Positions 1 through 64,000 of a DNA stretch of 64,000 bases are shown here, piece by piece. The position numbers were made by a program, and so were the translations under genes. The DNA comes from a virus, in the IMG/VR virus record IMGVR_UViG_3300031521_000011, positions 64,001 through 128,000 of that record; one strand, written 5' to 3'. Positions within the stretch are counted from its first letter, which is position 1. Each line of letters opens with the position of its first letter. Below the pieces are notes generated by a model, which saw only the letters and a program-made list of their open reading frames with translations, did not search any database and was not told the DNA's origin.

Positions 1-21
1 CTTTCCGCCGTTTAGTACAGC

Positions 22-492
22 TTATAAGTGTTTCCAGCTCCCTGTGCTGTCAACTCTTATTATATCACCAAACCCCTCGGATTTCATAGGCGATTCCAAT
101 GCGATATACATACTTCTTATTACATCTTGTGGAACTTGCCTTTCACGATTGTGCTGCCGGGCAAATGCTTCTTTGTAATCGATATCCATATAGACAGCAG
201 TAATGGATGCACCGTATTCTTTTGCGATAGCAATCCACTCATAACGCTGTGACTTCGTAAGGTTGCAATTATCGAGGATAATGAACTTTTTATCCTCGAG
301 TGCTTTCCTGTACCTATCCAGCGCTATGATCTTTACCTGAACTTCAAATTGCTTATCAAACTCAACTCCAAATACTTGCATGCGGATCTCATCACGATTA
401 ATCCGCACTGTATCTTGTTCCATCATATCTGCCGCCCAGGTGGACTTTCCAGATCCCGGGATACCAATCATCATTGTTACGTCGGATGCCAT
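22..492 (-). CDS. P-loop kinase, polynucleotide kinase/AAA_33-like
   Basis: Walker A GIPGSGKST, then 'RINRDEIR', 'ILDNCN' and an R-x-x-x-R lid (RQHNRER). Start placed at ATG 492 behind GAGGTG. Confidence 0.8.
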   Translation of the reverse strand: MASDVTMMIGIPGSGKSTWAADMMEQDTVRINRDEIRMQVFGVEFDKQFEVQVKIIALDRYRKALEDKKFIILDNCNLTKSQRYEWIAIAKEYGASITAVYMDIDYKEAFARQHNRERQVPQDVIRSMYIALESPMKSEGFGDIIRVDSTGSWKHL

Positions 493-502
493 AGATGCCA
501 CC

Positions 503-1012
503 TCAGTTCAAAATTTCGATACCGGTAGGAATATCAATCTCTGGATAAACAGACACCTTTTTGCCATCCTCGTCAATAAAGAATGTGCTCACGACGGTGA
601 CCTCTTCCGGCTGTCCCTGATCCCCGATCTTGATCATCGTAGTGGAGGACTGGCCATATGCGACTACTTTTTGAAGAATCCACACCTTGCTGTCACCCTG
701 CGTGATGCGTACTGATTCTCCAAGTATGGATGTTGATGGTAGTTGGGTGTCTGTCTTTTTGGAAATATCTTCCATCCCAACAGAAGATATTTCCTTCATC
801 AGGTTTTGAGACACTGACAGGATACGATCACGAGTTCTTGTTTCCGACTTCTCGATCTCATTCCGCAGCAAGAGACGCATGCGAGATTCAATACCCTTGT
901 TGTTCCTATCGATAACCTTATCGACCTGCGACATTACAGTCGCTATGGCGTCATTGACATATTTTGTTATCTGAGCCATTAAAGTATACCTTGCGGTGGC
1001 AGTGAAAAACAT
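503..1012 (-). CDS. hypothetical protein
   Basis: 169-aa ORF with GAGGGG RBS and its own promoter; no recognised motif. Confidence 0.6.
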   Translation of the reverse strand: MFFTATARYTLMAQITKYVNDAIATVMSQVDKVIDRNNKGIESRMRLLLRNEIEKSETRTRDRILSVSQNLMKEISSVGMEDISKKTDTQLPSTSILGESVRITQGDSKVWILQKVVAYGQSSTTMIKIGDQGQPEEVTVVSTFFIDEDGKKVSVYPEIDIPTGIEILN

Positions 1013-1051
1013 ATCGTAACCCCCTCAATATGAGCAGTGTTTTACCAATCA

Positions 1052-1080
1052 AATGTATATCATTATGAAGCCAATGTCAA
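1052..1080 (-). promoter_or_regulatory. sigmaA/sigma70-type promoter
   Basis: TTGACA (1080-1075), 17 nt, TACATT (1057-1052), upstream of the 1012 ORF. Confidence 0.65.
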
Positions 1081-1102
1081 TAATAGACTGAAGGATTACC
1101 CT

Positions 1103-1324
1103 TCAGTCTTGCACTCTTTTTAGTTTTGAAATTGCTGACGACAACAGATTCTCAGTAGTATAAAGAGGCAATCCAGCCTCATCTGATATTTTTTCGACAT
1201 CTGTGATTTTGTCACGATTGATTCCGAATACGATACAAATTACCTTTTTCTCTGCCTGTGTGAGCAAATCAAGATTTTTCATAACGGTTTCATATGGAAT
1301 ATCTATCTTGATTATCAACTGCAT
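1103..1324 (-). CDS. stand-alone sigma70 region-4-like HTH protein
   Basis: LDLLTQAEKKVICIVFGI...EKISDEAGLP...LLSSAISKLKR follows the sigma region-4 pattern; AGGAGG RBS. Confidence 0.7.
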   Translation of the reverse strand: MQLIIKIDIPYETVMKNLDLLTQAEKKVICIVFGINRDKITDVEKISDEAGLPLYTTENLLSSAISKLKRVQD

Positions 1325-1331
1325 TACCTCC

Positions 1332-1346
1332 TTTTCTTACTTATAC
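1332..1346 (-). promoter_or_regulatory. phage-specific motif copy 1 (GTATAAGTAAGAAAA)
   Basis: One of five GTATAAGWDAKAAAA copies; directly before the RBS of the 1324 gene. Confidence 0.7.
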
Positions 1347-1375
1347 TTGGATTGATTTTTACTTCATTGTATAAT
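1347..1375 (+). promoter_or_regulatory. sigmaA-type promoter for terminase
   Basis: TTGGAT-17-TATAAT. Confidence 0.6.
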
Positions 1376-1388
1376 AAGTCTGGAAGAG

Positions 1389-3224
1389 GTGGCCTTCGTG
1401 AGTAAAAAAACCAAAGAATTCCTCGAAAAATACGCTGAAGAGGAATACCAGAGGATAAAAGAAGAAGAAGCTTTAAACCAGCAGGCGAATGAAGAAGCGC
1501 AAGCCATGGCTTCTAGTGCTGACGAGCAATACAGCGAATTGAAGTCAAAACGGGTCAATCAGAAATATGAAAACCAAAAGGACGGCAAGCCTCTTATGAG
1601 GAATGTTATCGTCCCTTCGATTTTTGCAGAAGCCACATATCTGCTGGACGGTAGGCCATTGCGGCTCAAAAATAGAAAATACTATCGCTTCATTCACGAT
1701 GCTGACATTACCAATGGCCTATTGAAGACGGCCCGCCAGGTTGAAAAGTCTACAACCTTTTCAGTTAAAATTGCAGACGATACGCTTCTCACGCCATTCG
1801 TTAGGAGTCTATATTATGCACCATTAAATGAACAGGTGAAGATGTTCTCCGAAGATAGACTCGGGCGCCTGTTTGTATATTCTCAGGCCGACGTTATCAA
1901 GAGAACATTCATCCGATCTGCAGACAAGCAGAATGTCTTCAATAAATCTTTCTCAAATGGATCATTGATATATCTTAGACACTGTTACGGCCTAGGCGAC
2001 AATATGCGTGGTCTTTCTGTCAACAACACATACGGAGATGAAATTCAGGATATTGATATCGATGCTATCCCTGTTGTCCAGGAGTGCCAGGCCCACGCAC
2101 ATGACCTAGGCCCCGGCATTATGTCCCGGTGGTTTGCCGGCACGCCAAAGACGTTCTCCAATACAATTCAGGAACTCTGGAATCGAAGCAATCAATGCGA
2201 GTGGATCATCCGCTGCCCGGCGTGTAACCGGGACCAGATTCTTGGATTAGAGAATATCACAGAGCATGCTTACCTATGCAGAAATTCAAAATGCAGAAAG
2301 CCGCTCACTGCTGAAATCATATCTGAGTTTGGACGTTGGTTCAAACTCAATGAATCTTCGGAGACATGGGGATTCCATATCAATCAGCTTATGTCTCCAG
2401 CCATGCCGGTGGAGGAAGTTTTTGCAAAGGTTAATACCTATGATAAGCAGAGGCTATTCAATGAGGTATTGGGTCTTAGTTATGAAAACGCAGAAAAGCC
2501 ATTCCCTCCGACATTACTTGCATATATTTCAGCAAATGATTTGAAAATGATGTCTCAGCCTCAAGGATATTTTAATAACGTTCCCATCTTTATGGGTGTT
2601 GACTGGGGCACTGGAGAGCGCTCCTACACAGTCGTTTATATTGGCGCATATAATAAGGAAGGGCAATGGCAACTTCTGTACACCCACAAGTATCACACTA
2701 AGGAAGAGAATGAGAGAGATTACCAGGTTCGCGACATTGCTCGCTTAATGACAATATTTCATGTCGGATATTGCATCGCTGACTATGGTCACGGCTTTCA
2801 GTCAAATCAGCAATTGAAGAATCTCTTTAAAGAGCGTTTTGATGCCATGTTCTATTCCAGTAGTCTTGGGCAACTCAGAATATATGATTCGCAGAAATCG
2901 CACTGGGTCGTCAACAGAACAAGAACCATTCATGAATACGTGACTGCCCATAAAGAAATGCGAGTTGTCTGGCCGGGTGCAAGCAAAGAGGAGATCGAAT
3001 TTCTTTATGAACACCATCTGGCTGAGCAGACGGAATATAAATCCATGCGTCCAAAAGCAGGACAAAATATCCTAATAACCAGAAGTGAAGAGATGTACTA
3101 CTCTCACCCTGCAAGTTCTCCGGATGATGGTATGCATGCTGGCGTGTATGCATATACGGCTTCTTTGATTAAGCCGGCCGGCGGCGCTTCACAATACGGT
3201 TTCGCCGGGGCCGTATCGAGGTAG
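1389..3224 (+). CDS. terL: terminase large subunit (gpA-like)
   Basis: Variant Walker A LLKTARQVEKST, Walker B GDEIQD, GTPK coupling motif, CPAC...CRNSKC Zn motif, RNase H-like nuclease MGVDWG...PDDGMHA. Confidence 0.9.
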   Translation: MAFVSKKTKEFLEKYAEEEYQRIKEEEALNQQANEEAQAMASSADEQYSELKSKRVNQKYENQKDGKPLMRNVIVPSIFAEATYLLDGRPLRLKNRKYYRFIHDADITNGLLKTARQVEKSTTFSVKIADDTLLTPFVRSLYYAPLNEQVKMFSEDRLGRLFVYSQADVIKRTFIRSADKQNVFNKSFSNGSLIYLRHCYGLGDNMRGLSVNNTYGDEIQDIDIDAIPVVQECQAHAHDLGPGIMSRWFAGTPKTFSNTIQELWNRSNQCEWIIRCPACNRDQILGLENITEHAYLCRNSKCRKPLTAEIISEFGRWFKLNESSETWGFHINQLMSPAMPVEEVFAKVNTYDKQRLFNEVLGLSYENAEKPFPPTLLAYISANDLKMMSQPQGYFNNVPIFMGVDWGTGERSYTVVYIGAYNKEGQWQLLYTHKYHTKEENERDYQVRDIARLMTIFHVGYCIADYGHGFQSNQQLKNLFKERFDAMFYSSSLGQLRIYDSQKSHWVVNRTRTIHEYVTAHKEMRVVWPGASKEEIEFLYEHHLAEQTEYKSMRPKAGQNILITRSEEMYYSHPASSPDDGMHAGVYAYTASLIKPAGGASQYGFAGAVSR

Positions 3225-3230
3225 GCGCTA

Positions 3231-3259
3231 TTGCCTTTGCGGATAATTGACAGTATAAT
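3231..3259 (+). promoter_or_regulatory. sigmaA-type promoter
   Basis: TTGCCT-17-TATAAT. Confidence 0.7.
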
Positions 3260-3268
3260 TGATGAGAG

Positions 3269-4318
3269 GTGAGCGAAATGCCATTATCTATGCTCGATGC
3301 TTTGAAAGATATGAAGGTACAGGATGTTTCTCCTGTCAGTGTTGACTCCCCCATGACTAAGTCAAAAATGAGGGGCGCTTTTGCTGCAAAGGTTGAGGCG
3401 TGGGCTAATCAGATTCTGAAGGATTATTTTGGTCACCAAATGGACCTCAATACATTAATTGCAAACATAGCTCAGAAGAACAATCTTTCATCCGAACAGA
3501 TCAGCCGTATCATTGAAGAAGTTAACAGCGAAGTTTACCTCACAGAATATGAGAAGTCAAAAGGCAAGCCGAATCGGGAGGTTAAGTTCGTTATCGCTGA
3601 ACTTCCCAAGATAAAAGACTTGATGGGCAACAACGCTAAAGCAAATCAGCAGCCGGTGAAGGAGCCTGACGTTGGAGGTGTAGAAACTAAAATGGACAAA
3701 AAAGCAAACATGTTTGAGGATGATGGTGACAAATTAAGCTTCCTCAATTACACGACACATGACACATCCGGACTCGCGGAAGACAAGAGAGTTCCACGGG
3801 AAGAGTATCTTCGCAGAACCCTCGCAGATAAAGTAGCGGCGGTTTACAGTGAATACGAAGCAGCTTTCCTTGAACATGGTTCAGACCTTGATTGCATGGC
3901 AGATGCCCTGATTGGGTATGAGAAGTTGGGCCATGATGCAGTTGAGATCTTCACAAAGATCTGCAACGATGCAGAGCTCCAGATCAAGTATCAGTACCCG
4001 ATTATCAAGGCCACCACTGAAAAGATCGCCAGCTTGGTTGAAGAGCGGCACCTGCATGAATCATTCTCCATTAACCTGCAGCCTGTGGATTTCTTGCAGC
4101 AAGAGAAGGGTCTTTCCCTTGGAAAACATTCACTTCTCAAGCAAGCGCGTGAGGATCAGAACAATTCCAACAAGGAACTACCGAATGTGAAGACGAACAA
4201 GAAGCTCATCAAGGGTTACAAGGATCTGGTTCAGATGGCGAAGAAAGTCCAGCAAAGTCAGAGCGCTGTAGAGGCGGCAACAGCGAAAAAAGAAAAGATT
4301 GCATCTATCCTTGAGTAG
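3269..4318 (+). CDS. putative internal head protein carrying KxA motifs
   Basis: Next to terminase; helical; motifs DKKAN, DKVAA, EKIAS (twice), LKQAR. Confidence 0.55.
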   Translation: MSEMPLSMLDALKDMKVQDVSPVSVDSPMTKSKMRGAFAAKVEAWANQILKDYFGHQMDLNTLIANIAQKNNLSSEQISRIIEEVNSEVYLTEYEKSKGKPNREVKFVIAELPKIKDLMGNNAKANQQPVKEPDVGGVETKMDKKANMFEDDGDKLSFLNYTTHDTSGLAEDKRVPREEYLRRTLADKVAAVYSEYEAAFLEHGSDLDCMADALIGYEKLGHDAVEIFTKICNDAELQIKYQYPIIKATTEKIASLVEERHLHESFSINLQPVDFLQQEKGLSLGKHSLLKQAREDQNNSNKELPNVKTNKKLIKGYKDLVQMAKKVQQSQSAVEAATAKKEKIASILE

Positions 4319-4329
4319 TTCTTGAGCAG

Positions 4330-4358
4330 TTGCATTTTCCTTTTTTCTGTTGTATCAT
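4330..4358 (+). promoter_or_regulatory. sigmaA-type promoter
   Basis: TTGCAT-17-TATCAT. Confidence 0.6.
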
Positions 4359-4413
4359 TGATGAAGTAAAGCAATGTCAATAAAATACCAAAATATCGAG
4401 GAGGAATAAAATC

Positions 4414-5208
4414 ATGGCTGGCAAATATGATGAACTTATCGAAAAGGTAGCTGGCAACATTTTGGCCGAAGCTGCTGAGGAAGATGATCAGGAAGATGAA
4501 GTTGCCGACGAATCTGATGAAGGTGATGAGGGCGACGAAGGCGAATACGAAGACGGCGCTGACGAAGACGGCGACGAGGACGAAGACGGCGACGAAGACG
4601 GTGACGATGAAGACATCAGCGCCGAAGCTGCTGCCATCGACGAAATGGTTATGGAAAAAATCGCGGGCATGGGCGCCGCTGATCGTGCTGCTTTCGCAGC
4701 GAAATATACAGCGCAGGATGCCATGGGCAGGGCAAAGGGTGTTCCCGCATGGGTTCGTGGCGGCGGTGTTAAGAGGACTGCTGGAAAGTATAAGGATGCT
4801 CTTCTTGGCAAGACCAAGGATGACATGGGCCGCACACTCGGCGAATACAAGGCAATAGCCAAGCAGACCAAGGCTGACCATCTGGCGAAGGCCCGCCCCA
4901 GAGCTGCCAAAGAGTCCCAGAAGAAAATGAATGAAAACTTCATCAACCCCCTTCGCAAGAAGGTTTGGGGCGCTCGCGGAGCTACTGCTGCAGCCGCAGC
5001 CGGCATCGGTGGTGGCACATATGCCGCTATCGCTGGATCCAAGAAAAAGCACAACAAGACCGCCAGTGAAATAGTGGGCCGCCTTGAGCAGTACCTGGAA
5101 GAGTCTGAAATGATGAAGCAGGCTGCCGATGAAGTCATGAACGAAGCAGCTGTCATCGAAGATGCGGTCCTGAAGGTCGCCATGGACCTGGGTCTCTTTG
5201 ACGAATAA
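4414..5208 (+). CDS. putative processed internal head/ejection protein
   Basis: GAGGAGG RBS. Very acidic N-terminal D/E tract, basic core and Gly/Ala hydrophobic segment, delimited by EKVAG, EKIAG, NKTAS, MKQAA, LKVAM. Confidence 0.6.
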   Translation: MAGKYDELIEKVAGNILAEAAEEDDQEDEVADESDEGDEGDEGEYEDGADEDGDEDEDGDEDGDDEDISAEAAAIDEMVMEKIAGMGAADRAAFAAKYTAQDAMGRAKGVPAWVRGGGVKRTAGKYKDALLGKTKDDMGRTLGEYKAIAKQTKADHLAKARPRAAKESQKKMNENFINPLRKKVWGARGATAAAAAGIGGGTYAAIAGSKKKHNKTASEIVGRLEQYLEESEMMKQAADEVMNEAAVIEDAVLKVAMDLGLFDE

Positions 5209-5243
5209 TCCAGGCATATAGGTTATCAGCAGAATTCCTTTCT

Positions 5244-5277
5244 GAAAGGCGTTCCTTCTTAGGAGGGGACGCCTTTC
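5244..5277 (+). terminator. stem-loop after the 4414 gene
   Basis: GAAAGGCGTTCCTTC / GAGGGGACGCCTTTC inverted repeat with G-U pairs; weak U-tract. Confidence 0.5.
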
Positions 5278-5287
5278 TAGATAAAAT

Positions 5288-7096
5288 ATGGGGGAAGAAA
5301 TAATGACTCGAGAACTGTTGGATAAACTGAGGCAGGTAGAGAAAATATCTGCACCTGAGGAATATGAGGCGTACTGTGAGGAGATTCTAAAAGAAGCCGG
5401 AGTTGCTGGGAAACTTTTGAACGTCGCTATGTATGCTCCGGCTGGAATTGATGCAGCACAAACTGGTGTATCTAAGGCTAAGAGCATACTGAATAAGCCA
5501 ATCATGGTACCAAGTGTGAGACCAATCGAATCCATGAAGACACCCAATATTATAAAGCAAGCCGCATCTTTTTCTTCATATTCACGCGATAAAGACAAGG
5601 AGCGCGAAGAAAGAGAAAAGGATAAAGAGCTGGGTGTAATGAAGTACCTCCCATTTCTAGTTGGCGGAACAACACTTGGATTGGGCGCAAAAGCTGTGGC
5701 GAATAAAGGTTTTCGGCATGCAGGAAATGTTGCTTTCAAAGGTGCCGTGAAAGGCCTAACCCAAGTAGCCGGAAAACTTCCGCCTGTGAAATGGGCCCTT
5801 AATTCTCTTGAAAATGGTTTCAAGGGAAGCCTAAATCACTTTGAATCCAATATCCAGAAAGGCACCCTCTTGCCAACGAAGAAGTTAAACGATAGAGCCA
5901 GGCAAGCCCTTGCAAACGAAAATGATATTGCATTTAAGATTGCTAAGAAGTGGGGCGAGGATGTTAATAAATATTCCAATAAATACGAACAAAACTTCAA
6001 AGGCGCCTTCGACCAGTGGATGAAATATATTGGAAATGATATCAAAAAAACAAATCCAGAAGCATTCAACGCTAAAAGGGAAGATTTTGCGCGTAGATTT
6101 GCTAAAAACTATACTAAGGAAAATGTAATGCCCAAACCGCCAGATCGTGAAGAACTGCGCAAGGTATCTGAAAAGATGACTGAGGATTTAAAGAATCCAA
6201 AGCCAACTCCACAGAATGACTCCATCCACAATATTATCGGTGGTCTTGGTCAGGGACTTGCCTTCACAACAGGCGCATTTGGCATGCAATTGGCTGCCGA
6301 TGAATATTTCAGACGCAAGGATAATGACGAACTCAGACAAACATTGCGTAAATCCATGAACAAGGATAATTCAAACGATAGATCTGATGATAGGAACTAT
6401 ACTCCAAAGCAACTCGCAAATCGCATCGCTATCAAGCATATGGCCGATAATGACACCCATCGGCACGCAAGCGATGCCGATCTTGAGGCAGAGAAGCTTG
6501 CAAGGTCTCCATGGCATGAGCGCACCAAGATTCGCCAAGCTGTGACCAGATTCGTGAAAAGCCAAGAATTTCAGGATAATATCATTGGCTCTGCCAAACA
6601 GTCCATGATGAATGCAGCGATACCGGCTGGTATCGGTATCGCAATCAACAGGGACCTGAAGGGAGATCTCCATAAACTACGTGATCCGAACGGAAATGCA
6701 AAGCCAGGTCGCATTGTTATCGATATCCCAATTGAAGATAAGATGTCCAAGAGCGCTGCTCTCTCTGACAAAACAAGGGCGATCTTGGACAAGGATGGTC
6801 TGCAAGCCGCCATAAGAGCAGTGCGGGCACGGAAACCTAAAACTATGCCATCGAATCCAACCATCAACAAGTCCAGGGAAGCTCTGAAGGCGGAAGCTTG
6901 GAGAGCTGCAAAAGTTATTGCGTGGACACTCCCTCCGGCGGCCGTTGTTGCTTTAACTGGACGCAATGTACGTGGCAATTTCGAGAAGATGAACAAGCAG
7001 GATAAGCTGCAGCCAATAAAGCCAGGGATGGCCAGGGTGACTATCGAAACTGGTGACAAGCATTATAGCAATAACGATATGCAGCAGATGAGGTGA
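5288..7096 (+). CDS. putative multi-module internal head/ejection polyprotein
   Basis: Several Gly/Ala-rich hydrophobic segments alternating with basic stretches; motifs LKEAG, IKQAA, SKSAA; internal repeat near the C-terminus. Confidence 0.55.
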   Translation: MGEEIMTRELLDKLRQVEKISAPEEYEAYCEEILKEAGVAGKLLNVAMYAPAGIDAAQTGVSKAKSILNKPIMVPSVRPIESMKTPNIIKQAASFSSYSRDKDKEREEREKDKELGVMKYLPFLVGGTTLGLGAKAVANKGFRHAGNVAFKGAVKGLTQVAGKLPPVKWALNSLENGFKGSLNHFESNIQKGTLLPTKKLNDRARQALANENDIAFKIAKKWGEDVNKYSNKYEQNFKGAFDQWMKYIGNDIKKTNPEAFNAKREDFARRFAKNYTKENVMPKPPDREELRKVSEKMTEDLKNPKPTPQNDSIHNIIGGLGQGLAFTTGAFGMQLAADEYFRRKDNDELRQTLRKSMNKDNSNDRSDDRNYTPKQLANRIAIKHMADNDTHRHASDADLEAEKLARSPWHERTKIRQAVTRFVKSQEFQDNIIGSAKQSMMNAAIPAGIGIAINRDLKGDLHKLRDPNGNAKPGRIVIDIPIEDKMSKSAALSDKTRAILDKDGLQAAIRAVRARKPKTMPSNPTINKSREALKAEAWRAAKVIAWTLPPAAVVALTGRNVRGNFEKMNKQDKLQPIKPGMARVTIETGDKHYSNNDMQQMR

Positions 7097-7100
7097 AAAC

Positions 7101-7361
7101 ATGGCCGGGACTCAAGCAAATAAAATTCTAGGGCCTATCCGCGAGGCGGCCCTATCCCAGAAGACAATCATACTCGAATACCGTGATGCCGATGGCAAGG
7201 TAACACAGCGGGAGGCGGAGCCTTACGAAATCAACGACAAGGGGCTCTATGCCTTTGCTTTGAATCGTGATGCGATTCGACTGTTCAAGATCGACAATAT
7301 TATCAGTGTTCGCAACACCGGACATCCTTTCATACCACGGTTCCCAATCAAAATCACATGA
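7101..7361 (+). CDS. stand-alone WYL-domain protein
   Basis: IILEYRDADGKVTQREAEPYEI...LYAFALNRDAIRLFKIDNI matches the WYL pattern. Confidence 0.85.
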   Translation: MAGTQANKILGPIREAALSQKTIILEYRDADGKVTQREAEPYEINDKGLYAFALNRDAIRLFKIDNIISVRNTGHPFIPRFPIKIT

Positions 7362-7367
7362 GTTAGT

Positions 7368-7395
7368 TTGCAGTATACAATACTTATGTTATAAT
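7368..7395 (+). promoter_or_regulatory. sigmaA-type promoter with extended -10
   Basis: TTGCAG-16-TATAAT with TGn before the -10. Confidence 0.6.
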
Positions 7396-7417
7396 CGAAG
7401 CGATGGAGGTGGAAATT

Positions 7418-7576
7418 ATGAGTTTACCAAAAGGTGCCGAAGGTCATCCCGGATTCATAGCGTGGAAAGGCAAGACTGCTACCAAGGCTGAGTCAAGCCC
7501 TGAACCTGAAAAGAAAACCGAACCCGATAAGCAGGTGGAAGCCAAAAAGGATCCGCCAGCCGATGAAAAGAAATAA
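7418..7576 (+). CDS. small 52-aa protein, not in the ORF track
   Basis: GGAGGTGG RBS; MSLPKGAEGHPGFIAWKGKTATKAESSPEPEKKTEPDKQVEAKKDPPADEKK*; own promoter; hairpin at 7616-7638 follows. Confidence 0.7.
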   Translation: MSLPKGAEGHPGFIAWKGKTATKAESSPEPEKKTEPDKQVEAKKDPPADEKK

Positions 7577-7645
7577 CGGATCATCACGCCAAGGAATTGA
7601 ATCCAAGGGGGTGTAGGGCAGGGCTCATGGCCCTGCCCAATTCGC

Positions 7646-9493
7646 ATGAAGCATAGTATTAAAGACGAGGACATCATCAAGAAGTCCGTAGATGAACTCG
7701 AAACCGAATTCGGTTACAGGAACGCTGTTATCGATAAATATGCATTCGATATCACTATCAACCCAGCTACCATAATCGGTAATACGCTGGGTGGTTTAGT
7801 TGGTTCCTCAATTTCAGGCAAAATAAGGGCGAAGAATCAACTTCGCCAAAGTCTGGAAGAGAGTGGACCAGTAATAAGTATGGGGCGTGATCACGTTGAA
7901 GAGGTACAAAATATCTCAAACAACATTGAGATCATTTTTACCCCCATGAGTACACTGTATATGGTGAAACTGGGTACCAGGACTGTAACCCTGGACACCA
8001 TCAATACAGAAGAAATGGACGATGAAATGTACGACGCCTGGAGAAGGCGCGATGCGCAGTATTATAAAAATCTCATGCTGAACAAGATGATGTCTGAGAT
8101 GCAGCTTGTTGAGCAGATGTATGCCCGGCGCTTATTGCAAAAAAAGATGGATCTTGAGAATGCAATCAAGAAAAAGGCATCTGATGATTTTGAACCAGAA
8201 GAAACTGATTCAGAACTTGGAATCAACGAATTTTTCTCAGGCATCGTCTCTCTTAAGGAGGCTTGCGAGAAGAACAGCAAGATCACCGAGTTCTTGATGA
8301 AGGATGCTGATAACGAAGACGAAATGCTTCTCTCATGGGGATTGGATCGCCCGATTGCAAAGTACGCCGGTGCATTATCTGGTGCAATGCATTTCTTTGG
8401 AATGGATACATCCGCGCAAAAAATAAAGGATATCCAGAGCAAGTTTCTGAATCAGGACTATCTCTCAAAACATCTCAAAATTGTTTTCATGCCTGACCGG
8501 GTCATGTTTGTGGTCGATGATATAACGATGACCCAGATTTCCTCCTTAGATATGAACGAGGAGGGAATTAAGAATTTTAGGGAACAGAACCAGACGTATT
8601 TCCGCGCGATGTTCATGCAGCAAGCTAAAAAGGGCATTGCTGAACTAAAGCCCAAAATGGTCATCAGGAAAAAGGCATCACTCTCCGGTGACATATCCGA
8701 GATATTCAAAACCACCGAAGTTCACCCAATGATATATGCGAAGGTGCTTGATAAGAAATACAAGAACTGGACCAGTTACGATCCAGAGGTTCTTATCAGT
8801 GAAATCGAAAGAGACTTCGCCATTGAGGACACAGGCGTCAATGATCTCGTGCTGAACAAGATACTGACCATTCAGGCGCTGCGCAAAAGTGCAATGATGT
8901 TCAGCGATCCCTTATATTTTGAGAAATGTGTGCGCTCATTGACCGACAAGCCGGTTGATTTCGAGAGATGGCAGCCAGACAATACTGGTGAAGAAATCAT
9001 GTGGACACTCCAGATGATGGATTCGCTCACCCCGGGGCAGGATATCTTCGACAATCTCTCAGAAGATGTTGAGGATTATATCATCATGTGCCTGGTCAAC
9101 CAGGAATATCGGACGATGCTGGTAAAGCAGTCAATCATAAATTCAGAATACGAGCGCCAGTTCTTTGAAACTTTAAATGATGATCTTCTTTTAGAGTGGA
9201 ACAAGATGGGGTGCGAAAAAGCCATCAGCGACGCAGAAGTGGATGCCGTCACAGGCACGAATGAAAGCGTTATCGAAGTATCTAAAAAGGTGCTGCAGAT
9301 CATCCGTCAGAACAGCAAGATTGACTTCGCTGACGTTGGCTACATTGTGCAGCAGGCCGGGGACAAGGCGGGCCTGACCCAGATTATCATCAATGCCGTG
9401 AAAAAGAATGTACGGCTGAATCTCGGAGTCGATATGATGATCGATATGAATGATTCCGAGCTTCACGAGCAGACACAGTTATATAACCTGTAA
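7646..9493 (+). CDS. putative internal head protein with KxA motifs and an internal repeat
   Basis: Directly upstream of portal; KKKAS, LKEAC, MKDAD, AKYAG, RKKAS; repeat IEIIFTP...TEEMDDE / LKIVFMP...SLDMNEE. Confidence 0.55.
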   Translation: MKHSIKDEDIIKKSVDELETEFGYRNAVIDKYAFDITINPATIIGNTLGGLVGSSISGKIRAKNQLRQSLEESGPVISMGRDHVEEVQNISNNIEIIFTPMSTLYMVKLGTRTVTLDTINTEEMDDEMYDAWRRRDAQYYKNLMLNKMMSEMQLVEQMYARRLLQKKMDLENAIKKKASDDFEPEETDSELGINEFFSGIVSLKEACEKNSKITEFLMKDADNEDEMLLSWGLDRPIAKYAGALSGAMHFFGMDTSAQKIKDIQSKFLNQDYLSKHLKIVFMPDRVMFVVDDITMTQISSLDMNEEGIKNFREQNQTYFRAMFMQQAKKGIAELKPKMVIRKKASLSGDISEIFKTTEVHPMIYAKVLDKKYKNWTSYDPEVLISEIERDFAIEDTGVNDLVLNKILTIQALRKSAMMFSDPLYFEKCVRSLTDKPVDFERWQPDNTGEEIMWTLQMMDSLTPGQDIFDNLSEDVEDYIIMCLVNQEYRTMLVKQSIINSEYERQFFETLNDDLLLEWNKMGCEKAISDAEVDAVTGTNESVIEVSKKVLQIIRQNSKIDFADVGYIVQQAGDKAGLTQIIINAVKKNVRLNLGVDMMIDMNDSELHEQTQLYNL

Positions 9494-9507
9494 AGGGGTG
9501 ATTCCTG

Positions 9508-11829
9508 ATGGATGTTAAGGAACCAACATTTAGAGCAATGAGCATGAGGGAATTCTCAGCAATCGATCCTCAAGCAAAATCGATTGTGGATTCTTATGGT
9601 GTGGCTGTACCTAAGTCTGCCGCCAGAGAAGAAGAAGGCATGAGCAAGTTTGCCTCATTCCGTCAGAACCTGGTACAGGACCCATACCCATCGCCATTCC
9701 TAAATCTTTCCGATACTAAAATTCCGAACAAGATGTCAGAGTTGTTTGAGCTCTGCCGTTATTTCTATATGTTCGACCCACTCATCGCCGGCGCCATCAA
9801 TTCTTTGGCGACGTTCCCGGTGACAAACCTATATCTCGATGAGAGCAAGATGGCCGACAAGGCCAAGGTGGGCGCTGATGGAAAGAAGACTGGCGTTAAG
9901 GACGATAGTCCGCAGCTTAAAACATATAAAAAGACGCTGTTTGAAAACATCAACCTCAACAAGTTGCTGATTGAGATCGGCATAGATTATTGGTTGTATG
10001 GCAACTGCTTCATTTTCGGCGAGTTCTGGACCAACCCAGATACCAAACAGAAGGAATGGCGGCATGTCGTGAGACTCGATCCGAGTCGCATGATTATCGA
10101 CCATAACGAAGCCACCCGTGAAATCAAGTATAAATGGATGATCCCTGAGAAAATCAGGCGCATCGTTACAATGAAGAAACCCATGAGCGAGTATGAAAAG
10201 ATACCCGATCTGGTAAAGCGTGCTGTCACAAAGAACGAAGCGCTGGTTATCAACCCAAACAATATTTTCCATTTTAGCCGTCCGACGGACAGTATGGGAG
10301 ATACGGTTTGGGGTACGCCGGTAATTGCTAATGTCATGAAACTTCTGATGTACAGAAACGTCATGAGGCAGGCCCAAGAGGCTATCGCTCGGGAGCATAT
10401 CGTTCCTTTCCGCATATATTACTTCGAGAGAAACGCTCAATCCGATCCGATGGTCAACTGGGGCGGCGTCACAGCTGATTTTGCAGCCGAGTTGAACAAA
10501 TCCTCAAAAGACCCAAATTACAAGGTCATCTCCCCTCTGCCGGTTAATGTATTGAACTTGGGCGGCAATGGCCGGGCGCTGATGCTTACACCGGAAATCG
10601 AGCAGGTCCAGGGTGAGATTCTGGCCGGCATGAACGTACCTAGAGAATTTATCTTTGGTGGAGTTACATGGTCGGGCAGCAGCATCTCCCTGAAGATTCT
10701 CGAAAATCAATTTATAACCTATAGGTTATTAATACAGGGATTCTTGAATTTCCTTGTCAAGAATATGGCCAAGGTACGGAATGAATGGCATTCAGAGGAA
10801 GACAACGATGCAATTCCGTCTATCCATATGCAAGATTTGAAAATGCAGGATGACGTTCAGCAGAAGCAGCTCATCGTTCAGATGAACCAAGCTAACAAAC
10901 TTCCTGATGAGCAGCTCTATAAGGCTATGGACATGGATCCTGAAAAAATTGTCGCAGGTCTTGAGGCTGAGGCAATAAAGAGGATAGAGACAGATAAGAA
11001 AATGCAGATCCTCAGGATTGATGCAAATGAGGAAGTGCAGGAAGCAGATATTACCGCGCAAGTAAAACTAGCTCTCTTCAAGGAGAGATTGAGAATTAAG
11101 ATGTCTCAATCTACAGATGAGGTGGAGCGAAACGTTGCAATGCAGATGTTCGGTATGGGGGCAACTCCACAGCCACAAGTTGACGCAATGGGCAATCCGA
11201 TACCCGGACCGGTAGGGCCCGGGGGAGCGCCGGGAGCGCCGCCGGCAGGCCCGGGTGGAGCTCCGGGTACAGACCCAACAGCGCCGCCCGCCGGCCCTGG
11301 ACAACCAATGGCTCCTACGGTAGCAATGGCAGACGCCGGTGATGTTCAAGACCCTGCCGCTGGAAAAGATAAGGCAAATGTGCCGGACCAAATAGATTCT
11401 GTGAATGTCGGCGACACCAAAGATATTGATGCTGAGATTCAAAGAATCTCAGCCATGCCAGATAAGCAAAGAGCTGCAGCTTTAACTCAACTTCCAGCCG
11501 CGCAACAAAAGGCAATTGCAATGAGGATGGAAGCCATGAAAAGCCGCGAGAATTATGGCAAGGGATATGCAGATGCCCAAGCCCTCGCAGAGCGCATCGT
11601 AGCAATGCCTGAGCGTCAACAGGAGGCTGCGCTGAACACTATCCCTGTACAGATGAGGGATCGTGTCATGGTCTTTGTAGAGCAGCTACAGATGCAACAG
11701 CAGGATGACCAAAAGGCACAGCAAGTACAGCAAGGCCAGGCACAGCAAGGCCAGGGCCCGGCGACAGTTGATATGCGTCCAATGCCTGAACAAAAACCAC
11801 CTCGAAGGAAGAGTTTGAACGGAGGTTGA
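9508..11829 (+). CDS. portal protein with long Pro/Gly/Gln-rich C-terminal extension
   Basis: PLIAGAINSLATFP, DYWLYGNCF, LDPSRM, IFHF..., WGTP, ILAGMNVPREFIFGG are portal-like; head-module position. Confidence 0.85.
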   Translation: MDVKEPTFRAMSMREFSAIDPQAKSIVDSYGVAVPKSAAREEEGMSKFASFRQNLVQDPYPSPFLNLSDTKIPNKMSELFELCRYFYMFDPLIAGAINSLATFPVTNLYLDESKMADKAKVGADGKKTGVKDDSPQLKTYKKTLFENINLNKLLIEIGIDYWLYGNCFIFGEFWTNPDTKQKEWRHVVRLDPSRMIIDHNEATREIKYKWMIPEKIRRIVTMKKPMSEYEKIPDLVKRAVTKNEALVINPNNIFHFSRPTDSMGDTVWGTPVIANVMKLLMYRNVMRQAQEAIAREHIVPFRIYYFERNAQSDPMVNWGGVTADFAAELNKSSKDPNYKVISPLPVNVLNLGGNGRALMLTPEIEQVQGEILAGMNVPREFIFGGVTWSGSSISLKILENQFITYRLLIQGFLNFLVKNMAKVRNEWHSEEDNDAIPSIHMQDLKMQDDVQQKQLIVQMNQANKLPDEQLYKAMDMDPEKIVAGLEAEAIKRIETDKKMQILRIDANEEVQEADITAQVKLALFKERLRIKMSQSTDEVERNVAMQMFGMGATPQPQVDAMGNPIPGPVGPGGAPGAPPAGPGGAPGTDPTAPPAGPGQPMAPTVAMADAGDVQDPAAGKDKANVPDQIDSVNVGDTKDIDAEIQRISAMPDKQRAAALTQLPAAQQKAIAMRMEAMKSRENYGKGYADAQALAERIVAMPERQQEAALNTIPVQMRDRVMVFVEQLQMQQQDDQKAQQVQQGQAQQGQGPATVDMRPMPEQKPPRRKSLNGG

Positions 11830-11836
11830 GGCTATT

Positions 11837-12232
11837 ATGGCCAGCCGCTTCCCAAAAAAGAATATAGCGTCCTTCCTATTGCCGGGTGAGGCCGCAAATG
11901 CTGAAGCAATATTGAATAGTGGTAACTGCATAGTTACCACTATTCGTCCGTATGCGAGTTGTCCAGACACATCGGTTATGCTCTATATCGAGTATGACCA
12001 ACTGGTGGAAAATATCACAGAAAATGACCTTCAAATGAATGACAAAAAAAGAAGGGTTCAGTGTTTTAACCTTAACTGGGGTAATAACCTTGGGAATGTA
12101 GATAGAATACTGAACGATCCAGAATGTAACATCATTCATAAGAAGGAGTTTCCTTGTGCAAAGGGCTCGTTTATATTATTATATATGTATTGGGAAGAAC
12201 CCTTTGCAACAGATGATGTAGAACCTTTTTAG
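11837..12232 (+). CDS. hypothetical two-repeat protein immediately upstream of the RNA polymerase
   Basis: GGAGG/GAGG RBS; two similar ~55-aa halves (EAILNSGNCIV...LYIEYDQ / DRILNDPECNII...LYMYWEE). Confidence 0.65.
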   Translation: MASRFPKKNIASFLLPGEAANAEAILNSGNCIVTTIRPYASCPDTSVMLYIEYDQLVENITENDLQMNDKKRRVQCFNLNWGNNLGNVDRILNDPECNIIHKKEFPCAKGSFILLYMYWEEPFATDDVEPF

Positions 12233-12253
12233 TAAGTCGGGAGGAATAGCTTC

Positions 12254-15200
12254 ATGAATGAACAAGACAGAATAAGGCTGGACCGCGAAGCTTCTGAGAT
12301 GGAGTCCAAGGTCTTGGCGCTCGTCAAATCGAAGTTTCCAATGAAGCTTCAGGGCGGAATTCTGAATGTATCCGACCTGAAGATTGAGCGCCCGGCTGGT
12401 CTGTTTAATCTCACAGCTCAACATAATCTCAAGATGGACGACGGAAGCCTATACGGTGCTCTCCGTGGTCGCTTCAACTTGAGCAATGACAAGGGAAAAG
12501 TGATAAAGCAGACAAATGTGCAAGATATCATCAGCACAATTCCATACAAAACAGTCCGTGGCAGTTACATTGCCGGTGGAAATGAGCGCACAATCTCAGC
12601 TCAGATGCGCCAGGCACCCGGTATTTACACAGAGCGCAATGGAACTGAGGTCATAACCAAGATACGGTTTAATGCAACGAGTGAGTTATGGACCTCACCG
12701 ATCATGATGCATTATGATCAGTCGAAGTCCAAGTTCTTTCTGCGCTTTAAAATCGGAAATAAAACGCTCGATCTGAGCGGCATAACTTTCCTTACTGACA
12801 TCGCTGGCGCATCTATCGGTGAGGTCAAGAAAGCGCTTGGCTCCGAGGCGGTCTATATCGATGTTATGCAGAAGCATCCAACATTCAACGCTACGCTGGC
12901 TGATGTTTATGCCTTATATTTCAAGGATGAGAAGTATGACGGAACAGCCGAGCAGGTTGTGAAACTGCGCGACAGGATCATGGAGCAACCCAACTTTGGC
13001 AACTCTGGCGAAAAAAGAGTCGGAGCTACAGTCGGTGTTGCCTCCAATAAACTTGATAAAAATGTTGTATTGGCTTCAATCACTAAGCTATTTGCCGTAG
13101 CAAGAAATGATGCAGAAGAAGATTCTATCGACGATCTTCGCTTCAAGATCGTACTCAATGACCAGGACTTCATCCTGGGAGAACTGAGCGAAGGCATCGA
13201 CGAGTTTAAGAACAAGGTAAACTTCAGGAGCGGCGCAGACAACGAATTGAAGTTCATCGTTGCTTCTCCGCTTGATAATCTGGACAAGAAGATTGACAGG
13301 TTCATCAAAGCCGATACTAGAAATGCCCCTCAGTCCACCGGTATCGTGGAGGCCCCGGAGACAACAAACCCATTGAATCTGATTTCCTCCACGAAAAAGA
13401 TCACACAAAAGGGCGAGGGTGGCATCTCTGACGAGGCAGCCCGGAACGCTGACAGCGCCAGAAACCTTCAGCCCACTGCCATTACCCGCATCGACCCAGT
13501 TGAATCTCCTGAATCTCAGAAGATTGGATTGGTCCGCCAGCTCGCGCGAAACGCACGGGCTACGAATGGCACAATCGTATCGAAATTCTTTCCAGTAAAA
13601 AAGGGAACTGCCAACATTGATGAAGAGAATATTGTAGAGCTTGATCCGTTTGAGGAATATGACCATCATGTGGCTTTCTATACGCCATCTGAGATCACCA
13701 AGATCAATAACATGATTGCGTTTAAGAAGCCTCTGGTGACAGGCCGATTCAATGGAAAAGTTATGCAAATTCCGAGGGAAGAGATTGAGTATATCGATAC
13801 TTCCCCGAGTGACATCTTTGGCATCTCTGCTGCCCTGGTTCCGTTCGGTGACCACAACGACGGTAACCGTATGTTGATGGCCACAAATCAGCAAAAGCAA
13901 TCTCTGCTGCTGAAGAGCTCAGTGCGCCAGGCTCCCTATGTCCAGGTAGCCATAGATCAAGACAAGAAACAAACATTTGAAGGCCAAATTGGCGAAAACT
14001 CAAACGTTGTGCGTTCTCCTGAGAACGGCGTCGTTGAGTCAGTCGATGGCGGCCATATTGTAATTAAGGGCGAAAGCGGCAAAAGACATTCGCTTGATTA
14101 CTATGACCACTTTCCGATGAACCAGGATAATTTCGCTCATAACGAAGTTCTAGTGAAGCGCGGGGACGAGGTAAAGGCCGGCCAAATGGTGGCTGAAGGA
14201 TGGCACACTAAGGATGGCAAGCTTGCCCTTGGTCTCAATGCCCGTATCGCATATCTACCATATAAGGGTTGGAACTATGAAGACGGCGTGGTTATAAGCC
14301 GCGAATTCGCCGACAGGGTTCAGACTGATGAAATGGAATCCCGCGACATCATAGTATACAAGGATTTCATTGGCGGCCCAGGGAGCGGAGTCAGGGATAA
14401 ATTCATAGAAACTACAGCACAAAGCGCCGGCATGCAGAAGTTGGATAAGGATGGAATCATTATGCCTGGGCAAGAAGTTGGCCCCGGAGACATCCTTGTT
14501 GCCATGCTGAAGCCTAAGGCTCCGGACTATGACGCAATGCGTTCATTCTCCAAGATGATCATGAAGGGCGACGAAACCGAGTTTGAGGATGCCGCACAAA
14601 AAATCGGTGATGGCGAGTACATGCAGGGTAAAGTACTCGATGTACATGTGCTGCCCGGCGGCGGAGATCCCGATGTAAGAAATATAATCCGCATCCGTGT
14701 GAAAATGTCAAAGACACTCAAAATCGGAGATAAAATTTCTGGCCGTCACGGAAACAAAGGAACTATTACCAAAATACTTGGAACGAAGGAAATGCCTCAC
14801 ACTGAAGACGGGCGCTCAATTGACGTCCTGTTTTCTCCGCTGGTTGTTCCTTCTCGTAAAAATGTTGGCCAGCTTCTGGAAGTCAATGCTGGCTTAATTG
14901 CTGAGAAGACAGGTAAGCCATACACTGTTTACAATTTCGATCCAAAAGAAGTGGACAATGTCAAAAACGGGCTTATCAAAATCGGAGTACCAGACGGCAA
15001 AATGGCAGTAATCGATCCTAAAACTGGCAAGGCCTACGAGAACAAAGTCACTGTCGGAAATATGTATATACTGAAACTAAAGCACAAGGTTGATGAAAAA
15101 TTACAATCTCGCTCTTTTGAAGAAGGCGGATTCAACCAGAAATACCTGTCTCCAGAGAAATCCACCGGAGAGGCTGCAGGTGAAAAGGCCAACCCACAGC

Positions 15201-18200
15201 GCCTTGGTGAGATGGAGATGAGGGTGCTGCAGGCCAATCAGGTACCATTCAATATCCTTGAAACCACCACCCTTAAAGGTGATGGCGCTGGCTTTGCAAA
15301 GGATCGCCTTGATATCTTCAGGGCTATGATCAACGGCAGTCCAGAGCATCTCAATAAACTGCGGGACAAGTCCGGCGTACCGGAGTCCTTACGCATCCTG
15401 AAGGACAAGATGTTCGTTATGGGTATGGACGTTAAACCTCTCAATAGGGGCAAAACGGTTCATTCATTGAACGATACATTTAGTGAGCTGATGGTCCTTC
15501 CAACAAGGGATGAAGACATCCTGCGTACAATCGGAAAGAGCAAACGCGTTTATAGTTCAGAGACCTTCCAGTCCACAGACAGGCGGCACGAGAAGTCTGA
15601 TAAGGCTGTACCTGGCGGACTGTATGATCCGGACATCTTCGGAAAAGATGAAGACACGAAGAATGGCCAGGTTGCACGTGAAGCCAGGAGTAAATGGGGC
15701 TACATCGAGCTGGCTACCTATATGCCAAATCCTGTATTGATAGAACAGGCTCAGTATAATCCATATGCATCACTTCTCGGGATGGGTAAGGATAAACTCT
15801 TAAGCCTGATGTCAAAAGACTATGTACTCATCACAAACCCCGGCGATAGCGGTCTTGGTGCAAACACAATCGTTTCTTCAAAGTTAGCTACAGACCTTAT
15901 GATGAATGAGGACAAGCACTTTGAATACAAGGCTGGCGGAGAAGCCTTGATGTATCTTCTGTCAAAGATCAATGTGAACAAGGAACTTGTGGCTACCGAG
16001 GCTGCATTGAAAGCCGCGAAGCTCGACAAAAAAGATGCACTCTTTAAGAAATATTCAGTGCTCAAGATGCTGCAAAAGAACAACATGCAGCCCGGCGACC
16101 TGATGACAAAGATTGTTCCTGTCACACCAAAATACCTGCGCCCGCGCAATGCTCAGGGGCAACAGGTTATAGAGAATGGTCTGACTAAGGTCTACAGTAA
16201 CCTGGTTGATGTAAATGAAAACTCGCGCCTAGCCTTTGAGTCTGGTACGCCAGATATCAAGGCAGAACAAAGCAATGGCCTCTATCGTTCCATGAAATAT
16301 CTCTATGGCGGATTTAAAAATGATCGCTATGTTGATAAAAAGAAAAAGGAAGAATTGGGCGGCATCCTTGATCTCATCGGAAACAAAGAGGGCTTGGTTC
16401 GCGATAAGATGCTGGGCAAGCGCGTTGACTACTCTGGCCGCGCCGTAATCGGTGTCGATCCCACATTGAAGATCGATGAGATTGGTATCCCGGCTGACAT
16501 CGCAAAGACCACTTACAAGCCATTTATCATTAAAGAACTAATCCATCGCGGATATGTTCCAATGGGCGCTGATGGAGAGCGTATGGCGAGGGAAAAGATT
16601 CTTCGATTTGATGACGATGTCAAAAAAGTTCTCGATGACATTGTCAAAGATCGCCCAATCCTCGTAAACCGTGCGCCATCACTTCATAAGTTCGGCATAC
16701 AGGCTATGCGTCCGGTCATTCGCACGACGCAGGATGGACAAGTCGTCAGGAATATCCAACTTAACCCCATGGTCGTAACCGGCTTTGGCGCTGACTTTGA
16801 TGGAGACCAGATGGGTGTGCACGTTCCGCTGAGCGACAAGGCCGTCGAAGAAGCCAGAAACATGATGATGCCCAGCGATAATCTTATTAATCCAACCAAC
16901 GGCAAGATGATCCTTGAAATCCGTCATGAGATGACATTGGGTATATACTACCTGACAATGAATCCAGAACAGACAACTGGAAAGAACATCACCTACTCTA
17001 CATATAAACAGCTTCGCGCAGACTACGAATCCGGCAAGATCAAAACCCGTCAGGCTGTTACCCTTAATGGCAAAATGACCACGGCCGGTCAATGGCTGTT
17101 CTTTGGAATACCAGGGCTCCAGGCAAAGTATCGTAACAAGTATTTCGGACAGACAATGAGCGACAAGTCCCTGAAGGACATGCTACGCGAGATCTATGAC
17201 GACATTACATTTGGCCGCAATGAGACGATGGGCACAATTGATCTATCAAATCTGATGGATAACATCAAGGACCTTGGATTCATGGCATCTACTCGCTCCG
17301 GTCTTAGCATCGGAATCAAAGATCTGGAGTTCCCAGAGAAGTATCAGGATGATATTTTTGAAAGGGCTAGAAAGATCGATGAGCGCCTGAAGGGCGATGA
17401 GGCGGGACTCATTGGCGCATACCAAACACTGGAAGGTGAAGTTGAGAGCGAGCTCAAGGCTGGTGCCATGGGTAAGGATAATCCCGTTACTGCCATGCTG
17501 CAGTCTGGTGCCAGGGGCGACGCCGGCCAGATTCGCCGTATGGGTGGCCTTGTTGGTGTTGGCCGTGATATTGAAAATCATGCAGTCACACCAATTAGAT
17601 CTTCGCATATGACCGGCCTCTCTCCGGGTGAGTACTGGTTGCACAGCTACGACTCCCTGAAGGGCATGGCTGACCGCGCACTGAATACAGAAGCACCAGG
17701 CACGCTTACCAGGGAGCTCTGGTCCGCATATCAAGACAAGGTTATCTCAGAACCGGACTGTCATACAACAAAAGGAATCCTCATCAACAAGGAAGGCAAA
17801 ATTGTCGGACGCTATGCATCAAAAGACATTACAAGCGCCGATGGATCCATAACATACGTGAAGGCTGGACAACCAATCACACAGATAACGCAAACCGCTA
17901 TCGGCAGAGACAAGACCATCAAGTTTATCCAGATCCGCTCACCAGCCACCTGCGCAACCGTCAATGGTCTGTGCCAGAAGTGCTATGGCTGGGAGACCGG
18001 AAGGCCACAACCCCCGAAGCTTGGATACCCAGCCGGCGTTATTGCATCTCAGGCCATCGGCGAGCCGGTGACGCAGATGACGATGAAGACATTCCATGGC
18101 GGCGGCACGTCGTCCAACGTTACGCTTGGCCTGCCCAGAATCCTTGAGATGCTGCACCCTGAGTCATCCAACCTCAACAATATAGCGGTTCTGTCAAAGA

Positions 18201-19144
18201 ATACCGGCAGAGTTGAAGAGATTAAGGATACCGTCAGCGGCACTGATGTTGTTATTGGCAAAAAGAAATACCATATTCCGTTCGATGAGAACGGCAACCG
18301 TAAGCCATTAAGGGTAGTGGTTGGAGATAGTGTTGTTCAGGGTCAGTTCCTTACTGTAGGAAATCTTGATGACCTTGACGCTGCTCGTAAGGACAAGACA
18401 ATGACATCCATTACCAGCGCCCGCCCGGTAGAGATTATGAACTTCGCACCTGATAAGGAAGAAGGACTCAATCAGGCGCAGAATTACATGATTGGCGGCA
18501 TGCAGTACGCAATCGATACCTCCCTGAATAAACAGGACGCTGTTGACCGCCGCCACATCGAGCTGACAGTCGGAAAGCTCACAGAGAATGTCAAAATTAG
18601 CGACTCTGGCGACTCTCCATACATGGATGGCCAAGAAGTCAAACGCAACGTAGCTGACCGTTGGAATGCTGATAATGTGACAATGTCCATCGCCAAACTC
18701 ACGCCAACAGCCAGCATGGATAAGCTTCTTGGAGCTATTGCAGGTGAAACCGTCAAAGATAGAAGCGGACAGATACTTGTAAAGCAAGGTCAGAAGATTA
18801 CCAGAGATATGCTCGGCCCAATCATGCTGGCGACCAGAAACATCAAAGTTACGCCGAGGCCGATCATTTATGTGGCCGAGATGGATTCTCCACAGACGGC
18901 AGCCGATAAGGGCCATGATAACTGGTTCAGCAACCTTGGCCACCAAAACATCGGTAAGCAGCTCTCCAGGGGCGTATCATTCGGTCAAGTGGATAAGCTC
19001 GAAGACCCGCGTGCCCGCATGATGGCCGGCAAGCTCAGTAATATTGGTCAAGAGGGCCATAACTGGTGGGAGAAGTTCAAGAACGGCACAAGCGATTTCG
19101 CAAACACAATCAGTAACAGTCTTCTGGGAATGTTTCAGAAGTAG
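12254..19144 (+). CDS. rpoBC: DNA-directed RNA polymerase, fused beta-beta' single polypeptide (2296 aa)
   Basis: Beta motifs GSYIAGGNER, RIDPVESPE..KIGL, HNDGNRMLMATNQQKQ, GWNYEDG, GDKISGRHGNKG, KLKHKV, QRLGEME, PES. Beta' motifs GGLYDPDIFG, WGYIEL, GKRVDYSGRAVI, NRAPSLH, catalytic GADFDGD (16787-16807), SGARG, C..RSPATC...CQKCYG, QAIGEPVTQMTMKTFH, GLPR. Confidence 0.95.
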   Translation: MNEQDRIRLDREASEMESKVLALVKSKFPMKLQGGILNVSDLKIERPAGLFNLTAQHNLKMDDGSLYGALRGRFNLSNDKGKVIKQTNVQDIISTIPYKTVRGSYIAGGNERTISAQMRQAPGIYTERNGTEVITKIRFNATSELWTSPIMMHYDQSKSKFFLRFKIGNKTLDLSGITFLTDIAGASIGEVKKALGSEAVYIDVMQKHPTFNATLADVYALYFKDEKYDGTAEQVVKLRDRIMEQPNFGNSGEKRVGATVGVASNKLDKNVVLASITKLFAVARNDAEEDSIDDLRFKIVLNDQDFILGELSEGIDEFKNKVNFRSGADNELKFIVASPLDNLDKKIDRFIKADTRNAPQSTGIVEAPETTNPLNLISSTKKITQKGEGGISDEAARNADSARNLQPTAITRIDPVESPESQKIGLVRQLARNARATNGTIVSKFFPVKKGTANIDEENIVELDPFEEYDHHVAFYTPSEITKINNMIAFKKPLVTGRFNGKVMQIPREEIEYIDTSPSDIFGISAALVPFGDHNDGNRMLMATNQQKQSLLLKSSVRQAPYVQVAIDQDKKQTFEGQIGENSNVVRSPENGVVESVDGGHIVIKGESGKRHSLDYYDHFPMNQDNFAHNEVLVKRGDEVKAGQMVAEGWHTKDGKLALGLNARIAYLPYKGWNYEDGVVISREFADRVQTDEMESRDIIVYKDFIGGPGSGVRDKFIETTAQSAGMQKLDKDGIIMPGQEVGPGDILVAMLKPKAPDYDAMRSFSKMIMKGDETEFEDAAQKIGDGEYMQGKVLDVHVLPGGGDPDVRNIIRIRVKMSKTLKIGDKISGRHGNKGTITKILGTKEMPHTEDGRSIDVLFSPLVVPSRKNVGQLLEVNAGLIAEKTGKPYTVYNFDPKEVDNVKNGLIKIGVPDGKMAVIDPKTGKAYENKVTVGNMYILKLKHKVDEKLQSRSFEEGGFNQKYLSPEKSTGEAAGEKANPQRLGEMEMRVLQANQVPFNILETTTLKGDGAGFAKDRLDIFRAMINGSPEHLNKLRDKSGVPESLRILKDKMFVMGMDVKPLNRGKTVHSLNDTFSELMVLPTRDEDILRTIGKSKRVYSSETFQSTDRRHEKSDKAVPGGLYDPDIFGKDEDTKNGQVAREARSKWGYIELATYMPNPVLIEQAQYNPYASLLGMGKDKLLSLMSKDYVLITNPGDSGLGANTIVSSKLATDLMMNEDKHFEYKAGGEALMYLLSKINVNKELVATEAALKAAKLDKKDALFKKYSVLKMLQKNNMQPGDLMTKIVPVTPKYLRPRNAQGQQVIENGLTKVYSNLVDVNENSRLAFESGTPDIKAEQSNGLYRSMKYLYGGFKNDRYVDKKKKEELGGILDLIGNKEGLVRDKMLGKRVDYSGRAVIGVDPTLKIDEIGIPADIAKTTYKPFIIKELIHRGYVPMGADGERMAREKILRFDDDVKKVLDDIVKDRPILVNRAPSLHKFGIQAMRPVIRTTQDGQVVRNIQLNPMVVTGFGADFDGDQMGVHVPLSDKAVEEARNMMMPSDNLINPTNGKMILEIRHEMTLGIYYLTMNPEQTTGKNITYSTYKQLRADYESGKIKTRQAVTLNGKMTTAGQWLFFGIPGLQAKYRNKYFGQTMSDKSLKDMLREIYDDITFGRNETMGTIDLSNLMDNIKDLGFMASTRSGLSIGIKDLEFPEKYQDDIFERARKIDERLKGDEAGLIGAYQTLEGEVESELKAGAMGKDNPVTAMLQSGARGDAGQIRRMGGLVGVGRDIENHAVTPIRSSHMTGLSPGEYWLHSYDSLKGMADRALNTEAPGTLTRELWSAYQDKVISEPDCHTTKGILINKEGKIVGRYASKDITSADGSITYVKAGQPITQITQTAIGRDKTIKFIQIRSPATCATVNGLCQKCYGWETGRPQPPKLGYPAGVIASQAIGEPVTQMTMKTFHGGGTSSNVTLGLPRILEMLHPESSNLNNIAVLSKNTGRVEEIKDTVSGTDVVIGKKKYHIPFDENGNRKPLRVVVGDSVVQGQFLTVGNLDDLDAARKDKTMTSITSARPVEIMNFAPDKEEGLNQAQNYMIGGMQYAIDTSLNKQDAVDRRHIELTVGKLTENVKISDSGDSPYMDGQEVKRNVADRWNADNVTMSIAKLTPTASMDKLLGAIAGETVKDRSGQILVKQGQKITRDMLGPIMLATRNIKVTPRPIIYVAEMDSPQTAADKGHDNWFSNLGHQNIGKQLSRGVSFGQVDKLEDPRARMMAGKLSNIGQEGHNWWEKFKNGTSDFANTISNSLLGMFQK

Positions 19145-19149
19145 AATCA

Positions 19150-19186
19150 ATGCTGTGGCCAAATAGATTGACTTTGGCCACAGCAT
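19150..19186 (+). terminator. stem-loop after the RNAP gene, overlapping a promoter
   Basis: ATGCTGTGGCCAAA / TTTGGCCACAGCAT perfect 14-bp inverted repeat. Confidence 0.65.
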
Positions 19187-19196
19187 CTTGTATTAT
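19168..19196 (+). promoter_or_regulatory. sigmaA-type promoter
   Basis: TTGACT-17-TATTAT. Confidence 0.7.
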
Positions 19197-19202
19197 AATA
19201 AC

Positions 19203-19353
19203 AAATGTATCAGGGTATGAGTCAAGTTTGCGCTGCTGTGACAATCCAGACGTTCCTTAAGAAAGCGCTGGGCATTGCCCGACAAGGAACCTGCTCCTAA
19301 TGCGGCCGCTAGGGATCATAGCTAGAGGGTGTCGCAGCAGCGCCTTATATTTT
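19203..19353 (+). ncRNA. candidate structured RNA or long structured leader
   Basis: 14-bp closing stem 19230-19243/19330-19343 (one G-U), inner stem GTTCCTT/AAGGAAC, hairpin GGGCATTGCCC; no family recognised. Confidence 0.4.
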
Positions 19354-19374
19354 ACGAAACGGTGAGGGCGGTAT

Positions 19375-19671
19375 ATGGACAAGGTGGTAAACAATAAGAA
19401 CGATCTTATCCGAGAGGTGGCCGCCTCTACAGGGATCTCCATCCGCCAGGCGGAAGAGATCATCAATACGTTTCTTGGTATGATGCAACAGAAGGTCTTA
19501 GCTGGACAGGCGATTTCAATCAAAGGTTTCTTTGGCATGAGGTATCTCCGGGCAAGATCCAAAGCTGTTCGTGACTTCGAGAATGGAATTCAGAAGCAAT
19601 CAGGAGATCATCTCCGCCCAAAATGTAAATTCAGTGAAAGTTTTGTGCAAAAAATAAAGGAAAAAGGGTGA
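19375..19671 (+). CDS. HU/IHF-family DNA-binding protein (divergent)
   Basis: NKNDLIREVAASTGIS...ISIKGFF...RPKCKFS matches the HU/IHF fold. Confidence 0.8.
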   Translation: MDKVVNNKNDLIREVAASTGISIRQAEEIINTFLGMMQQKVLAGQAISIKGFFGMRYLRARSKAVRDFENGIQKQSGDHLRPKCKFSESFVQKIKEKG

Positions 19672-19691
19672 CGCAAAAGCGTCACCCTTTT
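19661..19691. terminator. bidirectional intrinsic terminator between convergent genes
   Basis: AAAAAGGGTGACGC-AAAA-GCGTCACCCTTTT, containing both stop codons. Confidence 0.8.
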
Positions 19692-20008
19692 GTTTTACGT
19701 GAAACATTCAAATGAAGAACTATTTGCTCATTGAATCTCTTAAGCACATTCTCAAGAGTCACATTCCATACATAATGGTTAATTAACTCCTGCTTGTCGT
19801 CCTGCATTTTGAATAACAAGTAGGCGTCACATGTAGTGTCATGGGATTCCTTTTTTGCAACATCCATCATATCATCCCACTTTAAAAATGCATTATCTTC
19901 ATCCAGCATTTCGATTCTGGTCATGATTAATGGGGCATTGTATCTACGATAATGATACAGGATGTAATTATTTTCCATAGGCATCTCCTCCTTAAAATGG
20001 CATATCAT
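19682..20008 (-). CDS. hypothetical protein
   Basis: ORF downstream of DinG; AGGAGG RBS suggests a start near 19984. Confidence 0.55.
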   Translation of the reverse strand: MICHFKEEMPMENNYILYHYRRYNAPLIMTRIEMLDEDNAFLKWDDMMDVAKKESHDTTCDAYLLFKMQDDKQELINHYVWNVTLENVLKRFNEQIVLHLNVSRKTKG

Positions 20009-22097
20009 CTTCTCTTCCGAGAAACTTTTCCACCACGCTCAGGCTCCTTGTTATTGTCTTTTCGTAATTGAAGCTGTTCATGATGCGCGACGCATACTTC
20101 GCCGACTTGATTCTCCCATCACCGAATGCTATTACGCATTTATCGGTGGTGGTTCTGACGCCACGCCCCACAGCCTGCTTGAGAGCGATTATCATGCTTG
20201 GTATGGAATATTTCCAGAAAGCCCCGGCCTCTTGTGCAAGAACCTTGGCCACCGGGTCCTCTGGGCTGGCGAAGGGTAGTTTATCGAGGAATACACAGCG
20301 TAGACTATCACCGGCAACGTCTACACCCTCAAATAGGGATCTTGTGCCAATTAAGACAGAGTTTGTGTCGTGGGCAAAATCCTTCAGGAGTTTATCCTGT
20401 GGAGCGTCGCCCTGCATAAACACCGTCAGATTCGTTGATTGCCTCAGGCGCACTGCTGCTGCTTTCATATTGTAGACGCTGGTGAATAGACCAAGGACAC
20501 CACCCCCACAGGATCGCACGAGGTCCAGAAAGTTGGAAAGCATGTTGGGCAGGAAGTTTGGCGCATTGCCGTCCAGCGCCCCTTCTGGAAGATACCAAAG
20601 CTGTTGATACTCCAGGTCAAACGGTGAATCAGCAATCATCTCTCTGGCAAAATCCACACCCAACTCAGTCTTGATGTAATTGAATGATTGGCCGGCGGCC
20701 AGAGTAGCTGATGTAAGAATTGTGGTCAGATCTCCATGCTTATCATCCGTTTTAGCATTGCGCATAAAGAAATTCTGACGCATGTAATCATCGACCTTAA
20801 CCGGTTTCGCTCGCAAGGAAATCATGTTGTTGTTTTCCATCTGAACATAGAATGCTGAATTTTTACCTGTCTGAGTACAGATGGCTCTAATATTGCTTAC
20901 GGCCTCAATACCTCGCATAAGGACGCCATTAAGAATTGCACCGACAGCACGCTCGTCGGAATGACTATCCGCAGGCTCACCAAACTCTTCATCATCATCA
21001 GTGAAAAATTCTGGAGAAATCTCATTCTTCATCTCATTGATCTCATTCACAAATACTCTTAATTCATAGAGGAAGTATTCATGCTCCAAAGGAATCGAGA
21101 GGGTTACGGTTCTGGTCGTTGCGGATAATTGAGTATTATTTTGCATGTAATCTGTGAGGTTTAGGAAGAAGGCCTCTGATTTCTTTACCAGATTCCGAAT
21201 TCCCGTCCTATCAACCTTGAAAATATTGGGGTACTTGTTTTCCGCTGCAGACAGCCGGCGCATGAAATTCAGGAACAGATAGTGAGATACTTTCTTTTCT
21301 TGGAAATTTCGGCTTATCTCGGCGATGTTGTGCGCCTCATCACATATCAGCAAATCATAAGGCGGAAGAATTTTTCCTTCTGTCTCAATGTCGGCGAAGA
21401 GGAGATGGTAGTTCGTGATGATAACGTCTGCACCCCGGCATACTCTTTTGGCTCTGGTGTGAAAGCATTCGTTCTGGAATTCACATGACCGGCCGAGGCA
21501 TTCTTCACTATCCGAGCAAGAGAAATTATTCCAGATATCAAAGTTCGGCTTGAAGCTAAGTTCTGCCATGTCTCCGGTTTTGGTATCGATGGCCCATTTC
21601 ACGATGAGGGACATTTCCACCTTATTTTCCGTAAATGACATTTGAACACCGTCAAAGTTGTTTGCGACGGTATCCTGGAGTCTGTGTTTGCATAGGTAGT
21701 TTTGTTTTCCTTTCATATATGCAACACGGACAGGCGCATCTATAACCTTCTCTATGATTTGCGCAATCAACGGCGCGTCTTTGTGGTAGAGCTGTCCCTG
21801 GAGTGCGATTCCGTTGGTAGAGATGACGGCTGTGCGCCCGTGGGTCTTAGCAAAATACATGACAGAGAAAAGATACACGAACGTTTTTCCGAATCCACAA
21901 GGACCTTCAAGCAAGAAGGGTTCACCGTCCTGCAGAGCTTCCATTGCCTTCCTAACCCCTACTATTTGCTCAGGGCGTTCCTTATAATCCATTTTATATT
22001 CGTAGATAATGCCCTCATGCCCAAATACCTTGTCGACAATTGTATCTATGTCATCCGCGTCGCTGACGACTCTCACGTCGTCTGGAAGTACTTCCAT
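19992..22097 (-). CDS. dinG: DinG/YoaA-family Fe-S helicase (SF2)
   Basis: Q motif ERPEQ, Walker A EGPCGFGKT, Fe-S cysteines (YLCK...CLGRSC...C), TNYHLL, DEAH, TSATL, LFTS, EGVD, KLPF, QAVGRGVR. Start ATG 22097 after GGGAGGG. Confidence 0.9.
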   Translation of the reverse strand: MEVLPDDVRVVSDADDIDTIVDKVFGHEGIIYEYKMDYKERPEQIVGVRKAMEALQDGEPFLLEGPCGFGKTFVYLFSVMYFAKTHGRTAVISTNGIALQGQLYHKDAPLIAQIIEKVIDAPVRVAYMKGKQNYLCKHRLQDTVANNFDGVQMSFTENKVEMSLIVKWAIDTKTGDMAELSFKPNFDIWNNFSCSDSEECLGRSCEFQNECFHTRAKRVCRGADVIITNYHLLFADIETEGKILPPYDLLICDEAHNIAEISRNFQEKKVSHYLFLNFMRRLSAAENKYPNIFKVDRTGIRNLVKKSEAFFLNLTDYMQNNTQLSATTRTVTLSIPLEHEYFLYELRVFVNEINEMKNEISPEFFTDDDEEFGEPADSHSDERAVGAILNGVLMRGIEAVSNIRAICTQTGKNSAFYVQMENNNMISLRAKPVKVDDYMRQNFFMRNAKTDDKHGDLTTILTSATLAAGQSFNYIKTELGVDFAREMIADSPFDLEYQQLWYLPEGALDGNAPNFLPNMLSNFLDLVRSCGGGVLGLFTSVYNMKAAAVRLRQSTNLTVFMQGDAPQDKLLKDFAHDTNSVLIGTRSLFEGVDVAGDSLRCVFLDKLPFASPEDPVAKVLAQEAGAFWKYSIPSMIIALKQAVGRGVRTTTDKCVIAFGDGRIKSAKYASRIMNSFNYEKTITRSLSVVEKFLGREDDMPF

Positions 22098-22797
22098 TAT
22101 TAACCCTCCCTGGTTCATTCCTTTTTTTGTAGATTTGTTCAAACCAATAGTCAAATACGACGCACGAATCTCCTTCGTCGTCTGTTTGTGGAGCGAAACC
22201 ATACGCTCCATACTTCGCTACCATCTTTTCCCTAAGAGCTGCTTTAGCTACATCTGGGAGCGCCCTTAATTCACTCTCGGTATGGCGTGAGGCATATTCC
22301 ATCACCAACCGGCTGGTATTGTGAGGCGCCCGGGCCACCTGAACATCATATTTCAAAACAGGTATCCCATATGTGCCAGCGACTCCCTCAAGGATCCCCA
22401 TGATTTCACCAAGCAACACAGATGTGAGTATCCCATGAAATATCTTATTCTTTTCTGCGATAACCAATTCAGGCACAACGTTTTGAATAAAAGAAGATAT
22501 CTGCCTGCTTATATCATCTTTTATGAAATTGTTCCTGGCTGTCCGGACCTCAACATCGCGTCTTTCCTTTTCAGACTTTGAGATGCTGGTCTCGCCCTCC
22601 ATCCAATAAGTATTTAACAGTGTACCATCACGGCCTGCAGGTAAATACTTCTGGGAGTGCATATATCCAAGCTCTGTTGGTGAATAGTTTGGCGGCATAA
22701 TAGGAGCACTTAAAACTCTAATAATAGTTTCTCCATCAATTTCAGAAACCGTTACGCCTATACACGCCGAAGATAAGTCAAAAGATATGATTTTCAT
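22051..22797 (-). CDS. RuvC-like Holliday junction resolvase
   Basis: N-terminal IISFDLSSACIG, VIAE, C-terminal DDEGDS acidic catalytic pattern. Confidence 0.75.
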   Translation of the reverse strand: MKIISFDLSSACIGVTVSEIDGETIIRVLSAPIMPPNYSPTELGYMHSQKYLPAGRDGTLLNTYWMEGETSISKSEKERRDVEVRTARNNFIKDDISRQISSFIQNVVPELVIAEKNKIFHGILTSVLLGEIMGILEGVAGTYGIPVLKYDVQVARAPHNTSRLVMEYASRHTESELRALPDVAKAALREKMVAKYGAYGFAPQTDDEGDSCVVFDYWFEQIYKKRNEPGRVNNGSTSRRRESRQRRG

Positions 22798-22833
22798 AAG
22801 AATCCCCCGTCATGTAGTAAAATAAAAAATGGA

Positions 22834-22862
22834 ATGAGGATGGACATAATGTCCATCCTCAT
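22834..22862 (-). terminator. stem-loop terminator
   Basis: ATGAGGATGGACA-loop-TGTCCATCCTCAT followed by T-rich sequence on the - strand. Confidence 0.65.
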
Positions 22863-22879
22863 AAAACAAATGATTCGGT

Positions 22880-23788
22880 TTAGAACAAGCCTTTGGCCTT
22901 TGTACCATCCGGGTTCGCGGCAGCGGCGTTGTCGGGATCGACTTCGCCAGCAGCCTCTTCGTCCTCGTGAGCCATCTCGTTCATGATATCCTGCTCCATC
23001 GCGCGGCTGAACAGTGCGCTGACGGATGAAGTGAGCGCTTCACGACGAAGAGCTTCCTCGGTGCTGCAGGTGCCGTAATCGCCTTCCATGACGTCATAAT
23101 CCAAAACGAAGTAACTGCCGGAGGCATTGGCTTCGGGTTTGGCTTTCAGCTCAAGGTTGAAGCAGAATTGGGGGATGCCCTCCACGAGGCATTTGTAGAT
23201 GAAGCCTTTGGTCGGCCTGACGGATTTGCCGGAGACGATGAAGCGGAACAACTGCTGTTCGCCGCTCTCAGACAAAACCAAGCCCAGCCAGCTATAGCCC
23301 ATATTGCAATCAGGTTTATTTTTACCTTCAGCCTTCGCCTTGTCCCAATTCTGGTAGGGGCATGTGGCGCAGTTGATTTTGCGGCCATTGGTGTCCGTGC
23401 CAGTTTTGCCATCGATGGACCAGCACAGGGGCATGTCGCCACGCTTGAACTTTTCGGGCCAGCGGGTTCTGCGTTTGCCGAGAGCAAGCAGTGTGCATTT
23501 CAGAGAGTCTTCACTCTTCTCTGTCACTGAGTTATAGAACTGGCCTGGCTTTGATTTCTGTCCAGCAACTTCAGCTGATGTATACTGAACCATCTTGATT
23601 TTGGGCAGTTGAATATCAGTCTGATCAACGACTTCCATTCCGGTGAAGTGGCCATCTTCATGTTTGAACTGTGCCCGGAGAGCAGCGGAACGTTCTGCGG
23701 CGCGGAGAGCAACTTCTTTACTATCCTCTGCAGTGGTGGCGGTGGCGGCGGTGGTATCGGCGGTAGCTGCGGGTTTTTTGTCTGCCAT
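22880..23788 (-). CDS. putative Zn-binding ssDNA-binding/annealing protein
   Basis: DIQLPKIKMVQ..S, PGQF, CWSIDG...CATCP...C, acidic C-terminus, beside RuvC/DinG; start at MADKK with AGGAGG; extended -10 TGGTATAAT upstream. Confidence 0.5.
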   Translation of the reverse strand: MADKKPAATADTTAATATTAEDSKEVALRAAERSAALRAQFKHEDGHFTGMEVVDQTDIQLPKIKMVQYTSAEVAGQKSKPGQFYNSVTEKSEDSLKCTLLALGKRRTRWPEKFKRGDMPLCWSIDGKTGTDTNGRKINCATCPYQNWDKAKAEGKNKPDCNMGYSWLGLVLSESGEQQLFRFIVSGKSVRPTKGFIYKCLVEGIPQFCFNLELKAKPEANASGSYFVLDYDVMEGDYGTCSTEEALRREALTSSVSALFSRAMEQDIMNEMAHEDEEAAGEVDPDNAAAANPDGTKAKGLF

Positions 23789-23842
23789 TTTTCGGAGGCC
23801 TCCTAAGTTTATTTGGGTCTTCATTATACCACGATTTTGTTG

Positions 23843-24124
23843 TTATTTCAGCAAATCTTTAAAAGGTTTGCTGGGTTTGAATGCCGGCGATTGATGAGCG
23901 GGGACGTTGATTTTTTCTCCAGTATGAGGGTTCCGGCTGTCACGCGCTTTTCTTTCGGCGCCTCTGAATGTGCCCAACCCGGCCAAGGTTACAATGTCGC
24001 CTGACTTAACATGACTCTGTATTGCATCATCGGTTGCCTTGAATACATCTTTGACACAAGCTTGAGAAAATCCTGTCTTGTCAGCAACCTCCTTCGCAAG
24101 GTCTGCGCTGCTGATCTTTTCCAT
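23843..24124 (-). CDS. hup: HU histone-like DNA-binding protein
   Basis: GLGTF...RKARDSRNPHTGEKINVPA...PAFKPSK; start MEKISS with AGGAGGT RBS. Confidence 0.9.
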   Translation of the reverse strand: MEKISSADLAKEVADKTGFSQACVKDVFKATDDAIQSHVKSGDIVTLAGLGTFRGAERKARDSRNPHTGEKINVPAHQSPAFKPSKPFKDLLK

Positions 24125-24165
24125 ATACTCACCTCCTTTACTAAATATAAATGCTTCCGGAAGCA

Positions 24166-24180
24166 TTTTATTTCTTATAC
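24166..24180 (-). promoter_or_regulatory. phage-specific motif copy 2 (GTATAAGAAATAAAA)
   Basis: Upstream of HU, followed by the palindrome AAATGCTTCCGGAAGCATTT. Confidence 0.7.
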
Positions 24181-24232
24181 GAAATGTGAAAAAAACTCCA
24201 TATTTTCCTATTTTAAACAACACATATGTCAA

Positions 24233-24652
24233 TCAAAAATTTTCTTTGATGTGGTCGATACAGTTTTCACACACCTTGTTGTTTTGGACAGGATGGAGTT
24301 CTGTATCATTTCGACCACATAGGCAGCACTTGAGCTGGAGTACACGAAGCCCTATTGCAATCTCACCATTAAAGATGAGAATGTCCATTTGGCTACCCTC
24401 TCTGATGTTCATACGGGTTCGTATTGCTGAAGGTAGAACAAAACGATTTAAAGAATCAACTTTGTGAATGTACTGAATTTCCTGCATGAACTTTTGCAGT
24501 GATGTATTTACAACCTTGAGTTTGACAATTTCCTCATCTTCATAGAAGGTGATACTGACTTCTTCGCGACGAAAATCTCGCACACCCAGAGGAATAGCAA
24601 TCCGTCCAAGATTATCAATTCCCTTGGAAACCCCTATTGATCTATAATCCAT
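24233..24652 (-). CDS. AbrB/SpoVT-family regulator, tandem AbrB domains plus C-terminal Zn ribbon
   Basis: IDNLGRIAIP and VDSLNRFVLPSAIR repeats; CCLCG...VCENC. Confidence 0.8.
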   Translation of the reverse strand: MDYRSIGVSKGIDNLGRIAIPLGVRDFRREEVSITFYEDEEIVKLKVVNTSLQKFMQEIQYIHKVDSLNRFVLPSAIRTRMNIREGSQMDILIFNGEIAIGLRVLQLKCCLCGRNDTELHPVQNNKVCENCIDHIKENF

Positions 24653-24667
24653 ACTCCACCCCCGTAA

Positions 24668-24682
24668 TTTTATTACTTATAC
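24668..24682 (-). promoter_or_regulatory. phage-specific motif copy 3 (GTATAAGTAATAAAA)
   Basis: Upstream of the AbrB-like gene. Confidence 0.7.
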
Positions 24683-24690
24683 GAAGTGCA

Positions 24691-24718
24691 AAAAAAGAGG
24701 GGGATCCCCCTCTTTTTT
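24691..24718. terminator. palindromic intrinsic terminator
   Basis: AAAAAAGAGGGGGATCCCCCTCTTTTTT, a perfect palindrome. Confidence 0.8.
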
Positions 24719-24724
24719 AAAATT

Positions 24725-25342
24725 CTATTCCCCAACGTGCTTCATCTTTGACGTAGCACACTTTGGACAATACATGTCGTTATTCTCATTATAATACATA
24801 TCCGGTATGTCATTTTTGGCAATCTCGGAATGCTTACAGTTGACGCACGTATAGCGTATATTTGTATTTAATGGTCCTTTTGTTAAGAGATTTGATGGAG
24901 ACTCAGCGAATACAGCCAAAAGATTCTCATTTGTATAATACCAAATGAAGCATGCTTCATTGATAAGTTTCTTGAATCCATTTGTGTATTCCACTGCCAG
25001 CTTATCCATCTCTGATTCTTGGCCAGATATCAGAGACTCGAAATAATCCTTTTTTTCATGTGACAATATAGGATTCTGAAGCATAGATTCATATGTAATC
25101 CTAAGAGTTATTTGCTCTACTACCTCACATGGAACTGCAATCAAAGTGAAATCAAACGGTAAATTAATATAATTGTGATTACTGATAAATGTCCATTTAA
25201 GTGCGTCTGGTATTCTCGGAAGAATACTTGATTCTTTTTCTTTCTTCTCAAGATCGATAGACGCTTCTGTCCAGAACATACTTTGAAGTATATCCATCTT
25301 GTCATAGTATAGCATCCCTTGTTGTATTATCATATTCCTCAC
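24725..25342 (-). CDS. hypothetical protein with C-terminal Zn ribbon
   Basis: CVNC...CPKC. Confidence 0.6.
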   Translation of the reverse strand: MRNMIIQQGMLYYDKMDILQSMFWTEASIDLEKKEKESSILPRIPDALKWTFISNHNYINLPFDFTLIAVPCEVVEQITLRITYESMLQNPILSHEKKDYFESLISGQESEMDKLAVEYTNGFKKLINEACFIWYYTNENLLAVFAESPSNLLTKGPLNTNIRYTCVNCKHSEIAKNDIPDMYYNENNDMYCPKCATSKMKHVGE

Positions 25343-25348
25343 TTCCTC

Positions 25349-25374
25349 AAAAAAGAGGAGTCTTGCGACTCCTC
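25349..25374 (-). terminator. intrinsic terminator
   Basis: GAGGAGTC-GCAA-GACTCCTC-TTTTTT on the - strand. Confidence 0.75.
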
Positions 25375-25379
25375 CATTA

Positions 25380-25394
25380 TTTTATCACTTATAC
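25380..25394 (-). promoter_or_regulatory. phage-specific motif copy 4 (GTATAAGTGATAAAA)
   Basis: Intergenic, upstream of the 25342 gene. Confidence 0.65.
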
Positions 25395-25398
25395 CATC

Positions 25399-26163
25399 CT
25401 AGGCCATTGGCGGCATTTTTGGAACGGGTTTGAGATACAGATCCCTGTCCTCCTTCAGCATTAAGAATGTCCAAACCATTTTCATAGCCTCTGGGCGATT
25501 CTCTTCCATGACGGCGGCATACTGCGACCAGAACTTATCCATATCATACTTTGGAAGGCAATCCTTGCAGAGAGCAACGTTAGATTCGTACACTCCGAAT
25601 TCGTTGTTGCATGACGGGCAGCGCAGGATGTGCATCCTATCTGTCAAGAATGAGCGGACCTGCTTTGTGGACCACCAGTCCATTGCATCAATAAATTTAT
25701 TTATTCCGATGCGCTCGATTTCGTCCTGACCAAATCCGCTCATCTTCTCAAACTTGATAAGGCCCCGGCGAAGGAAAGCCTTCCATATGACGTCATATTG
25801 CTGACTTGATCGATGATGGAGCTTTACGACATCGGACTTTATGAGTCCGTCGAGCGGACCACCCTCAAGCCCTGTTGGCTCCTTTGGCGACTCTGGCAGC
25901 GTGCTGATATTGGCCATCTTTTTATTGGCTTCAGCCAGATCAGATCTTTTGATATTATACCTGGGTATATGATCCTCAGGCCGCTTGATCCTATGGACAT
26001 TCTTGGCATCAATTTCAGATATGCCTTCTACGAGGTCTGCAGCTTCAGTGCCAATAAATGAAAGATCATCTTCCACTATAACCTTACTGTCACTAGGAGC
26101 GCTATATGCTTGAACATCAGGAGATTCTTCACCGGCGTCCTTCATAAGTTCATCTGTTTCCAT
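25399..26163 (-). CDS. hypothetical protein with Zn finger
   Basis: CPSC...CKDC; ATG 26163 with AGGAGGG RBS. Confidence 0.6.
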   Translation of the reverse strand: METDELMKDAGEESPDVQAYSAPSDSKVIVEDDLSFIGTEAADLVEGISEIDAKNVHRIKRPEDHIPRYNIKRSDLAEANKKMANISTLPESPKEPTGLEGGPLDGLIKSDVVKLHHRSSQQYDVIWKAFLRRGLIKFEKMSGFGQDEIERIGINKFIDAMDWWSTKQVRSFLTDRMHILRCPSCNNEFGVYESNVALCKDCLPKYDMDKFWSQYAAVMEENRPEAMKMVWTFLMLKEDRDLYLKPVPKMPPMA

Positions 26164-26208
26164 TCTCAAACCCTCCTCATTACGTGGTGTTTACAGTTTA
26201 CCATAATT

Positions 26209-26240
26209 CAAAAAAAAGACAAGGGGCGCTTTCGCGCCCC
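26209..26240 (-). terminator. intrinsic terminator
   Basis: GGGGCGC-GAAA-GCGCCCC followed by TTGTCTTTTTTTT. Confidence 0.8.
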
Positions 26241-26247
26241 AGTTGTT

Positions 26248-26721
26248 TTATTTGTCCGCCGGCACATTCCCGAGGTTCTGATCAATCTCATTCAATGCAG
26301 CTTCAGTTTCAGCTGCGATTGCCTTGTCTTCCTCGAGGACAGATACCTGGGCGGGTTTACGACGACCACCCTTGGGAGCGGCGGGAGCGGCGGGAGCTAC
26401 CGGAACTTCAACCACAGGAACTGTGGCGGGAGCAGCGGCTGGAGCTTCAACAACTGTAGCTGTAACAGGAACCGCAGCGGGAGCTACAGGGGTAGCGGGA
26501 GCTGCTACCGGAGCGGGAGCTGCTTTAGCAGCGACCTTTGCAGCATCCGCTGCCTTCTTGGCTTTGTATGCGTCGAGTCTGCTCTGGAGACCCTTGGAGA
26601 TTCCGCCATTCCGGACAATCTTGCCTTCAGCATAGGCATTCCCTGAAACACAACCGAGACCGAAACCGACCAGAGCGGATCCACCAGCAATGAGACCGAC
26701 AACCAACTTAGGATTCAACAT
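26248..26721 (-). CDS. membrane-anchored Ala/Pro-rich protein
   Basis: N-terminal hydrophobic Gly-rich helix (LVVGLIAGGSALVGFGLGC), then an A/P/V linker; AAGGAGG RBS. Confidence 0.65.
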   Translation of the reverse strand: MLNPKLVVGLIAGGSALVGFGLGCVSGNAYAEGKIVRNGGISKGLQSRLDAYKAKKAADAAKVAAKAAPAPVAAPATPVAPAAVPVTATVVEAPAAAPATVPVVEVPVAPAAPAAPKGGRRKPAQVSVLEEDKAIAAETEAALNEIDQNLGNVPADK

Positions 26722-26745
26722 GACAAAGACCCTCCTTAGATAATT

Positions 26746-26760
26746 TTTTATATCTTATAC
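26746..26760 (-). promoter_or_regulatory. phage-specific motif copy 5 (GTATAAGATATAAAA)
   Basis: Upstream of the first gene of the - strand block. Confidence 0.7.
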
Positions 26761-26786
26761 CTGCAATATAAGCCTTTTGAAAATGG

Positions 26787-27210
26787 TCTCTTGGCACGAT
26801 ACCCCCCTCTCTTGGCAGCAAAAGTGCCTCTCTTGGCAGCAAAAGTGCCTCTCTTGGCAGACTCTTGGCAGACAAATAATTTTGAAACTTTTAAAGCAAA
26901 AGGCTGTACGTGCCATTAGGACTAGCTTCTATATATATATAATATAATATAATAATAATATATAGTATACTATAGAGTGTTTCTGCCAACAGTTTTACCG
27001 GAAAAGGTATGGGGGGGTATATTTTTATTTTTTTTAATATTTTTTTTCATTTCAAAAAAAAAATATTTATCCCCCCGGTACCTTTTCTGAGAATTTCGTG
27101 TCTCTTGGCAGAGAAATACCCTCAAACCCGCATGAATCCTCACTTTACCAGTTTTTGCCTGTGCCAAGAGAGGGGGGTATCGTGCCAAGAGAGGGGCATG
27201 TCGTGCCAAC
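26787..27210. repeat. putative replication origin: iterons, 31-bp inverted repeat and AT-rich core
   Basis: CTCTTGGCA at 26788, 26809, 26830, 26851 (21-bp period), 26862 and 27102; inverted copies at 27162, 27183 (partial 27204); perfect 31-bp inverted repeat 26787-26817/27162-27192; near-pure A/T tract ~26930-26974. Confidence 0.7.
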
Positions 27211-27234
27211 AGTTACTATTGATACTCCTGAAGA

Positions 27235-27263
27235 TTGTCATAGCACCTTATTGGTGGTATACT
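27235..27263 (+). promoter_or_regulatory. sigmaA-type promoter with extended -10
   Basis: TTGTCA-17-TATACT, with TG at the extended position. Confidence 0.7.
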
Positions 27264-27290
27264 TTTTTAAGAAGGAGCGTGACTTAAGCT

Positions 27291-29939
27291 ATGCTCGAAA
27301 AGATGACTACATTCAGAATTAAATTTTCTGACATCGAGATAATCGACGGCGAGTTTATAAAACAGGCGTCGGACAATTTCCTGCCCGAAGGGCATATGTA
27401 TGACCCTGATTTCCTTTACATGAAAGTTCGTGCTGTGTCGGCTGGTGAGTACTGGGGCCCGAATAAGAATGCTGACTTCTTCCCTGAAGCAGAACTTGTC
27501 AAATTCTACAAGACGTTCCTTGATGCTCATGCATTTAAGAACCATGAGAATAAAGATGTCGCCAATGCAATTGGTGATGTTATTTCCGCAATCTGGAATG
27601 ACGAGATGAAGTACGTCGAGCTGTTAATCCGGATTGAGCGCTCTCTGGCTCCGACGATTGTACGTGGCTTTGAAAAAGGCTTCATGACAGATGTGAGTAT
27701 GGGATGCAAAATTTCACATAGCATCTGCTCGAAGTGCGGCAATATTGCAAAGATTCCTTCGCAATATTGCGATCATATAAAGTATCAGAAGCACCATGTT
27801 TCTGACGATGGTGTGCGTATTTACGAAATCAACATCGGTCCTAAGTTCCATGATATCAGCGCCGTGCTGAGTGGAGCCGATAGAACAGCGAAGATGACGG
27901 GGTTGTATATTATGGGAGATAAAGTTGCCTTCACCGAATGGTCAGAGATGTCAAAGACGGCATCCATGGTAGACTCGTTTGCTTCGGAAGAATTTGGCCC
28001 CGGCAATCCTTTCTACAAGGTCGCCTCCGCCAAAGAGATCGAAAACTTCAGCATCAATGCTATTGAGTTCAAAATGGGTGATGATACCTTTAGTAAGGTC
28101 GCCGGCACGAAGCAAGGCCTTATGGACAAGGTTGCTGAGATCAAGAAAGAGATCCAGGCAAAGATCATGTCTGTTGCTCGCGGCGATGCAATGAAAACTG
28201 AAGGGCTCGATGAAGTCATTGATCTTTTTAAGATGTTTTACACAGAATTCCTTACACGCGAACAGTGTGTTGAGATTGGGAAGAAAATCAGCAGCATCGC
28301 CCGCAGGGAACAGATGCCGACTTCGGATGTTTTCAATACCCTGATAGGCATGCTGGAAGTGGCCGGCATAGAATTATCTTCTCTTGAGTTTGATCGCATC
28401 ACAAGCCAGTTTATGGATGGCGATGGTGACAGTGATTGCTGCTCTGGCGCTGATGGCTTCCGTCCTGAAAATTACAATGGGATCAAGCAAGAATCAGATG
28501 ACGCCATATCTGAATTTGGTATGGACGGCGGGCTACCGGCGGCGCTTAAATTACTGAGCATCATCCGTAATGCCCAACATAGAGGTCAGCCTATTCCTTT
28601 AAGTGAAAATCAGAACATGGGCACAAATATGCGCGTTATTATTTCACGCATCAACGCTCCGCAGCCGCCAATACATAATCCTTTGCTGGGCGACGAGATG
28701 ATGGATATGATTCGGCCAATGATTCCAGGCCGCAGTATGTATCGCCAGCATCTCATTCCTCGTGTGCTTCGTATTTCAAAAATGGCATCAACTCCAAACA
28801 TACGCAACCTGGAACATTTCATTGGACCGCGCATTCTGAAGACAGCTGCACAGAAAGATCTCAGCTATGACGCTGCCGGCGCAGCCTCGATGTATGCATA
28901 TGCCCAGTATCAGAAACTTCGCGAGAAGCTTGCGTTCAGCAATTGGCTGGATGATGAGTTTGCAAAATATGCTCACGAATTTGGTGCTGAGGGCATCGTG
29001 AATGAAATCGACAGCCTCGGCTCAATGGAGAAGGTAGCCCTTCTTGGTAAGGGATATACTGTTCGCAAAGCCATGCTGATCGGTGCGCCGCTGACATTCG
29101 GATATTCCGCCGCCCAGCGTGCACGCATGAGAAATGGTGAGAATGTTTCTGGCTTTAACCGCTATATTGCAGAGAATCCGGCAAATGCATTTATGATCCA
29201 GGCTCTTATGGGTCCTGCAGCATGGAAGGGCGGAAAAGCCTTAGCCGCCAAGCTTGGTGGGAAAGCAGCTGTTGCTGGTAAAAATGTTGGTGCATCTCCG
29301 GCAGTACATAATACCAAGAATGTTTGGCGCAATAGTAAGCTACTGGCTGACATCAAGGCTGACCCAACCCTCCAGAGGTGGCACGACTTCTTCACGAAGT
29401 ATTCTGAGGATAGCTCTTATATTCTAACCAAAGAAGCGAGTGAAGCTTTCGAGCACTATGACTCCACTGAAGGTGTGGATATATTCAAGAACGAACAGAT
29501 TGACAAAACTGCCATGGAGAAATTTTCATTGACACAGGTACAGGTGGATTCCATTAAGATGTCGATGATCATGGAATGCATGGAGAAGAGTGCAGCCAGC
29601 TCTGGAATTCTGAGGCAAAATTCTCTCACGAGAAATGATGTCTCAAATTTCATTAAGGTTTGTGCTGAATATCTCTCAGGTGAGGTCACAAAAGAAGCTG
29701 GCGATCTTAAAGATGTGATGATGAACACGGGAAGCGAAATGCTGTTTGCGAATCACAATCTGTCAATGCTACCGATTATGCCTGGAGCAGTTATTGACAA
29801 CGTTATATTCCAGGGGATTTTCAAGGCTTTGGAGAAGGCGGGAGCTAAAGGCAAAAGCAAAGGCGAGGTGGCTACGAACCTCGGGCAGAGCGCAATAAAG
29901 CAAATTCAGCAACCGGCAATTCCACCTATAAAGCCATAA
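27291..29939 (+). CDS. prohead (capsid maturation) protease with long KxA-punctuated C-terminal region
   Basis: NKNADFFP..EL, FKNHENKD (His), VELL, DVSMGC (Ser), CSKCG...CDH Zn motif, DISAV..GAD; upstream of the capsid genes. Confidence 0.75.
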   Translation: MLEKMTTFRIKFSDIEIIDGEFIKQASDNFLPEGHMYDPDFLYMKVRAVSAGEYWGPNKNADFFPEAELVKFYKTFLDAHAFKNHENKDVANAIGDVISAIWNDEMKYVELLIRIERSLAPTIVRGFEKGFMTDVSMGCKISHSICSKCGNIAKIPSQYCDHIKYQKHHVSDDGVRIYEINIGPKFHDISAVLSGADRTAKMTGLYIMGDKVAFTEWSEMSKTASMVDSFASEEFGPGNPFYKVASAKEIENFSINAIEFKMGDDTFSKVAGTKQGLMDKVAEIKKEIQAKIMSVARGDAMKTEGLDEVIDLFKMFYTEFLTREQCVEIGKKISSIARREQMPTSDVFNTLIGMLEVAGIELSSLEFDRITSQFMDGDGDSDCCSGADGFRPENYNGIKQESDDAISEFGMDGGLPAALKLLSIIRNAQHRGQPIPLSENQNMGTNMRVIISRINAPQPPIHNPLLGDEMMDMIRPMIPGRSMYRQHLIPRVLRISKMASTPNIRNLEHFIGPRILKTAAQKDLSYDAAGAASMYAYAQYQKLREKLAFSNWLDDEFAKYAHEFGAEGIVNEIDSLGSMEKVALLGKGYTVRKAMLIGAPLTFGYSAAQRARMRNGENVSGFNRYIAENPANAFMIQALMGPAAWKGGKALAAKLGGKAAVAGKNVGASPAVHNTKNVWRNSKLLADIKADPTLQRWHDFFTKYSEDSSYILTKEASEAFEHYDSTEGVDIFKNEQIDKTAMEKFSLTQVQVDSIKMSMIMECMEKSAASSGILRQNSLTRNDVSNFIKVCAEYLSGEVTKEAGDLKDVMMNTGSEMLFANHNLSMLPIMPGAVIDNVIFQGIFKALEKAGAKGKSKGEVATNLGQSAIKQIQQPAIPPIKP

Positions 29940-29955
29940 TCTTTACCCGAATACT

Positions 29956-29984
29956 TTGCCAAACGTAATTGGATGTAGTATTAT
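29956..29984 (+). promoter_or_regulatory. sigmaA-type promoter
   Basis: TTGCCA-17-TATTAT. Confidence 0.7.
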
Positions 29985-30020
29985 TATAAAGAGCTTTACT
30001 CTAAAAGGAGGCAGAATATA

Positions 30021-30611
30021 ATGCAAGGTTTTTATGATGCATGCAAGGACAATGGTTTCTTTAACGGCAAAACAAAGATTGCCAGCAATGAAGACGCCAA
30101 AAATGCCCTTAACGGTCTGGATCAAGAGCAAATCGACACTCTGGCACAGGCTTTGGGTGTATTTGGCAAGCAGGCTTCCGACGCAGCCGAGGAAAAGTCT
30201 GTCGAGGATAAAGTGACAGATGCCGCAAAGGCCAAGGCTGAAAAAACAGATAAGCCTGATGACAAAAAGGGCCAGGACAAGAAGGACGCCAAGGCTGACG
30301 AAGAGAAGGCCGACCCCGCCACCAGCGAAACTTCTGAGAAAAAGGCATCAGAAGTGCTGCGTGAAATTCTGACTGAGGGTGCAGAGATGGAAGCACAGAT
30401 TGAAAAAGATGCTTTCGAGCGCGCTGGTGAGATGCTTAAGCAGGCCGGGTACAGCGTGGCCCAGTATGTTTACGGCTTTATTGAAGACGAGAAGATCGCC
30501 ACTGTGATCGCCGATGAGGCTGAGAAGATCGCTTCCGAGGAAGACATGCCGGTCCTGCAGGTCGCACGTGATATCGTTACGGAAATCCTTAGCTCCATTA
30601 CTTCCGAATAA
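30021..30611 (+). CDS. scaffold-like head protein
   Basis: Charged and helical; TKIAS, GKQAS, EKKAS, EKDAF, LKQAG, EKIAT, EKIAS. Confidence 0.55.
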   Translation: MQGFYDACKDNGFFNGKTKIASNEDAKNALNGLDQEQIDTLAQALGVFGKQASDAAEEKSVEDKVTDAAKAKAEKTDKPDDKKGQDKKDAKADEEKADPATSETSEKKASEVLREILTEGAEMEAQIEKDAFERAGEMLKQAGYSVAQYVYGFIEDEKIATVIADEAEKIASEEDMPVLQVARDIVTEILSSITSE

Positions 30612-30628
30612 TATTCGGAGGTAATGAG

Positions 30629-31675
30629 ATGAGGCGTATGGAGAAGACAGCGGCTTTAAGGGCAAGAAGCATTTCGCAGCTTGCTGATTTCTTGCGCCGT
30701 GACGCCCGGGGTGTTGAAGGTGGCGATGTCGCCAAGGCAATACGGGGTATGTATAGCAAGGAAGGTGAGACTGGGTCTCTCTTCGTAGACGGAGCGAAAT
30801 GGCTTCTGAACAAAACACCCGGAGTTAAGAAACTGAAGCTTGGGCAGAAAATAGACGATGCCACGAGCCGGTACAAAGATTTTGTTATCAAGCATGATCT
30901 TAAGACCGGAAACTACATGGCAGACAAGCTGAAGAATACCAAACTCAAAAATGTATTTGTCGACAAGCGCCAAGTCAAGATGAATTCAGCGCCAAATGAA
31001 CCGGTTGTAAATTATGAGGTTGAAACGCCAAGTCTCCTCTCTCCGGTCCATAAGGCTAAGAAAGCTATTCTACCATTTGCTGGCGCAATGGCAATTTCAG
31101 ATCTTGGGTACAAAGCTATGAACAAAGAGAAGAGCGGTGAGAACATGCCAGGTGATAATGTGAAAAGTGCCAGCCTCATTAATCGGATTGTGGAAGTCGC
31201 AATGGATAAGACGGCTGACGACGCAGGATCCGTATCTAAGCAGGGCGTGGATTCAGACACGTTGCGCGAATTTGCAAAACTCGCTTTTGAGGCTAGTGAG
31301 ATGCTTAAGCAGGCTTCTGCACAGATCAATGCACAAAAGGTGGAGATCAGCAAGTTGGCCCATGAAAGCGGCATGATGGAACTAGCTTTAATTGCAAAAA
31401 CACGCTCCGGCAGGTCTATCGAGCTGGCTGATGATATGCTCGATAAAGGAATCATTAAGGTCGCCGATTATGAGGACAAAATCGACGATATCATGGAGAT
31501 GGATGACAACGCTTTTGGTGTCCTCAATCAAACAGTAGCCTGTATTAAAAAAGAATCTTCTGACAATTACGGCGTTACTGATTTGACTTTTCTCGAAAGA
31601 GATGATACCATAATTACAGAGAAACCAACGATGCAAGAGAGCATCTCTCAGGAAGCTCGTAAAATCAACAGGTGA
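30629..31675 (+). CDS. scaffold/internal head protein
   Basis: Coiled-coil C-terminal half; EKTAA, VKSAS, DKTAD, AKLAF, LKQAS, SKLAH, IKVAD. Confidence 0.55.
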   Translation: MRRMEKTAALRARSISQLADFLRRDARGVEGGDVAKAIRGMYSKEGETGSLFVDGAKWLLNKTPGVKKLKLGQKIDDATSRYKDFVIKHDLKTGNYMADKLKNTKLKNVFVDKRQVKMNSAPNEPVVNYEVETPSLLSPVHKAKKAILPFAGAMAISDLGYKAMNKEKSGENMPGDNVKSASLINRIVEVAMDKTADDAGSVSKQGVDSDTLREFAKLAFEASEMLKQASAQINAQKVEISKLAHESGMMELALIAKTRSGRSIELADDMLDKGIIKVADYEDKIDDIMEMDDNAFGVLNQTVACIKKESSDNYGVTDLTFLERDDTIITEKPTMQESISQEARKINR

Positions 31676-31697
31676 ATATAAAGAGGAGGGTTCAACA

Positions 31698-32198
31698 ATG
31701 GCTATCAGAAATTCGGCTCGTTTCGACGAATACGCATATCGTATCGCCAACGCCAGCCTTGCTGCGGCAGTAGTAACGTCTGGAATCGAGGAAGGCCAGT
31801 GGGTCACATATGATACCGATGGCAACCTTGTAGTCGCAGGCGCTGCATCCGTAAAGGCCTTCATCGCAATCGGTTCCAAGCGTACCGGTCGCGACCAGGT
31901 TTCCGGTAAGGCAATTTCAAAAATCGCATACCTGCACGGTGCTTTCGTGCTGGAGACAAGCAAGTATGACACCAACGGCACATACACCGCTGCCATGACT
32001 CCTTTGAAGCTGGCATCCGGCGGCATCCTGACGCCATGCCTCAGTGTCAATAAGACAGTTGCAAAGACCGGTGTGGCAGGCACAGTTACCGGCGCCGCAT
32101 CTGCAACAGATATCCCTGCTCTTGACATTGAACATGTCGTGGCTTATGCCATCGGTGCCCCATCCACTGACGGTTACCTCAAAATCATCTCGGCGTAA
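31698..32198 (+). CDS. head decoration/cement-like protein
   Basis: Small beta-rich Gly/Ala/Thr protein directly upstream of the capsid gene; strong RBS. Confidence 0.55.
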   Translation: MAIRNSARFDEYAYRIANASLAAAVVTSGIEEGQWVTYDTDGNLVVAGAASVKAFIAIGSKRTGRDQVSGKAISKIAYLHGAFVLETSKYDTNGTYTAAMTPLKLASGGILTPCLSVNKTVAKTGVAGTVTGAASATDIPALDIEHVVAYAIGAPSTDGYLKIISA

Positions 32199-32242
32199 TA
32201 GCCGAAACAGCAAGTAAAATATTTGAAGAGGAGTGAAAAACC

Positions 32243-33241
32243 ATGGCAGGACTTATGAGAATCAAAACGGCTGCTGAGACATCAGAGGCTGATTATAATC
32301 TGGCCAAGCTGCTGGATATGCCCGGTGGGCTGGAAAAAATCGCCCTTGAAAAGCTGCCGCCCTTCATTCGCGAGACCCGCGACTACGAGGCATTCGGCCG
32401 CAAAATCCTTCTGGTGCACAACGTCACATCTGAGGAACTGCACCTGATCAACGGCGAGCCATACATGTACTACAACAAGGACATGAACTCGCACGCCGCG
32501 TTCTACGGCGACGATGGTCAGGCCCCCAGGCTGCAGATCGAAGGCGACGGCGTGAACGTCGGTATCATGACAATCATGTCCGATGACACGACCATCCACC
32601 TGAAGCGGCTGCTCGTGCAGAAATTCAACTACCTTGAGCGTGTCCGTGAGCTTTCAGCCCAGGCCATGTCTAAGGCTGAGGACAGCAAAATCATCGAGCT
32701 GGTTGAGCGCCTGTTGCTCGGCAATGGCTCCACCACAGCGCCCCAGTTCACTGATCAGGTCGTCACCACAAATGACGATGCGCTGCTCAAGTCCCATCTG
32801 GTTGCGCTGAAAAAGACACAGTCCCAGTGGAACGTGCCGACAGCCTGTTTCGTAATGCATCAGAGCCGCATTGAAGACATCCTGCTGTGGGCCGCAACCG
32901 AAATCGATCAGCTCACCCAGCGCGAGATGCTCGAATCCGGCGTGAAGTATCAACTGTGGGGTTCCGTGAAGCTTATCACTTCTCCGATCATTCCTAAGGA
33001 TACCGTGTATTCCTTCTCCGAGCCTGAGTTCGTCGGCCGCATGCCCATCCTGAAGGACCTGACCATCCGCCTGACCGAGGTCACCAACAAACTCGAAAAG
33101 GGCCTGTTCATGTTTGAAAAAGCCGTCGGCAAGCTCATCCTCGACTTCGACCACAAGTCCAGCATCAAGATCGCCATCGTAGTTGCCGACAGCGTGGTAG
33201 CCCGCGACGTCAGCGCATCTGGCTCATACGGCGCTCTGTAA
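32243..33241 (+). CDS. major capsid protein (HK97-like)
   Basis: 332 aa; FIRETRDYEAFGRKILL, AMSKAEDSKII, EPEFVGRMP; strong C-ending codon bias; followed by a terminator. Confidence 0.8.
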   Translation: MAGLMRIKTAAETSEADYNLAKLLDMPGGLEKIALEKLPPFIRETRDYEAFGRKILLVHNVTSEELHLINGEPYMYYNKDMNSHAAFYGDDGQAPRLQIEGDGVNVGIMTIMSDDTTIHLKRLLVQKFNYLERVRELSAQAMSKAEDSKIIELVERLLLGNGSTTAPQFTDQVVTTNDDALLKSHLVALKKTQSQWNVPTACFVMHQSRIEDILLWAATEIDQLTQREMLESGVKYQLWGSVKLITSPIIPKDTVYSFSEPEFVGRMPILKDLTIRLTEVTNKLEKGLFMFEKAVGKLILDFDHKSSIKIAIVVADSVVARDVSASGSYGAL

Positions 33242-33261
33242 TCCATAGCGAAACGCCTTTT

Positions 33262-33292
33262 AGGGGTAGGGTAGTTAGTACCCTGCCCCTTT
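33262..33292 (+). terminator. terminator after the capsid gene
   Basis: AGGGGTAGGGTA-loop-TACCCTGCCCCT-TT. Confidence 0.7.
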
Positions 33293-33316
33293 AGAGTATA
33301 ATGAGGAGGAAATGTC

Positions 33317-33973
33317 ATGGACCAGATTATCGAGATCTTCATTGAGAACCTTACGGACAATGTACATATTATTCTCGGTAAGCATATGTACAATAAGAAC
33401 AAGGTGTACCGGATCCTCATCACTGAGCGGCAGTATAAATGGTTACTTGAGCAGAACCTTATAAGCGTGCGGCTTATTTCTGCGCAGAATCTCAAGACCA
33501 AGAAGCTTCTCTTCCCAACGCAGGCCCTGTTGACAGCGCCAACGTCGATAGAGGAATTTGTTGAGCAGCTTGGTGACTTCGAGGTTGTTGACCGCACTGA
33601 GACCATCGACCCGGCGCACATCGTAGAAGATTGCAGCATGGAATATGTCCCTGATGCATCACAGGACGCTATCACCGAGCACAGCAAAGGCACAGAGTCG
33701 CCAGAGGCGCCAGCAACCTCCAATGACACTACTGAGATCGTAGAGGCTCCTGAGGGCTCACAGAGCGTCACAGAGGATGTAGAGTCCGAGCATCAGGAAG
33801 AAATCATAGATACGCCTCCGGCTACTGAACCAGTCGGCGAGGAAAAACCGCTTGATTCAGCAGCCGATTTACCGGAAGTCAAAACAAAAAGGGAGTATCA
33901 TAGAGGAACTCCTGAAGAAATTGCAGCCAAGAAAGCTGCCAAGGCTGCCAAGGAAACCGTTAAGGCTGAGTAA
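33317..33973 (+). CDS. hypothetical protein with acidic low-complexity C-terminus
   Basis: GAGGAGG RBS; between the capsid and neck genes. Confidence 0.6.
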   Translation: MDQIIEIFIENLTDNVHIILGKHMYNKNKVYRILITERQYKWLLEQNLISVRLISAQNLKTKKLLFPTQALLTAPTSIEEFVEQLGDFEVVDRTETIDPAHIVEDCSMEYVPDASQDAITEHSKGTESPEAPATSNDTTEIVEAPEGSQSVTEDVESEHQEEIIDTPPATEPVGEEKPLDSAADLPEVKTKREYHRGTPEEIAAKKAAKAAKETVKAE

Positions 33974-33993
33974 TGTGATTGGGGGCGAGCGTC

Positions 33994-34512
33994 ATGGCTG
34001 ATGAATTTTGGGACAGATTCGATGACATTCAGAAAGCGCGGCTTACGAATGATGATAAGACCGGCTTGATAGATATGTTCCGCGTTCAGATCTTTGACTT
34101 TGATGCGACTCTAAATATTCTCAACGGAAAGAAGTTGGAATTCACCGATGCTGCCGTGAAGATGTTTCTTGACCGCGCGATTAGAGATATCAACAAAGGC
34201 TCTCCGCCAACCAAATATACAATATTCGATTTTCCTGCAGACCAGGATGGCCTGCTGATATCTGGCGCCGCAATGTTTTCTTTAATGGCAGATGGTATCC
34301 TTCAGCTCAGGAATCAATATCAAGCGCAGGATTCTGGGTTGACGATGGGTATGTTCCAAAAGAGCGGCCAATACCAGCAATGGGCAGCCTTTCTACTGCA
34401 GCCGTACTTTGAGGATCGCGCTGAGTTCAAGCGCGGCATAATTATGAGAAGTGCCGGCTCTGGCTTCGTTGGCATCGGGTCCGAGTTTGGGTACAGAAAC
34501 GGCGGGTATTAA
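33994..34512 (+). CDS. head-tail adaptor/neck protein
   Basis: Helical protein after the capsid module; assignment mainly from gene order. Confidence 0.55.
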   Translation: MADEFWDRFDDIQKARLTNDDKTGLIDMFRVQIFDFDATLNILNGKKLEFTDAAVKMFLDRAIRDINKGSPPTKYTIFDFPADQDGLLISGAAMFSLMADGILQLRNQYQAQDSGLTMGMFQKSGQYQQWAAFLLQPYFEDRAEFKRGIIMRSAGSGFVGIGSEFGYRNGGY

Positions 34513-34513
34513 A

Positions 34514-35299
34514 ATGCTGAGTATAGCAAGTATTTCCGTTTTCAATACTCTCAGCACGGATTTCCTGCTCGTTAAGTTCGATATTACACCAACACAGGAA
34601 TCGGTGAATGACTATACCTTCAATATCTACAGGTCTCTGAGTCCAGAAGATACTTCCATGTTCTTCTGCATTGCTCACAACATAACAGAGACGCAGTATG
34701 AAGATCATGGCGTTAACCTAATGCGATTCGATACGAATTATTACTATAAGGTTAGAGCCAACAATGTCAACACTGGTGAGTCCGTCATGAGCAATTGTTA
34801 CGGTCACCTTTATCACACGGAGCCGGATAATTTGGCATTTATCATGCTCTATGAAAACCAGAGGCTCCTGGAGCTCATCAATAATGATCCGGTATCTGTG
34901 CTCTTAAAGAGGAGACTTGGCGTAAGATGCAGCAACTGCTGGGACTCAGTCAGGAAACAAGCAAGGCTTGCGGATTGCCCTGTATGTTATGGAACAGGAG
35001 TTGTTGGCGGATATTCCGCAGCGATATCAATAAGGATTGGATATCTCACTCCATTTCCTGGGCAGCAGATGGGTATCAACACAGACCGCGTAAGTGTGGA
35101 AGAGGCTCCCGTAACTGCATGGACTACAAATTATCCGATTCTTCAGCCAGATGATGTAATCGTTGACTCCACGCATAATTATCGATTTGAAATTGATGAT
35201 ATGCGGCCAATTTATAAGAATCAGAAAATGCTGATTCGCCAGACATTCACGATGCATCGTGTACCGGCAACCGATGTGATATTCACATTACCGGTATAG
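34514..35299 (+). CDS. neck/head-closure protein with FN3-like N-terminus and Zn finger
   Basis: FNIYRS...YED...YYYKVRA (FN3-like); RCSNCWD...CPVCYGTG..GGY. Confidence 0.6.
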   Translation: MLSIASISVFNTLSTDFLLVKFDITPTQESVNDYTFNIYRSLSPEDTSMFFCIAHNITETQYEDHGVNLMRFDTNYYYKVRANNVNTGESVMSNCYGHLYHTEPDNLAFIMLYENQRLLELINNDPVSVLLKRRLGVRCSNCWDSVRKQARLADCPVCYGTGVVGGYSAAISIRIGYLTPFPGQQMGINTDRVSVEEAPVTAWTTNYPILQPDDVIVDSTHNYRFEIDDMRPIYKNQKMLIRQTFTMHRVPATDVIFTLPV

Positions 35300-35310
35300 G
35301 AGGAGGCCAC

Positions 35311-35925
35311 ATGCCAAATACACCAGTTCAAACTGTTCACGGCAAAAGTGTTGATATAGAATATTATATCGAGCAGTCATTCGTTCTATCTTTGCGGGAA
35401 ATTTTCAAAAACATGGATTTAGATTTTCCGTATGATGACGATGATGTTCTTACCCAGGTTTTGATAAGCTCTAATTTTCCGGAAGGTGAAGTACCCCTGA
35501 AGCTGCCCAATATCATTGTTGAGGGTATCTCTTATGAATTTTCGGAAACGAGTTTGAATAACAACTACTTGGATGATATAATGGAGGCAGGAGTGGTTGT
35601 AGGGTGGCGTTATGCCACATACATTCTGTTTAGCGCAACCATTACATGCATTGCGGAAAAGGACGGTGCAGCGAAGAATCTTGCAAATAAGGTTCTGAAC
35701 TACATAAAGTTCGACGCAAGAGAAATTTTTTCAGATGCATGCGCAATGGATATCAAGTCAGCGAGAAAGAGTCCAGGCGGATACAGAAGGAATTTACCGC
35801 AGAATTCATTCTCCCACTCAGTAAGTCTCTCTGGAGTTCTGCCATGGATTGGTGAAATCAGACCAATCAACCCAATTATCCTTGGTAAGATTTCAGTGAC
35901 AATTAAGGCAAGTCTGCCAACATGA
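35311..35925 (+). CDS. tail terminator/completion protein
   Basis: Directly before the sheath gene; LPNIIV motif. Confidence 0.5.
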   Translation: MPNTPVQTVHGKSVDIEYYIEQSFVLSLREIFKNMDLDFPYDDDDVLTQVLISSNFPEGEVPLKLPNIIVEGISYEFSETSLNNNYLDDIMEAGVVVGWRYATYILFSATITCIAEKDGAAKNLANKVLNYIKFDAREIFSDACAMDIKSARKSPGGYRRNLPQNSFSHSVSLSGVLPWIGEIRPINPIILGKISVTIKASLPT

Positions 35926-35948
35926 CCAAATAAAGAGAGGTGCGAAAA

Positions 35949-37520
35949 ATGTATAGGGAACCTGCAGTACGTTTGCGCCAGAAGCTTAACCCCGAGTATG
36001 TCCTGGGATCCAGCCCGAATTTGATCCCCGTCATCATGGGTTCAGGCGCTACGCAGTTCAAGAAAACCCAAGCGATGAAAAGGGGTAGCGATCTTTATGA
36101 CGTACTTCCTTCTGATGCTGTAGTCTCCATGCTGACTGTCGGTAACTCAAGTGGTGTTGCCGATTACTCTTCATCGAATGACTTTACCAAGGTGACGCCA
36201 AACATCTTGCATTGGGGCAAGCTGGCAACAAGCGGAACAGTCGTATCCGCCACAGATACAACAGTTGTCCTCGCCACGACTGATTCAGCCGTAGATGACT
36301 TCTATAATGACAAAAAAATTGTCATTGTGAATGGCGTTGGCGCAGGCCAGACAAGGGTAATCACCAATTATGTCGGATCGACAAAGGCCGCCACCGTCGT
36401 CGCCTGGACCGTGAATCCTGATGCTACATCGGAGTATGAAATCTGGACTAACTCGGTGAAGGAACCTGAAATGGGAGATGTTTACTATGTCACATATGTG
36501 GCCGGTCCTGAATCCGACCAGTATGAGCCAAAGTTCGTCTCCAGCCCAGAAGAAGTAGAGGAGTTGTACGGTCCGGAGCTCAAATACGAAAACGGACTGA
36601 TCAATCCTGTTGTAGTTGGAGCAAAGTGCGCTCTCGCAAATCGTGCAAGCATTATCTGCATATTGCAGGTGGCCCTTGCCGGTTCCACAGTGGCCGTCAC
36701 TGACTATGAAAAGGCCTTCACGGAATATCTGGCTCATATGACATACGCATATCGCATAATTCCCATGGACCTCAGCACTACCATAGGCGAAGCCGCAGTG
36801 GCGTATGTTCGCCAGATGTCTGATCCGGAAGAGAAGATGGAATGCAAGACCATGATAGGCGTTGTTCATTCATCTACAACACATGCCGAGCTTATGACAA
36901 ACATCGGCGCTTACGCTGCAGCCTTTGGCGAGAAGCGTCTGATGATTCCTTATCCAGACAAGGCTACGAAGAAGCTCAGCGATGGCAACATATATGAACT
37001 TCCGGCCCCATACCTGCTTGCGGCTTATGCCGGCAAACAGTCTTCTCAGCCAATCGAGCAATCGATGACGAACAGTACGCTCGACGGCTTCATCACCCTT
37101 AAGGGTGTTAAGATGTCTCGTGCGCAAAAGAACCTTCTCGCAGAAAAAGGTGTTATGCTGCTGGAGCAGGCATCTCCCGGATTCCCAATCACGGTGCGCG
37201 ATGCATTGACGACAGACATGTCCAGCATCCAGACGCGCCAGGATATGGTTGTGTCCATCGTAGACTTTGCCAGCAAGTATATCCGTGATGTACTCGCTCC
37301 GTATATCGGCCCGACGAATACAACGACAGAAACCATCACCCGTATGAGAGGTTCTGTCAACACCGCTATCGCAGTGCTCGTGAGCATGCAAGTCCTGACG
37401 GGTGGCAGGATCACAGATATCTACCGGGATAGCCTGAGTCCAGACACCATCATTGTGAAGATCTCGGTTGATGTTCCATACCCCTGCAACTATATCGATG
37501 TTGACCTGTTCGTCAACTAA
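35949..37520 (+). CDS. contractile tail sheath protein
   Basis: Y..P.V N-terminus; AAYAG, LAEKGVMLL, VRDALTT, PCNYIDV C-terminus typical of sheath. Confidence 0.85.
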   Translation: MYREPAVRLRQKLNPEYVLGSSPNLIPVIMGSGATQFKKTQAMKRGSDLYDVLPSDAVVSMLTVGNSSGVADYSSSNDFTKVTPNILHWGKLATSGTVVSATDTTVVLATTDSAVDDFYNDKKIVIVNGVGAGQTRVITNYVGSTKAATVVAWTVNPDATSEYEIWTNSVKEPEMGDVYYVTYVAGPESDQYEPKFVSSPEEVEELYGPELKYENGLINPVVVGAKCALANRASIICILQVALAGSTVAVTDYEKAFTEYLAHMTYAYRIIPMDLSTTIGEAAVAYVRQMSDPEEKMECKTMIGVVHSSTTHAELMTNIGAYAAAFGEKRLMIPYPDKATKKLSDGNIYELPAPYLLAAYAGKQSSQPIEQSMTNSTLDGFITLKGVKMSRAQKNLLAEKGVMLLEQASPGFPITVRDALTTDMSSIQTRQDMVVSIVDFASKYIRDVLAPYIGPTNTTTETITRMRGSVNTAIAVLVSMQVLTGGRITDIYRDSLSPDTIIVKISVDVPYPCNYIDVDLFVN

Positions 37521-37548
37521 TAAAAACAACTGGAAGGCGGTTTTATAA

Positions 37549-38199
37549 ATGGGTTTAGAGCAAGGTACAGTAATGCCCTCAGTACCCGGAAGCAATGGTC
37601 TTAATGTCGGAAGCACATCTTATGGTGCTGGTATAAATAACTGGGCTTTCAAGAATTCACATGTTCCCGACCCGAATGTGAATCCAAGCCGATTCATGTC
37701 AGCTGGACGCTGCGTGGTATACGCTCAAACATCATCAGGGCGGACAGCCGGAAAGACTCCTGAACTGGGATCGTTCGTTCCGATCGGTTTGATTCAAGCC
37801 TATTCGTGGACTGAACAACGCCAGATCGACATGCTGTTCGAGCTTGGCTCCGAACTGCCATACCTCGTCCCTGGTCGTACAACCGGCCAGATTGCCATCA
37901 CCAGAATGCTGATGCACGGCCGCGACCTTGCCAACGTTCTGTATGGCGCAACAGATCAGCTCAGCAAGAATACCTGGATCAGGTCCCTAAAGGATATCGC
38001 TACTCCTCTGAACCTGATGTTTGCGGCTTTTGCCAACTCCACAACGCAGGATACGGCAGCCAACGGCGTATTCTCCAGGGTATTCTCACATGCCTGGATC
38101 AATTCGCGCAGTGAGCAAATCGGCGCAGGTCAGACGGTTATCGGCGAAAACTGCAGTCTGATCTATGAAGATATCCTCAGCGTTGAGCTCTTCAAATAA
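37549..38199 (+). CDS. tail tube protein
   Basis: After sheath; PIGLIQ...QRQIDMLFELGS...VPG...ITR. Confidence 0.75.
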   Translation: MGLEQGTVMPSVPGSNGLNVGSTSYGAGINNWAFKNSHVPDPNVNPSRFMSAGRCVVYAQTSSGRTAGKTPELGSFVPIGLIQAYSWTEQRQIDMLFELGSELPYLVPGRTTGQIAITRMLMHGRDLANVLYGATDQLSKNTWIRSLKDIATPLNLMFAAFANSTTQDTAANGVFSRVFSHAWINSRSEQIGAGQTVIGENCSLIYEDILSVELFK

Positions 38200-38215
38200 C
38201 ATTCAATCCGATTTG

Positions 38216-38248
38216 AAAAGGGATGCGGAAAGACCGCATCCCTTTTTT
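38216..38248 (+). terminator. intrinsic terminator after the tube gene
   Basis: AAAAGGGATGCGG-AAAGA-CCGCATCCCTTTTTT. Confidence 0.85.
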
Positions 38249-38251
38249 GTG

Positions 38252-38280
38252 TTGTACAAAAAAAATGTATACTATATAAT
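38252..38280 (+). promoter_or_regulatory. sigmaA-type promoter
   Basis: TTGTAC-17-TATAAT. Confidence 0.65.
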
Positions 38281-38310
38281 GAGTATCGAAACTAAGATGG
38301 AGGTACTACA

Positions 38311-38763
38311 ATGGAAAAAGACAATATCGTCCCGATTGAAAGGAAACCGATCACAAGTGACCTAGATGCTATATTCGATGCCCTCATCCTGAAAGGTACG
38401 CTGGAGATGGAGGAAACGATTTTCCCCGGCTTTCTCTTGAAGGTGAAACCATTGGATGCAGCGGAAACATTGGCTGCCGAATCAGCCATAACTTTTGTGG
38501 ACTCCGCTCGTGATATCGTATTTCGGGCGCGTATGGTCAGCGTTCTTGCCCGTGCAACCATTTCCATTAATAGCAATCCTATCGAGCTTCCGAATTTGGA
38601 TGAAAAAGAAAATGACACCCGACGTCGTGAACTTCATATAAAATTCATGAAGCTGCCGCCGAATCGTGTCGAGGACTGCTATTCTTTCTACAGGAGAGTT
38701 CAAATCAAGCAGGATGAGATTTACAGCGCTCCTGTGATTGCGGAACAAGTCAAAAATTTTTAG
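38311..38763 (+). CDS. tail assembly chaperone (gpG-like)
   Basis: Between tube and tape measure; ends in the slippery sequence A AAT TTT before TAG. Confidence 0.75.
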   Translation: MEKDNIVPIERKPITSDLDAIFDALILKGTLEMEETIFPGFLLKVKPLDAAETLAAESAITFVDSARDIVFRARMVSVLARATISINSNPIELPNLDEKENDTRRRELHIKFMKLPPNRVEDCYSFYRRVQIKQDEIYSAPVIAEQVKNF

Positions 38764-39176
38764 GCACCCCTTGGGGCATAATAAAGAGCACAGTGCTCAA
38801 CGCCAAGCAAGGGGTCATTACAGAAAAGCGCTTCAAGGATATGACGTCAATCCAATGGTACTTTCATTACCTTGAAGTATTGCAAGCCAATGAGAAAAAA
38901 GACAAAGCGACTATGGAATATATCGAACTTTTGACTATGTTTGTGAATCCTGAACTGGCAACTAAATGGCGTGAGATGAAGGCGCTCAAAGAAGCCAAGG
39001 AAGAAATTACGCCAGAGTCGTTCCCTGAAGTCTGGGCCAATATTAAATCGCAGATACCCGATATCGTTACAGTCCGATATTTGGATGCCAAGGCAAAAGA
39101 TCTGCTGCCCACATACCAACGTCCAAAGAAGAAGGAATATAAGACTCCTGGTATACAAATCAATAATTCCAAGTAG
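38760..39176 (+). CDS. tail assembly chaperone -1 frameshift extension (gpGT-like)
   Basis: The -1 frame is open from 38760 to 39176, with no good RBS of its own. Confidence 0.7.
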   Translation, partial: LGTPWGIIKSTVLNAKQGVITEKRFKDMTSIQWYFHYLEVLQANEKKDKATMEYIELLTMFVNPELATKWREMKALKEAKEEITPESFPEVWANIKSQIPDIVTVRYLDAKAKDLLPTYQRPKKKEYKTPGIQINNSK

Positions 39177-39180
39177 AGTA

Positions 39181-42100
39181 ATGGTGGTGAGAGTTGTGGA
39201 ACAAGGTAATTCGATGGATGGTGCACTGCTCAGTGTACAGCAACAACAGCTCGATGAGTTAAGGAGCATTCGTGCACAGACGGCATCCGGTCCATTTGTC
39301 GCCGGCAGAGAGCAGACATCCTTCTCCCAATACTCGATGAATACCGGGGCGGCGCAGCAACAAGCGTCCGCCCAGGGTTTATTTATGCCGACGCCAAACG
39401 TTGGAGGAATCCCACTCTCTCCATTTACTCAAAATATGGGTAACTCCGCCGCAACATACATGCAGCAGGCAAATTTAAAACAGGCATTATTTAGCTATGA
39501 CCGCAATAGGGTATCCCGAGAGAACAGGGACTTAACCGGTATGCAGGCTGGTCAGAATATTTTTCAGGCTGGCTTGGCCGGGGCTGGTGCACTGGGCGGT
39601 CTCGGAGGAGATGCCCTTGGTACATCTATATTTGGTGGACTGGGATTAGCTGGCGGATTTGCCGGCGGCGCTATCGGCGGTGCTATTGGCGGTGCCGTAT
39701 TCGCATCTGCAGCGCAAGAGATGGGAGTGCAGTCCGGATATAGCAATTACTTGTTTCAGAATTCACAGCGCTTTATTAACCCATACGAATCTACAAATCG
39801 CAGATATGGTATGGGTTTCAATAACGATGAAAGGTCTGGCGCATCGTCATACTTGAGGTCATTATCGACAAGTAGAAATATTAGCGATACCGACATGAGT
39901 GGTATATTGAGCGGTGCAGTTGATCAAAACCTCCTGAAGGATGTTACAAATCTCAAGACATTCAAGGAAAAAATGGCTAAATTAACCGACAGCGTTAAGA
40001 CATCCGCCCTCTTGCTGAATGAAACATATCAGAACGTCACAAAGATGATGGGCGAACTTGAACGCGCGGGTGTATCAACCGGAAATTTCGATTACATGAT
40101 GGGAAAAATGAAGACACTGGGATCATTCACCGGCATGAATACGATGGAGGCCACAAATTCAACTTTGACCGTATCTGGCTCAAAAACCGGTACGGCATGG
40201 AATTCCGAGAGGCAGATCGAGAACTCCGCTTTGGATCTCAGGGTTATGCAGGTACTCAAAAATGGCGCTGATAAGAATCCAAATGGAACTCTTGGATTTA
40301 TAACGAATTTATATAATAATACCGAAGGCAGCACGGACGCAGAAAAACTGAGCAATCTTACAGTAAGGGCAAACCGAACCATGCAGGAAGTCATGGGAAA
40401 TCAAACCTTCCAATCAGCATATTCCGGATTGTTCAATTATAATGATGCCAGTGGTAAGTTTGAGCTTGACCAGAGTGCATATGATAGGTTTACTAGCGGG
40501 AATATGTCATATGCCGACATAATGGGTGAATCATCAAAGAAGATGACTGCATGGAGCGCGGATGGAAAGCATACCGGATTCCAGTGGCAGCAAATGGCTA
40601 ACGATACCTTTATGGATCTTACGGATGTACAGAAAGGAAAACTTCAAGGAACATTCTTTTCCACTGTTGGCCGTGATACGATGTTTGGTGAGACTGACCA
40701 ATCTACAATCATGGCAGGCCTTGGCATAGGCTCAACTGACGCTGATAGGAAATTGTTCACTCAACTTTACGGTACCCTTGGATCTAAAGGCAATATTTAT
40801 CAGAATGAGATGTCTCAAGAGGGATTCAATCAGACTATGCAGGCGAAAATAGATTCTGAATCTGAAGGTCTGTGGCAGTCAATCAAAAAAGTCTTTAACA
40901 CCATGTCTGATAAAATCGGAGATGCGGTTGAGCCTATGCGCAAAAGCATGGAAGAGGCTGGTGTTACATGGAAAGATATTTGGAACGGAACGCATCCAAC
41001 AAATCGCGTACAGTTTCAGGATCCATTAAATTTCACTGACTCAGGCGCTACCGGATCAGCAGAATCGATATCCAAGTCGATGAATGCATATATCTCAGAC
41101 TATCAAAAGTATGGTGGTACGACTAAGGATCTCGAATTGCTTGACCCTAAAGGACAACTCAGTGTGACTGGCGGAGGCGTTGATCAATATGGATCAAAGA
41201 TGACCGGTATCATGAAAATAGAAGATATCGACTATCTTAATAACGTCATGAACTCGAAAGCTAAAAGTACCTTCGAGCAGCATGGTGCCCTTATCCCAGC
41301 GCTTACTGTTGATGATATTGCCGCCTCAATGAATTTAACTTTCAATGAAGGGGACGACAAGCAGTCAATAACTCAAGAGGCGATGCTCCGTAAATATTCA
41401 AAAATGATACAACAGCTTCAGGGCGGAAAGGCCAGTGGCCTCAATGACTATGAGATCGTTGCAGGTAATCAGGCCCTTTCCACTATGTCGGATGCGCTTA
41501 AATGGATGGGCGTTGATGTGGCGCCTGTTAATAATCTAGGATACTCTAAAGAAATGCTTGCAACACTCCAAAATCAATATGGTGGAAAGACCACAGATTA
41601 CTATGGAGCCCTTAAAACACAAGCGGAGAAGTCTGCTAAATTAGATCTTACGAATAATGGATCAGATGCTACACGAAATGCAATAAATAGCCTAACGGCC
41701 GATGTAGCTGCGACAGGAGTAGCTCAAAGTAAAGCTGAATCTGATATTATGGCGGCCATGTCTGGATATTCAGATGCTGATTCGATTGCTGCCAGGGATC
41801 AGATTTCTAAACTTATGGACTCTATTCGCTCCGGAGATTTGGCTCCTGAAGATGCCAGAGCTCAATTTAATGCATTAAAATCATCAGGAAAAGCCAGTAG
41901 TCTTTATAGTGAAGTGTCAGACAAGTTCAACTTAGTAGCAGACAAAGCTATGGCAAAATCTTCAGGTGAAGCAATTCTCAAGACACGTAGTGAGGATAGT
42001 AGCAGGATTCTCGGGGCAATTAAAGCAGGAGGAAGTGTTGCCAGCCTCATTGGTGGAGATGCTGCATATAATAAATTACTGAGTGGTGCTACAGTTTCAA

Positions 42101-42678
42101 CAGATAGAAACCTTGGTGATATAGCAAAGGATACTACTCAGGGTTGGTGGATGCTTGGTGGAGGTCTTGGCTATATTGCTGGAGCAATCTTCAATTCAAA
42201 CACAAAGAAGACCAAAAAACTAAATGAACTGAGTCAAGAGCAGCTTTCTGCTCTCACCGATAAGGACATGAGTGGACTTGGCGGGGAAGATCTTATCGAA
42301 AATCTAAGGAGCGGTCTTCGTAATCAATTTATTGGCAATACTGTTAATCCCACAGCATGGCTACAGGACGATAAAATCAAGGCCCTACTACCAAACGCAA
42401 ATGAGTTATTGAATATTGCTAACGGCGATGGTAATAAAGCCTGGTCCACCTCAGAAATAGATTCACTCGTTTCAAAAATAATGGAAGATATCTCTGCTGG
42501 CGGCGCCGGCAAAGCAGAAGACGAAAAGCAAAAAGTAGACAGTGGATCTGTAAAATCCCAAGATGATGCAATGGTTACTCTTGGACAAGAGCATCAGAAG
42601 GCACTGAGCAAATACATGGATACAGTACGTCAAGAGTTCACTGACATACAGGGACAGATAAGCATACTTTCAAAATAA
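39181..42678 (+). CDS. tape measure protein
   Basis: ~1165 aa, helical, Gly/Ala-rich hydrophobic stretches, follows the chaperones; exact start uncertain. Confidence 0.8.
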   Translation: MVVRVVEQGNSMDGALLSVQQQQLDELRSIRAQTASGPFVAGREQTSFSQYSMNTGAAQQQASAQGLFMPTPNVGGIPLSPFTQNMGNSAATYMQQANLKQALFSYDRNRVSRENRDLTGMQAGQNIFQAGLAGAGALGGLGGDALGTSIFGGLGLAGGFAGGAIGGAIGGAVFASAAQEMGVQSGYSNYLFQNSQRFINPYESTNRRYGMGFNNDERSGASSYLRSLSTSRNISDTDMSGILSGAVDQNLLKDVTNLKTFKEKMAKLTDSVKTSALLLNETYQNVTKMMGELERAGVSTGNFDYMMGKMKTLGSFTGMNTMEATNSTLTVSGSKTGTAWNSERQIENSALDLRVMQVLKNGADKNPNGTLGFITNLYNNTEGSTDAEKLSNLTVRANRTMQEVMGNQTFQSAYSGLFNYNDASGKFELDQSAYDRFTSGNMSYADIMGESSKKMTAWSADGKHTGFQWQQMANDTFMDLTDVQKGKLQGTFFSTVGRDTMFGETDQSTIMAGLGIGSTDADRKLFTQLYGTLGSKGNIYQNEMSQEGFNQTMQAKIDSESEGLWQSIKKVFNTMSDKIGDAVEPMRKSMEEAGVTWKDIWNGTHPTNRVQFQDPLNFTDSGATGSAESISKSMNAYISDYQKYGGTTKDLELLDPKGQLSVTGGGVDQYGSKMTGIMKIEDIDYLNNVMNSKAKSTFEQHGALIPALTVDDIAASMNLTFNEGDDKQSITQEAMLRKYSKMIQQLQGGKASGLNDYEIVAGNQALSTMSDALKWMGVDVAPVNNLGYSKEMLATLQNQYGGKTTDYYGALKTQAEKSAKLDLTNNGSDATRNAINSLTADVAATGVAQSKAESDIMAAMSGYSDADSIAARDQISKLMDSIRSGDLAPEDARAQFNALKSSGKASSLYSEVSDKFNLVADKAMAKSSGEAILKTRSEDSSRILGAIKAGGSVASLIGGDAAYNKLLSGATVSTDRNLGDIAKDTTQGWWMLGGGLGYIAGAIFNSNTKKTKKLNELSQEQLSALTDKDMSGLGGEDLIENLRSGLRNQFIGNTVNPTAWLQDDKIKALLPNANELLNIANGDGNKAWSTSEIDSLVSKIMEDISAGGAGKAEDEKQKVDSGSVKSQDDAMVTLGQEHQKALSKYMDTVRQEFTDIQGQISILSK

Positions 42679-42694
42679 GCCGAGGTGATATAAT

Positions 42695-43027
42695 ATGACA
42701 CCGGAAAGAATAATGGTCAGTCTCGCTAAATTATCAGCAGAATCCGAATCTTACAATGATGAGATACAGGGTCTGCTGAATTCAGCATACGCAAATACTA
42801 ATCGGAATACTATTTCAGATCCAGTTTCCGGAGCAAAGGTGTTGTCGGAAGAGTACATCTTTACAGTATCAAATCAGGATTTCCTAAACAATATTGATAG
42901 AATAGAGTATCTGCAGTCGAAAGTACTGGAAAACTGTGCCACAGTGAAGCAGCTAATTGCTTCACTGTCAGTAACACAGTTTACGCCGGTTCAGGCTGCC
43001 GCACTATATACTTCAATCGGCGCATAG
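42695..43027 (+). CDS. hypothetical tail protein
   Basis: GAGGTG RBS; operon position. Confidence 0.55.
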   Translation: MTPERIMVSLAKLSAESESYNDEIQGLLNSAYANTNRNTISDPVSGAKVLSEEYIFTVSNQDFLNNIDRIEYLQSKVLENCATVKQLIASLSVTQFTPVQAAALYTSIGA

Positions 43028-43041
43028 CATGGAGGTATGAC

Positions 43042-44964
43042 ATGATTTCCTATACAACGGATGTTGATGGAGCTAAATTAGAAGCCAGAATCGTAAACGG
43101 AGAACTTATAATCGTGCAAATGCTCGGATCGGTTGAAACTCCATTCACGAACCCAAATGCATATGCAATGATAACACCTATACCAGGATGTTCGACCTTG
43201 ACATGGGGTGATTTTGCAAGCCCGGCATGTATCAAGGGATGTCTCAAGACACCCGTTTCCACAAACGCCGGCATTCGGGCCAATATAACAATATTGGCTC
43301 AATCGATTGAGGCTCTCGGTAAGAAGTTGGGAGCTACTCCAGTTATTGTTCTTGGGTGGATTACTACTGCTCATTCAAAGCACATATCATCTGATAGCGC
43401 CCAGCTGAATGATCACTTTAATGGTCTGGCTGCGGATGTGAGATTTCTTGATTCAACCGGTAAAGATGTTGATATTAGGATGTTTTATGGTGCAGCCGTA
43501 ACAATAGGTCACTACGACACCTCATCTATAGTGCCAAGTGAACCAGGTACTTTCGTAAGGCCATTCTCGGCAATACTAATTCAGTCATCATTTGTGCATT
43601 TGTCAATAAGCAGCACGGCATCAAGTCAAGCTCCAGTTGCACCTCAATACAAAGGGAGCTTTGCATCCGATTGGGCTGAAGCCATTAACGGTAAATTACT
43701 CTCCGTACCATCTGGAGTGGCAATCCCGACTTCTACAAATGCTAATGTCTCGAAGTTGGATACCCTTGGTAGATTTGGAACATTGGGTGATATTTCAAAA
43801 TATCTCAAGGTAGATGCTGCAACGTTGTATTATATGAATTTCGGACATGCTTGCCCCATAGATACTGATCCAGCTACAGTGTCTGCAGTGCCTCTAACAT
43901 CTGTTTATTATCCGAATACACCAGCCAATGCGTTCTTGCTTGGTGCAGAGACTCACCAGGCTCTTGCAGCAAACAGTGATACTATAAAGGGTGGAATTAT
44001 CGCAGAGTATGCTGCTTCAAAAAGCGCCATGATGGTCATAAGTAGTGATATGGATAAATATGTTGCAGATGGCATGACATTGGCACAAGCAGCAAATGCA
44101 GAGGCTATAGCTGAAGTTTCTTCATTGAAAGGAACAGATGATAGCTATAAATCCGCAAGGACATATGTTCGCACACATGCACTGAAGTCTGTACCATATG
44201 AGCGTGCCTGTTTGGTTGTGACTACCCAAACAAAAACTACATACATAGATTTTGTGCTTAATCCAAACTCGCTCAATATTGGATACTCCAATGTCGTTAC
44301 CCCACAAAAGACTAGCGCTGGTTGGTTTCTGTCAAGACAAGGAGGAAATCTTATCAGCATCTCATTTACCGGAAATCTATTTGATGCAGTGAATATTGAA
44401 GAAAAGCATCTATTCTTAGAGGCGTACAAGCAAAATTGTGTTGACCAGAAAACAATGAGCGACGAGTATGTAAACGAATCTATTGTATATCTGTATATCG
44501 AAGGCGTGAAGTATACAGGATATGTTAGTTCCATAAATCTAGTGAAATCTACACAGCAGCAGGTTACCTATTCCTATTCTCTTTCCTTTATCGGTGTAGA
44601 TGACACATATATGCAGTATAAAATGAAAAATGGAGATTCTACTTCTAGTGATTCTTACTTTACTGGGGATAAGAATACAGATGATGATACTGATCCGTCG
44701 CCATCTGGACATTCCACGGGGGATGTAATTATCAATCCGCCTCCGCCGTCCCATAATCCAGATCCTGTAGTTAAATTCAAAACAGCCAAGGTTACAGCTT
44801 CTTCGCTAAATGTGAGATCTGGTCCCGGGACGAATTATAAAGTCGTAAGTAGCAAGCGCAAAAATGACTCAATAACCATATACGGCACAAAAAAGCCGTG
44901 GCTTAAGATTGACAAAACAAAGAATTTGTGGCTACATGGTTCCTATACGACTTATAAATTCTGA
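43042..44964 (+). CDS. tail tube initiator-like protein with M15-like peptidase, LysM-like and SH3b domains
   Basis: H..G.AAD...FVH (M15 Zn site), TLGDISKYLKV...LYYMN (LysM-like), FVLNPNSL (tube initiator-like), LNVRSGPGTNY...W (SH3b). Confidence 0.7.
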   Translation: MISYTTDVDGAKLEARIVNGELIIVQMLGSVETPFTNPNAYAMITPIPGCSTLTWGDFASPACIKGCLKTPVSTNAGIRANITILAQSIEALGKKLGATPVIVLGWITTAHSKHISSDSAQLNDHFNGLAADVRFLDSTGKDVDIRMFYGAAVTIGHYDTSSIVPSEPGTFVRPFSAILIQSSFVHLSISSTASSQAPVAPQYKGSFASDWAEAINGKLLSVPSGVAIPTSTNANVSKLDTLGRFGTLGDISKYLKVDAATLYYMNFGHACPIDTDPATVSAVPLTSVYYPNTPANAFLLGAETHQALAANSDTIKGGIIAEYAASKSAMMVISSDMDKYVADGMTLAQAANAEAIAEVSSLKGTDDSYKSARTYVRTHALKSVPYERACLVVTTQTKTTYIDFVLNPNSLNIGYSNVVTPQKTSAGWFLSRQGGNLISISFTGNLFDAVNIEEKHLFLEAYKQNCVDQKTMSDEYVNESIVYLYIEGVKYTGYVSSINLVKSTQQQVTYSYSLSFIGVDDTYMQYKMKNGDSTSSDSYFTGDKNTDDDTDPSPSGHSTGDVIINPPPPSHNPDPVVKFKTAKVTASSLNVRSGPGTNYKVVSSKRKNDSITIYGTKKPWLKIDKTKNLWLHGSYTTYKF

Positions 44965-44972
44965 TAGGAGAT

Positions 44973-47900
44973 TTGTCAATGAGAACCATCGAGGCAATTC
45001 CTGGATACTTAATCTTCTTTGACGATATTAGGGTGGACCAGTTCGTTAAAAGCTTCAGTGTGAATTTATCTACTGATGGCGCAATGGGACAGGCCAGTTT
45101 TGATATGCTCTATTTGCCAGATCTAGCGTCGCAAGATTTTCGCGGTGTGGATGATGAGCTTTATAAAGTAATTGACACCATAGACAATATGACAAATGCG
45201 AAGGTGTTTATTAAAAATATCTTTTCAAACAAATATATGCAAGTATTTGACGGCAATATAAAGGGAAAGTCAGTAACTCGGTCACCGAATGGAAACACAT
45301 TGGTGTATAGCGCCATTGACTACATGGGGTGGCTTAATCGTACAATCGTTCCACTCCAAATACCAGTGGCGCAGAGAAAATTCAACCTGGATACTCTGCG
45401 TTGGAACGCAAATGGTGTGGACATCAATAAGGTGTGGTTGATGTCTAATGATGCAACTCTTGGATTTAAGGGCAAGAATGTTAAGCAGATGATGGCGATT
45501 ATCTCCAATCAGGCTCTTGCCAGCAACAAACTTTATTCACAAGACGGAAGTGTTGCGGTATGGGATAATGCCATTGGCCGTATTGATATAATGGGTGATA
45601 TTGATGCGCGTTGGCGCAATCCTGGCATTTTGGATTTCGTTATTAATCCACAACTTCAGAGCGTTCAGTCTTTCTATGTTTTTGCCAACGACCTGGTAAG
45701 CAAATTAATGTTTGAATTCTATCAGGATCGAGATGGAAAAATTCGCATCAAGCCTCCATTCTGGAATCAGCCAGTAATGAAAAGCCATATCATAGATGCC
45801 TCCATGATATTTGAAATATCTGAAAGATGTGATTGGACTCAGGGCAAAACCAGGGTCATTACCACCGGTGGAATTGAGGACATATATACTACAACAGGAA
45901 ATGTTGCCGCTCAAACAATCGTTACTCCAATCAATGTGTATGTTGGCGGAGGTTTTGGTGGTAAGGCATACACTATGTCTAATGTATTTCAGGAAAATCT
46001 GTTTTCAACAGATGGTGGTACTAAGGTTATAGATGGCGGTGGAGATTCTGTTTTCAAGAGTGTCAAGGAAAGCTTTTCATCATTAACCCTTGGTGCGCGA
46101 GCTCATGTTCAAAGGCTTGCGCTCTATAGTCGCGGAAAAATATTGAGCAGCGCTAAAATCGTTGATAATGGATATGCTGCCATCAAGAATAGCCCAACCG
46201 CAGGTCAGACAAAAAAATGGTCTGACATAAATAGTATATGGTTCTCAGATGGCGGAGTCGATACTGGAGCCAATGGACAATATTCAAAGAATATTGTCGA
46301 TACATTTAACTCCATGAAGTTAATTTCGTATATAGCTGGACAAACCGGGCCTTATGACTCAGTCGATACAACTCCATCCGGATATGATGTTGAAATTATT
46401 CCAGCCTCCGGAGACTTTACTAGCAATGGTGCGACTACACAGCAGATCGTTCAATATATTAGAAATAAGACTAATGGATTTGAGTCCATTAGTCTACCTC
46501 GTGTTGATGGAAAGAATCCGTGGTCCACCAAAGAGGCATTTGTGACGGATTTTGTTTCACAGTATATAATTGAGGCTATAGCGGAAAAAATGACACCGGG
46601 ACTCGTTATCGCCCAGGCTCTCGTATCCACCATGACCTTAACGAGTATCGATGTAACGGGTGGTCTTAAGATTATGGGAGACAGCAAGGTTGGTAGTCAA
46701 CCAGAGAGAAAGCTTATCGATGGCGATATGAACTTTGCTTTCCTATATTATATAGTAGAAAATAAAACCGGGGATACTGGCGATACTGGCGATACTGGCA
46801 ATACTGGCGATACCGGAAATACAACCCCAAACAACACCAATAAAGATGTATTCACAAGCGACGGTAGCCCGAGTTCCGCCGGAGCAATGCTTGGAGCTAT
46901 AATAAAATCAAGAGTTGGTGGCGGATATGTATATGCGACAGGATATAATGCAGTCAAGGGTAGAGCTGGAACAATTTGTACTGAATCAGTTATCCAGACG
47001 GCTGCACATAATCATCCCGTGGCATTTGCTGAAGTAATAAAGAAAGGAAAATGGAAAGGCAAGACGATCTTAGAGGTTGCTAGACAGTGGCTTGGATATG
47101 AAACATGGGATTGTTCTGGCTTGGTTACATGGGCTTGCGTACAGATTGGTATACCCAGATCACTCGTTGGGAATTGCAATGCCATATTCCACGTAAATGG
47201 AAAGCATCCTGGTGTTTTAAAAATAATGAAGAATGCCGGTATGGGTGGGCGTATTTCAAATACTGAGCCCGTACAGGTGGGAGACTTACTGTTCTGTCTT
47301 AGTTCTAGTAGTGAATCTCACCACATTGGTATGGTTTCAGATATACAAGGATCCGTTAAATATGTTACTGAGGCATCCAGTACTACGTCCGGAGTTGTTC
47401 ATGGTCCAATGAAGTCTACAAAATGGAGGGTATGGGCCAGATGGGACTTTACCCATACTGCAATGCGTGGCGATGCTGGAAGAGCGTATGCCCCCCCAAC
47501 CAGGCTTGAAATTCCCGCGCTTACAAAGGGCGGTAAAACTGGTACTGGCAATTCGACAGATATAGGTGATACTGGAGATACTGGAGATACAACTCCTGAT
47601 GAAGAAGATGTTAGCAATGTTGCCAATCTCAGTCAATTATTGAAGTGTTCACAAGAAGAACTTCGATATGGCGCTAACGTACTTGAGGTATCTCAGCCGC
47701 TTATTCGGTTCAGTACAATGAATGCTACAGCAGTCAGTGTACAGGGAGCAGATAGTAAATCCATGAGTGCGCTTGCTGCGTATAGTAGGTTTATGTATTT
47801 TTTATCAAATTCAATGACGAGAACTGCATCAGTTAGTATGATTGGTGCTCCATGGTTGCGCCCTGGGTTTAATGCCTGGGTGGATCCAACTCATACTGAT

Positions 47901-49205
47901 AAAATCTATTACATAAATACTGTTTCTCATAGTGGAAACCCACACAGCGGAGTGACAACATCACTCGGCTTAGTAATGGGCAGAACGAGAAATGATTTCG
48001 TTAGCGATAATGCCGATGTGTTTGGGCGTTTGTCTAAGGATAAAACCGACATTGTATTTGTTAATGAAATTTCTAAAACCGCATCAGAATTCGGCCCTGT
48101 TATAGACTCGGCTGCTGCATTCGAGTCTGTAAGGAAAAATCTGGTATCATTTCACAAGGGTGATTCTGCTGTTATAAAGGCGGATAGATGCTCAATCGCA
48201 TCTTTATACATCAATGATAATAATGACTCGACTATCGATAACCAGAACACCAATGGTTACGTTGCCGATATAAGAGGAGTATCTGGAACATTGGAATCTG
48301 GAGATTATTACATTCCGGACTTTACGTCATTAAAGAGGGGCAACTCGGGTGCGTCCGTGAAGTGGGTGCAAGAGGTTCTATCGAAAACAGGATATGATAT
48401 TGGAACCATTGATGGGGTGTTCGATGAGCAGTTAGAGAAGGCAGTAAAAAGTTTCCAGAAAACATTCTCCGTAGGCACATATACTGGAATCGTTGATACA
48501 AAAACAAAAAATGCCCTACTTGGACAGTTGGCTACATACGCTATGCTCGCATTTCCTGAACTTGGAAATGTTTATAATGTTTTCTCTAAAGACTTAAAAC
48601 TTGGCGATTATCTTATTGCCGTAACAACTCTGTGCAGAATAATCAATAGGTATTTCTATAATCTATGGGGCGGCGCCAGTGAAGAAGACTCTAGTTGGCC
48701 AGATCCAGATCCCAAATACCCAAGTGCGAGACTGCCATTACCAATGCCTGATGTACCAAATCCTAATGGCCCACCAAATTCAAAGACAGGCGAAGTACCA
48801 AGTGTTTTTGATGCTATAGTAGGAGATACCTTGAGTCATTATATTCAAGATTTCTTCCTAAATATTCCAATAACAGGGAAACTTGATTATAAAACAAGGG
48901 CCGCTATGTTGGTGGCTATATGTTATATTGGAAATCTCGATATAAGCCGCAGGATATCAAATGAAACCGTAGATCCCAATGTGGCACCTGAGAAGATATC
49001 GGTTCCTACCGGCGCAAAGGTTACGGCAGCATACCTCGGCGGCATGCATTCCCTGGATGATATCCAGAAGACATTGACGGCAATCTATAAGCAATCAGGC
49101 ATGGGTAAGGTTATTAAGGATCGAGGTACCATTATTCGCGCCGGTTTAAGCCTCTGCAAGAAGAATGCATACAAGTATTACATCATGTCATTGAAGGGAG
49201 GATAA
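44973..49205 (+). CDS. baseplate hub protein with NlpC/P60 and peptidoglycan-binding domains
   Basis: EFYQDRDGKIRIKPP and GAPWLRPG...YYI..V.H hub motifs; WDCSGLV...GDLLF...HIG..EAS (NlpC/P60); LKRG.SG..VK..Q..L...DG.FD...AVK.FQ (PG-binding). Confidence 0.8.
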   Translation: MSMRTIEAIPGYLIFFDDIRVDQFVKSFSVNLSTDGAMGQASFDMLYLPDLASQDFRGVDDELYKVIDTIDNMTNAKVFIKNIFSNKYMQVFDGNIKGKSVTRSPNGNTLVYSAIDYMGWLNRTIVPLQIPVAQRKFNLDTLRWNANGVDINKVWLMSNDATLGFKGKNVKQMMAIISNQALASNKLYSQDGSVAVWDNAIGRIDIMGDIDARWRNPGILDFVINPQLQSVQSFYVFANDLVSKLMFEFYQDRDGKIRIKPPFWNQPVMKSHIIDASMIFEISERCDWTQGKTRVITTGGIEDIYTTTGNVAAQTIVTPINVYVGGGFGGKAYTMSNVFQENLFSTDGGTKVIDGGGDSVFKSVKESFSSLTLGARAHVQRLALYSRGKILSSAKIVDNGYAAIKNSPTAGQTKKWSDINSIWFSDGGVDTGANGQYSKNIVDTFNSMKLISYIAGQTGPYDSVDTTPSGYDVEIIPASGDFTSNGATTQQIVQYIRNKTNGFESISLPRVDGKNPWSTKEAFVTDFVSQYIIEAIAEKMTPGLVIAQALVSTMTLTSIDVTGGLKIMGDSKVGSQPERKLIDGDMNFAFLYYIVENKTGDTGDTGDTGNTGDTGNTTPNNTNKDVFTSDGSPSSAGAMLGAIIKSRVGGGYVYATGYNAVKGRAGTICTESVIQTAAHNHPVAFAEVIKKGKWKGKTILEVARQWLGYETWDCSGLVTWACVQIGIPRSLVGNCNAIFHVNGKHPGVLKIMKNAGMGGRISNTEPVQVGDLLFCLSSSSESHHIGMVSDIQGSVKYVTEASSTTSGVVHGPMKSTKWRVWARWDFTHTAMRGDAGRAYAPPTRLEIPALTKGGKTGTGNSTDIGDTGDTGDTTPDEEDVSNVANLSQLLKCSQEELRYGANVLEVSQPLIRFSTMNATAVSVQGADSKSMSALAAYSRFMYFLSNSMTRTASVSMIGAPWLRPGFNAWVDPTHTDKIYYINTVSHSGNPHSGVTTSLGLVMGRTRNDFVSDNADVFGRLSKDKTDIVFVNEISKTASEFGPVIDSAAAFESVRKNLVSFHKGDSAVIKADRCSIASLYINDNNDSTIDNQNTNGYVADIRGVSGTLESGDYYIPDFTSLKRGNSGASVKWVQEVLSKTGYDIGTIDGVFDEQLEKAVKSFQKTFSVGTYTGIVDTKTKNALLGQLATYAMLAFPELGNVYNVFSKDLKLGDYLIAVTTLCRIINRYFYNLWGGASEEDSSWPDPDPKYPSARLPLPMPDVPNPNGPPNSKTGEVPSVFDAIVGDTLSHYIQDFFLNIPITGKLDYKTRAAMLVAICYIGNLDISRRISNETVDPNVAPEKISVPTGAKVTAAYLGGMHSLDDIQKTLTAIYKQSGMGKVIKDRGTIIRAGLSLCKKNAYKYYIMSLKGG

Positions 49206-49209
49206 ATTA

Positions 49210-50124
49210 TTGGGTATATATAATAAGCAACAATTTGAGAATACCCAAAGGATTCGGAATATTGAAGGAACAACATTTGTTGATCTGGAGATTTGTCGGG
49301 TTGAGGAAATTGATTCTGAAGCTATGACACTTACCGTATCTCGTCTCTCTAACAGCACGATGCTTCGCAATATACGATTCTGTACTCCAATGAGATACCT
49401 GGATAACGGAATATTTATCATGCCCGAGGTAGGTACATTATGTGTATTGGCAACAACACGCCGGCAAGAGCTGTTTGTCATCAGTTTTTTATCGTACTCC
49501 ACTCTAAAGGATACAGGTGAGGTCCTTGAACCCGGCGAGATAATGCTTCAGTCAGTCGGAGAGGGATTCATCAAACTTGATGGATCGGGGAGAGTCGTCA
49601 TTTCCTCCAGTTCTGGTAGCTTCATTCGATTCGATAAAGATGTCATAGTCGAGGATAGCCTTGCTTTGACATCCAGAACAGCCGCGCGTGAAATACTCAG
49701 CGGCAGCATCGATGGCGTCATCCAGGACATTGAAAAATATTACAATGCCAGCGTCTCGAGCGATGTCAGCCTGGACCAACTCGTTGGAAAAATTCTCTCC
49801 GGATATGATGTTGATGTGGATGTACCCACCCCGGTGCTCATTATTAAGAAGGGAAATGTGCTAAAGGATAATGGGGATCCGGACAGTTTGACGTCTCCGG
49901 CGCTGCCGGCTCCCGTAAATGCATGCTGGTCTTTGGAGGTTTTCAATACAAGCACAGGAATTAGTGCATGTAAATTAATGATTGGCGTAGATGGCTCTAT
50001 CCAATTGGTCGCAAATCGAGTATTATTGAAGTGTAATGAAATGGACCTTACGGAAGTTGTGGCTATGAAGCCGGATTTCTCTAAGTGGGATTCTTACGAC
50101 GATACTTATGAGGGCACCCATTAA
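49210..50124 (+). CDS. baseplate spike/gpV-like protein
   Basis: N-terminal OB fold with G.F.MPEVG..CV; follows the hub. Confidence 0.65.
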   Translation: MGIYNKQQFENTQRIRNIEGTTFVDLEICRVEEIDSEAMTLTVSRLSNSTMLRNIRFCTPMRYLDNGIFIMPEVGTLCVLATTRRQELFVISFLSYSTLKDTGEVLEPGEIMLQSVGEGFIKLDGSGRVVISSSSGSFIRFDKDVIVEDSLALTSRTAAREILSGSIDGVIQDIEKYYNASVSSDVSLDQLVGKILSGYDVDVDVPTPVLIIKKGNVLKDNGDPDSLTSPALPAPVNACWSLEVFNTSTGISACKLMIGVDGSIQLVANRVLLKCNEMDLTEVVAMKPDFSKWDSYDDTYEGTH

Positions 50125-50136
50125 GGAGGATTAGCT

Positions 50137-50979
50137 ATGCACTACAAAGAATATGAGATCGAAAAATTGGCATTGGCCAAAAAAAAATACGACACAGATA
50201 AGGAAAAGGATCTAATAAAGAGATACAAGGATACTAAGGATCCTTTTCTTTTTACTAAAATTCTCTATGAATTCAAGCCTGTAATAGACACGGCCATTCG
50301 CAAGTCTGGAAATCAGGATGTTGGGGATTCTGCTGCAGTTAGAGGCCGGGCATATGAGGCCGTGAAGAGCGCGGTTGAGAGTTATAATCCCAATATGAAC
50401 CGCAAGCCAAGCAGTCACATTCATGATACGATCTACTATGCCCTTAAGAAGGCTGGATATCGTGCACAGAACGAAGCTCGTATGGGCGAGCAGGACACAA
50501 TTGACAGTGGGTATATAAACATCGCAGAAAATGTTCTGAAAAGAGAACACACTCCGATCAATACTGTCTCAATTTTAAATGAAGTCACGAAAATGAAGGG
50601 CAGCAAGGGCTTAAAGAAGATTACCACAGACCAGATCGAGAGAGTAAAGGGCATGCAGCGCCGCAGCCTATCTGGGGGAAGAATTGTCTCTGGAGAAGGA
50701 GAAGATATTCGGCTTGAGGATATTTTCAACACCGGTGGAACACGCACTACGGATATCGTCGAGGATGAATACGACAAGGACATTGTGCAGGGATTCCTTG
50801 CCAGACTCTCTCCTACAGAACGCGGTGTTGTCAAAGATAGACATGGCCTTGGGCCAAATACTCAGCCTGAGATGTCATGGAACTATGTTGCGCTGAATAA
50901 TAATCTGTCAAGTTCCTACATGGCGAAGAGGGTCTATGCAGATGCAATTCGCAAACTTAAAGATATGAGGCGTACATAA
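50137..50979 (+). CDS. RNA polymerase sigma70-family factor
   Basis: Region 2-like (AYEAVKSAVESYNP...KPSS...) and region 4-like (LSPTERGVV...GL...MSW..VA...AIRKLK); AAGGAGG RBS. Confidence 0.75.
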   Translation: MHYKEYEIEKLALAKKKYDTDKEKDLIKRYKDTKDPFLFTKILYEFKPVIDTAIRKSGNQDVGDSAAVRGRAYEAVKSAVESYNPNMNRKPSSHIHDTIYYALKKAGYRAQNEARMGEQDTIDSGYINIAENVLKREHTPINTVSILNEVTKMKGSKGLKKITTDQIERVKGMQRRSLSGGRIVSGEGEDIRLEDIFNTGGTRTTDIVEDEYDKDIVQGFLARLSPTERGVVKDRHGLGPNTQPEMSWNYVALNNNLSSSYMAKRVYADAIRKLKDMRRT

Positions 50980-51762
50980 ATGAGTTATCCAGGTTTGGAG
51001 GCCGGGGAAGTAGCCCCAAATTCTGTCGTTTTTAATATTGCAAGCACGCTGAATAATCAGAATATTCAGTCGGCTTTGTCTTTACTAAATACATGGAATC
51101 CTTCAGACATGGCAAAGCAGAGAGCCGTATTGGCAAGCTACATTGCATCAATTGATACTGAGCTCCAGGGTAAAAAGGAAATCTTACTGCGAATGATATA
51201 TGTACAACATTTGGAGAAAGATTCGTTTGGGACAGTTAATCAGTGGGTGCCGGCTATCTTGCCGCAACTCCAGCAGCAATTTGCCAAAGTAGCATCAAAT
51301 GCTGAGGAGCAGAGATTGCAGCTCGTTCAGATGGGTATGAATATATCACCTGGAAAGACTCCAGATCAATCAGTGACCACATCTACACTCCAGGCGAGGG
51401 AAGTTCTAAATCGCTACACCTTTACTATGAATTACTACAAGGAATTTTCTGTATTCATAACAGACTGCGCCAGTATTATGAAAGAGGTAAACACCCAACG
51501 GGAGTCAAATAGTGCGATTCTGTCCAAGATCAATAAATTAACAGCGTCCACAGCGCAAGCGATAAAAAATATTTTAGATAATCGCTCCAAAGTGGACAAT
51601 AAATTAGCTATAATATCTATGTGCAATGCGATTATCTCAAGACTAAGTGTAGACGGCAAAACAACGCAGTGGCTATGTGAAAAAAGTTTGGATGAAGCGA
51701 AGGTGTGGCTCGATGGCGCAAACATTAAAGTTGATTCATTCCTGTCCCCATATGCAGGCTAA
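50980..51762 (+). CDS. hypothetical coiled-coil virion protein
   Basis: Helical; baseplate operon. Confidence 0.55.
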   Translation: MSYPGLEAGEVAPNSVVFNIASTLNNQNIQSALSLLNTWNPSDMAKQRAVLASYIASIDTELQGKKEILLRMIYVQHLEKDSFGTVNQWVPAILPQLQQQFAKVASNAEEQRLQLVQMGMNISPGKTPDQSVTTSTLQAREVLNRYTFTMNYYKEFSVFITDCASIMKEVNTQRESNSAILSKINKLTASTAQAIKNILDNRSKVDNKLAIISMCNAIISRLSVDGKTTQWLCEKSLDEAKVWLDGANIKVDSFLSPYAG

Positions 51763-52441
51763 GACTACAGATACATGGGTGGAGAAGCTTGTGACCAGGG
51801 GAAATTTGGAATATGACATAATTGACAGCAGGAGGGTTTCTAAAATCCTCTTGGTATGTCAGAATCCAATACCCAGCACGATTCATATATATGAGAGCGG
51901 ACCCGACTTTATGCTTTACACGCACAACAAGATACGCTGGATTGGAAATGATAAGCCGACGGAATCAAGCCAGTATAGTATCATATATATTGTTCAGGAC
52001 GTTTCTAACCAGCAGTATAATATAGATAACTGTCCTGTATGTGGCGGCAATGGGTGGTATGCAGGGATCATAGATGAGGTTACTGGCAAGTTTGAAATTG
52101 TTTCAGGAATTGATAAACTGACTCAAGATGTAATTAAGTTTATCCTTACAGTCCAAAAGGGAAACTATGGAACAACGCTTAAGTCTATCATAGGAAAAAA
52201 TATGTCTAATGAAAGTGCGCTGCGAGAGCAAATTACATCTACCATCTCCATAATGGAGCAACAATACAAAGAGACTCAGGCAAGCGCCATCATGGAAGGC
52301 ATGGAGGTTTCAGACAGCGAACTTCTTGATTATATTTATGTCTCGGAGCTGGAAATCGACAGTGAAGCGGCATCGGTGTATATAACAATACATGCATATA
52401 GCGTGTCTCGAGAGAGCGCAAAAGTAACGTTAAAGGTATGA
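51713..52441 (+). CDS. baseplate wedge gp25-like protein with Zn motif
   Basis: CPH...CPVC.G.G; KLTQDVIKFILT...YGT.L..IIG. Confidence 0.7.
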   Translation: MAQTLKLIHSCPHMQAKTTDTWVEKLVTRGNLEYDIIDSRRVSKILLVCQNPIPSTIHIYESGPDFMLYTHNKIRWIGNDKPTESSQYSIIYIVQDVSNQQYNIDNCPVCGGNGWYAGIIDEVTGKFEIVSGIDKLTQDVIKFILTVQKGNYGTTLKSIIGKNMSNESALREQITSTISIMEQQYKETQASAIMEGMEVSDSELLDYIYVSELEIDSEAASVYITIHAYSVSRESAKVTLKV

Positions 52442-52452
52442 GGTGATAGATC

Positions 52453-54231
52453 ATGGCAGATGTTTCGTTGAGAATTACCGATGTCATTGAGATGATGGCA
52501 GGTTATATGAGAAGTAGGGTCAGGGCTGAGTATCCCGATATTGATGTATCGGATGGCAGTCCATTCGACGATATCTTCATAGCTCCTATGAAAGAAATCT
52601 TTTCCCCATTTGTGACTATCGTTAATGAGATTGAAATTCGTAACGATACTCCGAATGCTGCCGCATTGCCAAAGGCGATGCTTGATGAGCTTGGACAAGG
52701 AAGTTACTTTATGGTGCGCAGGGCCGGATCAAAGGCCACCGGTGAGGTAATATTTTCTTTCAAATCCATATCAGACACTCTCAACCTGATAATCCCAAAG
52801 GGGGTTATGCTCAGCACGAATGATGGATACTCCTATCAGGTATTTACTAGATTAGAGCTCTCACCGTTAGAGCTGTATGCGATGTATAACACCACAACCT
52901 TTATGTATGATATTCCCGTGCCAGTCGAAGCTCTCGATTTTGGCGAAGAATACAACGTAAATGCATACAGAGTTACCACCGTCGACACTGTATTTAGCAC
53001 AAGTCTTGCTTATGTTAAAAACATATCTCCAATGACCGGAGGAGCTTCAGAGGAATCCAATGAAGAATATTGGGATAGAATCAAATCCTTTTATATCTCC
53101 AGGCAACTTGGTACGATCCCGGGGTATAAACAGTTCATTTTTGAAAACTTCCCAGAGATTGATGAGATATATGTATCCGGCCTCGGTGATAAGTATATGA
53201 CCAGAGACACTATTGAATATACAGATGATGGCGTAAATAAGACCGTGACTGCTGGCGGTAAAATTGATATATATTTAAGGGGTGGTTCCTATAGCTCAGT
53301 AAAGAGTCAGGGCATAGCTAGAAACCTGAATCTACTGATTCAGGGAGCTATATATAGTACCATCGATATTACAGGAATTTCCGTATACAGGCTTGCTGAT
53401 GGACCTGGACATCCAAAAGGGCGCACCGTAACTGAGTTCAGTCCGGGGACCGGACTTTCAACGCAGGCGCTTGTTGTTGTTGCAAGCACAGGCATATCTG
53501 TAGGAGATACTCTATGTGTTAGCTATTCCTATAGTCTTGATGGCGGCACTACCACGCTTACATCAACAGAAACATTTCCAATAAAGCTGTTAACGATACC
53601 GCTCTCTTGTCCTTTTGAGGATATTATATCGATTCGTAATCTGACCCAGAATTACTACGTTGACATCTCCAACAATGCAAACTACAACATTACCACTATC
53701 AGTGATTTAGATTATGAGAATACTTCCAAGGAAGAAAAGACCATCACGATAACTGATGCCGGCAGGCATAATGGGGATGTTATGGAGGTTGTCTATTCCT
53801 ACAACCAGACAATAAACGTTCTAAATAACTTCTTCAACATAGAAGAGAATAGGATCGTAACAACAGACATTCTGCTCAAAGAAGCGCTTATTAAGTATAT
53901 TAACATCTCCATGGTAATACACATGGGACCCGATTATACATATACCTCTGACATTGCCACAAGCCTCAGAAACTCAGCAGAGCAATATTTTGGACAATTG
54001 ACCATGGGGCAATCTGTACAAGAGCCTGACTTGATCAACGCACTATATACCAATGAAAATGTTGGCGGAGCGATCGCCTACATCAACTTCCCATTGCAGG
54101 CTATGTATGTGGCAGTAGATCCTGATGCAGAGATTAGCTATAGTGCCAGGGTAGGCACATCACCAATAATCATTACGACTGAAGAAAGACAGTACGCACT
54201 GCTGAATAAAGTCGAAATTGAGGTTGTGTAA
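52453..54231 (+). CDS. baseplate J-like wedge protein
   Basis: R..GSKATG.V.F, IPKG, VEA...G..YN, TGGA.EES.EE...RI. Confidence 0.85.
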   Translation: MADVSLRITDVIEMMAGYMRSRVRAEYPDIDVSDGSPFDDIFIAPMKEIFSPFVTIVNEIEIRNDTPNAAALPKAMLDELGQGSYFMVRRAGSKATGEVIFSFKSISDTLNLIIPKGVMLSTNDGYSYQVFTRLELSPLELYAMYNTTTFMYDIPVPVEALDFGEEYNVNAYRVTTVDTVFSTSLAYVKNISPMTGGASEESNEEYWDRIKSFYISRQLGTIPGYKQFIFENFPEIDEIYVSGLGDKYMTRDTIEYTDDGVNKTVTAGGKIDIYLRGGSYSSVKSQGIARNLNLLIQGAIYSTIDITGISVYRLADGPGHPKGRTVTEFSPGTGLSTQALVVVASTGISVGDTLCVSYSYSLDGGTTTLTSTETFPIKLLTIPLSCPFEDIISIRNLTQNYYVDISNNANYNITTISDLDYENTSKEEKTITITDAGRHNGDVMEVVYSYNQTINVLNNFFNIEENRIVTTDILLKEALIKYINISMVIHMGPDYTYTSDIATSLRNSAEQYFGQLTMGQSVQEPDLINALYTNENVGGAIAYINFPLQAMYVAVDPDAEISYSARVGTSPIIITTEERQYALLNKVEIEVV

Positions 54232-54232
54232 T

Positions 54233-55789
54233 ATGGACATAAAGGCGGTTTCAGATCAGTTATCCAATTTCTACAAAGACTATAGTGGAAATCCAGAAAC
54301 CATGAATAGGTTTTTTGAGATATTCGCCGGAGCTGTAGATGTTGGATGCTCCTATATGAAGGGTATCAAGAGGAACAGTATACTGAGCACCATCGAGACA
54401 TATCGCAAGGTGCCTTATTTCGCTATGAATATCTCTTCGATATCCTATTCTCTAACCAGCCTTTTAGCGAATCCATACACGGAAAAAGGTTTAGGATTAA
54501 CTCGGTCTACATTATCCTCGAGGATTGAGCATTGGAATGCGACAGCAACAGTAGATCAAAAAGTAACGATATTAGATCAGGCATGGCTATACTGCACATT
54601 AAGGTTAGATCTTGAAGATGACGTTCAGGATGAGGGCCAGAAAATATATGGATCTGACGGCGTAATTATTGATTTAAAGGTGGAAACCGTTGGTGGGATC
54701 GTTCTGCATCCTGAAAAGGACTATGTTCTCAGGGACCATAGATTCTATTTACTGAATGATATCGGAAAAATAGATGATGCTAAAGACATGATTGTACTTA
54801 AGGATATTTTGATTGACTACAATATTTCATATAATAGGCTTGGCCTGTTTCTCAATGCCCCGTATCAAAATATAATTTCAAAGCCTGAATACACAGCAAT
54901 CAATAAGGTATTTTTGCAAGCTGCGCTGAAGGGTTCTACAATTAAAAATATCAAGGAAGCGATTGCTGCAGCGTTCGGTTGGAAATCCGCGCAGGTATAC
55001 GACATGGAATCTAACCTTACTGCCGTGCAGCAGGCATACTGGACATCTGGGGCTTACAGTCCGTATCACTTCATTATCAGCATGCCGGTTGAGTATTATT
55101 CAGATAGCGCAAAAATTGCAATGCTGGACTTCTATCTGTCGGTAATTACGCCGGCATATACAAAGCATGTCATCCAGTGGTCGGATTTGGCGTTTGAGAC
55201 TATGGGCATTGCGGAAACTCAATCATTCAAGTTGACGCATCCGCCAGTCAATGATACTATGATACTTAGAGATGCAGTAGTTCCAAAAGCGTATGCTTTG
55301 GTGGAAAAAATAGAAACTGTAATATATCAGGAATTATCTGGATTTGACTCCAATGTCATTATCGGTGTTGATGGAGCCGTTCAGTCAGATCAAGATGAGC
55401 CGGTGCATGTCCTTCTTGAAGGGGAGACGACCGATCCGGGTCCTGGTATTATCGAAGCGGGAGAGTGGACAGATACGGTTGGGGTTAACCTAATCACTTT
55501 TCCTCAGATACCTCTCTTGGTTTCATGTACGGTAAATGGTACCATCGCAAGCATAAAATTCAAGAATATATGTGTTGGAATTGCCTACTACCAAATCTTA
55601 AAAAATGGTATTGAGACAGGCAGAGTAACCCCAGATATCCCTGGATCAGGTGAACAACTTGAGTATCAAGAGTCTCCAGGTCATGGAACATTCAGATATT
55701 CCATTAGGGCGGCGTGGATACCATTCCCAACAAGGCCTACCGATGTACAATATTCGCTTGAGTGCCCAAAAACAACACTTACATTATAA
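54233..55789 (+). CDS. baseplate wedge protein
   Basis: KGST..NIK.A and PAYT motifs of baseplate I-like proteins; follows J. Confidence 0.6.
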   Translation: MDIKAVSDQLSNFYKDYSGNPETMNRFFEIFAGAVDVGCSYMKGIKRNSILSTIETYRKVPYFAMNISSISYSLTSLLANPYTEKGLGLTRSTLSSRIEHWNATATVDQKVTILDQAWLYCTLRLDLEDDVQDEGQKIYGSDGVIIDLKVETVGGIVLHPEKDYVLRDHRFYLLNDIGKIDDAKDMIVLKDILIDYNISYNRLGLFLNAPYQNIISKPEYTAINKVFLQAALKGSTIKNIKEAIAAAFGWKSAQVYDMESNLTAVQQAYWTSGAYSPYHFIISMPVEYYSDSAKIAMLDFYLSVITPAYTKHVIQWSDLAFETMGIAETQSFKLTHPPVNDTMILRDAVVPKAYALVEKIETVIYQELSGFDSNVIIGVDGAVQSDQDEPVHVLLEGETTDPGPGIIEAGEWTDTVGVNLITFPQIPLLVSCTVNGTIASIKFKNICVGIAYYQILKNGIETGRVTPDIPGSGEQLEYQESPGHGTFRYSIRAAWIPFPTRPTDVQYSLECPKTTLTL

Positions 55790-55801
55790 GGAGAAAGATG
55801 T

Positions 55802-56308
55802 ATGAATACTTTTGAAGAAACATTCCCGATGAGGGGCAGCGTATCAAAAATTCTAAGGGATAGAGACTGGAACGTTGTTGAGCAACATATTGAGCATAAC
55901 GTTATTCTCAATATTGGAAAAAACTTTATCCTGAAAGTTTTGACGGGAGAAATGGCTGGTAGGTTTATCGCAACGATGGAGGTCGGCACCGGCGGTGTTG
56001 ATCCAGCTCATCCATTTGTTGCCCTTGAAGCAAACTCCACCAATATCGGATTAGCCATTCCAATAGCTGGCGGTAAAGGAGAAAAGTCCATCGATTCCTT
56101 TACCTATAATGGTACATCTCCGGAGCAATCAGTAACATTTCGCGCTGTGTTTCTCAGTTCCACTGTGGATGCAACCGTATCGGAAGTTATTTTGAAATTC
56201 AATTCTGCAGGCAGCACGCCAGCAGCGCGACATACATTCCCCTCCATGTACATGGAGGATATTTCAGGATATTCACTCGAGATTTCATGGACATTAACAT
56301 TTGCATAA
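55802..56308 (+). CDS. baseplate/tail-fibre attachment protein
   Basis: NVILNIGK...VGTGG...AR.TF motif of fibre N-terminal domains. Confidence 0.6.
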   Translation: MNTFEETFPMRGSVSKILRDRDWNVVEQHIEHNVILNIGKNFILKVLTGEMAGRFIATMEVGTGGVDPAHPFVALEANSTNIGLAIPIAGGKGEKSIDSFTYNGTSPEQSVTFRAVFLSSTVDATVSEVILKFNSAGSTPAARHTFPSMYMEDISGYSLEISWTLTFA

Positions 56309-56326
56309 TGTATCTACAGGGAGGAC

Positions 56327-57757
56327 TTGACGATGTCAGCTATAATTGATGTAAAATATAAGGCACAAATCACCAGCCTTACTTTCAACAGTAAGCTGGA
56401 TGCGCTATACGGTGCATCCGGTATCGTGGAAGGTATGGCTGTTACTCCCGATACTGGATTAAGAGTCGTAATTGGCGCCGGCCACTATATTATCGGTGGA
56501 GTTTCCTTATATGAAAATGGGACGATTAGTCCTGGAAACCCATTTCTTTTGGCGAGTTCACCGCCACTCGTTACGACGGTATATTACGTCATTGCTACTT
56601 ATGACCATCTGCTCTCCACTGTAGAATATGCTATAACAACCAATGCTGGCCTACTTGGCAATCCTAAAATAATCAAACTGGCTACTGTGACGTTGGCGCC
56701 CGGCGCTGCCTCTGTGACCAGCGGGAACATCGTCAAAGGATACGTCTTACTGAGAATTAAGGAACTGTCAGATCGCATGTACAATAAGCTGGATGCCATC
56801 GCTGCGAGTGATGACACATCAAGCGATACGGCGCTGACGAAATTGGTGTCCGATGCTCAGATGAAAAAATTGACCACCCTATCTCCGCATCCGGTATTCG
56901 CGGCATATTCCCAGGTAGATGATGGTACCGGTATCACGTTCTATACGGATATCAATGTAAATACGAACGGACATGTTATTGGCGGGCACCGGAAAACAAT
57001 CACAAAGCTGGATATTACAAATCTAGGCATTCCAGGTAGTAATACCACATATGCCGGATTTACTGACGACTCCACTAATGCTACCAGAAGCAAACTAGTC
57101 AGTGATCTTGAGATGAAGAATCTGGCTGACTTAATGAATGACGCGCTCACCTCAGTTCCGATAGCTTCAGCCAGCGACGTTGGCGGTGTGAAAATAGCTG
57201 CGCCTATGGCAATTGCCAATGGTATATTGAGCTTGGCCGGCTATAGCTCAGCAACAAAGGTTGTAGATAGCGCCACTGGCCACAAGCATTTGCTGGCAGA
57301 GTCAGACATTACCAATCTGGTTAACGACCTATCGGCGAAAGCAACAACCGCCTATGTTGACCAGAAGGTCGGTGAAATCTCCAGCGGCCTGGTATGGAAA
57401 GATCCAGTCACAAACTACGCCAACATTGCTACGACATACCCATCACCTCAGGATGGATGGGTTGTTTCCGTAACAAGCACGGGTAACACCTATAGGTACA
57501 GCGGAACGACTTCGACATGGGTGTTATTTAACCTGGTAAGCATCCCACTTTCCTCCGCCACGGTAGATGGATTGATGGCGAAAGCACACTATACCGCGAT
57601 GACCGAACTGATCAGTGGATTGAATTTGAACGCAGCCCGATTCCATAAACACAGCTGGGATCAGCTTACATCGGTTCCAACGACATTTACACCGGCAGCC
57701 CATGGACATTCTGATCCTGACACGGCTGGCAGGTTGGTATATGCTGTTTATGCGTAA
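56327..57757 (+). CDS. tail fibre protein
   Basis: Beta-rich N-terminus; GHKH, HKHSW and HGH metal-binding fibre motifs; AS...GGVK; DGLM. Confidence 0.7.
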   Translation: MTMSAIIDVKYKAQITSLTFNSKLDALYGASGIVEGMAVTPDTGLRVVIGAGHYIIGGVSLYENGTISPGNPFLLASSPPLVTTVYYVIATYDHLLSTVEYAITTNAGLLGNPKIIKLATVTLAPGAASVTSGNIVKGYVLLRIKELSDRMYNKLDAIAASDDTSSDTALTKLVSDAQMKKLTTLSPHPVFAAYSQVDDGTGITFYTDINVNTNGHVIGGHRKTITKLDITNLGIPGSNTTYAGFTDDSTNATRSKLVSDLEMKNLADLMNDALTSVPIASASDVGGVKIAAPMAIANGILSLAGYSSATKVVDSATGHKHLLAESDITNLVNDLSAKATTAYVDQKVGEISSGLVWKDPVTNYANIATTYPSPQDGWVVSVTSTGNTYRYSGTTSTWVLFNLVSIPLSSATVDGLMAKAHYTAMTELISGLNLNAARFHKHSWDQLTSVPTTFTPAAHGHSDPDTAGRLVYAVYA

Positions 57758-57775
57758 ATCTGGAGAGGTATAGGT

Positions 57776-60724
<2,949 letters not shown>

Positions 60725-60761
60725 TATATCGAATATCAAAGAATTAAATGGGGAGGAAATA

Positions 60762-61343
60762 ATGAAATCTGAATGGGAACAAGCAACAGATTGGGAAAGG
60801 GAATGGCACGGAAACTGTGTCAACTCATACCAAGAGGAGACTAAACAGATTGAATACGCAAAACGAATGGGTCTGGTTATCGAAGGTAGAGATGGAAGAT
60901 ACCCTATTATCGATTTCCATGACAAATCTGTTATCGACGTTGGAGGTGGACCATATTCATTGCTACTCAAGGGAATCAATCTGCATGGAACCGTGCTTGA
61001 TCCTTGTAAATACCCTCAATGGGTATACCAAAGATATGCGGCGGCCGGAATCCATATCATCGAGATGAAGGCTGAGGACTACTGCAATCCACGCTATGAC
61101 ATTGGGCTTCTGTATAACTGTCTGCAGCATACAGAAAATCCAAAGAAGATCATTGAAAATATGAAAAAGATGTGCGACTTGATTTATATCCATGAATGGC
61201 TAGATACACCAATATCGGATGGCCACATACAGACAATCCGGGAAGCGGATCTTAATGAGTGGTTAGAAGGAATTGGAATGATTGGATATGAACGCTGGAG
61301 CGACACTGTTGTAACGCCGTACTACTACGGATTGTTTATATAG
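60762..61343 (+). CDS. class I SAM-dependent methyltransferase
   Basis: VIDVGGG motif I, LDP, YNCLQH...P; ATG 60762 with GGGGAGG RBS. Confidence 0.8.
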   Translation: MKSEWEQATDWEREWHGNCVNSYQEETKQIEYAKRMGLVIEGRDGRYPIIDFHDKSVIDVGGGPYSLLLKGINLHGTVLDPCKYPQWVYQRYAAAGIHIIEMKAEDYCNPRYDIGLLYNCLQHTENPKKIIENMKKMCDLIYIHEWLDTPISDGHIQTIREADLNEWLEGIGMIGYERWSDTVVTPYYYGLFI

Positions 61344-61361
61344 AAAGAAGGAGTAAGCAGA

Positions 61362-62477
61362 ATGGAGAAACCAACAATTCATGTTATAGGGATGCCGCAT
61401 ATTCAAACCTCAAAAGCATATTGCAGAGATGCTTATGGAATGAAGATACTTCATTTTTGCCAAATGATGCATAAAGAAGGATACAAAATCATGCTTTATG
61501 CCAGTGAGGATAATGAGACGCCTGCCGAATTATTCACATGCATCACTAAAGCTCAGCAAGCCAAGCTGGGTTTTGAAGGCCCTGAAGACTATCTGAACAT
61601 ACAGTTCGATGTCACCAAGCCTATCTGGCAGATATTTCAGTCCAGAGTGACTTATTTTCTGAATAAAAATGTAAGTCCCGGAGACATCATTGGTACATTC
61701 TCTGGGCTTTGCGACAAATCCATTGCTGACGCCTTTCCGCAATGCTATTTTGTAGAACTCGGGATCGGGTATTCTGGCGTATTTTCTGGCTTCCGCATCT
61801 TTGAATCTTATGCCTGGATGCATACGATTTACGGAGCATCCACCGGAAACGCATCTGCAACAGACGGCAAATTCTACGATACTGTGATCCCGAATTATTT
61901 TAATCCCGATGATTTTCCATTTAAAAGCGAAAAGGAAGATTATTTCCTATTCGTCGGGAGAATGATCTATCGGAAAGGAATTGTCATCATCAACGACATG
62001 GCTAAGCGTATGCCAAATACTAAATTTATCTTTGCAGGACAAGGCGCCGTTCAGTATAAAAACAAAATAGGTTGTAGCGATGGAACTGTTCTTGAGGGGG
62101 ATAACCTGGAGTATATCGGAACTATCAATATAGAGCAGCGTGGTAAGCTGATGAGCGGAGCAAAAGCTCTCATTGTGCCTACTATTTACATCGGACCTTT
62201 TGAGGGCGTTCATGCAGAGGCTATGTTTTGCGGAACGCCCGTAATAACCACGAACTTTGGTTGCTTTACAGAGACGAATATCGATGGTGTTACTGGATAC
62301 CGATGCTCTACGATCAAACAATTCGTTGAAGCTGCAAGCAAGGTATCATCCCTCGATCCTATGAAGATACGGGCTCATGCCCTGTCAAAATTTTCTATGG
62401 ATAGTGTTGCTCCTCAATATACGAAATATTTTGAGCAAATTCAGGGTTTAGCTAACGGCGGATTCTATGAAATGTAG
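61362..62477 (+). CDS. GT-B (GT4-like) glycosyltransferase
   Basis: VIPN, LFVGR...KG, F...EAMFCGTPVIT, DGVTG. Confidence 0.85.
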   Translation: MEKPTIHVIGMPHIQTSKAYCRDAYGMKILHFCQMMHKEGYKIMLYASEDNETPAELFTCITKAQQAKLGFEGPEDYLNIQFDVTKPIWQIFQSRVTYFLNKNVSPGDIIGTFSGLCDKSIADAFPQCYFVELGIGYSGVFSGFRIFESYAWMHTIYGASTGNASATDGKFYDTVIPNYFNPDDFPFKSEKEDYFLFVGRMIYRKGIVIINDMAKRMPNTKFIFAGQGAVQYKNKIGCSDGTVLEGDNLEYIGTINIEQRGKLMSGAKALIVPTIYIGPFEGVHAEAMFCGTPVITTNFGCFTETNIDGVTGYRCSTIKQFVEAASKVSSLDPMKIRAHALSKFSMDSVAPQYTKYFEQIQGLANGGFYEM

Positions 62478-62533
62478 TTGAAAACTGGCGCACTGAAAGA
62501 TTATTAGGTATACTTAGATTCGGGGTGATAATT

Positions 62534-64000
62534 ATGGCTTTCGTAACGGCTGGCGTTAAAATCTACGCCACCAACTATAATAGAGTAAAGGGCAGAATAG
62601 CAGCTGAGTTAGCTCGGCGTGGATTGACATCCACATTGAGAAGCAATGTTACCGCTGGAATAAAGATGCTGGCAACTGATATGTCTAGCCTTCAAACCAA
62701 TATTAATAAGATTGCCACGCACTATTCTTCGCTTATGGCGGCTGGTACTAAAATCAGAGCTTCTGACTATAATAACCTGGATGACCAAGTGCAGGCGCAT
62801 GTCAACTTTGATATTTATTCGCTGGTCGCCACGGATTGCGCCTCAAGCTGTACCGGTGGATGCTATACCGCCTGCTCAGCAAGCTGTAAAAATACGTGTA
62901 CCGGTAACTGCTCAACGTCCTGTAGCGGAGCGTGTGGTGTTGTCTGCACCGCTTCATGTGGTGGCTGTGGCGCAGGCTGTTGGAGTACCTGCGCGGCGGG
63001 ATGCGCTGGCTGTAGCGGCACCTGCAATGGATGCACTGGACAATGCTCATCAACATGCAAAACGGCATGCGCCGGCTGTGGAACGAGTTGCGTGACGGCA
63101 TGCAGCACCGGATGCAATGGATGCACCGGGCACTGTAATGGATGCACTGGTCAATGTTCCGCCAAATGCGCTACTGTATGCGCAAGCTGCTCTGGACAGT
63201 GTAGCAGCGCATGCGCCGGTGGATGTCATGGATGCTCAGGACAGTGCGATACAGACTGCACAGGGGCCTGTACCGGGCGTTGTCTTACCGTATGCGGTGT
63301 ATGTGCCTCTAGCTGCTCAAGCGCTTGTAAGGGCTGCAGTGGGTGTTCTACGTCATGCGGATCTAACTGCTCGACGAACTGTGGTACAGATTGTGCTGGT
63401 GGATGCAATACCAACTGCACTGGCTCATGTACTTCGACCTGTTCTATAGCGTGCTATAGTGTTTGCGGGGGCTGCTCTAACGGATGCGCCAGCTGTACTG
63501 GAGGATGTCAGGGTGCCTGTAAGGGATGCGATACGACGTGTAGCACAGGATGCAGTGGGGCCTGTAAGGGGTCATGCAACAACGGCTGCACTGGTTGTGA
63601 TACAGTATGTACAGGCGGCTGTAAGGGATGCAGTGCATGTGGAAATGGAAGCTGCTCTCAATCATGCGGAATCGCGTGTTCGTCCTGCAAGGGTGCATGC
63701 ACTGGTTGCTCAACCGGATGTTCTACAAGTTGTAATGCCGCATGCACTACTGGTTGCGGAAGTACCTGTGATAATAACTGCGCCAGTGATTGTGAAGGTG
63801 GATGCACCGGTACCTGTAATGGCTGTTCTACCACATGCACCGGCGGATGTTCAACCGCCTGTACGGCTTGTGGTGGAAATTGCGATAATAACTGCGCCAG
63901 TAATTGCGAGGGTGGATGCACCGGTGGATGCACGGCATGCAATACTACATGCAGCAGTGGGTGTAAGGCAACCTGTAAAGATGCATGCGGCGGATGTGCG
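62534..64000 (+). CDS. giant Cys-rich CxxxC/CxxC-repeat protein, partial (runs off the window; not in the ORF track)
   Basis: GGGGTGA RBS and ATG 62534; open for 489 codons; 101-aa Cys-free N-terminus, then about 100 Cys (DCASSCTGGCYTACSASC...CKATCKDACGGCA). Confidence 0.9.
   Translation, partial: MAFVTAGVKIYATNYNRVKGRIAAELARRGLTSTLRSNVTAGIKMLATDMSSLQTNINKIATHYSSLMAAGTKIRASDYNNLDDQVQAHVNFDIYSLVATDCASSCTGGCYTACSASCKNTCTGNCSTSCSGACGVVCTASCGGCGAGCWSTCAAGCAGCSGTCNGCTGQCSSTCKTACAGCGTSCVTACSTGCNGCTGHCNGCTGQCSAKCATVCASCSGQCSSACAGGCHGCSGQCDTDCTGACTGRCLTVCGVCASSCSSACKGCSGCSTSCGSNCSTNCGTDCAGGCNTNCTGSCTSTCSIACYSVCGGCSNGCASCTGGCQGACKGCDTTCSTGCSGACKGSCNNGCTGCDTVCTGGCKGCSACGNGSCSQSCGIACSSCKGACTGCSTGCSTSCNAACTTGCGSTCDNNCASDCEGGCTGTCNGCSTTCTGGCSTACTACGGNCDNNCASNCEGGCTGGCTACNTTCSSGCKATCKDACGGCA

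Follow-up and report, generated by a model that had tools for sequence, protein, structure and literature searches.

A conserved TATAAG motif as a candidate phage-specific promoter in a phage that encodes a single-chain RNA polymerase and a sigma factor

A phage that encodes both a cellular-type RNA polymerase and a sigma factor raises the question of which promoters this machinery would read, and which would be left to the host. The window analyzed here, a 64,000-nucleotide stretch of the 168-kb genome of an uncultured phage, poses that question through a 15-bp motif that an earlier note had reported in five copies and had read as a promoter, with a -10-like TATAAG followed by a conserved initiation region. 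A scan of the 64-kb window recovers all five copies where they had been placed, all intergenic and all on the minus strand, and the promoter reading is strongly supported by the position of the motif, its strict orientation with respect to genes, and its conservation across very distant relatives. The interpretation that we favor, with some caution, is that GTATAAGnnATAAAA is the core of a phage-specific promoter for minus-strand non-structural genes, read by the phage sigma factor and most likely on the phage's single-chain RNA polymerase (RNAP). The five copies, the genes that they lead and the adjacent hairpins are as follows:

1332..1346, minus strand: copy 1, GTATAAGTAAGAAAA, abutting the GGAGG and ATG of a 73-aa gene
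1103..1324, minus strand: gene led by copy 1, whose 73-aa product has a weak HTH resembling sigma-70 region 4 (E 0.006, under the Pfam cut-off)
24166..24180, minus strand: copy 2, GTATAAGAAATAAAA, followed by a small hairpin and then the HU-like gene
23843..24124, minus strand: gene led by copy 2, HU-like DNA-binding protein
24668..24682, minus strand: copy 3, GTATAAGTAATAAAA, identical to the genome-wide consensus
24698..24710, minus strand: terminator hairpin directly upstream of copy 3
24233..24652, minus strand: gene led by copy 3, AbrB/MazE-fold protein
25380..25394, minus strand: copy 4, GTATAAGTGATAAAA, starting 4 nt past the stop codon of the preceding gene
25354..25375, minus strand: terminator-like hairpin and U-run downstream of copy 4 (-15.7 kcal/mol, z -3.8)
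24725..25333, minus strand: gene led by copy 4, 202 aa, with a zinc-ribbon-like C-terminus
26746..26760, minus strand: copy 5, GTATAAGATATAAAA, the first signal of its minus-strand block
26248..26721, minus strand: gene led by copy 5, 157 aa, with a hydrophobic N-terminus and then an Ala/Pro-rich stretch

The distance from the end of the motif to the start codon, given previously as 8-42 nt, measures 7, 41, 15, 46 and 24 nt for copies 1 to 5 (the fourth gap shrinks to 37 nt if an alternative GTG is used), roughly in line with that range. Copy 1 stands back to back with the -35 element of the plus-strand terminase promoter, copy 3 lies 15 nt past the terminator at 24710-24698 and 15 nt ahead of the ATG of the AbrB/MazE-like gene, and copy 5 is found just downstream of an iteron and AT-rich region. 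Copy 4 is located before, not after, its strong terminator hairpin, a detail absent from the earlier note; about a quarter of all copies are likewise followed immediately by a terminator-like hairpin. Such hairpins would act on transcripts begun at the motif too, and this counts against our main reading.

The full motif has no match in 100 dinucleotide-preserving shuffles, versus five in the window. The bare 7-mer GTATAAG is not enriched there (6 observed, 5.9 expected), and five of these six occurrences are the minus-strand copies bearing the full motif. Over the whole genome GTATAAGNNNNAAAA occurs 28 times, always on the minus strand and never on the plus strand, versus 0.13 copies expected from base composition. 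When strand and genic frequency are checked at this scale the motif is confined to the minus strand and effectively intergenic; two copies fall 'inside' ORFs because our home-made gene calls are crude, one being a dubious 44-aa ORF and the other an over-extended TTG start. Alignment of the 28 copies indicates that the degenerate consensus first proposed captured a real motif and understated its conservation: GTATAAGnnATAAAA is the better spelling because the tenth base never departs from A and 26 of the 28 copies have T as the eleventh. Information content is limited to 13 of the 15 motif positions, with nothing similar at -35. Each position of the -35 region carries at most 0.33 bits in this genome (G000), with no TTGACA at 17 +/- 1 nt, and pooling G000 with two relatives, G001 and G002, leaves a T/A bias of 43-57%. 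The claim that the copies share no -35 therefore holds, save for this weak T-rich, TTTTAA-like bias at the would-be -35 position. Position -7 is G in 28/28 sites of G000, 38/38 of G001 and 8/8 of G002, and because a T at -7 is absent, a sigma-70 consensus promoter scan of the window skipped all five motif copies.

Genome-wide, the order of elements runs from terminator to motif to Shine-Dalgarno sequence to ATG, with the motif a median of 21 nt ahead of the start codon across the 28 copies. About half of the copies come after an intrinsic terminator. The motif is the opening element in seven of ten minus-strand gene blocks, including blocks at divergent junctions, where an upstream transcript is impossible; the other three blocks lack it, a point against our main reading. 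That the motif precedes minus-strand non-structural genes is borne out, with virion genes on the opposite strand: motif-led genes are small, poorly conserved genes and replication genes, including those for HU-like and AbrB-like proteins, a ligase, a polymerase and a helicase. Just two of them have an orthologue in G001, and the G001 orthologue of the HU-like gene is likewise motif-led. The genome carries about 139 minus-strand genes, for which no other shared signal was seen.

Relatives were reached through the motif itself and through a three-row RNAP alignment; a search for related loci with the single RNAP protein found none. They are distant, with protein identities of about 34-43% (of 212 proteins, only 54 have a detectable counterpart, with a median identity of 34%). 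G001 (RNAP identity 43%) and G002 (38%) carry the identical motif in 38 and 8 copies, respectively, in each case on one strand, opposite the RNAP gene. Further out, one strand of G006 has about 26 copies of the variant GTATAAGAYATTAAA, and the bases downstream of its hexamer differ, changing with phage lineage. G040, with 27% RNAP identity, has a GGTATAAGAA core ahead of Shine-Dalgarno and ATG in 45 versus 12 copies by strand. Sigma homologues and fused RNAP occur together in all five of the complete RNAP-bearing relatives tested, and the GTATAAG core tracks the RNAP lineage while host genome GC varies widely, from 32 to 46%. Distant GenBank matches to the RNAP, at 24-28% identity, come from Vibrio, Salmonella, Yersinia and Rhizobium phages.

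The strand opposite the motif holds the candidate reader of these promoters:

1347..1375, plus strand: host-type promoter of the terminase-portal-RNAP operon (TTGGAT, 17 nt, TATAAT)
12254..19144, plus strand: single-chain beta-beta' RNA polymerase, 2296 aa, the sole RNAP in the genome, directly after the portal gene
50137..50979, plus strand: sigma-70-family protein, 280 aa, in the baseplate module, the sole sigma in the genome, with an N-terminal EIEKLA tag

The virion, RNAP and sigma genes have canonical TTGACA/TATAAT promoters, and across three genomes the genes on the RNAP strand show TATAAT, part of them with TTGACA. The presence of a phage sigma factor, assumed by the earlier note, is confirmed: its AF2 model has a pLDDT of 89.9, and full-length Foldseek matches (probability 1.00; 245-280 aligned columns) to sigma-A, sigma-S and sigma-B chains cover the sigma 2/3/4 fold. 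A sequence profile of the protein matches PDB SigA at E 1e-4, and a match to phrog_351 'sigma factor' has E 5e-4. Pfam gave no match on the protein itself, where the gathering scores of Sigma70_r2/r3/r4 are not reached, nor did Sigma70_r2 match anywhere in the genome, and tblastn of the protein against GenBank phages found no match; among members of the sigma family, Pfam recognizes r3 in eight, r4 in three and r4_2 in one. The protein retains region 4, yet no clear -35 is conserved at the motif, another point against our main reading. Its N-terminal tag, of the form EK(I/L)A, is present in 28 of 66 family members. The major head protein bears the tag as well (EK(I/V/L)A), as do many small proteins encoded on the virion strand, but in all three genomes the RNAP is without it.

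When the complex was modeled, sigma region 2 docked against the clamp helices of the phage enzyme with a score of 0.74 (best control, 0.00). Among solved complexes, 58 of 80 attain this mark, as do 2 of 110 mismatched pairs. The result shows likeness to solved holoenzymes, which the model may have memorized, rather than binding, and does not distinguish the phage core from the host core. Predicted contacts join sigma residues 36-77 to RNAP residues 1300-1346, with three runs agreeing in at least 29% of contacts and a partner pLDDT of at least 64. Other candidates for the specificity factor were set aside. The 73-aa sigma-4-like protein behind copy 1 was dropped because its match falls below threshold and it has no blastp counterpart in G001 or G002, and Pfam gave nothing relevant for the conserved minus-strand proteins (22051-22797, 25399-26163 and others).

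We propose a mechanism in which TATAAG acts as a -10 element spanning -12 to -7, preceded by the invariant G at -13, and initiation would take place inside the invariant A run to give leaders of about 20-25 nt. Sigma-70 holoenzymes flip the A at -11 and the T at -7 into sigma region 2 (PMC7598289). The G at -7, together with the missing -35, would exclude host sigma-A from motif promoters, and the phage sigma-70-family protein would recognize them instead, most likely on the single-chain beta-beta' RNAP, to drive minus-strand genes for host takeover, DNA binding and replication. Transcription of the virion, RNAP and sigma genes, with their canonical promoters, would fall to the host holoenzyme. 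We infer the phage RNAP and sigma as reader because of the non-canonical G at -7, the co-occurrence of RNAP, sigma and GTATAAG in relatives, and the predicted interface between sigma and the clamp helices; sigma acting on host core is possible.

That last arrangement, with the sigma either injected or made early to redirect the host core, and the phage RNAP performing another task or joining later, strikes us as rather unlikely. In phages that have no RNAP of their own, a sigma that redirects the host core is the norm (PMC7824862), the nearest structural matches of this sigma are the cellular sigma-A, sigma-S and sigma-B, and the tag that it has in common with the head protein is the one that the RNAP lacks in three genomes. 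However, it would leave a conserved 2300-aa polymerase without a function, and it fits poorly with the joint occurrence of sigma and fused RNAP in every complete relative tested, with a GTATAAG core that follows the RNAP lineage across hosts of such different GC content, and with a model that sets sigma on the phage clamp helices.

The motif could also be a strong -10-only or extended -10 early promoter for the unmodified host sigma-A holoenzyme, on which the early genes of many phages rely. TATAA is present, TG directly precedes the invariant G in about 11 of 28 G000 copies (G001 and G002 have TcT there), and the TTTTAA-like bias lies at the would-be -35. We nonetheless consider host sigma-A very unlikely as the reader: the critical T at -7 is replaced by G in 74/74 sites in three genomes, whose other strand bears canonical TATAAT with or without TTGACA, and the eight bases past the hexamer are conserved well beyond what sigma-A needs and, in G006, vary by phage lineage. 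We give hardly any credence to an RNA-level element (a processing site, 5' stabilizer or translation signal) or an operator for a regulator such as the AbrB- or HU-like proteins. The fixed spacing between motif and Shine-Dalgarno sequence would suit such a role, as would some G001 copies that make up the left half of a perfect hairpin, with the right half changing in step with variable motif positions, so that the motif may be transcribed in read-through RNA. Yet a processing site is rejected because divergent junctions and preceding terminators leave no upstream RNA to process; moreover, the motif is asymmetric and non-palindromic, an Rfam search of the window found no family, and the minus-strand genes would still need promoters.

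A phage-specific promoter of the kind that we propose has partial parallels in known systems. The early promoters of jumbo phages, read by virion RNAPs of the phage multisubunit type, are phage-specific conserved AT-rich motifs of about 10 nt near -10, without a -35, and were found by bioinformatics upstream of presumed early operons (PMC7598289). The motif described here is likewise a conserved AT-rich element before presumed early operons, with 13 conserved bases, but its sequence differs, and its putative reader is not a split, sigma-less phiKZ-type enzyme: jumbo-phage RNAPs consist of four or five polypeptides with no sigma homologue (PMC7824862), whereas this phage encodes one 2296-aa chain and a sigma-70-fold protein. 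The mReC lineage of Caudovirales, with its deeply branching beta/beta' RNAP (Weinheimer and Aylward 2020, PMC7481178), is similar in comprising tailed phages of about 150-210 kb that encode cellular-type beta and beta', a likeness that does not imply clade membership. Sigma-A -10 and extended -10 promoters share the TATAA core, the placement relative to Shine-Dalgarno and ATG, and the occasional upstream TG; they differ from the motif in its invariant G at -7 and -13, its lack of a -35 and its conserved discriminator/start region, and their canonical form is present on the opposite strand of the same genome. The phage T4 late promoter, TATAAATA, is read by gp55 with gp33 and the gp45 clamp. 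It too is confined to -10, an AT-rich element of 8 bp built around TATAA, and has a divergent sigma-family reader, and TATAAGTA here agrees with it at seven of eight bases. T4, however, uses the host core and needs the sliding clamp for late structural genes, whereas the element here, TATAAG(T/A)A, precedes non-structural rather than late virion genes, has an extra conserved ATAAAA block and accompanies its own core enzyme.

The RNAP and sigma genes are themselves part of virion modules with host-type promoters, a complication for our main reading: either the host enzyme makes these proteins first or the virion brings them. We tentatively raise the second possibility, which we hold to be somewhat doubtful: the sigma would be packed in the capsid with the fused RNAP alongside, and the complex, injected with the DNA, would start on the GTATAAG units immediately, needing neither host RNAP nor protein synthesis, while the host sigma-A holoenzyme would handle the virion genes, those for RNAP and sigma included. 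Behind this idea stand the sigma's head-protein-like tag and the position of the RNAP gene beside the portal gene. In coliphage N4, an injected phage polymerase reads early genes and a host sigma-70-type holoenzyme reads late virion genes, a division of labor that this phage would share only if the virion-delivery reading is right. The enzymes differ, in that the N4 virion RNAP is a single-subunit, T7-like polymerase that recognizes hairpin promoters (PMC13492108), and packaging is a hypothesis here. If true, capsid delivery would amount to a 'bring your own polymerase' strategy like that of N4 or phiKZ, though with a cellular-type, sigma-dependent, single-chain RNAP, and the complex would be the first virion-borne sigma holoenzyme.

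Phage-specific promoters as such are well known. For tailed phages with cellular-type beta/beta' polymerases, however, no promoter or specificity factor has been described: the 2020 lineage paper is silent on both ('promoter' and 'sigma' each have zero occurrences in its text), and the literature on TATAAG, mReC, and fused or virion RNAP with sigma yielded no description of this promoter or system. In this phage the 15-base signal can be named together with a candidate sigma and a single-chain core enzyme, and all three are conserved over a family-level clade; an in vitro reconstruction of the system could therefore start directly from the two protein genes and a short piece of template DNA. 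The motif poses the question of how a sigma reads G, not T, at -7, and such a system might serve as a compact orthogonal transcription system for Gram-positive hosts. For the phages themselves, our findings suggest an unusual program in which host promoters serve the virion genes and a phage enzyme serves the early genes.

The earlier note on this phage had described five copies of a 15-base signal, GTATAAGWDAKAAAA, on one strand of the window. A pattern search returned all five on the - strand at the claimed coordinates, and each indeed lies between genes:

Motif copies in the window, with associated features
1346-1332, - strand: copy 1, 7 nt before the start codon
1103-1324, - strand: 73-aa gene under copy 1, with a weak sigma-70 region-4-like HTH (Pfam E 0.006, below cut-off)
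24180-24166, - strand: copy 2, 41 nt before the start codon
24682-24668, - strand: copy 3, 15 nt before the start codon
24710-24698: terminator upstream of copy 3 (-23.6 kcal/mol, z -3.3)
25394-25380, - strand: copy 4, 46 nt before the start codon
25375-25354: terminator-like hairpin downstream of copy 4 (-15.7 kcal/mol, z -3.8)
26760-26746, - strand: copy 5, 24 nt before the start codon

The 15-mer had no match in 100 dinucleotide-preserving shuffles against five in the window; on its own, the heptamer GTATAAG occurs about as often as expected (6 against 5.9), and five of its six occurrences are the - strand motif copies. The window spans bases 64001-128000 of an IMG/VR virus record of 168,244 bp, complete by CheckV. 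Across this whole genome, GTATAAGNNNNAAAA occurs 28 times on the - strand and never on the + strand, against 0.13 expected from base composition. With one mismatch allowed, roughly four more intergenic sites turn up, again exclusively on the - strand. Because base 10 is A in all 28 copies and base 11 is T in 26, neither position having been fixed in the search, the motif is better written GTATAAGnnATAAAA; its commonest form genome-wide is GTATAAGTAATAAAA.

The motif occupies a stereotyped position. Judged by a crude, home-made annotation of 212 genes, of which 139 are on the - strand, the next - strand start lies within 70 nt for 26 of the 28 copies, at a median of 21 nt; two copies that fell 'inside' ORFs are gene-call artefacts, one a doubtful 44-aa ORF and the other an over-long TTG start. 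In the usual arrangement the motif lies 10-15 nt after an intrinsic terminator and 8-12 nt ahead of GGAGG, with the ATG next. By inspection, 14 of the 28 copies have a hairpin and T-run upstream and about a quarter have a hairpin directly downstream, and copy 4 starts only 4 nt past the stop codon of the upstream gene. Ten - strand gene blocks have their upstream end within the contig, and the motif opens seven of them. Copy 1 stands back to back with the + strand promoter of the terminase operon (TTGGAT at 1347-1352, a 17-nt spacer, TATAAT at 1370-1375), and a promoter is required there since no upstream transcript exists to be processed. The absence of a shared -35 element also held up: pooling three genomes gave only a weak TTTTAA-like bias at the expected spacing. 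Directly upstream of copy 5, a 553-bp divergent intergenic region contains iterons (TCTCTTGGCA, 21-nt spacing) in inverted arrays at 26787-26878 and 27101-27212 that flank an AT-rich core, and a similar stretch lies at genome 13.4-13.6 kb; the region could serve as an origin or a regulator array. Beyond the window, at genome 156-167 kb, several tRNA-like sequences lie between - strand genes, with almost no motif copies.

The two strands carry different genes. In the window, the motif leads - strand genes for the 73-aa sigma-4-like protein, which has no blastp counterpart in the relatives G001 and G002, an HU-like protein, an AbrB/MazE-like protein and two proteins without assigned function; - strand genes elsewhere encode an NAD-dependent ligase, a polymerase, helicases, a primase-helicase, an SbcCD-like exonuclease and NAMPT. 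The + strand encodes the terminase large subunit, portal, tail fibres, major head protein, tail sheath and baseplate J, with the fused beta-beta' RNA polymerase (RNAP; 12254-19144, 2296 aa) immediately after the portal. Upstream of + strand genes stand -10 boxes of the TATAAT type, some accompanied by TTGACA at a 17-nt spacing. The motif sites are missed by a sigma-70 consensus scan because their base at -7 is not T. Of two HU-like genes, one (23843-24124, - strand) is led by copy 2, and the other (19375-19671, + strand) follows the RNAP gene on the strand with host-type promoters and has a 230-nt leader. Between the terminase and portal genes, 7101-7361 (+ strand) encodes a stand-alone WYL-domain protein of 86 aa (E 3.6e-10), and G001 has a counterpart 43% identical to it. 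The capsid module is headed by an 847-aa protein (27396-29939, + strand) with an N-terminal part similar to the head maturation protease phrog_18299 (E 5e-6); the remainder matches nothing. From the GGAGG sites and the PG_binding_1, SH3_3 and NlpC/P60 domains, we infer a host among the Bacillota.

An exact IMG/VR scan with the consensus 15-mer identified two relatives with many motif copies, G001 (166,758 bp, with terminal repeats) and G002 (a 102-kb fragment). G001 carries 28 copies of the stricter GTATAAGNNATAAAA and 38 of the looser GTATAAGNNNNAAAA, and G002 eight by either pattern, every copy on one strand and none on the other. Their fused RNAPs are 43% and 38% identical to that of the window phage and are likewise encoded opposite the motif strand, and TATAAT, with or without TTGACA, again precedes their virion-strand genes. 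The genomes have otherwise diverged: GC content across the three is 46%, 38% and 35%, and blastp pairs only 54 of the window phage's 212 proteins with one in G001, the median identity being 34%. Most motif-led genes are not conserved, only two having a G001 orthologue; the HU-like gene is motif-led in both phages. At 55840, 62589, 71338 and 108374 in G001 (L127-L128), the motif is one side, the left, of a perfect 16-22-bp hairpin that precedes a T-rich run, and the opposite arm changes in step with the two variable positions of the motif. Such hairpins might terminate read-through RNA while sparing RNA initiated at the promoter.

A three-row RNAP alignment yielded 41 further loci, and the same motif is present on fragments G008, G009 and G011. 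The complete relative G006 (160.5 kb, 32% GC, RNAP identity 38%) lacks it; instead, GTATAAGAYATTAAA occurs there about 26 times on a single strand, opposite the RNAP gene, and stands in the equivalent position relative to the Shine-Dalgarno sequence and ATG. In the distant G040 (210 kb, RNAP identity 27%), GTATAAG is distributed 45 to 12 between strands, and intergenic sites read GGTATAAGAA ahead of the Shine-Dalgarno sequence and ATG, without the ATAAAA block; three other distant genomes show no GTATAAG strand bias. So the GTATAAG core tracks the phage lineage across very wide divergence, with a downstream block that differs by sub-lineage.

The genome encodes exactly one RNAP and one sigma (50137-50979, + strand). 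Pfam finds no match in this sigma itself, but family members, recovered by an exhaustive profile search (71 clusters at E below 1e-10), match Sigma70_r3, r4 and r4_2. It matches SigA among PDB chains (E 0.007 by phmmer; E 1e-4 over regions 3-4 with a three-row profile) and phrog_351 'sigma factor' (E 5e-4), and its AF2 model (66 sequences, pLDDT 89.9) matches full-length sigma-A, sigma-S and sigma-B chains with probability 1.00 over 245-280 aligned columns. A homologue is encoded by each of the five complete RNAP-bearing relatives that were tested, and the gene's position in the baseplate module is kept in G001, G002 and one Logan contig; G040 has two homologues (L203 and 10656-11387). Modelled as a complex with RNAP residues 1085-1545, sigma scored 0.74 (best control 0.00; at least 29% of contacts agreeing among three runs, partner pLDDT at least 64), a mark attained by 58 of 80 solved complexes and by 2 of 110 mismatched pairs. 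The model supports binding, with sigma residues 36-77 predicted to contact the clamp helices (RNAP residues 1300-1346). Since sigma-core complexes have already been solved, the model indicates likeness rather than proof, and it does not distinguish phage core from host core.

The T4 late promoter, TATAAATA, matches the motif at seven of eight bases; it serves late genes via the host core. In function, the nearest counterparts are the early promoters of jumbo phages of the phiKZ and AR9 type, highly conserved AT-rich elements of about 10 nt, centred near -10 and found by bioinformatics upstream of early operons (PMC7598289). Their polymerases are split and lack a sigma (PMC7824862), whereas the RNAP here is a fused single chain with an encoded sigma. 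Literature searches found no account of the motif, and the words 'sigma' and 'promoter' are absent from the text of the mReC paper that defined tailed phages with a cellular-type RNAP (PMC7481178).

By far the best reading of the motif, and one we hold with high confidence, is a promoter, given its orientation, its placement at block starts and after terminators, its fixed spacing to the Shine-Dalgarno sequence and its deep conservation. As to what reads it, sigma-70-type factors flip out a T at -7 (PMC7598289), and the motif (TATAAG as putative -10 element, -12 to -7) has an invariant G there; this, together with the canonical promoters on the other strand, speaks against the host holoenzyme as the reader. 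The phage sigma, most simply on the phage core, is favoured by a core motif bound to the lineage and by the constant pairing of a sigma with the fused RNAP.

A short N-terminal tag, [ED]K[IVLFYMT][AS], bears on the timing. Of the 73 proteins encoded on the RNAP strand 17 carry it, compared with 2 of the 139 on the opposite strand, a bias repeated in G001 and G002. Carriers include 32243-33241, sigma (EIEKLA) and many other + strand genes, with examples such as MEKISMEKIA, MDKVAFYKE.IYKVA and LEKIALEKL (major head protein, residues 29-37); RNAP lacks it. Within the sigma family 28 of 66 members have the tag, whereas its background frequency is 8 in 354 proteins. Its appearance is that of a signal for capsid targeting or for the prohead protease. 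Phage internal proteins carry capsid-targeting sequences, and by this analogy the tag suggests that sigma is packaged in the virion, which keeps two options alive: a virion-delivered holoenzyme, or an injected sigma that captures host core. Since host-type promoters precede the virion modules in which the RNAP and sigma genes lie, RNAP and sigma would either be made first by the host enzyme or arrive with the virion.

Follow-up and report, generated by a model that had tools for sequence, protein, structure and literature searches.

We report here that an uncultured peat phage with a 168 kb genome encodes a bacterial-type beta-beta' RNA polymerase (RNAP) as a single chain, in one intact ORF of the window (the whole 64,000-nucleotide stretch of DNA that was analysed; Table 1). 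The gene falls within a large clade of phages marked by the beta-beta' fusion, a position near the portal gene and the loss of the beta' Zn ribbon. By analogy with the virions of the cultured phage Arash, we consider it likely that the ORF encodes the catalytic core of an early holoenzyme that is delivered by the virion and probably independent of alpha.

Table 1. Positions and strands of the features discussed, numbered from the first nucleotide of the window.
Feature	Position	Strand	Remarks
73-aa sigma4-like HTH protein	1103..1324	-	Pfam Sigma70_r4 E=0.006, below cut-off
GTATAAG-type phage promoter (putative)	1332..1346	-	before 73-aa sigma4-like gene
Terminase large subunit (GpA type, PF05876)	1389..3224	+	same clade
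Host sigmaA-like promoter (putative)	7367..7395	+	TTTGCA-17-TATAAT, extended TG; heads the 7418-7646-portal-11837-RNAP gene run
Portal protein	9508..11829	+	beside RNAP gene
131-aa protein, two beta-alpha-beta-beta repeats (DUF4177-like)	11837..12232	+	between portal and RNAP
Single-chain beta-beta' RNA polymerase	12254..19144	+	one intact ORF, 2296 aa, beta first, then beta'
Beta moiety (aa 1-1064)	12254..15445	+	protrusion, minimal lobe, flap, double-psi barrel
GDKISGRHGNKG motif	14726..14761	+	alignment
Beta-beta' junction	15380..15502	+	PESL starts at 15380; FSELMVLP ends at 15502
Site of the missing beta' Zn ribbon	15617..15712	+	17-aa loop, low pLDDT
NRAPSLH motif	16667..16687	+	alignment
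Catalytic loop GADFDGD (D1514, D1516, D1518)	16787..16807	+	G in place of N458; R425 equivalent retained
Second Zn site	17759..17983	+	C1836/C1900/C1907/C1910
Trigger-loop core QMTMKTFH	18074..18097	+	Q929, M932, F935, H936 equivalents retained; SI3 absent
GTATAAGnnATAAAA phage promoter (putative)	24166..24180	-	before HU gene
GTATAAGnnATAAAA phage promoter (putative)	24668..24682	-	before AbrB-like gene
GTATAAGnnATAAAA phage promoter (putative)	25380..25394	-	motif match
GTATAAGnnATAAAA phage promoter (putative)	26746..26760	-	motif match
Divergent sigma70-family factor	50137..50979	+	tail/baseplate operon; orthologue of virion-detected Arash gp10

Layout of the chain and its active site

The ORF start is preceded by a GGGAGG ribosome-binding site, the Pfam domains follow in the order Rpb2_3, Rpb2_6, Rpb1_1, 2, 3, 4 and 5, and alignment with Salmonella RpoB and RpoC places the end of beta at about residue 1064 and the start of beta' at about residue 1076. 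This bears out a previous sequence-only reading, which had seen all core beta motifs followed by all core beta' motifs in one ORF, with the junction near 15380-15510. The linker, of about 11 residues and similar in length family-wide, was modelled with high confidence. PF00623 had a single match in the genome, with no split beta/beta' chains in two paralogous sets, and a search of the phage genome for alpha or omega genes found none.

Two double-psi barrels with DxDGD and the two catalytic lysines are present; in the barrel region of the beta moiety, which has no SI1/SI2 insertions, K827 and K835 (equivalent to K1065 and K1073) and H944 (H1237) are found. The catalytic set is complete and invariant across 38 relatives, and the structure model of residues 560-1700 reached a pLDDT of 86.9 and a pTM of 0.78. 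Judging from the intact catalytic residues, the chain appears to be a cellular-type two-barrel RNAP that would synthesize RNA. The present copy carries two rare changes near the active site, N458G and R780L, which count against our preferred reading. N458, which we take to have a role in rNTP selection, is N in 95% of close relatives, and G occupies this position in 4% of them, in 12% of the sister group and in 1% of bacteria. The replacement of NADFDGD by GADFDGD pointed out in the sequence-only reading is therefore present but nothing special, and as a sporadic variant it was dropped as a family hallmark.

The same reading had reported the beta' N-terminal Zn ribbon as missing. The ribbon is gone, because the gap between GLYDPDIFG (15617-15643) and WGYIEL (15695-15712) is only 17 residues long, and C70, C72, C85 and C88 are not present; however, this loss does not set the phage apart, being common to the whole fused clade and to mReC phages. 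The chain has exactly four cysteines, all in the second Zn site. This site and the trigger-loop residues were kept, as had been noted, whereas the flap tip, also described as kept, is still modelled as a helix but has only 3 of 15 bacterial-invariant residues left. The clamp coiled coil retains 5 of 34, versus 52 of 80 in the beta' barrel.

In the phage chain, the residues through which bacterial RNAP contacts alpha, sigma70 and rifampicin have degenerated. D1084 is presumably a residue with a role in alpha binding. At G1215 and R1216, which contact alpha R45 in bacterial RNAP (PMC13202282), the changes are to P and to K, E or T, respectively. Since the rifampicin pocket is altered (Q513E, D516E, H526S, R529K and S531T equivalents), early transcription is predicted to be rifampicin resistant. 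The fusion and the lost alpha-contact residues somewhat favour assembly without host alpha or omega.

A phage clade with fused subunits

There are 76 full-length close fused homologues (31-70% identity) with conserved synteny, portal homologues stand near the RNAP gene throughout the fused clade, and the sister group of this close family includes the cultured phages Arash of Salmonella and D69 of Vibrio. In the search of viral contigs, a single-protein pattern scan gave no matches and an alignment-based query worked; no close-family member was found among the GTDB genome matches listed or in PLSDB plasmids, only cellular rpoBC. When compared with bacterial and phage RNAPs, a check suggested by the sequence-only reading, the gene fell in a large phage clade outside Bacillota. 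The Arash and present RNAPs grouped in one clade (99% SH-aLRT), and the fused clade was separate (99%) from the mReC rows, among them the published mReC contig (L066). With neither archaea nor eukaryotes as outgroup, the tree is unrooted. The long branch of the phages attaches next to the Patescibacteria rows, and the phage rows may be drawn together by long-branch attraction. The gene may stem from an ancient capture from bacteria.

That the gene was recently captured from a host rpoBC, is a chimera made in assembly or is a copy in decay is very improbable and already largely refuted. While the identity of about 30% to bacterial RNAP subunits, N458G and R780L, and the existence of fused rpoBC of about 2250 aa in Patescibacteria-like records would speak for such an origin, the 76 syntenic homologues, the retention of all catalytic residues and a GC content equal to that of the neighbouring genes speak against it. 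The chimera was rejected because contigs of three other runs (X2, X3 and X4) cross the junction gap-free, and recent capture from Bacillota was rejected by the AU test (p=2e-35).

Sigma factor, promoters and virions of a cultured relative

The sigma factor at 50137, the only full one found in the genome, is likely to be the cognate sigma of the single-chain RNAP. It is the sole match of the sister-group sigma profile in this genome (E=3e-17), its closest Arash match is gp10, and both genes follow a tail cell-wall hydrolase. All 12 of the other sister-group genomes examined encode a gp10-type sigma on the RNAP strand, and none of 5 mReC-like genomes has one. The complex model of the sigma with RNAP residues 690-1400 scored 0.81, the best of three controls 0.00 (58 of 80 solved pairs pass the score mark, as do 2 of 110 mismatched ones), and the runs shared at least 87% of contacts with a partner pLDDT of at least 79; the source of this high score may be memory of solved bacterial holoenzymes, and the model does not discriminate the phage core from the host core.

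The GTATAAGnnATAAAA motif has 31 sites, all on the minus (non-structural) strand, where 0-1 are expected, and 27 of them stand before a ribosome-binding site and an ORF, versus 14% at random. GTATAAG was also the core of the top de novo motif on the non-structural strand of G001 and Arash, and the hosts of the phages sharing it are probably in different phyla. The exact 15-bp pattern was absent from G001, Arash and D69, de novo counting showing a shared core with different 3' halves; such counting gave no clear motif in D69 and G003, and the exact core was not enriched in several sister-group genomes, nor clearly in D69. The Priestia flank showed no site of the early type. As for sigmaA-like sites, a ribosome-binding site and an ORF follow 12 of the 20 found on the structural strand and 3 of the 17 on the opposite one; the structural operons carry host sigmaA-like promoter sequences, which would be used in infection. 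The one at 7367-7395 could fire early, which counts against virion delivery.

Two small genes that the sequence-only reading had assigned to the RNAP system did not hold up as parts of it. The 73-aa sigma4-like protein has only a weak match and its gene sits behind an early-type motif site; it is a candidate regulator of late promoters. The 11837 protein has similar small genes in several relatives; the virion table of Arash does not list the counterpart there, gp205 (PMC10585845). The protein was also considered as a substitute for alpha, which it may conceivably be: a family search gave no match, and the best hits of a fold search (Z 5.8) were generic ferredoxin-like half domains, alpha/Rpb11 chains not being among the top matches. 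The 7646 gene showed no similarity to Arash gp218.

The virion proteome of Arash includes the orthologous RNAP chains gp206 (3516 spectra and 128 peptides, the top match) and gp216 (1210 and 40), and the orthologue of the 50137 sigma, gp10 (467 and 24) (PMC10585845). Computed from that table, spectra per residue were 2.3, 2.0 and 2.0, respectively, versus 1.5 for the portal. Along with the strand and position of the motif and its shared core in Arash, these detections lend indirect support to the injected system of RNAP, sigma and 15-bp motif put forward in the sequence-only reading. The second Arash sigma, gp196, is absent from the table, and most replication enzymes are represented by 2-11 peptides; the 116 proteins listed include non-structural enzymes, and the authors allow for carry-over (PMC10585845). 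It also counts against our best reading that Arash belongs to a sister group, with an RNAP about 27% identical and a split beta'.

Proposed programme, alternatives and known systems

We propose that late in infection the portal-RNAP genes and the tail operon with the sigma gene would be transcribed from host sigmaA-type promoters, and that core and sigma would be loaded into the particle and then injected, the basis for this step being that their orthologues were detected in purified virions of Arash. Once inside the next cell, the core would bind its own sigma via the clamp coiled coil and the flap tip, as modelled, and the holoenzyme would recognise GTATAAGnnATAAAA, in the absence of a -35, as an element spanning -10 to the start site, and transcribe the minus-strand replication and takeover genes. 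The full combination, a two-protein bacterial-type holoenzyme without alpha, omega or Zn ribbon that enters the cell from the virion and uses a -10-only GTATAAG promoter conserved in a phage lineage whose hosts are of different phyla, is a tentative reading to which we give slightly less than even credence. The 260-kDa chain must unfold for passage through portal and tail, which counts against virion delivery.

If the enzyme were not packaged, host sigmaA would transcribe the portal-RNAP operon at once, the new RNAP and sigma would read GTATAAG as middle promoters, and the Arash detection would be carry-over. The sigmaA-like promoter heading the gene run and the many non-structural enzymes in the Arash preparation fit this scheme, but it would need expression of the portal and of the sigma-bearing tail operon before the replication genes, and the near-equal per-residue signal of gp206, gp216 and gp10, together with the absence of gp196 and the few peptides of most replication enzymes, makes it unlikely. 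Slightly less probable still is a scheme like that of T4 or SPO1, in which the sigma directs the host core to GTATAAG promoters and the fused RNAP either serves other genes or needs host alpha and host sigma. The sigma70 family membership of the 50137 factor, a complex model unable to separate the two cores and the need of some polymerase for the sigmaA-like promoters of structural genes would agree with this; however, tests with gp10 or 50137 showed the sigma alongside the fused RNAP in 13 of 13 genomes and in none of 5 mReC-like ones, the residues binding host sigma70 are lost from the phage core, and the promoter core is common to phages across host phyla.

The crAss-like gp66, P23-45 and N4 enzymes are single-chain virion RNAPs for early genes, and a programme similar to theirs is proposed here; N4 and phi14:2 leave late genes to the host RNAP. 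To our knowledge, none of these three RNAPs uses a co-packaged sigma70-family factor, and the characterised virion two-barrel RNAPs (phiKZ/AR9, crAss and P23-45) are highly divergent, none being known to us with a recognisable factor of this family. The N4 enzyme is T7-like, unlike our two-barrel chain, and the crAss RNAP cannot be aligned with COG0085/0086 (PMC7481178). The phiKZ/AR9 RNAP is, like the one proposed here, a virion-borne two-barrel enzyme for early genes, without alpha or omega and with an early promoter that is AT-rich near -10 (PMC7598289, PMC13282480); it differs in its five or more chains, far greater divergence, a second non-virion RNAP and the lack of a recognisable sigma70-family factor. 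In Helicobacter, Wolbachia and some Patescibacteria, a fused RpoBC also runs from beta to beta' in one chain but, unlike the phage one, is cellular, keeps the Zn ribbon and the alpha/sigma70 contact residues and groups with bacteria; the bacterial and phage fusions are most likely independent.

Closer systems are found among tailed phages. As here, mReC has alignable bacterial-like beta and beta' without Zn ribbon that fall outside sampled bacteria (PMC7481178); YerA41/GN1 and Carin-5 have a layout similar to mReC, and RNAP subunits and a sigma are associated with YerA41 particles (PMC7354516). However, mReC has separate genes, beta' then beta, a Gp23 (PF07068) capsid and a PF03237 terminase, and mReC-like genomes lack a gp10-type sigma, whereas the present phage has one ORF, a major capsid protein with no Pfam match (it matches phrog_2522), a PF05876 terminase and such a sigma. 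Arash (OQ632216) and the Vibrio phages D69, D148 and D181 have in common with it the order portal, small gene and RNAP, the fusion of beta to the N-half of beta', the absence of the Zn ribbon, an orthologous tail-operon sigma, and structural and non-structural genes on opposite strands; Arash also has GTATAAG before non-structural genes. In contrast to the single chain here, beta' is divided in Arash and D69 (about 1525 + 607 aa), and Arash has a second sigma. The Arash paper covers virion detection only, without fusion analysis, promoter or biochemistry (PMC10585845), and a literature search, which covered few subscription papers, returned no study of the fused polymerase, the sigma that goes with it or the promoter.

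The chain can be aligned with bacterial RpoBC over its whole length but seems to do without alpha, omega and the Zn ribbon. It therefore offers a natural minimal model for asking what purpose alpha and the Zn ribbon serve, and for studying the packaging, injection and refolding of a large RNAP. The system can already be put to the test, since Arash is in culture, a promoter consensus and a cognate sigma have been predicted, and one gene encodes the core; it might also be used as an orthogonal two-component transcription system. The fused-RNAP clade represents a large phage lineage not described by the mReC survey (PMC7481178).

A beta-beta' RNA polymerase in one chain

The sequence-only reading had proposed that beta and beta' of a bacterial-type RNA polymerase (RNAP) are joined in one ORF, and this was borne out: the ORF encodes 2296 aa with the beta domains first and the beta' domains after them, an alignment to Salmonella RpoB/RpoC spans almost the whole of both subunits (beta ending at about aa 1064 and beta' starting at about aa 1076, with SI1, SI2 and SI3 insertions absent), and the junction is bridged without gaps in contigs of three runs; the feature is real. 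An AlphaFold model of aa 560-1700 (pLDDT 86.9, pTM 0.78) was confident across the junction, and its closest structural matches were bacterial beta' chains. Counterparts of K1065, K1073, H1237, R425, D460/462/464, Q929, M932 and H936 are present, and the four cysteines of the second Zn site are the only ones in the protein.

Three details noted earlier stood only in part. The catalytic loop does read GADFDGD, but it is not distinctive, G replacing N sporadically, in 4% of the close relatives, 12% of sister-group members and 1% of the bacteria; the beta' N-terminal Zn ribbon is missing, with a 17-residue loop in its place, but the Caudovirales that encode a multi-subunit RNAP (mReC) have lost it too; and the flap tip keeps its helix but not the bacterial motif. 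The equivalent of bridge-helix R780 is Leu at aa 1802, where Arg is found in 97-100% of all groups; at the position of T786 most members of the fused clade carry Arg or Lys. An insertion in the beta' C-terminal region (aa ~2140-2205), which looks like the module at aa 1850-1895 repeated, occurs in the close family and not in Salmonella RpoC.

Genes for alpha and omega were searched for in this genome and none was found. In E. coli, alpha R45 is in contact with G1215 and R1216 of beta (PMC13202282); G1215, 96% conserved in bacteria, is mostly proline in the fused clade, and R1216 is not retained there. Cores free of alpha can work, as jumbo-phage RNAPs do (PMC7598289), and the fused RNAP may well function independently of alpha. 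The 11837 protein, encoded between portal and RNAP, has a tandem beta-alpha-beta-beta architecture. In a relative, G001, a GTATAAG-type promoter precedes a gene whose product is a stand-alone protein resembling the alpha CTD.

Phage, family and phylogeny

The virus (record of 168,244 bp, completeness rated 100%) is a myovirus, and its RNAP region is present in peat metagenomes, with more than half of its words in four runs. The host is likely a member of the Bacillota: the ribosome-binding sites are strong (GGAGG), the genome has sigmaA-like promoters and an AbrB-like gene, and relatives turn up in assemblies of Priestia megaterium and Paraclostridium. Contigs of 174-180 kb with this RNAP occur in several P. 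megaterium isolate assemblies (locus L005 and its cluster members), the one examined having the same head module; they may represent a carrier state or a phage-plasmid and might serve as a source in culture. The window spans bases 64001-128000 of the record. Side features of the genome are included in the table.

Features of the phage genome and of one relative (window positions unless marked)
Feature	Position	Strand	Remark
Terminase, portal, capsid, sheath, baseplate genes		+	
DNA polymerase III alpha, primase, helicase, ligase, tRNAs		-	
SigmaA-like site	7367-7395		heads portal-RNAP gene run
11837 protein gene	11837-12232	+	131 aa
Fused RNAP	12254-19144	+	
RNAP C-terminal insertion	~18670-18870		
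HU-like genes	19375-19671; 23843-24232	+; -	one behind a sigmaA-like promoter, the other behind the phage motif
Iteron-like CCTCTCTTGGCA clusters	26806-27194; genome 13203-13585	both orientations	at gene-strand switches; possible replication origins or genome-end signals
Sigma 50137	50137-50979	+	
Tail-fibre module end	62525-64000; genome 128230-131396		long Cys-rich CxxxC-repeat ORF, then large enzyme-like gene
Eukaryote-like PARP	genome 56188-57573 (L223:1188-2573)	-	outside window; WGR, regulatory and catalytic domains (E=3e-24); GTATAAG-type site just downstream
Genes with shared N-terminal leaders	genome 16887, 19983, 21350, 40859, 41208, 41724, 43665	+	
Alpha-CTD-like gene of G001	G001:C1:64904-65197 (L187)		

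A search of 5.8 billion proteins yielded 76 fused homologues (31-70% identity, mostly 2215-2340 aa) and a second tier of about 2010-2160 aa. Relatives keep the gene order terminase, WYL-like gene, 620-aa gene, portal, small gene, RNAP; downstream there is usually a DinG helicase. Among IMG/VR loci, one layout is beta-first and fused, in some cases with the C-half of beta' split off, whereas the other has separate genes, beta' then beta, as in L066, a contig of the published mReC set. The portal, small gene, beta-beta'N layout is found in the cultured Salmonella phage Arash and Vibrio phages D69, D148 and D181, whose portals are the best matches to the query portal among deposited phages. Homologues P0027, P0076, P0089, P0096, P0116 and P0120 carry intein or LAGLIDADG insertions, which in several cases follow the DFDGD motif immediately; the second Zn-site cysteines are also lost in about 12-14% of the sister group (L024, L037, L052 and other loci).

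The phylogeny that the sequence-only reading had called for was run as an unrooted IQ-TREE PMSF tree (46 taxa, 1093 columns). It unites the query's family (100) with its sister, the Arash group (100), in one clade (99), separate both from mReC and from the 21 bacteria (100). The fused RNAP belongs neither to mReC nor to the phiKZ/AR9 class. Grouping with Bacillota was rejected (p-AU 2e-35), and recent capture from bacteria is excluded. An ancient capture may have occurred, since the tree is unrooted and the long phage branch attaches next to Patescibacteria, a group in which fused RpoBC is likewise found in some members. Cellular-type fused RpoBC of 2240-2340 aa also occur (P0078, P0080, P0081, P0083-P0087; one named Patescibacteria), and P0081 also carries GADFDGD.

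The sigma factor and the promoters

The 50137 product matches the sigma70 family weakly. Its best Arash match is gp10, both following a tail cell-wall hydrolase, and a profile of gp10-type sigmas found it as the sole match in this genome (E=3e-17). A gp10-type sigma is encoded on the same strand as the RNAP in each of the 12 other sister-group genomes examined, and five of five mReC-like genomes lack one; G001 also has one.

The motif GTATAAGnnATAAAA has 31 sites at up to two mismatches, all on the minus strand (0-1 expected) and lacking a conserved -35; 27 of them, including some in the replication region, precede an RBS and ORF (random 14%). De novo counting gave its GTATAAG core as top motif on the non-structural strand of both G001 and Arash, where the form is GGTATAAGTAAnGTGTA. 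The core also occurs in L006, L007 and L200, with a strand bias in some sister-group genomes and not in others, and was not enriched in the mReC genomes examined. SigmaA-like sites precede an RBS and ORF in 12 of 20 cases on the plus strand and 3 of 17 on the minus strand, and head the structural genes.

Probable delivery of the enzyme in the virion

A complex model of 50137 with RNAP aa 690-1400 scored 0.81 (best control 0.00); in calibration, 58 of 80 solved pairs and 2 of 110 mismatched ones attained the mark. Its runs had at least 87% of contacts in common, with partner pLDDT of at least 79, and placed sigma residues 61-77 on the helices of the clamp (aa 1316-1346), with the flap tip (aa 761-772) also forming part of the interface. 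As similar holoenzymes are already solved, this pass may reflect likeness, without power to separate the phage core from that of the host. Appropriation of the host core by the sigma is unlikely in our judgement; bacterial-invariant residues survive in the phage core at 52 of 80 positions of the beta' barrel, but at only 5 of 34 positions of the sigma-binding clamp coil and 3 of 15 of the flap tip.

In Arash particles the RNAP chain gp206 topped the list of detected proteins, with 3516 spectra and 128 peptides, and the second chain gp216 (1210 spectra) and sigma gp10 (467) were found too (PMC10585845). From these counts, a rough measure only, we computed spectra per residue of 2.3, 2.0 and 2.0 for gp206, gp216 and gp10, with portal at 1.5 and capsid at 4.3. 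Neither the second sigma, gp196, nor the small-gene product gp205 appears in that particle protein listing, whose authors consider carry-over in the preparation possible (PMC10585845). An enzyme that stays out of the virion, to which such carry-over would be relevant, is unlikely. Short leaders (MEKISMEKIA / MDKVAxYKEAIYK) common to unrelated plus-strand proteins are candidate capsid-loading signals; they were not seen at the RNAP N-terminus.

Our literature search found no paper that describes the fused RNAP or the sigma and promoter that go with it. Enzyme and sigma lie in late-type operons, whereas the promoters that they likely use belong to genes required at the outset; this arrangement is consistent with delivery inside the virion. 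We believe that this is probably a single-chain early RNAP that is delivered by the virion and has a cognate sigma70-family factor, and we predict that it works like a virion RNAP. Five residues of the rifampicin pocket (Q513, D516, H526, R529, S531) are altered, which predicts drug-resistant early transcription.

Follow-up and report, generated by a model that had tools for sequence, protein, structure and literature searches.

We analyzed a 64,000-nt stretch of viral DNA (the window; positions 64,001 to 128,000 of IMG/VR record IMGVR_UViG_3300031521_000011), which comes from an uncultured phage with a 168-kb genome. The tail region reads, in order, sheath, baseplate wedge, collagen/Collar fiber, a cassette and an Amidase_3 endolysin, and the cassette contains a gene for a long cysteine-repeat protein, here termed the target gene (Table 1). 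Its frame begins with the ATG at 62534 and stays open up to the window end; it extends 108 nt further, to a stop codon at 128106-128108 of the phage contig (G000:C1), and encodes 524 amino acids. The first-pass annotation had seen here an ORF of at least 489 amino acids, with a Cys-free N-terminus of 101 residues carrying three repeats, and with about 100 cysteines in CxxxC or CxxC spacing, separated by small residues and including a duplicated DNNCAS.CEGGCTG block. The complete gene bears out this description: 489 residues are encoded in the window, the first cysteine is residue 102, and there are 103 cysteines in the window and 111 overall. The GTG at 62525, given as a start in the program-made ORF list, falls inside the Shine-Dalgarno sequence of the target gene.

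Table 1. Features of the tail-module cassette. Positions refer to the window unless marked L003; position p of L003 is G000:C1 position 125999+p and window-equivalent 61999+p.
Feature	Position	Strand	Remarks
Collagen-repeat tail-fiber protein with phage tail collar domain	57776..60724	+	982 aa
Methyltransferase-like gene (phrog_3603) and GT4 glycosyltransferase	60636..62477	+	between fiber and target genes
GT4 glycosyltransferase	61362-62477	+	position shared with L007
Shine-Dalgarno GGGGTGA	62522..62528	+	5 nt ahead of ATG 62534; read from sequence
CxxxC-repeat target gene (part in window)	62534..64000	+	489 of 524 codons; phrog_6085, ortholog comparison
Cys-free domain	62534..62836	+	residues 1-101; alignment A3, AlphaFold2
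Three N-terminal repeats	62546-62581, 62651-62686, 62738-62773	+	residues 5-16, 40-51, 69-80
Cysteine array (part in window)	62837..64000	+	residues 102-518; 87 nt more beyond window end
Duplicated DNNCAS.CEGGCTG blocks	63770-63811, 63884-63925	+	residues 413-426, 451-464
Hairpin with U7 tail	L003 ~2133-2169		consensus match only
Sigma-70-type promoter TTGTCA-17-TATAAT	L003 2171-2199		after hairpin; consensus match only
Radical SAM/SPASM maturase	L003 2231-4573		780 aa, including 350-aa intein; TIGR04115 family
Maturase intein	L003 2378-3427		residues C50-N399, 350 aa
Accessory protein	L003 4570-5397		275 aa; Cys-rich N-terminus, tandem accessory domains 96-177 and 195-272
143-aa protein, function unassigned	L003 5411-5842		after accessory gene
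Amidase_3/PG_binding_1 endolysin	L003 5788-6729		after 143-aa protein

Conservation of the target gene

A synonymous-codon score failed to separate the reading frames on this low-complexity DNA, and we used comparison with an ortholog (L007) instead. All 110 aligned cysteines are kept in L007, compared with identity at 184 of the 309 other array residues (~60%). Differences between the two genes are distributed 121/122/323 over the three codon positions, and different codons are used at 217 identical residues; the indels comprise whole repeat blocks. The reading frame is thus supported by the retained cysteines, the third-position bias and the synonymous codon changes, and these patterns indicate that the target gene is real and under purifying selection.

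The target protein matches phrog_6085 (E 6.7e-15), a family annotated as 'unknown function', and yields neither a match in a Pfam search nor a detectable signal peptide. The target models of the CXXX-repeat system recover it poorly: TIGR04117 reaches 19.2 bits (E 1e-3; cutoff 50), and TIGR04114 (cutoff 20 bits) gives no match at E <= 0.01. By composition the protein bears the hallmark of CXXX targets while lying outside these narrow paralog and repeat models.

Cysteine array and Cys-free domain

Successive cysteines of the array are spaced by four residues in 84 cases (CxxxC), by three in 25 (CxxC) and by five in one (CxxxxC), with no higher-order periodicity above 4. The part inside the window forms a run of 102 consecutive spacings of 3-5, a run that did not exceed 9 in 2000 composition-matched shuffles. 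The residues between the cysteines are chiefly Gly, Ser, Thr, Ala and Asn; proline is absent, Lys and Arg are scarce, and 9 Asp and 2 Glu are found in 417 residues, against 111 Cys.

The Cys-free domain is conserved, measures ~105 amino acids in relatives and is located either N- or C-terminal to the array (A3, 29 sequences). It includes the three repeats that the first-pass annotation took for a virion anchor or a leader, either of which it may be. Glu-25 and Arg-29 of an E-x2-RR motif are nearly invariant in this alignment. An AlphaFold2 model of pLDDT 67 places three helices at residues 12-28, 47-60 and 76-90; Foldseek searches with this low-scoring model returned no match at E <= 0.001, and a PDB profile search with A3 none below E 0.06. 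An exhaustive HMMER search with residues 1-112 found three weak relatives, all of them short CxxxC proteins. Longer forms of the domain were sought in two ways: a word-indexed search found none among proteins of 288-917 amino acids, and the A3 profile gave one match among the matches listed.

An intein-containing radical SAM/SPASM maturase follows the target gene

According to the first-pass annotation, no maturase is visible in the window. This is literally true, but the next gene after the target gene, 121 nt downstream of it and starting 230 nt past the window end, encodes a radical SAM protein with a SPASM domain. It scores 403.6 bits against NCBIfam TIGR04115 (curated cutoff 350, E 9.8e-121), in an alignment that, in spite of the intein, pairs profile positions 14-359 with residues 395-751, and by this measure is a bona fide member of the radical SAM/SPASM family that acts with CXXX-repeat targets. 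The annotation had also proposed a radical SAM substrate and, as checks, inspection of the DNA beyond 64000 for radical SAM genes and a search with CXXX-repeat target models. The first check succeeded directly, with a TIGR04115 maturase followed by a CXXX-system accessory; in the second, the target stayed below the cutoffs of its models.

The cluster-binding motif of the maturase starts as C43-x3-C47-x2, is interrupted by the intein and resumes at C400, and intein-free homologs read C-x3-C-x2-C. The SPASM domain contributes C639-x12-G-x4-C657, C707-x2-C710-x5-C716-x2-C719 and C738, seven cysteines with little or no variation among 30 homologs (alignments A1 and A2). The closest solved relative is CteB (5WGG/5WHY, E 6e-17). 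The second-best NCBIfam match is the PapB model NF047865, with 173.5 bits at a cutoff of 340; TIGR03974 (85.8 bits, cutoff 425) and TIGR04463 (43.8 bits, cutoff 525) score lower still. Since only 42 residues precede the cluster motif, compared with ~115 in CteB, which include its RRE, the maturase lacks space for a fused recognition domain.

The intein is a clean insertion of 350 residues with Cys-50 as Cys1, a block B T-E-E-H, a terminal V-H-N and Cys-400 as the +1 cysteine. It carries a LAGLIDADG-type motif (Pfam LAGLIDADG_3, 28.7 bits, cutoff 22.5), and it matches Pfam Intein_splicing at 30.7 bits, under the cutoff of 35.8. From these motifs we classify it as a class 1 intein with a LAGLIDADG homing endonuclease that is predicted to splice. 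Two relatives have inteins at the identical maturase site. The intein is located exactly in the cluster-binding motif, which makes a splicing-dependent switch of maturase activity possible.

Accessory protein

The 275-aa protein encoded after the maturase resembles the accessory model TIGR04116 in residues 224-272 (17.1 bits, E 0.0045), under the cutoff of 50. Profiles iterated from either of its halves detect a homologous ORF of ~85-110 amino acids in 84 of 89 loci, and we therefore take the protein to be the accessory of the system by function and position, divergent from TIGR04116. A model of its accessory domain (pLDDT 92.6) found only generic helical-hairpin matches (best Z 7.0, Foldseek E >= 0.45), and these weak matches give no recognizable likeness to PqqD/RRE folds. 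Complex prediction with the tandem accessory domain (A5) and the Cys-free domain (A3) gave a score of 0.01, where the mark was 0.32, a value that speaks neither for binding nor against it. Protease or transporter genes were not found in the cassette.

Related loci in phages and prophages

At least 515 viral contigs in IMG/VR carry a relative of the target, accessory and maturase system, and target and maturase are paired in nearly all of 80 IMG/VR loci. The related viral loci were found with an alignment as query; a single maturase protein gave no match. In all five cellular genomes sampled, the cassette is located in a contractile-tail prophage, with Baseplate_J, Gp48 or P2 gpI genes followed by the tail fiber, the cassette, and then holin and lysin. 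The prophage carriers include Dehalobacter sp. TBBPA1, Tissierella praeacuta, Vallitalea maricola and Desulfocucumis palustris. The position after the fiber gene is kept across P2/Mu-like prophages, 200-kb phages and the present phage. No cultured phage with a close homolog was found in INPHARED, where the close matches are two unannotated stool contigs.

Targets of phage relatives range from 130 to 605 amino acids, and two are longer than the present one. The earlier description of a far longer substrate is thus right when measured against catalogued targets, for which the TIGR04117 profile has 98 positions; among phage relatives its length falls within the normal range. In one relative, a CBM96 carbohydrate-binding module is fused to the N-terminus of the target. 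The relative L006 looks bacterial and carries a twin-arginine signal, with tatA and tatC as neighbors, so an array of this kind can also function outside the virion, as an exported protein. We considered stop-codon recoding or selenocysteine in arrays of gut-phage relatives and rejected it: an in-frame TAA is followed by a ribosome-binding site and ATG, which makes two adjacent genes.

Comparison with characterized systems

The locus shares with the TIGR04115/04116/04117/04114 system a maturase above cutoff, an adjacent target with a cysteine at every fourth residue and, after the maturase, an accessory with weak TIGR04116 similarity. It differs in that the target is 524 residues long, stays below the target-model cutoffs and contains a conserved Cys-free domain of ~105 residues that the CXXX target models lack. 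Here the accessory consists of two tandem domains fused together plus a Cys stretch, an intein interrupts the maturase, and all components are encoded in the tail module of a phage. The NCBIfam CXXX-repeat family is defined by bioinformatics only. Our literature search, with most subscription journals outside it, yielded neither a publication on the CXXX-repeat system, in phages or elsewhere, nor a characterized TIGR04115 member; the system type is catalogued but unstudied.

CteB combines, like the present maturase, a radical SAM core with a seven-Cys SPASM domain, and it reportedly makes a Cys-to-Thr thioether. Its substrate CteA (a SCIFF peptide, thermocellin) has ~45 residues and six cysteines. 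CteB served as structural template in the study of CrpC and CrpA from Methanococcus voltae (PMC13692751, 2026). In this system a SPASM radical SAM enzyme of another family (TIGR04463) installs thioethers (ranthionines) on a 28.8-kDa Cys-repeat protein, whose N-terminal Cys-free region is used for engagement and which has a co-encoded helper, CrpB (PMC13692751). CrpC/CrpA is the sole experimental case of SPASM radical SAM thioether formation on a protein-sized Cys-repeat substrate found in our search. CrpA is built from 17-residue repeats with C-x-x-Q/D; it belongs to an archaeal cell, not to a phage, and has been connected with growth on pyrite. PapB, as described in two papers (PMC9413430, PMC10739248), forms thioethers repeatedly along a repeat peptide at Cys-X3-Asp; the PapB/freyrasin substrate has about one tenth the length of the present target.

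Taken at the level of sequence, the target protein is almost certainly a substrate of the radical SAM/SPASM maturase, which most likely cross-links it. The reaction would be thioether formation, as extrapolated from CteB, PapB and CrpC. A Cys-Asp linkage of the PapB type cannot apply here, judged by an array with 11 Asp/Glu per 111 Cys.

A proposed role in the phage tail

We propose that the target is the protein-scale substrate of a three-part CXXX-repeat radical SAM system in the tail module and becomes a thioether-laddered tail appendage, a reading to which we assign a probability of about 0.55. The intein would splice out of the maturase, restoring C-x3-C-x2-C with the +1 cysteine as third ligand. 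Late in infection, the enzyme would then act in the host's reducing cytoplasm and walk along the array, joining cysteine sulfurs to carbons of nearby Gly, Ser, Thr, Ala and Asn residues, which would result in a ladder of up to ~100 thioether staples. The three-helix Cys-free domain of ~100 residues may act as a handle that presents the array to enzyme and accessory, attaches the rod to the tail, or combines the two roles. At the fiber end of the tail, the product would form an appendage that is stiff, withstands proteases and does not respond to redox conditions; it would be made in the cytoplasm without signal peptide, protease or exporter and leave the cell with the particle at lysis. Somewhat short of an even chance, and thus more tentative, is the general form of this proposal: that phages of anaerobes staple a tail-associated protein by a dedicated radical SAM enzyme with up to ~100 thioethers, dock it by the three-helix handle, and use its cysteine ladder as a distal rod, rigid and proof against redox changes, or as a tip that contacts the receptor.

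The target product is probably part of the tail, as suggested by gene position and by the relative fused to CBM96. The earlier suggestion of a fiber or virion appendage thus gains from the tail-module setting here and in five of five prophages, and from the CBM96 relative; homology to known fiber or virion domains was not found by Pfam, by PDB sequence search or by Foldseek with the pLDDT-67 model of the Cys-free domain.

To our knowledge, short secreted peptides account for almost all known cases of radical SAM thioether chemistry. A whole protein was first shown biochemically to be such a substrate in 2026, with CrpA. If our reading is true, phages apply this chemistry to a chain of over 500 residues, cross-link it heavily and mount it on the tail. 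Virions would then show a post-translational modification of a new kind, RiPP-type enzymes would gain a new role, and a virus particle would for the first time be seen to contain a RiPP-type covalent material of enzymatic origin. The idea resembles the 'chainmail' of the HK97 capsid, where autocatalytic Lys-Asn isopeptides between subunits strengthen a phage structural protein by covalent cross-links, whereas in the present phage the cross-links would come from a dedicated radical enzyme working on a separate cysteine array of the tail region. The maturase would then also illustrate how processive stapling can be in nature, with ~100 sites per chain, which should interest enzymologists and peptide engineers. 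The system is common in IMG/VR contigs and prophages, and culturable lysogens allow direct testing.

Alternative readings

The target could be modified by the maturase and still not belong to the virion. As a free product it could, for instance, act like a bacteriocin, bind a matrix, buffer redox state or metals, or counter host defense, either while the cell is infected or once lysis has released it. Its tail position would then reflect only late co-expression, as in morons. The slot between fiber and lysis genes holds chaperones and morons in many phages and commonly carries non-structural cargo, the maturase unit seems to possess a separate promoter, preceded by a terminator-like hairpin (both consensus matches only), and RiPP-type radical SAM products are usually free molecules. 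The Tat-exported cellular relative at L006 and the missing structural-domain homology of the target point the same way. However, the place directly behind the tail-fiber gene is kept across very different phages, leader protease, exporter and immunity genes are lacking, and neither the sizes of 130-605 residues nor the conserved folded domain resembles a bacteriocin precursor; the CBM96 fusion in one relative likewise speaks against a free product. We thus regard a free product as unlikely, though it is the alternative that we take most seriously.

The array could instead function through free thiols, as a metal-thiolate, iron-sulfur or disulfide-rich protein, with the radical SAM enzyme modifying few sites or reacting differently; the first-pass annotation had named this alternative as well. 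CxxC and CxxxC are classical spacings of metal and Fe-S ligands, the Tat signal of L006 fits the export of a folded or cofactor-bearing protein, and CrpA, the sole characterized protein-scale analogue, is suspected to bind metal (PMC13692751). We consider this improbable: the pairing with a SPASM maturase is tight and near-universal, and the nearest solved or characterized relatives of that enzyme, CteB and PapB, make Cys thioethers. Only small residues are found between the 111 cysteines, with no pattern of His or acidic ligands, and the enzyme must work in an anaerobic, reducing cytoplasm, which presumably precludes disulfides.

The first-pass annotation had placed the protein with ranthipeptides, and in the PapB sense this assignment is not supported. 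A classical PapB/freyrasin ranthipeptide would have the N-terminal 101 residues as a cleaved leader and its cysteines joined to an Asp or Glu at a distance of four residues. PapB is the runner-up among NCBIfam models, and a Cys-free N-terminus ahead of a Cys-rich region does resemble leader and core, but the score is far under the cutoff, acidic residues are scarce in the array, many relatives carry the Cys-free domain behind the array, the short maturase N-terminus could not hold a fused recognition domain, and a protease gene is absent; we give this reading very little weight.

Finally, there is practically no chance that the target ORF is no gene but a low-complexity open frame from repetitive, GC-rich DNA: the DNA is open in two further frames as well (243 and 184 residues), the synonymous-codon score did not discriminate and public gene callers often mis-frame such arrays, but a good Shine-Dalgarno sequence and ATG, the continuity of the array with a conserved non-repetitive domain, PHROG and NCBIfam matches in the target frame and an identical architecture in more than 70 loci stand against it, and the retained cysteines and strong third-position bias in L007 already refute it. 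The frequent mis-framing of the arrays also leaves the system under-annotated.

A Cysteine Array Encoded by a Conserved Gene

In the ORF listing of the window, which covers positions 64001-128000 of the viral record, the CxxxC-repeat target runs without a stop codon up to the window end; the whole-genome reading completes it (see table). The layout described in the first-pass annotation is borne out by the protein, with zero Cys in residues 1-101, three repeats at residues 5-16, 40-51, and 69-80, and a duplicated DNNCAS.CEGGCTG block at residues 413-426 and 451-464. The 417-residue core contains 111 Cys; successive Cys lie four residues apart in 84 cases, three apart in 25, and five apart in one. 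Gly, Ser, Thr, Ala, and Asn make up most of the sequence in between, which has 9 Asp, 2 Glu, and no Pro. The in-window array comprises 102 consecutive Cys spacings of 3-5, versus a maximum of 9 in 2000 shuffles of the same composition, and no periodicity above four was found in the array.

Further frames over this DNA are open as well, and a codon-usage score did not separate the reading frames. The matter is settled by an ortholog encoded on a 31.9-kb contig (L007), the maturase of which is 81% identical to ours. All 110 aligned Cys are kept, as opposed to 184 of the 309 other array residues. Differences at codon positions 1/2/3 number 121/122/323, 217 identical residues are encoded by differing codons, and the indels correspond to entire repeat blocks. 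Judged by this comparison, the target ORF is a genuine gene; sequence conservation demonstrates that the Cys are the selected feature of the target.

Features of the cassette and its flanks (L003, excerpt of the 168,244-bp viral record G000:C1 reaching past the window end; L003 position p is G000:C1 position 125999+p)
Feature	Position	Size	Remarks
Tail sheath, baseplate wedge, collagen/Collar tail fibre, methyltransferase-like, and GT4 glycosyltransferase genes	upstream in window	982 aa (tail fibre)
Ribosome-binding site	5 nt before ATG 62534 of the window		GGGGTGA
Target gene	ATG 62534 of the window to 108 nt past its end	524 aa	whole-genome reading
Maturase ORF	L003:2231-4573	780 aa	next gene after target
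Intein	L003:2378-3427 (G000:C1:128377-129426)	350 aa	LAGLIDADG; maturase residues 50-399
Accessory protein	L003:4570-5397	275 aa	directly after maturase
Protein of unknown function	after accessory gene	143 aa	followed by Amidase_3/PG_binding_1 endolysin and membrane proteins

A Maturase Interrupted by an Intein

The radical SAM maturase anticipated by the first-pass annotation was located past the window end. It matches the NCBIfam model TIGR04115 ("radical SAM peptide maturase, CXXX-repeat target family") with 403.6 bits (cutoff 350), followed by PapB (173.5 bits, cutoff 340), CcpM, and SCIFF maturase models, and by profile assignment is a member of TIGR04115. The 121-nt gap separating it from the target contains, by consensus match only, a hairpin with a U7 tail (~L003:2133-2169) and a sigma-70-type promoter (TTGTCA-17-TATAAT, L003:2171-2199), the top match in 7 kb.

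The intein shows Pfam Intein_splicing and LAGLIDADG_3 matches, and Cys1, the terminal His-Asn, and the +1 Cys are present. Alignment with intein-free homologs reveals a clean insertion into the CX3CX2C motif, between C-x3-C-S-Y and C-Y, which makes the +1 Cys (C400) the third radical SAM cluster ligand. This insertion site is shared by inteins in two relatives, a mini-intein in locus L008 and a homologous full-length one in L014, and the closest maturase ortholog, that of L007, has none. Together, these findings suggest recent homing, and that splicing may be a precondition for cluster binding. All seven SPASM Cys are present and conserved, and among solved structures, that of the thioether-forming enzyme CteB is the closest. 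Without its intein, the maturase sequence has all the hallmarks of an active SPASM radical SAM enzyme.

The Accessory Protein and the Cys-free Domain

The accessory protein contains two tandem copies of an ~85-aa domain, the second of which weakly matches TIGR04116 (17.1 bits). The confidently predicted fold of this domain (pLDDT 92.6) combines a strand with a long helical hairpin and a beta-hairpin, and a structure search with it returned no distinctive structural relative. Of 89 loci, 84 contain a small ORF that profiles iterated from either copy detect as homologous. Gene content across loci shows that target, accessory protein, and maturase are one conserved unit. At its start, the accessory protein has a short, unusually hydrophobic Cys-rich stretch (residues ~35-86, L003:4570-4840) of CxxxC/CxxC spacing with Phe, Ile, Val, and Ala, shared only with L007; this stretch might serve as a second mini-target, act as a ligand for a cluster, or be membrane-active.

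In an alignment of relatives, the Cys-free region of the target forms a conserved domain, ~90-115 aa long, whose E-x2-RR motif is nearly invariant. Target genes located before the maturase encode this domain N-terminal to the array, and those located after it usually C-terminal to the array. AlphaFold2 predicts three helices, one for each repeat, with moderate confidence (pLDDT 67). In PHROGs, the target corresponds to phrog_6085 (unknown function) and the enzyme to phrog_1802.

Distribution and Genomic Position of the Cassette

A database search with the maturase C-extein yields 2353 relatives at E <= 1e-20, many of which, in Clostridia and Peptococcaceae, are named "CXXX-repeat target family," and at least 515 IMG/VR viral contigs encode a maturase relative. 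In nearly all of the 80 IMG/VR loci fetched, it adjoins a CxxxC protein that is 130-605 aa long and carries 14-128 Cys. Our target belongs to the upper tail of this range, exceeded by those of L007 (574 aa, 125 Cys) and L009, a 200-kb phage contig (605 aa, 128 Cys).

In all five cellular genomes sampled (Dehalobacter, Tissierella, Vallitalea, Desulfocucumis, and a 265-kb metagenome contig), the cassette lies within a contractile-tail prophage, directly after a Baseplate_J, Mu Gp48, or P2 gpI gene plus a tail-fibre gene; four of these genomes have a holin and/or lysin gene after it. Tail-like genes flank it in a stool phage contig, and it adjoins virion structural genes in two ~200 kb phage contigs. 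A 6.8-kb bacterial-looking contig labelled stool "Bacteriophage sp." (L006, MT837480.1) encodes a 175-aa target with a twin-arginine signal (SRREFFK), followed by tatA and tatC, and looks like a cellular, exported form rather than a phage system.

The related phage target in L014 (755-2296; IMGVR_UViG_3300047196_000066) is ordered as an N-terminal CBM96 carbohydrate-binding module (E 3e-14), conserved domain, and array. Many IMG/VR gut contigs (L041-L088) contain two target genes in one frame (e.g. L041:4966-6174), encoding a 157-aa protein made up of the conserved domain and 17 Cys, and a 224-aa protein that is array only (~55 Cys). Recoding was rejected, as a TAA and then a ribosome-binding site and ATG separate the two. 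This arrangement suggests that handle and bulk array may be separate chains there. Public gene calls mis-frame arrays in at least two records, as a 114-aa Val/Ala-rich product in Dehalobacter CP162385 (L010:11340-11987) and as a 147-aa minus-strand product (L095:10383-11057); targets are therefore systematically under-annotated.

Proposed Chemistry and Role

The CXXX-repeat system is an already catalogued, uncharacterised type, of which our cassette is a variant: its maturase scores above the TIGR04115 cutoff, but target and accessory protein fall below those of the matching models. Our literature search found no paper on this system or its phage form. The only experimental protein-scale analogue found, CrpC/CrpA (PMC13692751), belongs to another radical SAM family and is not viral.

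By analogy with the maturase relatives CteB, PapB, and CrpC/CrpA (PMC13692751), we infer that the array is thioether-linked by the maturase. The enzyme would take a hydrogen from a carbon near each Cys, a thioether would form, and the cycle would repeat along the target chain. Asp/Glu acceptors were rejected for most sites, given their numbers relative to 111 Cys, and the candidate acceptor carbons are therefore those of Gly, Ser, Thr, Ala, and Asn. Only 42 residues precede the cluster motif in the maturase, compared with ~115 in CteB; the separate accessory protein and the Cys-free domain thus probably take part in substrate recognition.

We found no signal peptide in the target, and no protease or exporter among the cassette genes. 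Given these absences and a constant position behind the fibre gene, the sequence is read most economically as encoding a putative tail component matured in the cytoplasm, and a virion role is plausible.

The methyltransferase-like (phrog_3603) and GT4 glycosyltransferase genes (window 60636-62477) separate the collagen-like fibre gene from the Ser/Thr-rich target, the GT4 position being retained in L007; fibre or array may possibly be glycosylated. Downstream, the endolysin ORF, as listed from its GTG, overlaps the 143-aa ORF by 55 nt in a different frame (L003:5788-5842), and the true endolysin start probably lies downstream of this GTG. In the tail region (window 43042-49205), two large proteins of 640 and 1410 aa contain endolysin-/amidase-like domains near their C-termini and are probably tail-associated cell-wall hydrolases.
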